Shown piece by piece: positions 1-32,000 of a DNA stretch of 32,000 nucleotides. Each line of letters opens with the position of its first letter. Position 1 is the stretch's first letter. The stretch is taken from NCBI GenBank assembly GCA_005768725.1, contig VAFM01000002.1, positions 342,924 to 374,923 on the forward strand. Direction: 5' to 3'. The notes under the pieces were generated by a model. That model was not told the DNA's origin and searched no databases. It saw only the letters and a program-made list of their open reading frames with translations. Both the position numbers and the translations under genes were made by a program. The stretch is from Blastochloris viridis. GTDB taxonomy: Bacteria > Pseudomonadota > Alphaproteobacteria > UBA2136 > UBA6156.

Positions 1-1
1 C

Positions 2-163
2 CGTTACGGCGCTCTCCTCAACACCGCCGTCGCCGCCGGTCTGCCGCTGGGCCTGGCCGCCCACAACGGCAACATCGCCGCCGCCCCGCTCAATCTTACA
101 CCGCAATGGCTGGCCCAAAGCCTTGGTACCCTGCCCCGCCAACCTTGGGAGTTCACCTCATGA
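2..163 (+). CDS. 3' end of a gene running off the left edge; the tail resembles the C-terminus of an FlhF-type SRP-like GTPase (partial)
   Basis: Frame 2 is open from the window edge to TGA 161-163 (RYGALLNTAVAAGLPLGLAAHNGNIAAAPLNLTPQWLAQSL...). It is absent from the ORF track because it has no start codon. Its stop overlaps the next gene's ATG (ATGA at 160-163). The flhF-flhG order is typical. Confidence 0.4.
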   Translation, partial: RYGALLNTAVAAGLPLGLAAHNGNIAAAPLNLTPQWLAQSLGTLPRQPWEFTS

Positions 164-945
164 GTCCAGCCTCCACCACCCCGATTTTCGCCATCGCCTC
201 CGGTAAGGGTGGCGTCGGCAAAACATCCCTCACACTCAATCTCGCCACCTTGCTCGCCAAGCAGGGCCAACGCGTGCTGCTCTTAGATGGCGACACCGGC
301 CTGGCCAACCTCGACGTCCAGCTCAACGTGCAACCGCAGAAGGACCTCGCCCATGTGCTGGCAGGCCAGGCGACACTCGCCGAAATCGCTCTGCCCATTC
401 CGCAGCTTTCTACAGGCAAAGGCAGCGTCACGTTATTGCCCGGCCGAGCCGGTCACGCAGGCCTTACCAACGTCACGCAGCCGCAGCTCACACAACTGCT
501 GACAGACCTCCGCGACCTGCCCATCGACGCCACGGTGGTCCTGATCGACGTCGCCGCAGGCGTCGCCCCCGCCCAACTCATCATGTGCGCCCAAAGCACC
601 GCCACGGTACTGGTCAGCACGCCCGACCCCTCCAGTCTCACCGATGCCTACGCGCTTATCAAACTGCTCTGGCAGCAGCATGGCACCGCCAATACGCGCC
701 TGCTGGTCAATCAGGCCAGCAAGACCGAAGGCCAGCAGGTGCACACCCGCCTCAGTACCGCTGCCGAAAACTTCCTGAAACTCCCGCCCCTCCCGCTGCT
801 GGGCATTGTCCCGACCGACAAACTTTTCAGCACCGCGGTCCGCAGCCAGGCCATCGCCACCCTCACCTACCCGCAAAGCACGGCGGTAGAGGCCTTGGAA
901 GCCGTCCTCCCCAAACTCCTCATCCCCTCTCAAAAAGCCGCCTAA
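160..945 (+). CDS. flhG: MinD/ParA-family ATPase, flagellar number regulator FlhG (FleN/MotR-like)
   Basis: Deviant Walker A motif IFAIASGKGGVGKTSLTLNLA, then LLLDGD and a MinD-like fold pattern. I prefer the ATG at 160 (MSPASTTPIF...) because it overlaps the upstream stop. The track start at 106 would overlap the upstream gene. Confidence 0.8.
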   Translation: MSPASTTPIFAIASGKGGVGKTSLTLNLATLLAKQGQRVLLLDGDTGLANLDVQLNVQPQKDLAHVLAGQATLAEIALPIPQLSTGKGSVTLLPGRAGHAGLTNVTQPQLTQLLTDLRDLPIDATVVLIDVAAGVAPAQLIMCAQSTATVLVSTPDPSSLTDAYALIKLLWQQHGTANTRLLVNQASKTEGQQVHTRLSTAAENFLKLPPLPLLGIVPTDKLFSTAVRSQAIATLTYPQSTAVEALEAVLPKLLIPSQKAA

Positions 946-969
946 AAGTCGTGTCCAAAAACGCCAAAA

Positions 970-991
970 GGCGGGGTCTTTCAACCCCGCC
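970..991 (-). terminator. GC hairpin between convergent genes, with the T-run on the minus-strand side
   Basis: GGCGGGGT-CTTTCA-ACCCCGCC. On the minus strand it is followed by TTTTGGCGTTTTTGG; on the plus strand only by TTCC. Confidence 0.5.
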
Positions 992-1004
992 TTCCAGCTT
1001 CGTA

Positions 1005-1760
1005 TTATCCGCTGTCCGGACGTGTCCAGCCTTCAAGCTTCATGCCCAGATGCAACGGCTTATCCAATTGGGAACTCAAACCCCGAAGGCTGTTCACAAC
1101 ATCCCTCAGCCTCTGGGTACCGGTATTTGGATAAAGCAGAATATCCGCTTCGGTTTTCTGTACCAGTTCCGCCACGAACTCCACATTGTCCTCATGGAGA
1201 TTCTTCAGCATCACGGCATTCAGATAATGCGCATCAAGCCGCCGATTCAGCACGGTCAGTACAGCCGCCGAAACAGACACGCCATCTAACAGAACACCCG
1301 TCACAACGTCTTCTGTGGAGGCCGGTAAAAGAACCGCCACATCTTCCGCGAGTATGAACCCGAACTCCTCCTGACTTTCCAGTACAGCCAGCACATGTGG
1401 CAGACTTTGTTCCAAGGTCGAACGCCGGATGCTCGGACCGGAGTCATACTCAAAGTCCGCCGGTTTTTGCTCTGTCAGAAGATAGATCCGTACCTCCGGT
1501 AACGCCCGCGCCCATGCCAGAAGAGTCGGCAAAGCCTTCTCATCCAGAACAAGCAAACGCGTATCGTCGGCATCAATATCCGCACTCACGACCCGGCCTT
1601 TTTCAACCGAGAAGCTTAACAGGGATGCATCGAAATGCTCTTCAAAATAGCGGTAGATCTCGTGGCTTCGCGCCACACTGACCACATCACCCACCGTGAC
1701 ACCGTCCGGCAGTTCATGCGGTAAAAAAAAGGCAAACTCCACATGGATCGTTTTCGCCAT
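1005..1760 (-). CDS. Hypothetical acidic cytoplasmic protein (251 aa), no motif recognised
   Basis: Long ORF with GC3 bias. GGAGG lies 5 nt upstream of the ATG at 1760 (MAKTIHVEF...). The track's GTG start at 1772 sits inside that RBS. A terminator hairpin follows the gene. Confidence 0.6.
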   Translation of the reverse strand: MAKTIHVEFAFFLPHELPDGVTVGDVVSVARSHEIYRYFEEHFDASLLSFSVEKGRVVSADIDADDTRLLVLDEKALPTLLAWARALPEVRIYLLTEQKPADFEYDSGPSIRRSTLEQSLPHVLAVLESQEEFGFILAEDVAVLLPASTEDVVTGVLLDGVSVSAAVLTVLNRRLDAHYLNAVMLKNLHEDNVEFVAELVQKTEADILLYPNTGTQRLRDVVNSLRGLSSQLDKPLHLGMKLEGWTRPDSG

Positions 1761-1849
1761 AAGTACCTCCACAGGTTGGCGCTAAACAGAAAGGTCAAGA
1801 ATCACTCTTTGATACACGTATACACATCAATTAAACCCCTCACAACAGC

Positions 1850-1877
1850 AAAAAAAAGAGGAGCCATCAGCTCCTCT
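1850..1877 (-). terminator. Rho-independent terminator of the SDR gene
   Basis: 8-bp stem AGAGGAGC/GCTCCTCT, followed on the minus strand by T8. Confidence 0.7.
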
Positions 1878-1896
1878 TTGCTTTCCTGAACACCCC

Positions 1897-2622
1897 TTAC
1901 TTGGCGCCAATACCGCCATCCACCAGCAGTGTCACGCCGGTAATGAATCCCGCCTCAGGGCTCGTCAAAAACGCCACCGCGGCCGCAATATCCTCGGGCT
2001 TGCCATAACGTCCCAGCGGGACGCCAGACTTCTGGGCTTCCGAAAAATCACCACCATTATCGGGGTTCATATCGGTATCGATCGGCCCCGGTGCCACCGC
2101 GTTCACCGTAATGTTACGCGGTGCAAAATCCAGTGCCCACGCCTGCGTGAACATGCGTACCGCAGCCTTGGTCGCGCTGTATTCGGCCACCCCGGGCATA
2201 ATCGCCCGCTCACCCAGTACACTCCCCACACTCACAATGCGCCCGCCGTCGGCCAGCACAGTATGGGCTTCCTGTACGGCGGCCCATACGGCATCCACGT
2301 TCACGGCCTGCTGCTTGCGGTACAGCTCTTCATCACCACCTACAGCTTCAAATACACCGGCGTTGTTGACCAGAATATCCAGTTTGCCATGCTTGGCCGC
2401 CGCCTCTTTCACGGCCTTGCGGACCGAAGCGATGTCCTTGCTGTCGGCTACCACATAACTGGTAGCACTGCCCAGTTCCTTTACCAGCGATTCCGCCGCA
2501 TCCACGCTCTTGCTGGTCGTGAACACAACCGTCGCGCCATCCTTCACCAACCGCCGTACAATGGCCGCCCCGATCCCGCGGCTACCACCGGTCACAAACG
2601 CAATTTTACCCTTGTGTGTCAT
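1897..2622 (-). CDS. Short-chain dehydrogenase/reductase (SDR) family oxidoreductase
   Basis: TGGSRGIGAAI cofactor motif, NNAG, and the catalytic YSATKAAV (YxxxK) motif. Confidence 0.9.
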   Translation of the reverse strand: MTHKGKIAFVTGGSRGIGAAIVRRLVKDGATVVFTTSKSVDAAESLVKELGSATSYVVADSKDIASVRKAVKEAAAKHGKLDILVNNAGVFEAVGGDEELYRKQQAVNVDAVWAAVQEAHTVLADGGRIVSVGSVLGERAIMPGVAEYSATKAAVRMFTQAWALDFAPRNITVNAVAPGPIDTDMNPDNGGDFSEAQKSGVPLGRYGKPEDIAAAVAFLTSPEAGFITGVTLLVDGGIGAK

Positions 2623-2687
2623 GCTATTATCCTTTCTCTTCTAGCAAAGTTCATCTACTCCATCACGAACCCCAACGCCTGTCCATC

Positions 2688-2712
2688 TTTATTTCGATAT
2701 TTTCGAAATAAA
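2688..2712. promoter_or_regulatory. AT-rich inverted repeat in the divergent SDR/ArsR promoter region; candidate operator
   Basis: TTTATTTCGA-TATTT-TCGAAATAAA has perfect 10-bp arms and lies 47 nt upstream of the regulator's ATG. Confidence 0.45.
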
Positions 2713-2758
2713 AGTTTCACCCTTGAAAATTCAACGTCTAGCTGCTATCTGAATAAGC

Positions 2759-3061
2759 ATGAGCACCTTCACGCACCCCACGCCCGACGAGTTCGACCTG
2801 CCGCAGGTGCTGTACGCGCTCGGCGACCCCACCCGCCTCTCCATCGTCCGTAAACTGGCCGACTGCGAAGGCCTCAGCTGCGGCGATGTCTGCTGCGATA
2901 CGCCGCGCAGTACGCTCACCCACCACCTCAAAATTCTGCGCGAATCCGGCCTGATCGTCACCGAAAAACAGGGCCAGACGCACTTCAACAGCCTGCGCAA
3001 AACCGATCTGGAAAAGCGCTTCCCCGGCCTCCTCAAAAACGTGCTGCAACAACCCGCCTAA
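2759..3061 (+). CDS. ArsR/SmtB-family winged-helix transcriptional regulator
   Basis: LGDPTRLSIVRKL ... STLTHHLKILRESGLI HTH pattern, with a Cys cluster (SCGDVCC) at the position of the ArsR metal/redox site. Confidence 0.8.
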   Translation: MSTFTHPTPDEFDLPQVLYALGDPTRLSIVRKLADCEGLSCGDVCCDTPRSTLTHHLKILRESGLIVTEKQGQTHFNSLRKTDLEKRFPGLLKNVLQQPA

Positions 3062-3115
3062 AAGGCTGGCGCACCACGCATAATTCTGTCGTCTGGCACA
3101 GAACTTGCTGCTACC

Positions 3116-5248
3116 TTGCAGCATATGAACCTCCTTGACGCCCTCCCCTCCCTTCTGTCGCGCCTCACCGGCACTGCGGGCAATGTCGCCGTCAGCATCA
3201 CGTTCACACCGCAACTGCCACCCGATGTCCGCCAGCAGATCCTCAACCAGAATCCCACCCAGCCCTTCACGCTGACGGTCGCTGAAGGCAAAGGCAACAC
3301 GCTCACCTTTACCGCGGCCAACGGCCAAACGTTTCAGGCCACGGTCAACCCGCCCCTTCCCACCGGCACGCGCCTGCAACTCAGCCCTGCCGATGTTCTG
3401 CTGAACCAGAGCCCGACCACACCCATCGCCCTTCAGGCCAAAATCCTGCCAACACCCACAACCGGCACCAGCGGCGCAACCGCCGTCATCACTCAGCCCG
3501 CTACTCCGGCCGCCCCCCAACCGCAACCTACACCGCCGCCTTATCCCGTCCTGCAGATGTCGGCTGAAGCCACCTCCCCCCAGGCCCTCAGCACCGCCAT
3601 CAGCAACGCACTGGCGCAGCAACAGCCGGTTCTCCAACCCACTACACCGGGCCAACCCGTGCCTCTGCCCGTCCCCGCAGGGCCGGTCGCGGTCATACAA
3701 CCGAACACCCTGCCGCAGAACCTCTTCAACCAACTGCTCACGCTGCTCCCCACCGCACCGATGAAAGCCGACGGTACCCAACCCGCCGTGCTCCAACCGG
3801 CAGATACGCCGACCGTGCCACTGCCCAACAGCCGCCCCACCGGCACGCCCATTGCGCTCAATCTGGGGGTAGAGCTCAAACCGAACCAGCCGCAACCGGC
3901 CATCATTCTGCCACCCGCCGCAACACCGGCCACACCGCAATCAACGGTTCAACCGACACTCGTCCTCACCGGCCCCAGCACCGCGGCCCCGCAACTCCCC
4001 ACGCAACCCATCGCCCTTGCCAACGCCCCGACGGTCCCGCAAATCACCGACGCACCGGAGGTTGCTCCCACTCCCGTCGCCGCCCGTATTCTGCCGCCGC
4101 AACCGGGCCAACCGGCCACCCAGCAAACCGCCTTGCTGGCCAGCGGCGCCACAGTTACACTCACAAGCCAGCAACCTCTCCCAACCGGAAGCATCGTCAT
4201 CATGCCGGATATCCCTCTGAATCCATCTGCCGCCGTGCAACGTGTACTGGCGCCGGATAGCCAGTCCCAGCAACAGCCCAACACCAATCTGCAGGGCAAC
4301 CAAACACCAGCCACCGCCGCGCCCACCGCACCGCAGATGAAGACCGCCGTCCTCGCACCGGGTATGGTCGTACAGGGCACCATCACGGGGCAGAATGAAC
4401 AGGGCCAGCCGCTACTCACCCTCACTGCACCGCCGCCCATGGCAGGCCAGCAGGCCGCACTGAATCTCACCAATCCCACCGCCCTGTTACCGATGGGCGC
4501 GGGGCTGACCATCCGGGTCGACAACTCTCTCGCCGCCACGATTCTCGGCCTGACGCTGCCCGCCCAGACGCAGGCGGCCTATACGGTCGGTACCATCGGT
4601 GCCCGCTGGGAAAACCTCCAGCAAGGCCTCCACGCCCTTCAGCAGCAATCACCGCAGATGGCCGAACGCCTGCGCGCCAGCCTGCCGCAACTGAGCAATA
4701 TGCTGCCGGGGCTGATTGCCTTCACCAACGCCCTGCGCACAAACGATCCTGAAAAGGCGCTGGACCGCGAAGCCGCCCGCATCCTTAAAGCGATGGGAAT
4801 CGACTTATCATCCGACATTTCCCAACTCAGCCAGCTGCAACAGCGCCCTTCTCCGCAGGCCGACCACCAATGGCGCGGCACGCTGTTTCCGTATGTCGAG
4901 GCACCCGGCGAAGACCCGCGCCAGGGTGGCTTTTTCTGGCGCCGGGAAAAGAAGGATGACCCCCGTGCCCCCACCTCCACACGCTTTGTGGTAGAGGTCG
5001 ATATGTCCAACATGGGCGCCTTGCAGCTCGACGGTCTGGTCACCTATCCCGACATCTGGCTCAAACTCCGCCGCACCAGCCAGCCGGAAGAAGGCTTTAC
5101 CGAGAACCTGCAGGCCATGGTCACAAGCCTCCTGCAAAGCTACGGCCTCAACGGCGGTATCGCGGTCGAAACCACCGCCACCTTCCCGGTCAATCCACGC
5201 GCCGAATTGCTGGCCGAAACCGACAATCCGCTGCCCACAAGTGCCTGA
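3116..5248 (+). CDS. fliK: Pro/Gln/Thr-rich low-complexity protein with a C-terminal domain resembling flagellar hook-length control protein FliK
   Basis: About 500 aa of P/Q/T/A-rich sequence. It is followed by FVVEVDMSNMGALQLDGLVTYPDIWLKLRRTS...LQAMVTSLLQSYGLNGGIAVE, which fits the Flg_hook pattern of alternating beta strands ending in GL...V. Flagellar neighbourhood. The start is uncertain (ATG 3116 or 3125). Confidence 0.5.
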   Translation: MQHMNLLDALPSLLSRLTGTAGNVAVSITFTPQLPPDVRQQILNQNPTQPFTLTVAEGKGNTLTFTAANGQTFQATVNPPLPTGTRLQLSPADVLLNQSPTTPIALQAKILPTPTTGTSGATAVITQPATPAAPQPQPTPPPYPVLQMSAEATSPQALSTAISNALAQQQPVLQPTTPGQPVPLPVPAGPVAVIQPNTLPQNLFNQLLTLLPTAPMKADGTQPAVLQPADTPTVPLPNSRPTGTPIALNLGVELKPNQPQPAIILPPAATPATPQSTVQPTLVLTGPSTAAPQLPTQPIALANAPTVPQITDAPEVAPTPVAARILPPQPGQPATQQTALLASGATVTLTSQQPLPTGSIVIMPDIPLNPSAAVQRVLAPDSQSQQQPNTNLQGNQTPATAAPTAPQMKTAVLAPGMVVQGTITGQNEQGQPLLTLTAPPPMAGQQAALNLTNPTALLPMGAGLTIRVDNSLAATILGLTLPAQTQAAYTVGTIGARWENLQQGLHALQQQSPQMAERLRASLPQLSNMLPGLIAFTNALRTNDPEKALDREAARILKAMGIDLSSDISQLSQLQQRPSPQADHQWRGTLFPYVEAPGEDPRQGGFFWRREKKDDPRAPTSTRFVVEVDMSNMGALQLDGLVTYPDIWLKLRRTSQPEEGFTENLQAMVTSLLQSYGLNGGIAVETTATFPVNPRAELLAETDNPLPTSA

Positions 5249-5323
5249 CGCGTAAGTCTGCCACACACCCTCTCCAAAAGCCGGTGAAGCTCCGGCATCC
5301 CTCTTGCAGTATACGCACGGGCC

Positions 5324-6325
5324 ATGCAGGGTCAGACTATGTCACTCGTGCCTCCTGCATCGCCTTTTGCATCCGCCACTTCGGCGGCTTCGTCTGCCAC
5401 GCCATCGACGTCGACCCCGTCTCTTGGTCTGATATCTCCGGCCAACCGCCCGCAGTTATCGGATGCGCTCTTCAACAAATTCGCAGGCCTCATTTACGAA
5501 CTGTCCGGCATGCGGTTCGAAGCCAACAAATCCTATTTCATCGCCAGCAAGCTGGACCTCCGCGTCCAGGCCCTCGGCCTTAAAAACTTCGAAGCGTATC
5601 TGGCGTATCTGGAAAGCCCTTCCGGCCGCAGCGAATACGGCTTCCTGATCGACGAGATCACCATCAACGAAACCTTCTTCTACCGCCATGAGCCGCAGTT
5701 GCAGGCCTTCCTCGATGAAGTCCTGATGCCGATGATCTTCGCTCGCAAGGCCCAGCGTCAGATGCGCTTCCGCATCCTCTCCGCCGCGGCTTCCACAGGC
5801 GATGAACTTTACACCATCGCGCTGATGCTCAAAGACATGGGCCTGGTCGGCAAGGATATGACCTTCGAACTGGTCGGTACCGACATCTGCCACGACGCAC
5901 TCCAGAAAGCCCGCGCCGGGGTTTACCGCAAGTACAATATCCGCAACGTGCCAGCTTCCATTCTGCAGCAGAACTTCGATCACGCCGCCGGAAGTGGTGG
6001 CGGTACCGAAACCTGGACCATCAAGCCAGACATCAAAGCCATGTGCCGCTTCCAGGAGGGCAACCTGATGGACGCCACGCGCACCAGTGCTCTGGGCAAA
6101 TTCGATATCATCTTCTGCCGCAATGTGCTGATCTACTTCGACGAAGCCAGCAAGGAAAAGGTCGTCCGTAACCTCGCCAATATTCTCACCGACGACGGCT
6201 TCGTGCTGCTCGGCCACTCCGAGAACATCTACAGCCAGCGCCATATCCTGCGCCCGGACAAAACCCACACCAATGCCATCGCCTACGGCAAGGCCCCTCC
6301 CGGTACACCCAAATACAACGTCTAA
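5324..6325 (+). CDS. cheR: Chemotaxis protein methyltransferase CheR
   Basis: INETFFYRHEPQ; SAM-binding ILSAAASTGDELYTIA; FDIIFCRNVLIYFD. An N-terminal Ser/Ala/Thr-rich extension is present. Confidence 0.9.
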   Translation: MQGQTMSLVPPASPFASATSAASSATPSTSTPSLGLISPANRPQLSDALFNKFAGLIYELSGMRFEANKSYFIASKLDLRVQALGLKNFEAYLAYLESPSGRSEYGFLIDEITINETFFYRHEPQLQAFLDEVLMPMIFARKAQRQMRFRILSAAASTGDELYTIALMLKDMGLVGKDMTFELVGTDICHDALQKARAGVYRKYNIRNVPASILQQNFDHAAGSGGGTETWTIKPDIKAMCRFQEGNLMDATRTSALGKFDIIFCRNVLIYFDEASKEKVVRNLANILTDDGFVLLGHSENIYSQRHILRPDKTHTNAIAYGKAPPGTPKYNV

Positions 6326-6329
6326 ACGC

Positions 6330-7391
6330 ATGCGCCCCTCCAGCTCGACAAGGATAATTCATTTCCTCATCCTCCTCGGTTCTTGCCTCACCGGAACCAT
6401 ATCGGCCGACGATTGGGGCGCCATGGCGACCATCAGCACCACCATGGGCGTGCAAGAAGGACGTTTGTGTTTGGGAGAATCAAGCCGCGGCGATATCGGC
6501 TGTCCAACCTACGCACCCTCCGTCAGCCCCACAGGTACTCTTACCACCACTGCTGTCAGCCTCACCACATCTGGCACGAATTGGGGTTATCTAACGAATT
6601 CGGCCAGTTATATTCCCAATCTCAGCGGCAACACAGCTTCATTTACCAATACAGTTCTCACCGGCAGCCGCCTGTGGGGAGCCTCCACATTCGGCTCAGA
6701 CCATTTCTGGATAGGGTTAAGAGGCACCGCGGCAGACGGCCAGCGTATCGGCATCGGCATCAAACCCGCAAACACCGATGGTCTGGTCGATTCCCTCATC
6801 TTTACCACCAACGGCAGCACCCGGATGGTGATCTCACCGACCGGCTATATCGGTATGGGTACCAACATTCCACTTGCACCGCTGCACGTACAAACAGCAA
6901 CGTCTCAAGTGCCTCTTAATCTTCAGAACAGCACCCAGCGGTGGATGGTCGGCCCCGATAGCAACGCTGCCTTTGTCATTTATAATGCAGGCAACACAGG
7001 CGCCTACTTGCCGAACGGAGGCACAGCATGGGTCGCCAACTCCGACGCCCGTCCGAAGAAAGATATTCAGCCCCTGTCGGAACACAAAGGTCTTGAAGCC
7101 CTCGCCCAGCTCACACCGGTTACATTCCACTGGCGCACGGTAGGCGCACCTGACAGTACGCAAACAGGCTTTCTGGCCCAGAATGTTGAAAAGGTCTTCC
7201 CCGAACTGGTCAGCCCCGCACCGAACACCACCATCCGCACCGACACAGGTGCCACCGTCAGCCTGACCGATGTAAAGGGCGTCAATTACGAAGGCCTTAT
7301 AACCCCCATGATCCTCGCCATTCAGCAACTGAAAGCCGAGAACGAGCAACTCCGCCAGCGTCTCGAACGCCTTGAAGCAAACGCGAAGTAA
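6330..7391 (+). CDS. Secreted tail-fibre-like protein with a C-terminal peptidase S74 intramolecular-chaperone (auto-processing) domain
   Basis: Signal-peptide-like N-terminus MRPSSSTRIIHFLILLGSCLTGTISA. STRMVISPTGYIGMGT repeat motif. NSDARPKKDIQPL...LTPVTFHW...GFLAQNVEKVFPELV...VNYEGLITPMILAIQQLKAENEQL matches the S74 chaperone pattern, with Ser-x4-Lys dyad spacing. The ATG at 6330 lies 4 nt after the cheR stop. Confidence 0.75.
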   Translation: MRPSSSTRIIHFLILLGSCLTGTISADDWGAMATISTTMGVQEGRLCLGESSRGDIGCPTYAPSVSPTGTLTTTAVSLTTSGTNWGYLTNSASYIPNLSGNTASFTNTVLTGSRLWGASTFGSDHFWIGLRGTAADGQRIGIGIKPANTDGLVDSLIFTTNGSTRMVISPTGYIGMGTNIPLAPLHVQTATSQVPLNLQNSTQRWMVGPDSNAAFVIYNAGNTGAYLPNGGTAWVANSDARPKKDIQPLSEHKGLEALAQLTPVTFHWRTVGAPDSTQTGFLAQNVEKVFPELVSPAPNTTIRTDTGATVSLTDVKGVNYEGLITPMILAIQQLKAENEQLRQRLERLEANAK

Positions 7392-7430
7392 ACAGTGTGT
7401 TCACAGGGCATTGTCGCCCGCGTAGCTTCG

Positions 7431-7844
7431 CTAGCTCTTGATCCGCCCGGCCACTTCATCCAAAGCATTCTGCGCCTTCTTCATGCGCTCCTTGCGCCGC
7501 TCCATCAGCTTCTTCTCCCACAACAGCTCATAGGTTTTTTGCTGGGCATACAGTTCCTGCAACTGCTTTTGTTGCACAGCTTCCTGCTCCAGCAACACTT
7601 CTTCCATCTGCTTCAGTTCGGCAATCTCACGCCGCACACGCTCCTGAAACGCCCCCGCCGCCTGCAGCGACAGCACATCGTCTTCTGCCACAGCCGTCAC
7701 AAACGCAACCGCCGCTTCCTGTTCCAGCTCTTTCACACGCTCACGACACGCCGCAATCGCTTCACGGGTTTTCGCCAGCGCGCTCTGCACGGTTTCCACC
7801 TTGCGCTCGGCAACCTTAATCAAAACCTCAAGCGTCTCAGCCAT
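7431..7844 (-). CDS. fliJ: Flagellar export chaperone FliJ-like coiled-coil protein
   Basis: 137-aa protein that is coiled coil throughout (heptad-rich, E/K/Q/L). It lies 10 nt downstream of fliI, the canonical position. Confidence 0.6.
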   Translation of the reverse strand: MAETLEVLIKVAERKVETVQSALAKTREAIAACRERVKELEQEAAVAFVTAVAEDDVLSLQAAGAFQERVRREIAELKQMEEVLLEQEAVQQKQLQELYAQQKTYELLWEKKLMERRKERMKKAQNALDEVAGRIKS

Positions 7845-7854
7845 GGCTTACGGC

Positions 7855-9204
7855 TTATACTTTACCGAGAACTTCTTCCAGCATCCGGAAGCTATCCGCC
7901 ATGCTGCAACTTTCATTCGGCGCCTGTTTCAAAAACTCTTCCAGGCGCGGCATCAACCGTATCGCCTCATCCACTTGCGGGTCACTGCCGCTGGTATAGG
8001 CCCCTAACCGGATCAACTCCGCCATATCGTCATAGGTCGCTAAAATCTGCCGCGTCCGCCGCACCAGCGCATACTCCTCGGCACTCAAGCACTTCGGTAC
8101 CATACGGCTCACACTCTTCAGCACTTCAATCGCCGGAAAATGCCCGCGCTCAGCCAGGCTCCGCGTCAGAATGATGTGCCCGTCCAGAATACCGCGCACC
8201 GCATCGGCCACCGGTTCTTCCATGTCCGACCCCTCCACCAGCACGGTGAAAATGGCCGAGATCGTACCCGTGCCCGTCCCCGGCCCGGCCCGCTCCAGCA
8301 AGCGCGGCAATTCCGCAAACACACTCGGCGTATAACCACGCGTCGTCGGGGGTTCGCGGCTGGCCAAGCCAATTTCGCGCTGTGCCTGCGCCAAGCGCGT
8401 CACGCTATCCATCAGCAGCAAAACCTTGAAGCCGCAATCGCGGAAGTACTCCGCGACAGCAAGCGTCAGATACGCCGCCTGGCGCCGCACCAGCGGCGGC
8501 TCGTCACTCGTAGCCGTGATAACGACACTGCGCGCCAAACCAGCAGGCCCCAGTTCTTCCTGAATAAACTCGTTCAACTCTTTGCCACGCTCACCGATCA
8601 ACCCGATGACCGTCACCTCGGCCTTGCTGTGCTTGGTCAGCATACCCATCAGTACGCTTTTCCCCACACCGCTCCCGGCAAAGATCCCCATACGCTGGCC
8701 TTCGCACAACGGCAGCAGGGTATTCAGCACACGCACACCGGTATCCATTTTGGCACCGACCATTTTGCGCTGAAACGCCGGCGGCGGCCCCGCGCGCAGT
8801 AAGCGCTCTTCACCACCTACACTGGCTAATGCACCCTTGCCATCCAGCGGCTCGCCAAGGCCATTCACCACACGGCCGATCCAACTATGGTTGATGCGCA
8901 GCTTGCCGCCGCTCGGGCCGTCCATGTACACGCGCTGGCCGGGCCCGATGCCTTCCATCGTGCCGTACGGCATCAGCAGGGTATTGCCGTCTTCAGCGGT
9001 CCCTACCACTTCGGCGGGGCGTCCACCCGGCTCACCGGAAATATCATTTATCCGACAACGTGCCCCCATGGTTGCCGCACCGGCCTCACTCAAACCGGCC
9101 ACGCGCACCACAAGGCCATCTACCGCCACAACCCGACCATACGGATGAGCCAACGGCACCTGTTCCAGGCGCTCCACAAGTTCGGGCAGTTGCGTTAATT
9201 CCAC
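7855..9204 (-). CDS. fliI: Flagellum-specific ATP synthase FliI
   Basis: Walker A GIFAGSGVGKSVLMGM, Walker B LLLMDSVTR, and an F1-beta-like fold with a FliI-type N-terminus. Start codon is GTG. Confidence 0.93.
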   Translation of the reverse strand: MELTQLPELVERLEQVPLAHPYGRVVAVDGLVVRVAGLSEAGAATMGARCRINDISGEPGGRPAEVVGTAEDGNTLLMPYGTMEGIGPGQRVYMDGPSGGKLRINHSWIGRVVNGLGEPLDGKGALASVGGEERLLRAGPPPAFQRKMVGAKMDTGVRVLNTLLPLCEGQRMGIFAGSGVGKSVLMGMLTKHSKAEVTVIGLIGERGKELNEFIQEELGPAGLARSVVITATSDEPPLVRRQAAYLTLAVAEYFRDCGFKVLLLMDSVTRLAQAQREIGLASREPPTTRGYTPSVFAELPRLLERAGPGTGTGTISAIFTVLVEGSDMEEPVADAVRGILDGHIILTRSLAERGHFPAIEVLKSVSRMVPKCLSAEEYALVRRTRQILATYDDMAELIRLGAYTSGSDPQVDEAIRLMPRLEEFLKQAPNESCSMADSFRMLEEVLGKV

Positions 9205-9334
9205 AGCCTATGCTGCCATAATCTACAGCGGCGCACCACCGTGCCGCCGAAACTCTTGCCTAACCCTGCACCGCCCGTGTAAGTTAAGTTTTAATAACGC
9301 CCTATAAAAAGAAGAAACTAAAGGCTCCCCTATC

Positions 9335-9832
9335 ATGATGAACATGCAAAGCCGCCAAACCGAGAAGTCGACCACCATGCTGCATCAGTTGGTCACGTTC
9401 GAACTGTTTGGCGAGGTCTTCGCCCTGCCGATTCTCGACGTCCGCGAAATTATCCGTCTCACTGCCATTACACCGGTGCCGCAAGCCCCGTCGTTCGTTG
9501 AAGGCGTCATCAACCTGCGCGGCCAGATCATCCCGATCGTCGACCTGCGCAAGCGTTTCGGTGTCGATACCCAGGCCGCCACCGATGAAACCCGCATTAT
9601 CGTGGTCGAACTCGGCAACGGCATGGTCATCGGCCTGATCGTCGACGCCGTCCGCGAAGTGGAACGCATCCCGTCCGACAGCATCCTGCCGCCGCCGTCG
9701 CTGGTCGCTGGCTCCATCGGTTCCGAGTACATCAAGGGTATCTCCAACCACGAAGACAAGATGATCGTGCACATCGACATGCGTAAGGTCTTTAACAGTA
9801 ACGAGATGTCAGCCCTCGAAAGCGCTGCCTAA
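9335..9832 (+). CDS. cheW: Chemotaxis coupling protein CheW
   Basis: LVTFELFGEVFALPILDVREII...VPQAPSFVEGVINLRGQIIPIVDLRKRFG is the CheW domain signature. The exact start among ATGs 9335-9344 is uncertain. Confidence 0.9.
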   Translation: MMNMQSRQTEKSTTMLHQLVTFELFGEVFALPILDVREIIRLTAITPVPQAPSFVEGVINLRGQIIPIVDLRKRFGVDTQAATDETRIIVVELGNGMVIGLIVDAVREVERIPSDSILPPPSLVAGSIGSEYIKGISNHEDKMIVHIDMRKVFNSNEMSALESAA

Positions 9833-9851
9833 ACCCTCGGAAAATCTGTTT

Positions 9852-9878
9852 AAACCCGCTCCGGCGGGTTTTCTTTTT
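9852..9878 (+). terminator. Rho-independent terminator after cheW
   Basis: AACCCGC-TCCG-GCGGGTT followed by TTTCTTTTT. Confidence 0.7.
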
Positions 9879-9939
9879 GACACGCTCGCCGCCATACCCT
9901 ACACACAGGGCTCCGAGTCCTCTCTTTCAGGAGCATCTC

Positions 9940-10065
9940 ATGCCCGCTTCCCCCGGTATCTGGCTGCTTCTGGCAGTTCTGGCTATTCTGATTCTTCTCG
10001 TATTCTTCATCCGCACGCCGGACACCACCATCCCTCCCACCATCGCCGACCGCGATCTCGATTGA
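9940..10065 (+). CDS. Small single-pass membrane peptide (41 aa), hypothetical
   Basis: AGGAG lies 6 nt upstream of the ATG at 9940. Sequence MPASPGIWLLLAVLAILILLVFFIRTPD... Its stop codon lies within the next gene's RBS. Confidence 0.45.
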   Translation: MPASPGIWLLLAVLAILILLVFFIRTPDTTIPPTIADRDLD

Positions 10066-10076
10066 AGGACATTCGT

Positions 10077-10523
10077 ATGTCATACGCCAAACAGTTACGC
10101 GTCACCTATGGCTGGCACAACCGCGGTACCGCGTGGTTTATGCTGTACATCACCGCACCGCTGGCCGGTATCTGCCTTTACAATCTCACGCAACCTCTCC
10201 TCGCTCTCGTGCTGGCGCTCACAGCTTCTCATGCACTGAAGAAAGCGGCCGAGCACGAACTCCGCTGCTATGGCACTCAGGCCCGCCATTCACGCTATCT
10301 GGGGCTTATACTGTTCCTTATCGGTGGCCCGGCGTGGGCACATGGGTACGAGGCCTTGCAAAATCCGCCACTGTGGTTCGCACTGGCCGGCTGCGCAGGG
10401 ATAAGCCTCGCCCTGACGATCATGCTCAAGAAAATCTACGTAGGCGTTCTCCTGGCGGAGTTGGAGCATAAATGCGTCGAGGAAGCCATTCGCCAGTGCC
10501 GCGCCACCATCACAGCGCACTGA
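10077..10523 (+). CDS. Hypothetical integral membrane protein (148 aa, about 4 TM)
   Basis: GAAGGA lies 7 nt upstream of the ATG at 10077. Four hydrophobic segments. Followed by a strong terminator. Confidence 0.6.
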   Translation: MSYAKQLRVTYGWHNRGTAWFMLYITAPLAGICLYNLTQPLLALVLALTASHALKKAAEHELRCYGTQARHSRYLGLILFLIGGPAWAHGYEALQNPPLWFALAGCAGISLALTIMLKKIYVGVLLAELEHKCVEEAIRQCRATITAH

Positions 10524-10551
10524 CGCACCTACCCGGTACTTACAACCGGTT

Positions 10552-10583
10552 CAAATCCGCCCTCATAGGGCGGATTTTCTTTT
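10552..10583 (+). terminator. Rho-independent terminator
   Basis: AAATCCGCCC-TCATA-GGGCGGATTT followed by TCTTTTG. Confidence 0.75.
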
Positions 10584-10644
10584 GCCCTTACCACCTAAAA
10601 GGCGTATACAAACATCAATTGTCATCCGCTCACAGAGGCCCGAC

Positions 10645-11052
10645 ATGACCCCTCATGTTTCCTTCCAAACCCACCGGTTCTGGCGCAATTTCATGTGTTT
10701 TTACGCCTTTATTACCGGTGTCATCTTTTATATAGCCTTCTGGAACGTCATCGCTGATGCCGAGCTCCTGAGGATCGTTCTGCCTGTCATCGCTTTAGCT
10801 ATCGTAGGCCTGATCGGGATTGCCGGGCACTGCCAGCGACGCGAGTACCCGGACGGCCTGATCCTGTCCACCCTGGTGCTCACCGTCATTGGTATATACG
10901 GCTGCATGAGCGTACTTTATTACACGCTCACCGACACCAACCCCACCCATGCCATTCCCATGGTCTTCATGGGGCTGAGCACCATGCTGGTCGCCCTGTT
11001 CCTCAAGAACATGGCGGCGGTCTTCCTCTTTTCCCGCAAGGACACCCCATGA
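10645..11052 (+). CDS. Hypothetical integral membrane protein (135 aa, about 4 TM)
   Basis: I prefer the ATG at 10645, preceded by AGAGG. The track's TTG start at 10582 lies inside the upstream terminator's T-run. Its stop overlaps the next gene's start (ATGA). Confidence 0.6.
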   Translation: MTPHVSFQTHRFWRNFMCFYAFITGVIFYIAFWNVIADAELLRIVLPVIALAIVGLIGIAGHCQRREYPDGLILSTLVLTVIGIYGCMSVLYYTLTDTNPTHAIPMVFMGLSTMLVALFLKNMAAVFLFSRKDTP

Positions 11053-11552
11053 ATCCCAAGCTGAAAGACTTCCTCACCGACGATTACCGCAGCTACAACG
11101 TGGTTCAGGCGATGAGCATTCTGCTGGCGTTGGTGGTCATCCATGCCTCGCCGGAATTCGATTTCGGCGCGGTCATTAATGGCTTCAAACAGCTGTTTGC
11201 AGGGAGTGCCGCACCGCTCTGGGACGCACTCAAGCACCAGTTCATTGCCTTGGCAGTAGCACTTGATACGCCGCTGTTCTGGGGCACGCTGGCAGCCTAT
11301 CTGATAGCGCTTGTCGTCAGCGTGTTCATCTACGCCCGGCATCGCATGTCAGACTCTCCGGTACGCGCCAGCTTCATGCTGCTCGCCATTCCCCTGCTGC
11401 TGCTGATTGCGTCGGCCGCCCGCTCAAACCTGTGGACGGCCTTCTCCATCATCGGTCCCATCGCGGTCATCATCCTGACCAGTGGGTTTCTGTACAATGC
11501 GGTGCTGGCCTTTATCCGTATCTATATTTTCCCTCTTGAACGACGCCTCTAA
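11049..11552 (+). CDS. Hypothetical integral membrane protein (167 aa, about 4-5 TM)
   Basis: ATGA overlap with the upstream ORF suggests translational coupling. Hydrophobic segments throughout. A terminator follows immediately. Confidence 0.65.
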   Translation: MNPKLKDFLTDDYRSYNVVQAMSILLALVVIHASPEFDFGAVINGFKQLFAGSAAPLWDALKHQFIALAVALDTPLFWGTLAAYLIALVVSVFIYARHRMSDSPVRASFMLLAIPLLLLIASAARSNLWTAFSIIGPIAVIILTSGFLYNAVLAFIRIYIFPLERRL

Positions 11553-11584
11553 GTCCGCCCCTTCGGGGGCGGACTCCCTTTTTA
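11552..11584 (+). terminator. Rho-independent terminator
   Basis: AGTCCGCCCC-TTCG-GGGGCGGACT followed by CCCTTTTT. Confidence 0.75.
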
Positions 11585-11597
11585 GACATACCCTCCA

Positions 11598-11622
11598 AAA
11601 CACAAAAGGGCCCGCAGGCCCC
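11598..11622 (-). terminator. Probable terminator of rpmE
   Basis: On the minus strand, GGGCC-TGCG-GGCCC (5-bp GC stem) is followed by TTTTGTGTTTTGG. Confidence 0.45.
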
Positions 11623-11642
11623 GTTTGTGGAAATCAAACAAT

Positions 11643-11870
11643 TTACTTGGCAGCAGAAGCGCCCTTGCCGTACTTGGTCATGAACTTCTCCATGCGGCCC
11701 ATGCTGTCCAAAACCTTGCGTTCGCCGGTGTAAGCCGGGTGGTTCTTGCTGTCGATAACCAGCTGGATACGGCCATCGGCTTCACCGTAGGTGGTGCGGG
11801 TCATGTACTCAACGCCGTCGGTCATCACGACCTTAACAAAGTGGTAGTTCGGGTGAATGTCTTTTTTCAT
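11643..11870 (-). CDS. rpmE: 50S ribosomal protein L31
   Basis: MKKDIHPNYHFVKVVMTDGVEYMTRTTYGE...HPAYTG. GGAGA RBS before the ATG at 11870. The track ORF's 32-aa N-terminal extension is not part of L31. Confidence 0.92.
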   Translation of the reverse strand: MKKDIHPNYHFVKVVMTDGVEYMTRTTYGEADGRIQLVIDSKNHPAYTGERKVLDSMGRMEKFMTKYGKGASAAK

Positions 11871-11970
11871 GGTCGTTTCTCCAATCTGGTTACGCCTGGT
11901 TCCGACCAGGCTCAATGGGGCCTTTTCGCCAAAAACGCCGTTAACGTCAAGTAAAATAATCCCCAAGCCA

Positions 11971-11994
11971 CAAAAAAGGACCCCTGCGGGGCCC
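11971..11994 (-). terminator. Rho-independent terminator after atpF
   Basis: On the minus strand, GGGCCCC-GCA-GGGGTCC is followed by TTTTTTGTG. Confidence 0.6.
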
Positions 11995-12009
11995 TTTTAA
12001 ACCAAAAGC

Positions 12010-12504
12010 CTAGTTCAGACCTTTAGCCAGAGCCTTATCGGTCAACTGGGCGGCAACCTTGCTGTCCACGCTGGTTTCCAGCAGCTTTTCAGCCACCAGA
12101 ACGGCGATTTCGGCCACATCCTTCTGAACGGAGCGCAAAGCTTCGTCGCGGGCGGCTTCAATGCTCTTGCGGGCATCTTCAGCCTTGCGGGCCAGTTCGG
12201 CTTCAACCTGACGGATACGCTCATTGGCGAGGGCTTCCGACTCGGCACGGGCCTTGGACACGATGTCGGCCGCTTCCTTCTTGGCCTGGGCCAGTTGGGC
12301 GGCGTATTCGGCTAAGGTGCCTTCAGCCTGCACGCGGCTGCGCTCGGCGGTGTCCAGATCGCTGGCGATCTGGGCGGCACGGGCATCCAGCACACCCAGC
12401 ACGCTGGGCACAACAAAGCGCCACATGATGCCGAGCAGGATGACAAACGCCACCGTGGTCCAGAAGTACTGGCTGTGCAGGTAGTCGAGAACGAAAAGTT
12501 CCAT
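12010..12504 (-). CDS. atpF: F0F1 ATP synthase subunit b
   Basis: N-terminal TM helix, then a long Ala/Glu/Lys/Arg-rich helix (AQIASDLDTAERSRVQAEG...). Position is directly after atpE. Confidence 0.88.
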   Translation of the reverse strand: MELFVLDYLHSQYFWTTVAFVILLGIMWRFVVPSVLGVLDARAAQIASDLDTAERSRVQAEGTLAEYAAQLAQAKKEAADIVSKARAESEALANERIRQVEAELARKAEDARKSIEAARDEALRSVQKDVAEIAVLVAEKLLETSVDSKVAAQLTDKALAKGLN

Positions 12505-12530
12505 GGCGTTTTCCCCTTAGGTAGCCGTAC

Positions 12531-12797
12531 TTAGAGTACGAACAGGATCAGGGCGGCGATGGCGAAGGCGAACAGAGCCACAGCTTCGATGAAACCGGCA
12601 CCGATATAGAAGTAGCTGCTCAGGCGCTCTTCAACGGACGGCTGACGGCCGACGGCTTCGAAGAACTTGCTGGCCATGATGCCGAGACCGATACCGGAAC
12701 CAGCCATGCTCAGGGCGGCGATACCGGCGCCGATGGCTTTCAGCATGGTCAGGTCAGTGGTGGCGGCAACGGTGGCAACGGTAGCTACGGGTTCCAT
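12531..12797 (-). CDS. atpE: F0F1 ATP synthase subunit c
   Basis: Two-helix proteolipid: GAGIAALSMAGSGIGLG ... RQP loop ... IGAGFIEAVALFAF, with the conserved carboxylate Glu. Confidence 0.92.
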   Translation of the reverse strand: MEPVATVATVAATTDLTMLKAIGAGIAALSMAGSGIGLGIMASKFFEAVGRQPSVEERLSSYFYIGAGFIEAVALFAFAIAALILFVL

Positions 12798-12940
12798 GGG
12801 TGTTTTCTCCTATTTGAAAATTCGTTGTTCATTAACTCTTGAATCTGCGGCCCTTATACCCAAACAGCTAAGCCGAGGCAAGCCTAAACTCGGCCTTTAT
12901 TGGCGAAATCAACTCCCGCAAACGCACCCAAAAAAGAAAT

Positions 12941-13071
12941 CCGGCGCGAAGCGCCGTTGCCCCTGCGCGCGCGACTACAAACGGCCATCCAGATGTGATT
13001 TGGCGAAACGCCGTGTACACGTAGTACACAAGATTTGACAAAGCGCGTCTGGGGGCCGTTTTAGCCCGCGC
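12941..13071 (+). repeat. Hairpin-repeat family copy A (long form, inner stem degenerate) in the atpB-atpE spacer
   Basis: Aligns end to end with copy B. By hand count, 42 of the first 50 positions and 22 of the last 24 are identical. Shares the CCGTGTAC-loop-GTACA apex. Strand shown is the orientation as aligned. Confidence 0.8.
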
Positions 13072-13105
13072 CATTGCAAAGCAAAAGGCGCCTCAGCGCC
13101 CTTTC

Positions 13106-13876
13106 TTAGTGCCCGTGAATACTCTGATTCAGATAAACACAGGTCAACACCGTGAAAATATACGCCTGCAGCAACGCCACGAACACTTCCAGAGCGGTGA
13201 TGGCCACCAGCACGATCAGCGGCACCACGGCACTCGGTGCCAGAGCATAGTTCAGGCTGCCGCCGCCATCCAGGGTCAGTCCCAGCAGCATGATGCAGAA
13301 CGCCGCGAATACTTTCAGCAGCACGTGACCGGCAACCATGTTGGCAGCAAGACGAACCGCGAGAGTGGCCGGACGCACCAGGAAGGAGATGATTTCCAGC
13401 GGAACCATCAGCGGCAGCAGCCACCACGGAGTGCCATGGGGCACAAACATCGCAAAGAAATGCAGGCCCTGCTTATACACGCCCACGGTTACGATCAGGA
13501 TGAACACCATGATGCCCATATAGGCGGTGGTGGTGATCTGGCTGGTCGCGGTAAAGCTGTGCGGTACCATCCCGATCAGGTTCAGCGCCGCAATGAACAG
13601 GAAGGTGGTGATAATCAGCGGAAAGAACGCCATCGCTTCGCGCCCGGCGGTCTTTTCGGTCAGGTTCTGGATGAACTCGAAGGTGATCTCCACGAACGCC
13701 TGCCAGCGGCCCGGCACCATGGCCATGCGCAGGGTACCCATCAGCATGATCAGGATGACCGACGCCACACCGATACCGGTCCACAGCGTCTGGTTGGTGA
13801 TGGAAAGATCGAAACCACCGAGCACCAGCGGGTGCAGCGGGATTACTTCAAATTGGTGGAGCGGATTCAAAGCCAT
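13106..13876 (-). CDS. atpB: F0F1 ATP synthase subunit a
   Basis: LAVRLAANMVAGHVLL, with the essential Arg, plus a multi-TM profile. Confidence 0.93.
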   Translation of the reverse strand: MALNPLHQFEVIPLHPLVLGGFDLSITNQTLWTGIGVASVILIMLMGTLRMAMVPGRWQAFVEITFEFIQNLTEKTAGREAMAFFPLIITTFLFIAALNLIGMVPHSFTATSQITTTAYMGIMVFILIVTVGVYKQGLHFFAMFVPHGTPWWLLPLMVPLEIISFLVRPATLAVRLAANMVAGHVLLKVFAAFCIMLLGLTLDGGGSLNYALAPSAVVPLIVLVAITALEVFVALLQAYIFTVLTCVYLNQSIHGH

Positions 13877-14094
13877 GCCAGCCTTCTAGCAACCCTCCCT
13901 CGTCCCGTCAACCGCACTGTGCATGCCCGCGCCACGGAAAAACCGTGGCCCCGCCGCAACACTTTCACCAACCTTACCGAAAAGAGCCAAGTAATTCATA
14001 AAATTAAACTCCGATGACAAACGCTTTGACCGATGCTAGCGTCAAACTTCCTGAAAAATCTCATGCCTGCTTTTACGTTTCTACGAGGATCCCC

Positions 14095-14340
14095 ATGGCA
14101 ACGCTTTACATACTGGGCAAGTATCTGCCGCTCTTCGCCGCAATCGCCCTCGCCAAATACCTTTACGACAACATGCCTGTCGGCCTTTCCGGCACAGACA
14201 GCACCATTGGTCTACCCTACGGAAGCTGGATTCTTCTGTTCGCAGTAGACATCGCACTGTTCGTCGTGTTCATCATCATGTGCATCAAAGATCCCATCTC
14301 CTTCTCGGGAGGGCTTCATGAAAACAAAACGCATGACTAA
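14095..14340 (+). CDS. Hypothetical small membrane protein (81 aa, 2 TM)
   Basis: GAGGA lies 5 nt upstream of the ATG at 14095. C-ending codon bias is consistent with coding. Sequence MATLYILGKYLPLFAAIALAKYLY...WILLFAVDIALFVVFIIMCI. An alternative ATG at 14014 has no RBS. Confidence 0.5.
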   Translation: MATLYILGKYLPLFAAIALAKYLYDNMPVGLSGTDSTIGLPYGSWILLFAVDIALFVVFIIMCIKDPISFSGGLHENKTHD

Positions 14341-14416
14341 ACACGCCGAACACGCGTTCAACATCGTCAAAGTCGGTGCGGCTTTTCTCTTCATTGCGTG
14401 CATGTTGTTTATCTGA
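14318..14416 (+). CDS. Candidate 32-aa membrane peptide (MKTKRMTKHAEHAFNIVKVGAAFLFIACMLFI)
   Basis: GGGAGGG lies 4-5 nt upstream of the ATG at 14318. It overlaps the 3' end of the previous ORF in another frame, and a terminator follows about 25 nt later. It was too short for the ORF track; I read it directly from the sequence. Confidence 0.35.
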   Translation: MKTKRMTKHAEHAFNIVKVGAAFLFIACMLFI

Positions 14417-14437
14417 ACATGACGCACACACACCTCC

Positions 14438-14467
14438 AAAAAGGCCGGACACACGTCCGGCCTTTTT
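14438..14467. terminator. Bidirectional Rho-independent terminator
   Basis: AAGGCCGGAC-ACAC-GTCCGGCCTT, flanked by an A-run on the left and a T-run on the right. It lies between the plus-strand small ORFs and the minus-strand atpI/Z-like gene. Confidence 0.65.
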
Positions 14468-14485
14468 GCGGTCTATACGCACGCT

Positions 14486-14734
14486 CTAGCGCGGGCGTCG
14501 TGCCACACTCACAATCCAGCTCACAAATCCCAGCACACCGCCCAGCAGCATCAGCCACGGCAGGCTGCCAAGCCAGCGGTCAAGGGCAAACCCAATGCCG
14601 CCCATCAGCATTACGGCCACAACCAGCCGTAACCCCACTTCCACACCGGCCATAGAAGAAACGCCACCCTGCGGCGGCGTCTCATTCTGCCCGGGCTTAC
14701 TTGGCCGGGGCGGCAGTGCCGGTAGCTTTGGCAT
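14486..14734 (-). CDS. AtpZ/AtpI-family small membrane protein (ATP synthase protein I-like)
   Basis: Two TM helices with GGIGFALDRWLGSLPWLMLLGGVLG, the pattern of the ATPase_gene1 family. The start is ambiguous: ATG 14734 overlaps dsbA by 38 nt, and ATG 14653 would give 55 aa. Confidence 0.55.
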   Translation of the reverse strand: MPKLPALPPRPSKPGQNETPPQGGVSSMAGVEVGLRLVVAVMLMGGIGFALDRWLGSLPWLMLLGGVLGFVSWIVSVARRPR

Positions 14735-15446
14735 AGGCAGCTTCCAGAATCGGCTTCACTTCTTCATACGGCGCAGCACCGTCAATCTTCACACCATTCA
14801 CAAAGGTGGTCGGGGTGCCACGGATACCCAAGGTCTCGGTGGCGGTCTTCTTGCTGGCAGCGACACGCTCATGCAGGTCGGCATCCTTCACACAGGCTTC
14901 CACCTTGGCGCCATCCATCCCGAAGCCGGCAGCCACGCTCTTGATCTGCCCGAGCGGATCATTGCTGGTGACGATATTCATCTGGTTCTTGAAAAAGGCT
15001 TCCACAATCCCGTAGTACTGCTGGGCCGGGGCACAGCGGGCTACCTTGGTGATACCCACCGCCATGTCATCCCACGCCAGGTCGCGCAGTACGTACTTCA
15101 CCTTACCGGTGGCCACCCAGTCCTTTTTCACCTGCGGCATGGTCTTCAGCGTAAAGTCGGCGCAGTGGCTGCAGGTCATGCTGGCGTATTCGATCATGGT
15201 CACGGGGGCCATCATGCTCCCCATCACGCGGTCACCGGGCTGAATCTCCAGCACATTGCCCACATTGGCTACAGGCTGAGCCGCCGCTGCCGGTTTGGCC
15301 GCTGCGGCAGGCTTGCTGACCGCCGCCTTGGCGCTATCGAACCAGCCGCTCAACCAGCCGCCGTTATCTGCCGCCCAAGCCGCGCCGCCAATCACGGCGA
15401 TCCCTACAAACACGGCCGCAACCGTAATCTTTTTCATCATGAACAA
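14697..15446 (-). CDS. DsbA-family periplasmic thiol:disulfide oxidoreductase
   Basis: Signal peptide MFMMKKITVAAVFVGIAVIGGAAWA. Thioredoxin-fold CSHC active site within YASMTCSHCADF. Confidence 0.85.
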   Translation of the reverse strand: MFMMKKITVAAVFVGIAVIGGAAWAADNGGWLSGWFDSAKAAVSKPAAAAKPAAAAQPVANVGNVLEIQPGDRVMGSMMAPVTMIEYASMTCSHCADFTLKTMPQVKKDWVATGKVKYVLRDLAWDDMAVGITKVARCAPAQQYYGIVEAFFKNQMNIVTSNDPLGQIKSVAAGFGMDGAKVEACVKDADLHERVAASKKTATETLGIRGTPTTFVNGVKIDGAAPYEEVKPILEAAYAKATGTAAPAK

Positions 15447-15450
15447 TCCC

Positions 15451-15993
15451 CTATTTCGTGTTCTTGTCGTTCAAAATCTGCGATCCCAGTCCGGCCAGCG
15501 CCGCACGCAGATCATCATCGCGCACACTTTTGCACAAGCTTGCGGCCTTGTCACCCACCGCTGCGTTGGGGGGCGCCACCGGTGCGGTGCGCATACCCGT
15601 GCCCTGCCCCTGCGAGCGCTTCAGGTCATGCCGTGTAATGCCGCGCACCTTGCTGATGGCGGCGTAACCCAACAGTTTCGCGATACTCTCCACGATCTGC
15701 GGTGTCACATAGTGCAGCTCCTGCTTGACGCCATCACTCACCACCGCCACGGTCAGCACGTCGCCCTTCACGCTTTCCGGGCAGCTGTACTCGGCCAGTA
15801 ACGGGCAGATCGCGCGCCAGTGCGGCACGATCTGTGCCAGTAAAACCCCTTGCTTGGCCAACGCAGGCTGCACCAGCGGGGCCAGCACATTGCCCAGTGC
15901 CACACCGCGTTTCATACGCTCACCGGTTGCCACCACAGCTCCGCTAGAGGTCTTCTTAACCCCAGCCTTGCCCTTAGGTGCAACTTCGCTCAT
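15451..15993 (-). CDS. DUF721 (DciA-like) domain protein
   Basis: IVPHWRAICPLLAEYSCPESVKGDVLTVAVVSDGVKQELHYVTPQIVESIAKLLG fits the DUF721 pattern. Divergent to mutY. Confidence 0.65.
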   Translation of the reverse strand: MSEVAPKGKAGVKKTSSGAVVATGERMKRGVALGNVLAPLVQPALAKQGVLLAQIVPHWRAICPLLAEYSCPESVKGDVLTVAVVSDGVKQELHYVTPQIVESIAKLLGYAAISKVRGITRHDLKRSQGQGTGMRTAPVAPPNAAVGDKAASLCKSVRDDDLRAALAGLGSQILNDKNTK

Positions 15994-16011
15994 AAACTCA
16001 CCCTAACAGAT

Positions 16012-17043
16012 ATGAACACGCCCAACCATATTCCTGCCGAAAAGTTTCAAACCGCCCTGCTGGGCTGGTATGCGCGCGGCCATCGCGCCATGCCGTGGCG
16101 CGATGAAAACGCCTCTCCCTACCACATCTGGCTGGCCGAAGTGATGCTCCAGCAAACCACCGTCACGGCGGTGATTCCCTACTACCAGCGTTTTCTGCAC
16201 CGCTTCCCCACCCTGCAAAGCCTGGCCGAAGCCCCGATCGACGACGTCCTCCAGCACTGGCAAGGCCTGGGCTATTACCGCCGCGCGCATATGCTGCATA
16301 AGTGCGCCCAGACACTCATGCGCGACCACAATGGCCAGTTTCCGGTTACCGAAGCCGAGCTGTTGAACCTCCCCGGCCTTGGCCCCTACACCGCCGCCGT
16401 CATCGCCGCCACCGCCTTCAACACAGCGGCCAATGTGGTCGATGGCAACGTCGAGCGCGTCATCTCCCGCCTCTACCGCGTGCAGCAAGAGCTTCCCGCC
16501 GCCCGCACCACGCTGCGCAACCTCGCCGACCACCTCGCTTCACCTGCCGAACCCCGCCTGTACGCAAACGCTATCATGGAACTTGGCTCGCAGGTCTGCA
16601 CCCCCACAACCCCGCAGTGCCTGCTCTGCCCGGTGGCGCAGTGGTGCGAGGCTAACCAGCATGGCGACCAGACCACCTACCCGCGCAAAGCCCCCAAAAA
16701 GCAAACCCCGCACCATACCGCCACCGCGTGGCTCATCACCGATGCGAGCGGCCATATCTACCTCCAGCAACGCCCCGCCACCGGCCTGCTGGCTTCGCTC
16801 TACGAACTCCCCCACAGTGGCTGGGAACCCAAATCCACCCCGCAACAGGCCCCGCTTATGCTGGAGACCCAAACCGAATGCGGCAGCATCACCCACGTCT
16901 TCAGTCATTTTAAACTGACGCTCAATCTGCTGCACACCGAAGTCACCAACATTCCCGCCGCCAACCGCTTCCACCCGGAGGCTCTGCCCGCGCTCTCCAC
17001 ACTCATGCGCAAGGCCCTCACCCACGCCCTCAAACAAACCTAA
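16012..17043 (+). CDS. mutY: A/G-specific adenine DNA glycosylase MutY
   Basis: LLGWYARGHRAMPWR, MLQQTTV, HhH GLGPYTA, 4Fe-4S loop CTPTTPQCLLCPVAQWC, and a C-terminal NUDIX-like domain. I prefer the ATG at 16012; the track start at 15850 overlaps the divergent gene. Confidence 0.92.
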   Translation: MNTPNHIPAEKFQTALLGWYARGHRAMPWRDENASPYHIWLAEVMLQQTTVTAVIPYYQRFLHRFPTLQSLAEAPIDDVLQHWQGLGYYRRAHMLHKCAQTLMRDHNGQFPVTEAELLNLPGLGPYTAAVIAATAFNTAANVVDGNVERVISRLYRVQQELPAARTTLRNLADHLASPAEPRLYANAIMELGSQVCTPTTPQCLLCPVAQWCEANQHGDQTTYPRKAPKKQTPHHTATAWLITDASGHIYLQQRPATGLLASLYELPHSGWEPKSTPQQAPLMLETQTECGSITHVFSHFKLTLNLLHTEVTNIPAANRFHPEALPALSTLMRKALTHALKQT

Positions 17044-17044
17044 A

Positions 17045-17064
17045 AAGGCCGCTTACGCGGCCTT
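17045..17064. terminator. Hairpin between convergent mutY and the aminotransferase gene
   Basis: AAGGCCGC-TTAC-GCGGCCTT, with an A5 run to the left (a T-run for the minus strand). The stop codon of the minus-strand gene lies in the loop. Confidence 0.5.
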
Positions 17065-17943
17065 GGAATGGTCATCTCCACACTCCTGCGCCACACGCGC
17101 CGTAAACGCCTCCCGCAAGGCTCTGAACACCGGCGTCTGGGTCCGGTCATCACCGCCCGGCAGTACAACGTCGTTCAGGCTGCGCACCGGCACCATCTCG
17201 GCAATGCTGCCGCTGGTAAAGGCTTCGGTCGCACCGGCCAGTTCCGCCACGGTCACATCCCGCACCTCGGTGGCAATACCCAATTCCGCCGCCAACTCCA
17301 GAATCACACCGCGCGTGATCCCTTCCAGCATGCCGCTCTTGGCGGTAACAAGCTTATCGTTGATCACCGCAAAGAAGTTGCTGCGCGTAGCCTCGGTTAC
17401 AAAGCCCTGCGGAGTCGTGAACAGCACATCGTCATACGCCGTACCGGCACGCTTGGCCGCCACGTACCCGATGCCGTAATTCGCAGTCTTCACCTCCGGC
17501 AGTTCGCGGATCGCATCCACGCTCTTCAGGTTCTGGCCGCGCACATGGTTCTCCATGCCATACGCCGCCTGCGGGTGCTTCATGGTCACCGCATCTTCCA
17601 GAATATACAACTGCGGCGCAAAGTTCGTACACGCGGCCAGAGACAATCCCGATGGTGCCCCGCACTCCCCCGCCGTCACATACAGCTTCACCGCACTGTG
17701 CGGATAGGTATGCTGGGCCATCAACGTGGCAATCTGCTGCTCCAGCTCGGCCCGACTGAAGGGTAGTTCAATCCCCATCACCGCACACCCGCGCTCCAAG
17801 CGGTCAAGGTGCGGCCCCATCCGGAACGGCGTGCGCCCATACACGCGGAACAGTTCAAACACGGTAATCCCGCGCGCAAAGCCAAAATCACCCAGCGTCA
17901 CCGTGGGTTTGTCCGCCGTTAAAACACCGTTCACCATATACAT
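17053..17943 (-). CDS. Class IV (fold type IV) PLP aminotransferase (branched-chain / D-amino-acid aminotransferase or ADC-lyase family)
   Basis: TEATRSNFFAV...LEGITRGVILELAAELG...EAFTSGSIAEMVPV. Start is ATG 17943 or 17937, downstream of the epimerase stop. Confidence 0.85.
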   Translation of the reverse strand: MYMVNGVLTADKPTVTLGDFGFARGITVFELFRVYGRTPFRMGPHLDRLERGCAVMGIELPFSRAELEQQIATLMAQHTYPHSAVKLYVTAGECGAPSGLSLAACTNFAPQLYILEDAVTMKHPQAAYGMENHVRGQNLKSVDAIRELPEVKTANYGIGYVAAKRAGTAYDDVLFTTPQGFVTEATRSNFFAVINDKLVTAKSGMLEGITRGVILELAAELGIATEVRDVTVAELAGATEAFTSGSIAEMVPVRSLNDVVLPGGDDRTQTPVFRALREAFTARVAQECGDDHSKAA

Positions 17944-17971
17944 CGCAGCCACTTTTTTGTTTCTTAAAACT

Positions 17972-18901
17972 CTAAGACAACCACTGGCGCAAACCTGTTG
18001 CCAGATCCACCGGTTTCCACCCTGGGAATATTTGCCGCAGCAAGCTGATATCCGCACAGCTCAGCTTCACATCACTTTTGCGCGCCGGGCGATATTCCAC
18101 ACGGGGGTTCACACGCTTGATGGAAACGACCTGCCGGATGGTATCCAGCAGAGTAATCGCAATCCCGCTGCCCACATTCAGCACCCACGGCAACTCCACG
18201 GTCACAGGCGCCTGTACTAAGCCGCGGATAATCATCGCCACATCATGCACCGACACCAGATCCCGCGTCTGGCTGCCGTCGCCGTAAATCGTCAGCAACG
18301 TACCATTGGTCACGCTGTCCACCACCTTACTCAGCAAACCGCTATAACCGCCGTTCTCATCCTGTCCCGGCCCGTAGGCATTGAAGATCCGCAGTGTCGT
18401 CAACTTCAGGCCATACACATCCTTGTACATCCGCGCCAGCACTTCCCCGGCACGCTTGCTGGCGGCATAGGGGTTATTCAGGCTGACATTTCCGGCGTCT
18501 TCTTCCTTCACCGCACCATCGCTCAGGTTACCGTACACGGCGGCACTGCTGGCATAGATCACGCGGCCCCGCAGTTTCATGCGGCGCGCCGCTTCCAGCA
18601 CATGGAAGGTGCCCTGCACATTGGTAAGGTATACCTTGTCCGGGTTATCCAAGGCCTGCGGAATACTCACTATCGCGGCCAGATGGATCACGTGGTCGCA
18701 GCCCTGCATGGCCTTTTCCACCGTGGCCATATCGCTCACATCACCCTTGATGAACTCCATCTGGTTACCATGCGGAATCGCCTCGCGCTTGCTGGTGCTC
18801 AGATCATCCAGCACCACAATGTTATGGCCGCCAGCCACAAGCGCACGCACCACATAACTGCCGATGAACCCCGCACCACCCGTTACCAGAATCTTCGCCA
18901 T
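17972..18901 (-). CDS. NAD-dependent epimerase/dehydratase (UDP-sugar 4-epimerase-like)
   Basis: VTGGAGFIGS Rossmann motif; catalytic YAASKRAGE (YxxxK). Confidence 0.88.
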   Translation of the reverse strand: MAKILVTGGAGFIGSYVVRALVAGGHNIVVLDDLSTSKREAIPHGNQMEFIKGDVSDMATVEKAMQGCDHVIHLAAIVSIPQALDNPDKVYLTNVQGTFHVLEAARRMKLRGRVIYASSAAVYGNLSDGAVKEEDAGNVSLNNPYAASKRAGEVLARMYKDVYGLKLTTLRIFNAYGPGQDENGGYSGLLSKVVDSVTNGTLLTIYGDGSQTRDLVSVHDVAMIIRGLVQAPVTVELPWVLNVGSGIAITLLDTIRQVVSIKRVNPRVEYRPARKSDVKLSCADISLLRQIFPGWKPVDLATGLRQWLS

Positions 18902-18913
18902 ACTATTGTTCTC

Positions 18914-20005
18914 CTACTTCGCCAGCCCGTCGGCAATCGCATGGGCGGTCGCAGGCCATGTAAACAGCTTGGCACGTTCACGGCCTTTCTTGCGCAGGGC
19001 CTCCGCCACGGTCGGGTTCTCTAAAACCCCGAACATCGCCACCCCAAAGGCCGAGGCCACATCGCCGCCCTTGTCCACCGGCACCAGCACACCGGCGCTG
19101 TCCACAAACTCGCGTGCATGAGGGCGGTCAGCCGCCACGACCGGCACCCCGGCGGTCATCGCTTCCAAAAGCGGTATCTGCACGGTTTCGGCCTGGCTGG
19201 TACTCACAAACACCGCGGCACGGTCCAGCACCTGCATCAGCTTGTCATGCGGCATGCCGCCGGTCAGGGTTACGGTCTGGCTCAACTTCAACTCCCGCAC
19301 CAGCGCGATCACTTCGTCACGCACCCGGGTATCCACCGGCCGCCCGATGATCATCAACCGGCTGCTTGGGCGCTGCGCATACAGCACCGCAAACGCACGC
19401 ACCAGCAGCGGGTAATCCTTCTGGGCATAAAAATCACCGATCGACACCACCAGATGCGGATCACGCGCCACTCCCATCTCATCGCGCACGGTAATCGCAG
19501 GCGGCGCCACACGTACCTTACGCGCCATCTTCGGACCCGCAAAATCCGCAATCACATGATGCGCCACACTGAACGCCCGCGGCGCGTTCCAGAGGCTCAC
19601 CTGCGTCAAAATCTTCAGCACCTTCCAGTACAGCTTCATGCCCGTGCTCTGCGCCTGTTCACCCGCCCGCACCGTGCTATGTAAAATCGGAATACTCCGC
19701 CACGCCAGCAGCGGCGTGTAATTGGCATTACAGAGTATCGTTCTGGCCCCCCAGCGCCACGCCTTCCACGGCAGCACCAGTTGTTCCCATACATGCCCCT
19801 TGGCAAATCCCATCTGCGGTGCCACCTGCACCTGTACATTGGCAGGCACCCAGCCTCCCTCCAGCGTCTTGGCTGGCGCCAGAAGAATCCAGTGAAAACG
19901 GGTATCCTTGGCCAGCTCCGGCAACACGCCACGCAGATACGTGACACCGCCACCGGTAGTGGTATGCAGGGCATTGAACAGGATGGTCTCAGGCCGCTTG
20001 GGCAT
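18914..20005 (-). CDS. Glycosyltransferase family 4 (GT-B, GT1 domain)
   Basis: C-terminal ETVQIPLLEAMTAGVPVV (E-x7-E). The ATG at 20005 overlaps the rnhB 3' end by 17 nt; the GTG at 20035 is an alternative. Confidence 0.85.
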   Translation of the reverse strand: MPKRPETILFNALHTTTGGGVTYLRGVLPELAKDTRFHWILLAPAKTLEGGWVPANVQVQVAPQMGFAKGHVWEQLVLPWKAWRWGARTILCNANYTPLLAWRSIPILHSTVRAGEQAQSTGMKLYWKVLKILTQVSLWNAPRAFSVAHHVIADFAGPKMARKVRVAPPAITVRDEMGVARDPHLVVSIGDFYAQKDYPLLVRAFAVLYAQRPSSRLMIIGRPVDTRVRDEVIALVRELKLSQTVTLTGGMPHDKLMQVLDRAAVFVSTSQAETVQIPLLEAMTAGVPVVAADRPHAREFVDSAGVLVPVDKGGDVASAFGVAMFGVLENPTVAEALRKKGRERAKLFTWPATAHAIADGLAK

Positions 20006-20636
20006 CGGGGGCGCTCTCGTCTTGTTGTCCCACACCTAGCATATCACGTACCGGAGCGAAACTACGCCGATGCCATTCCGTAACCCCATGATGCTTAAGC
20101 GCATCCATATGCACGGCCGTCCCGTATCCCGCATTCTTGGCCCAACCATACGCCGGGTAGGTTTCCCCCAGTTTCGCCATCAACGCATCGCGGTACACCT
20201 TGGCGATGATGCTCGCGCACGCCACCGCCAGCTCCTTGCCATCGCCGCCGATCACACACTGCTGCGGCACGTTCAGCCCCGGAATCTTGGCATTGCCATC
20301 CACCACCACCGCGCCGTGCGGCACTTGGCTAAGCGCCCGCGTCATCGCCAGAAACGTCGCATTCCGGATGTTCAGTTCATCAATCTCGGCCACACTCGCC
20401 TCACCGATCCCGATGCGGCACCCTTCCCGCACCAAGGCCTCCACCATCACACGCTTTTTGGCAGATAAAACCTTACTGTCCCCCGCCACCGTTAACAATG
20501 CCTCGCGCACCGCAGCAGGCACCACAACCGCCGCAGCCACTACCGGACCGGCCAAAGGCCCACGGCCAACCTCATCCACCCCGGCCACCAAAATCCCGTC
20601 GCCAAAACCCCGCGCAAATGTATCATCCAAAGCCAT
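19989..20636 (-). CDS. rnhB: Ribonuclease HII
   Basis: GVDEVGRGPLAGPVVAAAVV and DSKVLSAKKR motifs. Confidence 0.93.
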   Translation of the reverse strand: MALDDTFARGFGDGILVAGVDEVGRGPLAGPVVAAAVVVPAAVREALLTVAGDSKVLSAKKRVMVEALVREGCRIGIGEASVAEIDELNIRNATFLAMTRALSQVPHGAVVVDGNAKIPGLNVPQQCVIGGDGKELAVACASIIAKVYRDALMAKLGETYPAYGWAKNAGYGTAVHMDALKHHGVTEWHRRSFAPVRDMLGVGQQDESAPDAQAA

Positions 20637-20727
20637 AACCTCATCTTTCCTAAATCTATGCCGCTGGCATTCTTCTTGGTGCGAGATACGAGCGAAGCGC
20701 GTTCATCTCGTAGCGCCAACCACCCAT

Positions 20728-20861
20728 CCGGCACGAAGCGACGTCGCCCCCGCGCGCGAGGCTATAAACGGCTATCCCGGTGCTTTTCCGGAAGGCGCCG
20801 TGTACAGGAAAAGGGTACATAAGCCATCCGGAAAAGTGCTGGGGAGCGTTTTAGCCCGCGC
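20728..20861 (+). repeat. Hairpin-repeat family copy B (long form, best folded) between slt and rnhB
   Basis: Nested stems: GCGCGAGGCTATAAACG/CGTTTTAGCCCGCGC, GCTTTTCCGGA/TCCGGAAAAG, GGC/GCC and TGTAC/GTACA. It ends 2 nt from the slt stop codon. Confidence 0.8.
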
Positions 20862-20863
20862 CT

Positions 20864-22888
20864 CTACTTAAGCGCCGTCTTACGGTTTCCATTATATTGA
20901 AGCGGCCAGTACCCGTCGGCCAACGCCGCCAAACTCCACGGCGTCTGCTTCATGCGCTGCTGGTACAACCAGTAGTTGGCAAACACCTTCTCCACATAAT
21001 CGCGGGTTTCATCAAACGGAATGCTTTCCAGCCACAGCATCGGGTCATGGCCCGGTGTCACGCCGCGCTCCAGCCAACGGCGCACGTTGCCAATACCCCC
21101 GTTGTACGCGGCCACCACCAACAACTGGTTACCGTCCAGTTTGTTATTCAGGTAATGCAGATAATCCTGCGCCAAGCCTAAGTTCGTCTCCGGGTCATGC
21201 AGATCAGCACGGGCGGGCAGGCTCTTACCGCTCAGCTTCGCAATGTACTTGGCGGTGGCTGGCATCAGCTGCATCAGGCCTTGGGCCCCCACACGGCTCC
21301 CGATCTGCGGGTTGAACGCGCTTTCCTGACGCATGATCCCCACCATCAGCGGACGGTCATACGTCCAGCCACCTTTCGGAGACCACTCTTCCGCCAGCGG
21401 GAACAACGCCGCCGGCATCACGGTGCCTTCTTCTTTAAGCTGCTTACCAGCGTACAACGCAGTGGCGGGCAGGCCCATGCGCACGGCAGCTGCCGCCAGC
21501 GTGCGGGTCGCCTGATAAGGCAGATCTTCATAGGCGGCACGCAACTGACGCTGCGCCATATCCACTTCCCCGATCTGTGCCAGCGCCAAACCACGACGGG
21601 CCGCCTTCACACGGGTCAACTGGTCAAAGCCGCGCGCATCCACATGGGGTACATCCCAATCCAGGCGCTGCGCTTTACCCAGCTTGGCGGCACTCAATTG
21701 ACCATAAAAACTCAACGGGTCACGCGCACCGGCTTCCAGCAGCGCCTTGGCACGGCTGTCCTGCTTCAGCTCGCTGTGAACACGTGCACCCCAGAACGCC
21801 GCACGCGCACTGTGGGTACCGGTCGCGGGCTCTTCACGCACCAGTTGGCTCCACTGTTCAGCTGCCGCGGTTTTGTTGCCCAGCATGTAGTGGCCATACC
21901 CGGCCAGCCAGCGGGCGTCGTCACGGTTTGGCCCCTTGGCGGTGCTGGCAGGCTCGGCCACACGCACCATCTCTTTCCACATGCGCTTGCCATGGTAAAA
22001 ATCAGCGATACGTACCAGCTCGCCCTGCCATTTGTCATCCCCGGCGGCACTGCGCACGCCGGACTGCAACATCACATCAGACGCTTCGCCATACTTACCC
22101 TGACCCCGCAGGCGCCAGCTCTGGCCCAATGCAGCACGCCCGGCCGCCGGCAACTTGGCCAGATCACCGGCCCGCGCCGCTTCCTGAGCAGCCCGGGTCG
22201 CTTCACGCTTTTCCATCACAAGGGTCTTTACCGGCATCGGCCCGTATTCGCCTTGTATCGAGCAACTTTGCTGGTCCACCTTCTTGCTGACCATCTTGCC
22301 GGTCTTCTTGTCTTTAACCTTCTTGGTCACCTGCTTGGTCTTGCACACGCGCTTGGGTGTTGCGCGCTTGGCCAGTGCTTCGTCGTACACCGCAGCCGCC
22401 ATCGGCAGGTCGCGGTAATCCTTCAACCAGCCATTCAGTTCACTGAACGTCGCACCGCGCTTGTTCATCAGATACAACCCGCGCACTTCGCCCAGCAGCA
22501 GGTTGTCCTCCACTTTCAGATTCGGAAATTCCCCACGCCGTGCACGGCTCATCGCTTCACGGTAAGCCTTGGCATCGCTGTTGCTCAGCACTTTCATGCC
22601 GCTGGCCGAAACCGCACGGGTTTCTGTTTTCTCAGTTTTCTGCGCTTTGGCAACCGGCGCGACAATTGCTTCCTTGCCGGTCACGCCTTCGCCGTCGGCC
22701 AGTTCATCACGTACTTCGTCCTTGATCTGCTCAGCACGCTCACCCAACAGGTCGGAAGACGGCGCATCCTCGTCACCCGCCGCCGGTTCAATCGCCGCAA
22801 GGCTCTGGTCATTGGCCGTGCCGCCCTGCATATCGGCGTAACCGACCGGTACCACCAGTAACGCTGCCAACAAACTCCACCGGATCAT
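20864..22888 (-). CDS. slt: Soluble lytic murein transglycosylase (Slt70-like)
   Basis: Signal peptide, a long superhelical N-terminal region, and the C-terminal SLT domain IMRQESAFNPQIGSRVGAQGLMQLMPATA. Confidence 0.9.
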   Translation of the reverse strand: MIRWSLLAALLVVPVGYADMQGGTANDQSLAAIEPAAGDEDAPSSDLLGERAEQIKDEVRDELADGEGVTGKEAIVAPVAKAQKTEKTETRAVSASGMKVLSNSDAKAYREAMSRARRGEFPNLKVEDNLLLGEVRGLYLMNKRGATFSELNGWLKDYRDLPMAAAVYDEALAKRATPKRVCKTKQVTKKVKDKKTGKMVSKKVDQQSCSIQGEYGPMPVKTLVMEKREATRAAQEAARAGDLAKLPAAGRAALGQSWRLRGQGKYGEASDVMLQSGVRSAAGDDKWQGELVRIADFYHGKRMWKEMVRVAEPASTAKGPNRDDARWLAGYGHYMLGNKTAAAEQWSQLVREEPATGTHSARAAFWGARVHSELKQDSRAKALLEAGARDPLSFYGQLSAAKLGKAQRLDWDVPHVDARGFDQLTRVKAARRGLALAQIGEVDMAQRQLRAAYEDLPYQATRTLAAAAVRMGLPATALYAGKQLKEEGTVMPAALFPLAEEWSPKGGWTYDRPLMVGIMRQESAFNPQIGSRVGAQGLMQLMPATAKYIAKLSGKSLPARADLHDPETNLGLAQDYLHYLNNKLDGNQLLVVAAYNGGIGNVRRWLERGVTPGHDPMLWLESIPFDETRDYVEKVFANYWLYQQRMKQTPWSLAALADGYWPLQYNGNRKTALK

Positions 22889-22891
22889 ACG

Positions 22892-23614
22892 TTAGTCCCC
22901 TTTATTGTTAGGAATAGAAGATTCGCCCCACGCCAGCAGGTGCTGCCAGGCCAAGCGCTTGAACAGCGGCTGCTTGAGCAGAAGATCAAGCGGATAGGTC
23001 ACACCCACCGCGGCCTCTAGGCCCAACCGGTCAGCACCGCCAGCCGCATGCCAGCCTTCCACGCCTAGGTTGCGACCCAGTAAAACGCCCAACGGTCCCT
23101 GCCCCATCACCAGCACCTGACCCGCACCGGCCGCAGACACTTCGGCACGCAGCATCTCCGCCGCCGCCTTACCTTCGTAACCGATAAATCCGAGCACCTT
23201 GTCCTTCAAACCGACTGACGCCAGCATCGCTTTCGCCAGCTGCTGGCAACGCTCATCGGGCATGTCGCCCTGCACCACCATCACCACATCGGCCTTCTCG
23301 GCTTCACGCCACACACGGGCCGGAATCTCCGCCACAACCGGCGGCGCCTTGCGCACCGGCTTGGCCTGACTGCTCAGCGGACTATCCGGCAGCAGCGGAG
23401 CATAAATCGGCTTCGGTGCCTCCTCCACCTCCACACCGACCGACGCCGGACGGGCTTCAACAGAAGCTGGCTCAACAGGCTTGGAAGGATTTTTAGCAGA
23501 GGCCAGCCAGTCGAACGGACTGTCACTTAATTCGGAGGTAACGCCCGCCAAAGCAAGATCCAGCACGGCAATAGCCTGCGGAACCCCGGCAATAACGGAT
23601 GAATCTCCCCTCAT
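22892..23614 (-). CDS. Hypothetical protein with a degenerate uracil-DNA-glycosylase-superfamily-like C-terminal half
   Basis: VVMVVQGDMPDERCQQLAKAMLASVGL ... VTYPLDLLLKQPLFKRLAWQHL parallels UDG family 4 (GEAPG..ED ... HPS.LLR.P..K..AW.DL), but the catalytic motif is replaced. Pro/Ala-rich linker. 3-nt gap to slt. Confidence 0.4.
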   Translation of the reverse strand: MRGDSSVIAGVPQAIAVLDLALAGVTSELSDSPFDWLASAKNPSKPVEPASVEARPASVGVEVEEAPKPIYAPLLPDSPLSSQAKPVRKAPPVVAEIPARVWREAEKADVVMVVQGDMPDERCQQLAKAMLASVGLKDKVLGFIGYEGKAAAEMLRAEVSAAGAGQVLVMGQGPLGVLLGRNLGVEGWHAAGGADRLGLEAAVGVTYPLDLLLKQPLFKRLAWQHLLAWGESSIPNNKGD

Positions 23615-23671
23615 ACGCCAAGTATAAGCACATTCAGCCTCAAAACCCAGCTTTTAAGCGCAGCAAAGCCG

Positions 23672-23700
23672 CAAAAAAAGGCGGCCTCAGCCACCTCTTT
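23672..23700 (-). terminator. Rho-independent terminator after rplS
   Basis: On the minus strand, AGGTGGC-TGAG-GCCGCCT (one G:U pair) is followed by T7. Confidence 0.6.
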
Positions 23701-23729
23701 TTAAGCTTTCAAACGCTTAGGCCGTAACC

Positions 23730-24167
23730 TTAAGCGTTGGTGCTTTCAGCCTTATCAGCTTCCGCAGCCGGAGCAGTCTTGGCAGACTCAGCGGAACCGG
23801 CAGCCGGAACCAGCTTGCGGGCCTTTTCAGCAATACGGGCAGCCTTACCGGTCAAGCCACGCAGGTAGTACAGCTTGGCACGACGCACTTCACCGCGACG
23901 CATAACTTCAATCTTTTCCAGAACCGGGCTGTACAGCGGGAATACGCGCTCAACACCTTCACCGAAGGAGATTTTGCGAACGGTAAAGCTGCTACCGATG
24001 TTCTTGTTGTGACGGGCGATGCACAGGCCTTCAAAAACCTGAACGCGGCTCTTGTCGCCTTCTTTAACCTTAACGTGAACGCGCAGGGTGTCGCCGGCGG
24101 CAAAGTCCGGGATGCTGGCGTTGCGAGCTTCCATGCTCTCTTTGTTCAGTTGCGCGATGATATCCAT
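23730..24167 (-). CDS. rplS: 50S ribosomal protein L19
   Basis: [63 protein letters not shown], plus an Ala/Glu-rich C-terminal tail. Confidence 0.95.
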
Positions 24168-24242
24168 AGCGTTTCTCTCCTCATTCCAACACAGGCATTC
24201 ACGGTTAATTTACAGAATTCACTCAGAATTCCCACCGTCAGA

Positions 24243-24298
24243 GGCATATGCGGCAGCCCCTCAGGGCAGCGGTCTGAAGGGGGAAGTACCGCATATCC
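24243..24298 (-). other. Long nested hairpin in the trmD-rplS spacer (candidate leader or processing element)
   Basis: ATATGCGG (24246-24253) pairs with CCGCATAT (24289-24296). Inside it, CCCCT/AGGGG and CAG/CTG pair around a 9-nt loop. Confidence 0.4.
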
Positions 24299-24331
24299 CC
24301 CCCATTCGCAAGCACTTTTTGCAAAAAGCGC

Positions 24332-25027
24332 CTACTTCAGCTTCGCCGTCCGGCGCTTCGCCTCCGCCAAACGCCATTTCCGAATTTCCCCATGATTCCC
24401 ATTTCGCAGAACCTCAGGCACATCCTTACCTTCCCAGCTGACCGGCCGCGTATAATGCGGATACTCCACCAGCGGAGCCCCCGCTTCATCGACAATATCA
24501 AAGCTTTCCTCATGAAGGCTGGCATCACCCCCCAGCACGTTGGGCAACAGGCGCACCACGGCATCAACCACCACCATCGCCGCATTCTCACCGCCCGAAA
24601 GCACAAAATCACCCACCGAAACCACCTCGTCCACCTCGGCCTCCAGCACGCGCTCGTCAACCCCCTCATAGTGGCCGCACAGCACGATCAACCCCGTGCC
24701 TTCGGCAAAACGGCGCGCGGTGGGTTGCACAAAGCGCTGCCCTGCCGGGCCCATGTAAACCGTCTTCGCCCCAGGGTTCTCAGTCTTGGCGGCACGCAGG
24801 GCGGCCGCCACGATATCCGGCTTCAACACCATCCCGGCACCGCCACCGTAAGGGGTATCGTCCACGGTCTTGTGCTTGTCGTGGGCAAAGTCGCGCAGAT
24901 TCACGACCTTCAGGTCCCACGCCCCGGTTTTAAGCCCGCGGCCCAGCACACTCATGCCCAGCAAACCCGGAAAAGCCTCGGGGAACAACGTCACGATCGT
25001 CACGGTAAAGGGTGTTTTCATATCCAT
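24332..25027 (-). CDS. trmD: tRNA (guanine37-N1)-methyltransferase TrmD
   Basis: TLFPEAFPG, DDTPYGGGAGMVLKP, LVLCGHYEGVDERV and SVGDFVLSGGE motifs. Confidence 0.95.
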   Translation of the reverse strand: MDMKTPFTVTIVTLFPEAFPGLLGMSVLGRGLKTGAWDLKVVNLRDFAHDKHKTVDDTPYGGGAGMVLKPDIVAAALRAAKTENPGAKTVYMGPAGQRFVQPTARRFAEGTGLIVLCGHYEGVDERVLEAEVDEVVSVGDFVLSGGENAAMVVVDAVVRLLPNVLGGDASLHEESFDIVDEAGAPLVEYPHYTRPVSWEGKDVPEVLRNGNHGEIRKWRLAEAKRRTAKLK

Positions 25028-25067
25028 ACCAGCTCCTTACCATGCACCTCGCTTTGCCGCTACCCCC

Positions 25068-25096
25068 TTGCCATGGCAGGCCACGGCTCCTATATG
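25068..25096 (+). promoter_or_regulatory. Candidate sigma70-type promoter for the first receiver-like gene
   Basis: TTGCCA, 17-nt spacer, TATATG; about 75 nt upstream of the ATG at 25171. Confidence 0.3.
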
Positions 25097-25170
25097 CCAC
25101 CCACTGACCTCATGAAGAGTTAGTTTTTCCGCCCTTTTCCGCAACGCATGTCCTTCACGAGGAGAAACCC

Positions 25171-25590
25171 ATGGTTCATGCACAAATCCTTATTATCGAC
25201 GAAAACGCCCGCGCCCGCGCCCTGCTGGCCAAACAGCTGACCGACCTCGCCTACGATGTCCACACGGCCGACTCGCTGACCGACGCCCTGACCAAACTCA
25301 AGGCGGCCAATGCCGAGGACAAACCGTACGAGTGCATCTGCCTCGGCCCAATGGAGCGCACCAGCGGTCTGGGACGTAAAGTCCTCCGCGTCATCCGCCA
25401 ACAGAAGGGCTACGGCAAAACCATTGTCATCGGCGCCAGCCATGATGAATCCTTCTGGGCCCCGATGAAGGCTACGCGCAATTTTCTTACCGTGCCGTAC
25501 ACCGACTTCAAGGATTCCGAAGAACCGAAATGGGATACGCACACGCTGAAAAGCTACCTGCCGACCCCCAAGGTGATGGCGACCATCTGA
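25171..25590 (+). CDS. Stand-alone receiver-like (pseudo-receiver) domain protein
   Basis: GAGGAGA RBS. ILIIDEN...YECICLGPMERTSG...IVIGASHD. The REC fold pattern is present, but the phospho-acceptor position reads Gly (CLGPM) and the conserved Lys-Pro reads Val-Pro. Confidence 0.6.
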   Translation: MVHAQILIIDENARARALLAKQLTDLAYDVHTADSLTDALTKLKAANAEDKPYECICLGPMERTSGLGRKVLRVIRQQKGYGKTIVIGASHDESFWAPMKATRNFLTVPYTDFKDSEEPKWDTHTLKSYLPTPKVMATI

Positions 25591-25609
25591 CCCGCCATCT
25601 CACACCAAC

Positions 25610-25641
25610 GCAAAGCCCCGGCCTCACCGCCGGGGCTTTGC
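25610..25641 (+). other. Perfect 13-bp GC-rich hairpin after the first receiver-like gene (no T-tract)
   Basis: GCAAAGCCCCGGC-CTCACC-GCCGGGGCTTTGC, followed by CGTAGC. Confidence 0.5.
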
Positions 25642-25733
25642 CGTAGCGGGAGGCTTGTGTTGACGCCTCTTCAGGTATACACATAGAGCATATATCCATC
25701 TGCACCATTCCTCGCATCACGGAAGGACAGACC

Positions 25734-26141
25734 ATGTTCCGCATTCTGCTGATTGAAGACGACCTGCCTGCCCAGACCGAACTGGCCGAAGCCCTCCGCG
25801 CACTGGACATCCAAGTCGATACTGCTGCTAACCCGCGCGAAATCGAGGCGCATCTCAAAACCTGCGAGACACGCCCCTACCATGTGGTTCTCACCGACTA
25901 CTGGCTTAACTGGAATAGTCATAGTGTGAGCGGCGATTACACCTACCGGGAGATCCGCCTCAGCTGCGGCAACACCCTACCGATCATCGCCGCCAGCTCC
26001 GATATGCCGATGTGGGAAAACCTGAAAGCCAAAAAGAACGACCCGCACTTGCATCTCATCGCCAAGATTCCCCGCGGCCATGGTTCCTTCTGGAATGCCG
26101 ACGCCACCATACTGCTGCTCAGAAAGCTCCTGCCTCTCTGA
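25734..26141 (+). CDS. Single-domain response regulator receiver protein (CheY-like, atypical insertion)
   Basis: GGAAGGA RBS. ILLIEDD, VVLTDYWL (Asp present), PIIAASSD, and IAKIP (Lys-x-Pro). There is an insertion, NWNSHSVSGDYTYREIRLSCGN, between the Asp strand and the Ser/Thr strand. Confidence 0.7.
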   Translation: MFRILLIEDDLPAQTELAEALRALDIQVDTAANPREIEAHLKTCETRPYHVVLTDYWLNWNSHSVSGDYTYREIRLSCGNTLPIIAASSDMPMWENLKAKKNDPHLHLIAKIPRGHGSFWNADATILLLRKLLPL

Positions 26142-26155
26142 ACCTGCATCAAAAG

Positions 26156-26186
26156 AAAAACCCCGGACCAATGGTCCGGGGTTTTT
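26156..26186. terminator. Bidirectional Rho-independent terminator (convergent receiver gene and nrdB)
   Basis: AAAAA-CCCCGGACC-AAT-GGTCCGGGG-TTTTT. Confidence 0.75.
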
Positions 26187-26199
26187 CTGCGCCATGCAA

Positions 26200-27282
26200 T
26201 TAGGCGTCGCTCTTGCCAAATTCCTGCAGAGGCTTGAACACATTCGCCAGCTTGCTCTCCTCCCAGGTCTGGTTGTTAACCGGGCTGACAGCCGACTCGA
26301 TCGTGCTGCTTTCCAGCATGGCGTCAAAGGCTTCGTCCCAGTTACCGCGGGTGCTGGCCTTGGCGTACTCGGTGGCGCGCTGTTCAAAGAAGTTGGCGTG
26401 CTCGTCGGCGTTCAGCATCAGGTCCATCCACGGCAGCGGGTTCTTCTCGATGTTGTAAACCGGGTCGATGTTCAGGCTGCGCAGACGACGGTCGGCGATG
26501 AAGCGGATGTAGTTCTGTACATCCTGCGGGGTCATGCCTTCGATCGGGCCCATTTCAAACGCGAGGTCGATGAACTTGTCTTCCATCTCCACGATCTTCT
26601 TGCAGGCGTCGGTGATCTCGGTCTTCAGGCGGTCGGTCCAGATGCTCGGGTTTTCCGACACAAAGGTGTTGAACAGCTTGATCATGCTCTGCACGTGCAG
26701 GGTTTCGTCACGTACACTCCAGGTCACGATCTGGCCCATGCCCTTCATCTTGTTGAAGCGCGGGAAGTTCATCAGCATCGCAAAGCTGGCGAAGAGCGAC
26801 AGACCTTCGGTGAAAGCCGCAAAGATGGCCATGGCCACGGCAATGCTGTGGTCGTCATCGACGTTCACGCTGTGCAGGAAGTCGTACTTGTCCTTCATTT
26901 CCGAGTATTCCATGAAAGCAGAGTATTCGGTTTCCGGCATACCGATGGTGTCCAGCAGGTGGCTGTAGGCCGCAATGTGCACGGTTTCCATGTTGGCAAA
27001 GCTGGTCATCATCATCAGCACTTCGGTGCTCTTGAACACCTGGGTGAAGTACTTGAGGTAGGCGCCGTTCACTTCCACGTCGCTCTGGGTGAAGAAGCGG
27101 AAGATCTGGGTCAGCAGGTTCTTTTCAGCGGCATTCAGCTCGGTGTTCCATTGCTTCACGTCGTCTGCCATCGGCACTTCTTCCGGCAGCCAGTGAATAC
27201 GCTGCTGCATCAGCCAGCTTTCATAGGCCCACGGGTAGTCAAACGGCTTGTAACCTACGCGTTCTACTTTCAAATTGGCCAT
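26200..27282 (-). CDS. nrdB: Class Ia ribonucleotide reductase beta subunit
   Basis: Ferritin-like di-iron motifs. FANMETVHIAAYSHLL has E-x2-H plus Tyr four residues after the His, the radical site. GGAAGGA RBS before the ATG at 27282; the track start at 27372 adds 30 aa and has no RBS. Confidence 0.93.
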   Translation of the reverse strand: MANLKVERVGYKPFDYPWAYESWLMQQRIHWLPEEVPMADDVKQWNTELNAAEKNLLTQIFRFFTQSDVEVNGAYLKYFTQVFKSTEVLMMMTSFANMETVHIAAYSHLLDTIGMPETEYSAFMEYSEMKDKYDFLHSVNVDDDHSIAVAMAIFAAFTEGLSLFASFAMLMNFPRFNKMKGMGQIVTWSVRDETLHVQSMIKLFNTFVSENPSIWTDRLKTEITDACKKIVEMEDKFIDLAFEMGPIEGMTPQDVQNYIRFIADRRLRSLNIDPVYNIEKNPLPWMDLMLNADEHANFFEQRATEYAKASTRGNWDEAFDAMLESSTIESAVSPVNNQTWEESKLANVFKPLQEFGKSDA

Positions 27283-27521
27283 GGTATGTCCTTCCTTTTC
27301 TCGTTGTTTGGCATGGGCCTTGTGGGTCACTTTCGCGGCCGCAGGCTCAAAATTGATGACACTTGCTGTCATGGTGTCGCCCTTCCCTTGTTACGTAAAG
27401 GCAGCTTCTTGAGTCTGTCTTTACCCCCTCGAACTCCAGGTTTGGATTTTTCCAAATCCTTCGCTCAAAATGTCTTTAAGCAGAGGTTTTATGCACCCCT
27501 TTTTCCGTGCATTCAACCCTT

Positions 27522-27551
27522 ATTTTAAAGGGGATATTTGATATTTATCAA
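27522..27551 (-). promoter_or_regulatory. Candidate sigma70-type promoter inside the nrdA-nrdB spacer
   Basis: On the minus strand: TTGATA, 18-nt spacer, TAAAAT, within the only AT-rich stretch of the spacer. The -35 element overlaps the inverted repeat TTTGAT-ATTT-ATCAAA. Confidence 0.3.
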
Positions 27552-27650
27552 ACCGATAAACACCATCTATCGCCACAAAAAATCCGTACCTCTCCGCATC
27601 ACACGGAAGAGGCACGGACAATCACTTTTGGCAGCCGCACATCGGCTGCA

Positions 27651-27748
27651 CTCGGCGGGATGAGGCGGTGCTTTTTACTTTGGCGCCGTGTACGAAAGAG
27701 AGGGTACATCAGCCAAAGTAAAAAGTGCCGGATCGCCCGTCCGATGCG
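27651..27748 (+). repeat. Hairpin-repeat family copy C, directly after the nrdA stop
   Basis: GCTTTTTACTTTGGC-GCCG-TGTAC-GAAAGAGAGG-GTACA-TCA-GCCAAAGTAAAAAG(T)GC, plus the outer stem CGGCGGGAT..CGG / CCG..ATC(G)CCCG(T)CCG. It ends 6 nt from the nrdA stop codon. Confidence 0.65.
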
Positions 27749-27754
27749 GCCGAA

Positions 27755-29557
27755 TTATTGGCAGGCAAGGCACTCTTCGTACTTCTGGGCTCCGCCATCA
27801 GTCCCCGTCGCCTTCAGCTGCACCTGCTGCTTCGGCTGGTTGCCTGGCAAGCTCACAACTTCAGCACGCTGCAGACTCTTGCTGCGGCAGTAGTACATGC
27901 TCTTGATGCCCTTCTTCCACGCCATGTAGTGCAGCATGTGCAGGTCGCGCTTGTGCACGTCGGCGGGCAGGAAGACGTTGAGGCTTTGCGCTTGGCAGAT
28001 GAACGGCGTGCGGTCGGCGGCATGTTCGATGATCCAGCGCTGATCGAGTTCGAAGGCGGTCTTGAACACGTCCTTCTCGGCATCGGTCAGGAAGTCGAGG
28101 TGCATCACGCTGCCACCATTCACCGTAATGCTGGTCCAGGTGTCTTCGTCGTCCATGTTGTACTTCTGCAGAACCTTCTTCAGGTGCTTGTTACGCACGT
28201 TAAAGGTGCCTTCCAGAGTCTTGTGGTTGTAGCTGTTGGAAGGATACGGCTCGATACCCGGGCTGGCGTTACCGCAGTAGATGCTGGAGCTCGCATTCGG
28301 CGCGATGGCGATCTTGTGGGAGAAACGCTCCTTCACCAGCATTTCGGCGGCGTCGGGGTTCGGGCCACGCTCTTCGGCAAGCTGCACGCTGGCCTTGTCG
28401 GCGTGCTCCTTGATGTACTTGAACATCTTCTTGTTCCAGACCTTGGCCATCACGCTTTCAAACGGAATGCCCTTCATCTGCAGGAAGCTGTGGAAGCCCA
28501 TGGCACCCAGACCCACGGCACGTTCACGCATGGCGCTGTAACGGGCGCGTTCCATGGCTTGCGGCGCACGGTCAATAAAGTCCTGCAGAATGTTGTCCAG
28601 GTAGCGCATCAGGTCTTCGATGAACTGCGGCTCCTGGCTCCATTCTTCAAAGTATTCCAGGTTGACCGAGCTCAGGCAGCACACGGCGGTGCGCTCTTTG
28701 TTGTATTGGTCAAGGCCGGTCGGCAGAACGATTTCGCAGCACAGGTTGCTCATCTTAACGCTCAGGCCGGCCTTCTTCTGGTAATCGGGCAGGAACTTGT
28801 TCACGTTGTCGATGAACAGCAGGTACGGCTCGCCCTGTTCCATACGGCTGGTCAGCAGCTTGATCCAGATATAGCGGGCCTTGACCTGCTTGATGACCGC
28901 ACCGGTCTTCGGGCTCTTCAGGTCGTACAGGCTGTCGGTTTCCACGGCACGCATAAATTCGTCATCAATCACAACGGCATTGTGCAGGTACAAAGCCTTA
29001 CGCATCGGGTCGCCACCGGTGGGCTTACGGATGTCGATGAATTCTTCAATTTCCGGGTGGTTGACGTTCAGATACACAGCGGCGGCACCACGACGGGCAC
29101 TGCCTTGGTCAATGGCGCGGGTCATGGAGTCCTGCACGACGATGAACGGTACGATACCGGTGGTCTTGCCGTTGATACCGACCTTTTCACCGATGGAGCG
29201 GATCTGGCTCCAGTTGGTCCCGATACCACCACCATTGGAGGAAATGGCAACGTTCTCGTTCCAGGTGCTGGTAATGCCCTGCATGCTGTCGGTCACTTCA
29301 TTCAGGAAGCAGGAGATCGGCAGAGCACGGGTCGCACCGCCGTTGGCCAGTACCGGGGTGGCGGGCACAAACCACAGCTTGCTCATATAGTCATACAGGC
29401 GCTGGGCGTGGGCGCTGTCATCGGCGTAGGCTTTGGCCACACGGGCAAAGGCGTCCTGCGGCTTTTCACCAGGCAATAAGTAACGGTCACGCAAGGTGGC
29501 TTTACCAAAGTCGGTAAGCAGGTTTTCGCGGTCGTAATCCACCTGAACGTCGTACAT
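27755..29557 (-). CDS. nrdA: Class Ia ribonucleotide reductase alpha subunit (short form, no N-terminal ATP-cone seen)
   Basis: NLLTDFGKATLRDRYLL at the N-terminus, PISCFL, catalytic SNLCCEI, and a C-terminal CLAC redox pair. I prefer the ATG at 29557 (MYDVQVDY...); 29617 is an alternative. Confidence 0.93.
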   Translation of the reverse strand: MYDVQVDYDRENLLTDFGKATLRDRYLLPGEKPQDAFARVAKAYADDSAHAQRLYDYMSKLWFVPATPVLANGGATRALPISCFLNEVTDSMQGITSTWNENVAISSNGGGIGTNWSQIRSIGEKVGINGKTTGIVPFIVVQDSMTRAIDQGSARRGAAAVYLNVNHPEIEEFIDIRKPTGGDPMRKALYLHNAVVIDDEFMRAVETDSLYDLKSPKTGAVIKQVKARYIWIKLLTSRMEQGEPYLLFIDNVNKFLPDYQKKAGLSVKMSNLCCEIVLPTGLDQYNKERTAVCCLSSVNLEYFEEWSQEPQFIEDLMRYLDNILQDFIDRAPQAMERARYSAMRERAVGLGAMGFHSFLQMKGIPFESVMAKVWNKKMFKYIKEHADKASVQLAEERGPNPDAAEMLVKERFSHKIAIAPNASSSIYCGNASPGIEPYPSNSYNHKTLEGTFNVRNKHLKKVLQKYNMDDEDTWTSITVNGGSVMHLDFLTDAEKDVFKTAFELDQRWIIEHAADRTPFICQAQSLNVFLPADVHKRDLHMLHYMAWKKGIKSMYYCRSKSLQRAEVVSLPGNQPKQQVQLKATGTDGGAQKYEECLACQ

Positions 29558-29968
29558 GTCCGTTTCTTTCTCTCTAGTCTTATCGTCGTCGGCGTTACCC
29601 TTTCTCAACACATCCAACCATGGGGGTTTGTTGGGTGCGGTTTCAGAAAGTCATTGGCTTACACCTGGCTTTCCAAACGGGGGTTCCGCGCTCGGAGAGG
29701 GGGCAGAAGACCCTCCCCCCAACCTTGTCGAACACGCGGTACCACTCTTAGTCGTCTGGTACCGTTCTTACGGTAGGGGAGGCGGCGCTCAATCAGCTCT
29801 CTCTCCGGTATGTCGGCATCATTCCCTTATTCCCTCCCCCTGCCAAGACCCATTAAGTCATTGATGTTTCCACCAACACGCTGAAAATAGGCACCTACCT
29901 GCCCACATTTTAAGCATCCACCAGCACCCCTTACCTACTACCCACTGTGTCTTTTACGCGCACCCAAC

Positions 29969-29982
29969 CACTATATATAGTG
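29969..29982. promoter_or_regulatory. NrdR-box-like perfect palindrome upstream of nrdA
   Basis: CACTATATATAGTG is a perfect 14-bp palindrome. It matches the published NrdR box consensus acaCwAtATaTwGtgt (quoted from memory). A weaker second site, CTAGATTTTG, lies at 30000-30009. Confidence 0.6.
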
Positions 29983-30012
29983 CACACACATCATACCTAC
30001 TAGATTTTGAAT

Positions 30013-30055
30013 TTATCCCCAACCGTCACCACATTCAGTGGTGTTATCCCCAACC
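30013..30055. promoter_or_regulatory. Two 12-bp direct repeats containing DnaA-box-like TTATCCCCA, flanking an inverted repeat
   Basis: TTATCCCCAACC occurs at 30013-30024 and 30044-30055 (31-bp period). CACCAC-ATTCA-GTGGTG lies between them at 30027-30043. Confidence 0.35.
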
Positions 30056-30131
30056 CACAAAAACACACCTAACACCAAACCCTTCCCCGAGGCATCAAAA
30101 CCTTAGATATCCATCTCCTTCACTCATGCCG

Positions 30132-30160
30132 AAAAAGAATCCGCCCGCCAAAGGCGGGCG
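30132..30160 (-). terminator. Rho-independent terminator downstream of the TPR gene and repeat copy D
   Basis: CGCCCGCC-TTT-GGCGGGCG on the minus strand, followed by GATTCTTTTT. Confidence 0.65.
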
Positions 30161-30174
30161 TTGATGCGGATCCG

Positions 30175-30298
30175 GAACTCGCTGAGCGGGAGGGATTTTT
30201 CGTTTTCTTCCGTTGCCGAGCACCGTAAATGTACAAACAGTACATGCGGAGCGCATGGCGGCGGAAAAAACGGAAAAGCACCCGGCTCAGTAGAGTTC
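30175..30298 (+). repeat. Hairpin-repeat family copy D (diverged), directly after the TPR gene stop
   Basis: Apex CCGT-AA-ATGTAC-AAACA-GTACAT-GCGG. Outer stems GAACTC/GAGTTC, CTGAGC/GCTCAG and GGG/CCC. T-rich and A-rich middle arms. It ends 2 nt from the stop codon. Confidence 0.5.
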
Positions 30299-30300
30299 GC

Positions 30301-32000
30301 TTATTTAAGCTTTCTCTCTACGCGCTTACGGAAGCCCTCATCCGGCCCCTCTTTGCCCTCATCCAGAAGGTCGAGCGCACGCTGCCATTCCCGCACGGCC
30401 TGATCCTTCTGCCCCAGCTTCAGGTAGGCATCACCCAGGTGGTCATAAATCTCGGGGCTTTCCGGGTCCTGTTCGGTGGCACGCTGCAGGTAGGCCTGCG
30501 CGCTATCGTAATCACCTTGCTTATAATAAGCCCAGCCGAGGCTGTCGGTGATAGCCCCATCATCGGGTTGCAAGGTATGCGCCTTTTGCAGCAAACCAAA
30601 GGCTTCCGGAATATTCCGGCCATTATCTACCCACATATAGCCCAGGTAGTTAAGGATCTGCGCATTGGCGGGGTCAATCGCCAACGCCGCCTGCATATCC
30701 TCACTGGCCTCATCAATATCCTTGCGACGCTCATGGGCCACACCCCGGGCAAACAGCACTTCCATGCGTGCGGCCGGCGGCGTCGTGGCGGGCATTACCT
30801 CCAGCAGACGCGTATAATAAGAGACAGCCTCGCGGTAATCCTCACGGGCATAGGCCAGTTGCGCCAGGCTGCGCATCAGGTTCGGCTCATCCGGGTAATC
30901 CTTGGCCAGTTTGCGCAATACTTTCCACGGGGTGTCCTTGTCACCTTGCTGGAACTGAACTTCGGCCAGGCGGATATGCGCAGCTAAGCGTACACCTTCC
31001 GGCACCTCATCTCCCAGCAAACGCGCGTATTCCGCCTGCGCCACAGCCAAGTCGCCGCCCATTTCCAGCAGCATACCTGTGTAGTAGCGGGCATGCACAT
31101 CATTCGGGTTAAGCCACAAGGAAAGATTCAGCACCTGACGTGCCGGGCCATACGCCCCCTGCGCCCATACCAGCAAACCAAAATCGGTCAGCACACTGGC
31201 TAAGTCCTCATCCAGCGTGCTGGCAAACGGACGCGGCATGTCATTCAGCAGGGTTTTACCGGCAGGCACCAGCGCCGCAAGGCTGGGGTTGGCCGCCCGG
31301 AACGAATCGTACACGGCTGCACCGGCGCCCGGCTCACCCTGACGCGCTAAGGTCTGGCCCAGCAGCAGGGTGGTCGCAACCGAACCCGGCTCAGCCAGCG
31401 CGGCCTGCTTCAAAGCGTCCAGCGCCTTGGCAGGTTCACCAGCCTTCAGCCACAGGCGGGCCACATGGTAATTGCGGCGCCCGCTCATGCTCGGCGGCAA
31501 ACCGTCACTGTCCAGCCATTCGATCAACTTCGGCACATCCTTGCCGGTGCCGTAATCCAGATACACCTGCATCAGGCGGAACTGTAGCAACTCGGGCGAA
31601 ACCTTGCTCACTTCGCGGGCCAGCTTGCGGCTTTCCTCCAAACGGCCTTCGTGGGCCGCATCCACCACACGCACCAGACGGGTCATGGTGGTCTGCTCGG
31701 CTTCCGGCAGACTGCGGGCTAAACGGATGGCATTGGGCACATCGCCTGCCATCAACGCCAGCTCCAACGTACGCCGACGCAGTTCGATATTAGCGGAGTC
31801 TTCACCCAGCGCCCCCAAATAGCCTTGCAGCGCCGTGGTGGGGTTACCGTCCAGGTCGGCCACGGCTCCTTTCAGATACGCCCCTACACCCATGGAATTG
31901 TCATCAGGCGCATCCCCCTGCAGCACAACCGGAGAAGCCAGCGGGGTCGCGGGGCTGCTCATCACCGGCGCCGCCTGCGCGATGCGCACGTCACCAGCGA
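30301..32000 (-). CDS. Tetratricopeptide-repeat (TPR) protein, N-terminus probably outside the window
   Basis: Many 34-residue TPR-like units (e.g. AYYKQGDYDSAQAYLQRATEQDPESPEIYDHLGDAYLKLGQKDQAVREWQRAL). The frame stays open to the window edge beyond the GTG at 31989. Confidence 0.8.
   Translation of the reverse strand, partial: AGDVRIAQAAPVMSSPATPLASPVVLQGDAPDDNSMGVGAYLKGAVADLDGNPTTALQGYLGALGEDSANIELRRRTLELALMAGDVPNAIRLARSLPEAEQTTMTRLVRVVDAAHEGRLEESRKLAREVSKVSPELLQFRLMQVYLDYGTGKDVPKLIEWLDSDGLPPSMSGRRNYHVARLWLKAGEPAKALDALKQAALAEPGSVATTLLLGQTLARQGEPGAGAAVYDSFRAANPSLAALVPAGKTLLNDMPRPFASTLDEDLASVLTDFGLLVWAQGAYGPARQVLNLSLWLNPNDVHARYYTGMLLEMGGDLAVAQAEYARLLGDEVPEGVRLAAHIRLAEVQFQQGDKDTPWKVLRKLAKDYPDEPNLMRSLAQLAYAREDYREAVSYYTRLLEVMPATTPPAARMEVLFARGVAHERRKDIDEASEDMQAALAIDPANAQILNYLGYMWVDNGRNIPEAFGLLQKAHTLQPDDGAITDSLGWAYYKQGDYDSAQAYLQRATEQDPESPEIYDHLGDAYLKLGQKDQAVREWQRALDLLDEGKEGPDEGFRKRVERKLK

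Follow-up and report, generated by a model that had tools for sequence, protein, structure and literature searches.

Correia elements (CREE/NEMIS) were the first bacterial MITEs to be described, and they affect gene expression in pathogenic Neisseria. To our knowledge no transposase is known for them, and their movement has been unexplained since 1988. Integron attC sites are imperfect hairpins of 57-141 nt that lie directly past the stop codon of an ORF; the strand that folds, and that is used, is antisense to the mRNA. In the single-stranded DNA transposition of IS200/IS605 and REP/RAYT, the active folding strand is on the lagging-strand template.

RNase III binds or cleaves Correia hairpins present in mRNA, and Correia elements have been reported to carry promoters (PMC2649163); a 2016 paper called CREE unique to Neisseria (PMC5039591). 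REP sequences and REPINs are thought to work as single-stranded DNA hairpins (PMC3733652, PMC3116915). ERICs are imperfect palindromes that are co-transcribed with their neighbours, and in Yersinia an ERIC at a 3' end alters transcript levels, while the SPRITE repeat of pneumococcus resembles an intrinsic terminator (PMC10969869). Here we compare these systems with four hairpins, A to D, in a stretch of 32,000 nt from Blastochloris viridis (assembly GCA_005768725.1, contig VAFM01000002.1), hereafter called the window.

Four hairpins past stop codons in the window

A sequence-only reading of the window had described four long imperfect hairpins that share one orientation and abut the stop codons of minus-strand genes. 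We found them where it had placed them, all on the + strand and 108-138 nt long, at the stated distances from the stop codons, and Pfam matches confirmed the names of the adjoining genes. The features are as follows:

12939..13079, + strand: element A, whole unit, with a 5' module (TCCG, small hairpin 12942-12956 and CGTTGCCCC) and a long hairpin at about 12967-13071
13009-13032, + strand: apex of element A, CGCCGTGTAC-ACGTA-GTACACAAG
13087..13100, no single strand: two-way terminator-like small hairpin GGCGCCTCAGCGCC, between A and the atpB stop codon (13106)
13106..13876, - strand: atpB (ATP synthase A chain), Pfam PF00119, E 1e-59
20726..20869, + strand: element B, with a degenerate 5' module (20727-20748), a long hairpin (20754-20861) and its apex (20796-20823)
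20864-20866, - strand: slt stop codon (CTA) beside B, 2 nt past the end of B
20864..22888, - strand: slt (lytic transglycosylase), Pfam PF01464
26200-27372, - strand: nrdB, beyond C and downstream of nrdA
27645..27752, + strand: element C, long hairpin, with the apex at 27684-27712 and 6 nt to the nrdA stop codon (27755)
27755..29617, - strand: nrdA (ribonucleotide reductase large chain); the Pfam matches of nrdA and nrdB are PF02867, PF00317 and PF00268
30170..30300, + strand: element D, of a separate subfamily, with the apex CCGTAAATGTAC-AAACA-GTACATGCGG and 2 nt to the stop codon of the TPR gene (30301)
30301..31989, - strand: TPR-repeat gene, Pfam TPR families

The gap to the minus-strand stop codon is thus 34 nt for A (atpB), 2 nt for B (slt), 6 nt for C (nrdA) and 2 nt for D (TPR gene), A standing further off because the small hairpin at 13087..13100 sits in between. 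Folded as + strand RNA, A, B, C and D reach -64.6, -73.8, -64.4 and -68.6 kcal/mol, with z-scores of -5.25, -5.88, -8.55 and -8.40 against dinucleotide shuffles. Their complements, which correspond to the mRNA strand, fold more weakly (-62.3, -63.7, -46.9 and -53.7 kcal/mol, respectively), though minus-strand transcripts are still predicted to form long imperfect duplexes, and the + strand is also the more stable one with DNA parameters. The shared GTAC apex motif was borne out as well: the window holds five GTAC-N(3-14)-GTAC pairs against 1.36 expected, and four of the five are hairpin apices.

The hairpins are copies of a dispersed element

We built a covariance model, R1, from copies in relatives. 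In the window it matched on the + strand only, with 145.9 bits for B, 128.7 bits (E 1e-28) for A and 68.0 bits for C, where the match spans 27607-27758; a scan of 210 kb of related alphaproteobacterial DNA, with a cut-off of E < 1e-10, yielded 34 copies. A and B share 77% identity across 81 nt, and C combines outer arms of a different type with inner arms and an apex like those of A and B. D scored only 10.8 bits (E = 0.53); it was dropped as a member of the A/B/C model and retained as a sister subfamily. It has in common with A the TGTAC/GTACA apex helix and the 5' module TCCG-hairpin-CGTTG, and a related genome has a homologue with 87% identity at a different locus (L010, 1028-1129), the outer stem showing compensating changes between the two. 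The repeat family proposed earlier is real, D being the one copy that stands apart as a distinct subfamily. A further weak R1 match at 26110-26200 proved to be the nrdB terminator palindrome and no family member.

Read on the + strand, the unit has a small GC hairpin within the frame TCCG...CGTYG, which a short spacer separates from an imperfect hairpin of 105-125 nt. Conservation is highest at the apex, (G)CGCCG-TGTAC-loop-GTACA-YAAG(C), and the feet of the hairpins differ among A/B, C and D. On our best reading, A-D are copies of a dispersed, non-autonomous palindromic element in an uncultured alphaproteobacterium, A/B/C forming one subfamily and D another, and this dispersed hairpin repeat is probably mobile DNA.

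A scan for the exact apex, with one genome per species, returned 101 blocks. Counting as elements those apex-centred hairpins with at least 36 nested pairs, we obtained 72 in 31 genomes, window included, with hosts in the Alpha- and Betaproteobacteria, Clostridia, Silvanigrellales, Myxococcales, Pseudomonadales and Lactobacillales, among others. Cultured carriers include Methylotenera versatilis and Formivibrio citricus. No Rfam family matched in the window at the gathering score, and at E up to 10 nothing relevant appeared around A or in loci L023, L043 and L100. A blastn search of a plasmid collection with element B and one clostridial copy gave no match. After clustering of 1,912 ORFs from the 101 loci, the recurrent neighbour clusters that were annotated proved to be translational GTPases (EF-G, IF2, BipA) and groES/groEL, with no transposase among them. 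Nothing relevant was found by tblastn in about 0.9 Mb of loci with IS200 TnpA and RAYT (Y1 transposase) sequences.

The stems covary and the + strand is kept foldable

The covariation noticed by eye in the stems was upheld in the alignment. Both sides had changed in 31 of 38 pairs, a number reached in 0 of 500 shuffles, and cells changed on both sides numbered 181 versus 42 in shuffles (0/500), although these shuffle statistics overstate independence since the copies are related. Overall 95% of cells were paired, and sliding the partner columns lowered pairing to 34-49%. Covariation extends to the apex helix, where TGTAC/GTACA becomes AATAC/GTATT, and the loop between the apex half-sites ranges from 4 to 12 nt.

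The wobbles were strongly biased: on the + strand we counted 97 G·U versus 3 A·C, against the mutational skew, and G·U exceeded A·C in each of 33 elements. Fixed wobbles occupy alignment columns 78-150, 84-144 and 85-143. The non-Watson-Crick pairs are thus G:T on the plus strand, as had been suspected, and the count supports the suggestion that the folded species is something other than the 3' UTR of the adjacent mRNA. Because G·U outnumbers A·C 97:3 there, the + strand, not the mRNA, is the strand kept foldable in window-type copies. Single-copy relatives from other phyla showed either no G·U bias or a reversed one (54 on the pattern strand versus 100 on the complement), and the strand rule may be restricted to multicopy families.

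Orientation and placement of the copies

The GC skew of the + (pattern) strand was negative for all 33 alphaproteobacterial copies and for 60 of the 72 elements overall. In these 33 copies the well-folding strand is therefore the C-rich strand, regardless of the direction of the neighbouring gene. The copy at 17520-17664 in L002, for example, lies between two minus-strand genes according to independent gene calls, with the element on the same strand as the genes; an HTH gene is upstream and a 713-aa gene downstream. Because the 33 copies are on the C-rich strand whichever way genes run, copy orientation appears to follow replication, whose direction we took from GC skew alone, and not gene direction. 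The sequence-only reading had viewed orientation together with the adjoining genes; the copies track the chromosome strand (33/33) and not the neighbouring gene, which argues against its mRNA-stabiliser and small-RNA options as the selected function.

Its placement of the copies right after stop codons extends beyond the window. In 27 of 72 elements the distance between apex and stop codon is 45-70 nt, compared with 2 of 72 in the mirrored test, and this placement recurs across several phyla; gene context here rests on the symmetric stop-codon test and on independent gene calls, our in-house gene calls being crude and wrong for some flanking genes. Elements were found in the operon spacers atpB-atpE, nrdA-nrdB and groES-groEL. 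Sense-oriented elements also occur in some relatives, either within the typA/bipA 5' leader or between tRNA genes.

The best explanation overall, to which we assign a probability of about 0.5, is a non-autonomous hairpin element that is kept by a strand-specific single-stranded-DNA process and has side effects on mRNA 3' ends.

Terminator modules on the mRNA strand

Past A, C and D the minus strand has in each case a GC hairpin and a T-run; B has no T-run. The modules and a neighbouring site are:

12930..12956, - strand: distal terminator of A, stem CGGCGC-TTC-GCGCCG then GATTTCTTTTTT; terminator scan 12956-12942, tail GATTTCTTTT
27522-27551, - strand (read 27551-27522): promoter-like site for nrdB, TTGATA-18-TAAAAT, 10 of 12 consensus positions
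27577..27618, - strand: distal terminator of C, CCGTGCCTCTTCCG-TGTGATG-CGGAGAGGTACGG plus ATTTTTT; hairpin 27618-27584, T-run 27582-27577
30132..30169, - strand: 5' module of D as a minus-strand terminator, CGCCCGCC-TTT-GGCGGGCG plus GATTCTTTTT; scan 30160-30142, 8 GC pairs

The earlier statement that no T-tract follows the hairpins holds for the plus strand only and fails on the mRNA strand, where the module had been overlooked. The A-type module recurs in other copies (alignment A4), the TCCG-hairpin-CGTTG frame is the same in the D module and A, and the intrinsic terminator after A, C and D appears to belong to the element.

These modules are among the evidence that the selected molecule might be the mRNA, with 3'-UTR or intercistronic hairpins stabilising the message upstream of them, offering RNase III a site, supplying a terminator, and spreading because they are useful at such positions. 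The copies lie 2-34 nt past stop codons, three of the four precede a hairpin and T-run on the mRNA strand, and the post-stop placement is strongly asymmetric (27 versus 2 of 72). The occupied spacers atpB-atpE, nrdA-nrdB and groES-groEL are classic ones of differential expression, and RNase III acts on the mRNA hairpins of Correia elements (PMC2649163). We nevertheless consider this explanation unlikely. The G·U wobbles of the + strand become A·C mismatches on the mRNA strand (97:3), whose fold is also less stable by 2-18 kcal/mol, and B has no T-run. Moreover, the DNA-strand orientation is constant (33/33) even where the flanking gene is on the other strand, so that the RNA made differs from locus to locus.

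Gain, loss and turnover among relatives

Relatives differ by gain and loss of copies. In L002, L003, L009 and L010 the atpB-atpE spacer is empty and 131 nt long; the window, L001, L008, L004 and L006 have the element there, and the spacer measures 308 or 341 nt. AtpE is identical in all compared genomes, with filled and empty spacers alike. An additional copy lies at the 3' end of rnhB in L004, and L001 has none there. The L002 copy at 17520-17664 corresponds to a window spacer (3061-3116) that contains no element. B has an orthologous copy in L004 (1769-1936), and C has orthologous copies in L085 and L022, in which the inner helix has been replaced yet is complementary. At the nrdA site, two genomes with 91% identity in the 3' end of nrdA match each other at just 5/12 and 6/12 positions of the inner 12-bp helix.

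Each of three filled/empty comparisons revealed partial replacement of the spacer, and none a clean insertion with target duplication or terminal repeats; for this reason we infer transposition of the element rather than regard it as demonstrated. TA or other direct repeats flanking A-D or the filled sites were not found in these comparisons, which are blurred by divergence. The earlier proposal of a MITE preferring gene 3' ends comes close to our best reading.

The missing borders would also fit inert hairpin remnants, the covariation being a by-product of palindromes through intrastrand template switching or gene conversion between arms or copies. The exchanged nrdA-site helix, with 5/12 and 6/12 identity and complementarity kept, has the look of block replacement rather than of point-by-point compensation. 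However, neither the conserved bulges nor the asymmetric internal loop nor the fixed wobbles (78-150, 84-144, 85-143) would survive arm copying, which also leaves unexplained both the 97:3 strand bias, which runs against mutational skew, and the conservation of the apex sequence across phyla. We regard such an origin as quite improbable.

Relation to Correia elements and other repeats

The apex is also central in elements bounded by TATAGTGGATT...AATCCACTATA in a Neisseria sp. (L061) and in viral contigs (L112-L123), which contain exactly the window apex, CGCCGTGTAC-N5-GTACATAAG. Published gonococcal CREE have the same terminal repeats and a related GTAC-N5-GTAC centre (PMC2649163). The view that the window hairpins have no described relative family thus has to be given up, their apex being the centre of Correia/NEMIS elements in some Neisseria. 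Both types have a conserved directional core with a central GTAC-N5-GTAC hairpin, and both are multicopy, roughly 105-155 bp long, form a long hairpin and lie near or inside transcription units; no transposase is known for either. Betaproteobacterial copies that have no Correia terminal repeats share AAGGCG...GCAACGC with CREE.

The differences are considerable. R1 scored only 19-28 bits on the Neisseria copies. The window copies lack the 26-bp Correia terminal inverted repeat TATAGTGGATTAA..., and the outer arms of A-D are unrelated to it; with up to 3 mismatches this repeat had 2 matches in the window versus 2.25 expected, neither of them at an element. The TA target-site duplication of Correia elements is not visible at the window copies, which in turn have the small-hairpin/terminator module in addition and are found mainly downstream of genes, unlike gonococcal CREE with their mainly upstream position (PMC2649163). 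The case for homology rests on about 25-35 nt of apex, on the common architecture and on the betaproteobacterial intermediates. As apex and architecture also centre the Correia elements of Neisseria, the window copies would be distant members of a Correia-core superfamily with different outer arms; this forms part of our best explanation and is covered by the same joint probability.

REP sequences and REPINs, which RAYT proteins (IS200-like Y1 transposases) mobilise, resemble the window elements in being non-coding palindromes that have no terminal repeats or target duplications, lie mainly after genes and between convergent or co-directional genes, and persist vertically (PMC3733652, PMC3116915). 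A REP, however, measures 20-40 nt and bears a GTAG or CGTC tag, and a REPIN consists of two inverted REPs, each palindromic; the window arms are not self-palindromic, have no GTAG, and are conserved at the apex and not, as in REP, at the foot. We rejected the small 5' hairpin as a CGTC-tagged REP (PMC3733652), as its CGTC/CGTT tag is partly paired and A-T first pairs are missing. Like attC sites, the window elements are imperfect post-stop hairpins whose folding strand is antisense to the mRNA; attC is conserved at the foot (RYYYAAC / GTTRRRY) with a variable apex, and the window elements are the reverse. The window has no cassette array or integrase, the neighbours being the housekeeping genes atp, slt, nrd and TPR. 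For the apex loop, attC, kink-turn, sarcin-ricin and UAA/GAN motifs were rejected by inspection. The well-folding strand of window-type copies is on the leading-strand template (33/33), opposite to IS200/IS605, the PATE elements derived from it and REP/RAYT. ERIC/IRU and SPRITE have no sequence relation to the window elements and, unlike them, no reported cross-phylum apex conservation or replication-tied orientation.

Discussion

If the hairpin element is kept by a strand-specific single-stranded-DNA process, the structure under selection would be the single-stranded DNA hairpin of one defined strand, used in replication-coupled propagation or maintenance and recognised at its apex by some factor. 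Copies would persist mainly a few nucleotides past stop codons and in intra-operon spacers because, we propose, insertion is least harmful there. At leading-strand genes the transcript would carry the weaker complementary hairpin and then the element's own terminator, and the element would thereby also shape mRNA 3' ends, as Correia hairpins do with RNase III.

Could each copy instead encode a + strand RNA, as an antisense or small-RNA family or a cis-regulatory leader, with the G·U pairs arising from selection on RNA? The + strand folds well, some relatives have the sense-oriented copies in the typA/bipA leader or between tRNA genes mentioned above, and promoters have been reported in Correia elements (PMC2649163). 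We find this very doubtful, as there is no promoter-like site upstream of A-D and no terminator after B, C or D on the + strand, no Rfam family matched at either threshold, and an RNA function would not predict that orientation is fixed to the replication strand. At the apex stands a perfect 5-bp inverted repeat, which is conserved across phyla, but a duplex-DNA or cruciform site for a dimeric protein centred on TGTAC...GTACA, one of the roles suggested earlier, is highly improbable because the half-sites are spaced 4 to 12 nt apart, covary to AATAC/GTATT and are flanked by an asymmetric internal loop, and because strand bias is meaningless for duplex DNA.

Beyond the reading of A-D as a strand-specifically maintained hairpin element, we tentatively raise the possibility that the window hairpins, Correia elements and the copies from Clostridia and other phyla belong to one ancient superfamily, recognised by its single-stranded hairpin apex and not by its termini. 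Its copying or maintenance would be replication-coupled and strand-specific, through an enzyme new to mobile elements; candidates are a host ssDNA or replication factor and a reverse-transcription route. If so, finding this enzyme would also explain the movement of Correia elements.

Multicopy elements of the Alphaproteobacteria, other Betaproteobacteria, the Clostridia and further phyla share their central hairpin with the Correia elements. In these other lineages the outer arms have been replaced and pairing kept, which points to the core rather than the terminal repeats as the functional focus. The 97:3 bias and the uniform orientation (33/33) of the alphaproteobacterial copies predict a strand-specific single-stranded intermediate, and this prediction is testable since Methylotenera versatilis and Formivibrio citricus are cultured. 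For genome annotation, the elements explain overlong intergenic spacers in atp, nrd and groESL operons, to which they supply terminators.

Results

Four long hairpins on one strand

The sequence-only reading had described four long hairpins in one orientation, each beside the 3′ end of a minus-strand gene, and inspection of the sequence and computed folds showed them to be present as described:
12939-13079, plus strand, hairpin A, beside atpB
20726-20869, plus strand, hairpin B, beside slt
27645-27752, plus strand, hairpin C, beside nrdA
30170-30300, plus strand, hairpin D, beside the TPR gene

The single plus strands of A-D each fold into one long imperfect hairpin of -64.6, -73.8, -64.4, and -68.6 kcal/mol, respectively, with z-scores of -5.25 to -8.55 against dinucleotide-preserving shuffles. 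Their complements are weaker (-62.3, -63.7, -46.9, and -53.7 kcal/mol), and the plus strand is also ahead with DNA energy parameters. The distances of 34, 2, 6, and 2 nt to the stop codons of atpB, slt, nrdA, and the TPR gene were likewise correct, all four genes being on the minus strand. The window contains five instances of GTAC-N(3-14)-GTAC where 1.36 are expected, and four of the five are hairpin tips (the apex, TGTAC-loop-GTACA). No Rfam family matched the window at gathering score, nor did any relevant one at E up to 10 around A or in loci L023, L043, and L100. The nrdA ORF (27755-29617) runs to only 620 codons, and an ATP-cone domain was not detected in it.

A matches B at 77% identity across 81 nt; C has the inner arms and tip in common with both and differs in its outer arms. 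A covariance model, R1, trained on 22 related alphaproteobacterial copies scored B, A, and C at 145.9, 128.7, and 68.0 bits on the plus strand, and the reverse strands of these loci at merely 15-24 bits. The proposed four-copy family therefore stands for A, B, and C (68-146 bits) but not for D, which was rejected as a member (10.8 bits, E = 0.53). D has the TGTAC/GTACA tip helix in common with the others and, as in A, a 5′ frame TCCG-hairpin-CGTTG, and is treated here as a probable sister subfamily. A related genome carries an 87% identical homologue of D at a different locus, between atpF and rpmE (L010 1028-1129); it is likewise antisense, and changes in its outer stem compensate one another. 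A weak R1 match after nrdB (window 26154-26188) was false, being a perfect 17-bp palindrome (AGAAAAACCCCGGACCA / TGGTCCGGGGTTTTTCT) and a two-way terminator.

Distribution across genomes

A scan for the exact apex, CGCCGTGTAC-N(4-12)-GTACAYMAGMY, in one genome per species returned 101 blocks. Requiring a long motif-centred hairpin with 36 or more nested pairs in the 62 nt to either side, we found 72 distinct sites in 31 genomes (101 loci plus the window, the window counted). Multicopy families occur in several alphaproteobacterial metagenome-assembled genomes (MAGs) and in the Clostridia AnMBR.bin542 (14), RGIG2385 (6), and Peptococcaceae UBA7702 (4), and single copies in Beta- and Gammaproteobacteria, Silvanigrellales, Myxococcales, Negativicutes, and Lactobacillales. 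The isolates Methylotenera versatilis 7 and Formivibrio citricus DSM 6150 are among the carriers, as is the MAG GCA_027485835.1. Matches from Streptomyces and further Actinomycetota fall within coding sequence, form no hairpin, and look like chance. In 210 kb of alphaproteobacterial loci R1 detected 34 copies with E < 1e-10, some of them variants overlooked by the exact pattern.

In gut alphaproteobacterial MAGs the apex hairpin lies in tandem and in sense just 5′ of the typA/bipA ribosome-binding site (L049 5014-5145; L082; L108 34-376; and L053 7278-7627, with three copies), and in that clade it may be a leader element. Betaproteobacterial copies in rRNA-operon spacers (L074 1675-1806; L052 343-473; L072 about 3741-3767; L094 574-709) sit beside or between tRNA-Ile and tRNA-Ala, orientated either way. 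In both L029 and L087 an orthologous copy separates groES from groEL, and a clostridial copy (L081 about 7380-7440, minus strand) has a ~45-nt insertion in its 3′ arm right after GTACATAAG.

Gain and loss among relatives

The exact AtpE protein of the window was found on contigs of uncultured Alphaproteobacteria, such as GCA_027485835.1. Among relatives the atpB-atpE spacer (window 12797-13106) has three states. With AtpE identical, it is element-free and 131 nt long in four contigs (L002, L003, L009, L010); in five further contigs and the window it contains an A-type element and measures 308 or 341 nt; and the 341-nt spacer of L007 holds an unrelated ~200-nt repeat (1533-1874) with a second copy at 2804-2900. 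Inside the atp operon this spacer is a hotspot at which hairpins or repeats insert. In L004 the 3′ end of rnhB bears an additional copy, where the stop codon is pushed into the element and two genes that overlap in L001 are separated. A copy in L002 occupies a spacer whose window counterpart is empty. These filled and empty sites indicate gain and loss of the elements between close relatives. A clean insertion with target duplication was seen in none of the three comparisons; the spacer was always partly replaced.

The ATP synthase c subunit of the window (12531-12797) has a ~20-residue N-terminal extension, and the atp genes are split (atpI-B-E-F, then rpmE). A variable locus adjoins flagellar/chemotaxis genes: between fliJ and cheR, L001 (15407-16468) and L005 (5157-8546) carry tail-fibre-like genes (Peptidase_S74, Gp34_trimer) of unequal lengths that are missing in L002 and L003.

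A terminator module

The sequence-only reading overlooked a minus-strand module beyond A, C, and D, a GC hairpin with a T-run:
12956-12942, then tail GATTTCTTTT, minus strand, A terminator
27618-27584, then ATTTTTT, minus strand, C terminator
30160-30142, then tail GATTCTTTTT, minus strand, D terminator

Along the mRNA strand the stop codon comes first, then the long hairpin, and then the terminator; B has a degenerate copy of the module without the T-run. Because a CGGAT plus T-run motif is common to A, C, and D and missing from the native terminator of the empty atpB-atpE spacer in relatives, the terminator appears to belong to the element. A promoter-like site follows the C terminator between nrdA and nrdB. 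The small 5′ hairpins (window 12942-12956, and relatives in alignment A4, which includes this module) have GAA or GCA triloops with a C-G closing pair (GCGAAGC, GCGCAGC), which on the plus strand is a type known for unusually stable DNA mini-hairpins.

Pairing is constrained on one strand

In an alignment, fitted to the model, of 33 distinct and related alphaproteobacterial copies, 95% of cells pair and both sides change in 31 of 38 pairs. Double changes occupy 181 cells, compared with 42 in shuffles (0/500). Pairing falls to 34-49% when the 3′ partners are slid by 1-3 columns, and across phyla double changes occur in 10 of 17 consensus pairs. The stems thus covary, as proposed from the window. 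So, too, do the G:T pairs noticed on the plus strand extend to the family: with the tip pair excluded, the 33 copies have 97 G·U and 3 A·C cells on that strand (36:3 after removal of three conserved wobble positions), G·U exceeding A·C in every element (33/33), which means A·C mismatches on the mRNA strand. This bias runs counter to the local mutational skew (the minus strand is G- and T-rich), and is missing or reversed in single-copy relatives in other phyla.

Orientation follows the DNA strand

We applied a symmetric placement test, asking whether an opposite-strand ORF of 100 codons or more has its stop 45-70 nt from the tip, which puts it at the hairpin foot or no more than about 15 nt away. 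Such a stop was found for 27 of 72 elements, against 2 of 72 for the mirror arrangement (a same-strand ORF ending before the 5′ foot). The pattern strand, which carries the apex motif and is the plus strand in the window, is C-rich at 60 of 72 loci and in all 33 alphaproteobacterial copies. Orientation tracks the DNA strand rather than the gene, for some copies come after genes that are themselves on the pattern strand (L002 17520-17664, which independent gene calls place between two minus-strand genes; L086; L054 3543-3688; L017).

Across the whole window (1-32000) the plus strand has a very strong, uniform GC skew of -0.03 to -0.31; related MAG loci have -0.1 to -0.3. Since the skew of the window stays negative at 1-6000, where genes sit on the plus strand, it reflects replication, and the C-rich, well-folding strand would therefore be the leading-strand template. 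The excess of antisense copies after stop codons mainly mirrors the leading-strand bias of the neighbouring genes. A selected function at the mRNA level, which accords with placement and the terminator, is unlikely, being at odds with both the 97:3 wobble bias and the 33/33 strand rule.

At the orthologous nrdA site, the 12-bp helix below the apex of C (window 27660-27684 / 27712-27736) was compared with the orthologous copies in L085 and L022: it is almost unrelated (5/12 and 6/12 identical), with arms that remain complementary and adjoining nrdA coding sequence 91% identical. This looks like block replacement, perhaps via conversion between copies, and agrees with palindromes copying themselves without selection. 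Such self-copying may contribute, but as the whole explanation it is quite unlikely, leaving the conserved bulges, asymmetric loop, and strand bias unaccounted for. A family of plus-strand RNAs would suit the folding strand, yet no plus-strand promoter-like site lies 5′ of A-D, no plus-strand terminator follows B, C, or D, and replication-linked orientation is not predicted, making it very unlikely. A duplex-DNA protein site is hardly credible, since a loop of 4-12 nt and a tip helix that covaries from TGTAC/GTACA to AATAC/GTATT in two copies leave no fixed site.

The tip is the centre of the Correia core

A motif scan of viral contigs returned elements bounded by TATAGTGGATT(A/C)AA...TTAATCCACTATA, the terminal repeats of the Correia elements (CREE) of Neisseria, and in a Neisseria sp. 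genome (L061) the motif lies within elements with the same ends. The gonococcal 106-107-bp CREE has these ends and, in reverse complement, a related centre, ...GCAGACAGTAC-AGATA-GTACGGCAAGGCG... (PMC2649163 supplement). Aligned with betaproteobacterial copies without Correia ends, CREE have in common AAGGCG, a variable helix, the tip, a second variable helix, and GCAACGC. Together with the Correia-bounded elements containing the tip, this shared frame places the tip at the centre of the Correia core, and the family has a known relative, where the sequence-only reading had recognised no described REP, BIME, RIME, or ERIC family. No Correia terminal repeat occurs in the window, whose elements are distant relatives of Correia elements with different outer arms.

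Discussion

The observations describe a dispersed repeat with gain and loss, constrained pairing, strand-specific wobble tolerance, residence directly after ORFs and in operon spacers, and a terminator module. Its orientation appears linked to replication, the direction being read from GC skew alone. It is highly probable that these hairpins make up a mobile or dispersed repeat akin to the Correia core. We further propose, with a probability of about 0.5, that the constrained object would be a single-stranded DNA hairpin of one strand, its conserved tip recognised during a replication-coupled copying or maintenance step, that insertions would persist at sites of least harm, and that transcripts of leading-strand genes would gain a weaker hairpin and a terminator. 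The chief difficulty is that single-stranded DNA transposition in known systems uses the lagging-strand template, opposite to the strand that folds here. No mobilising enzyme was found among annotated recurrent neighbour clusters or by tblastn with IS200 TnpA/RAYT over about 0.9 Mb of loci.

Correia elements have been described as unique to Neisseria (PMC5039591); they are reported to carry IHF sites and promoters, to be transcribed into a hairpin bound or cleaved by RNase III, and to have no known transposase (PMC2649163, PMC10969869). By analogy, the weaker transcribed hairpin may be an RNase III substrate. The element is a widespread member of the palindromic MITE/REP class, a variant whose core ties it to Correia, and not a wholly new kind. 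New relative to the literature compared are the conservation of the tip across phyla, a pairing constraint confined to one strand, and an orientation linked to replication, and the finding is broader than could be told from the window alone.
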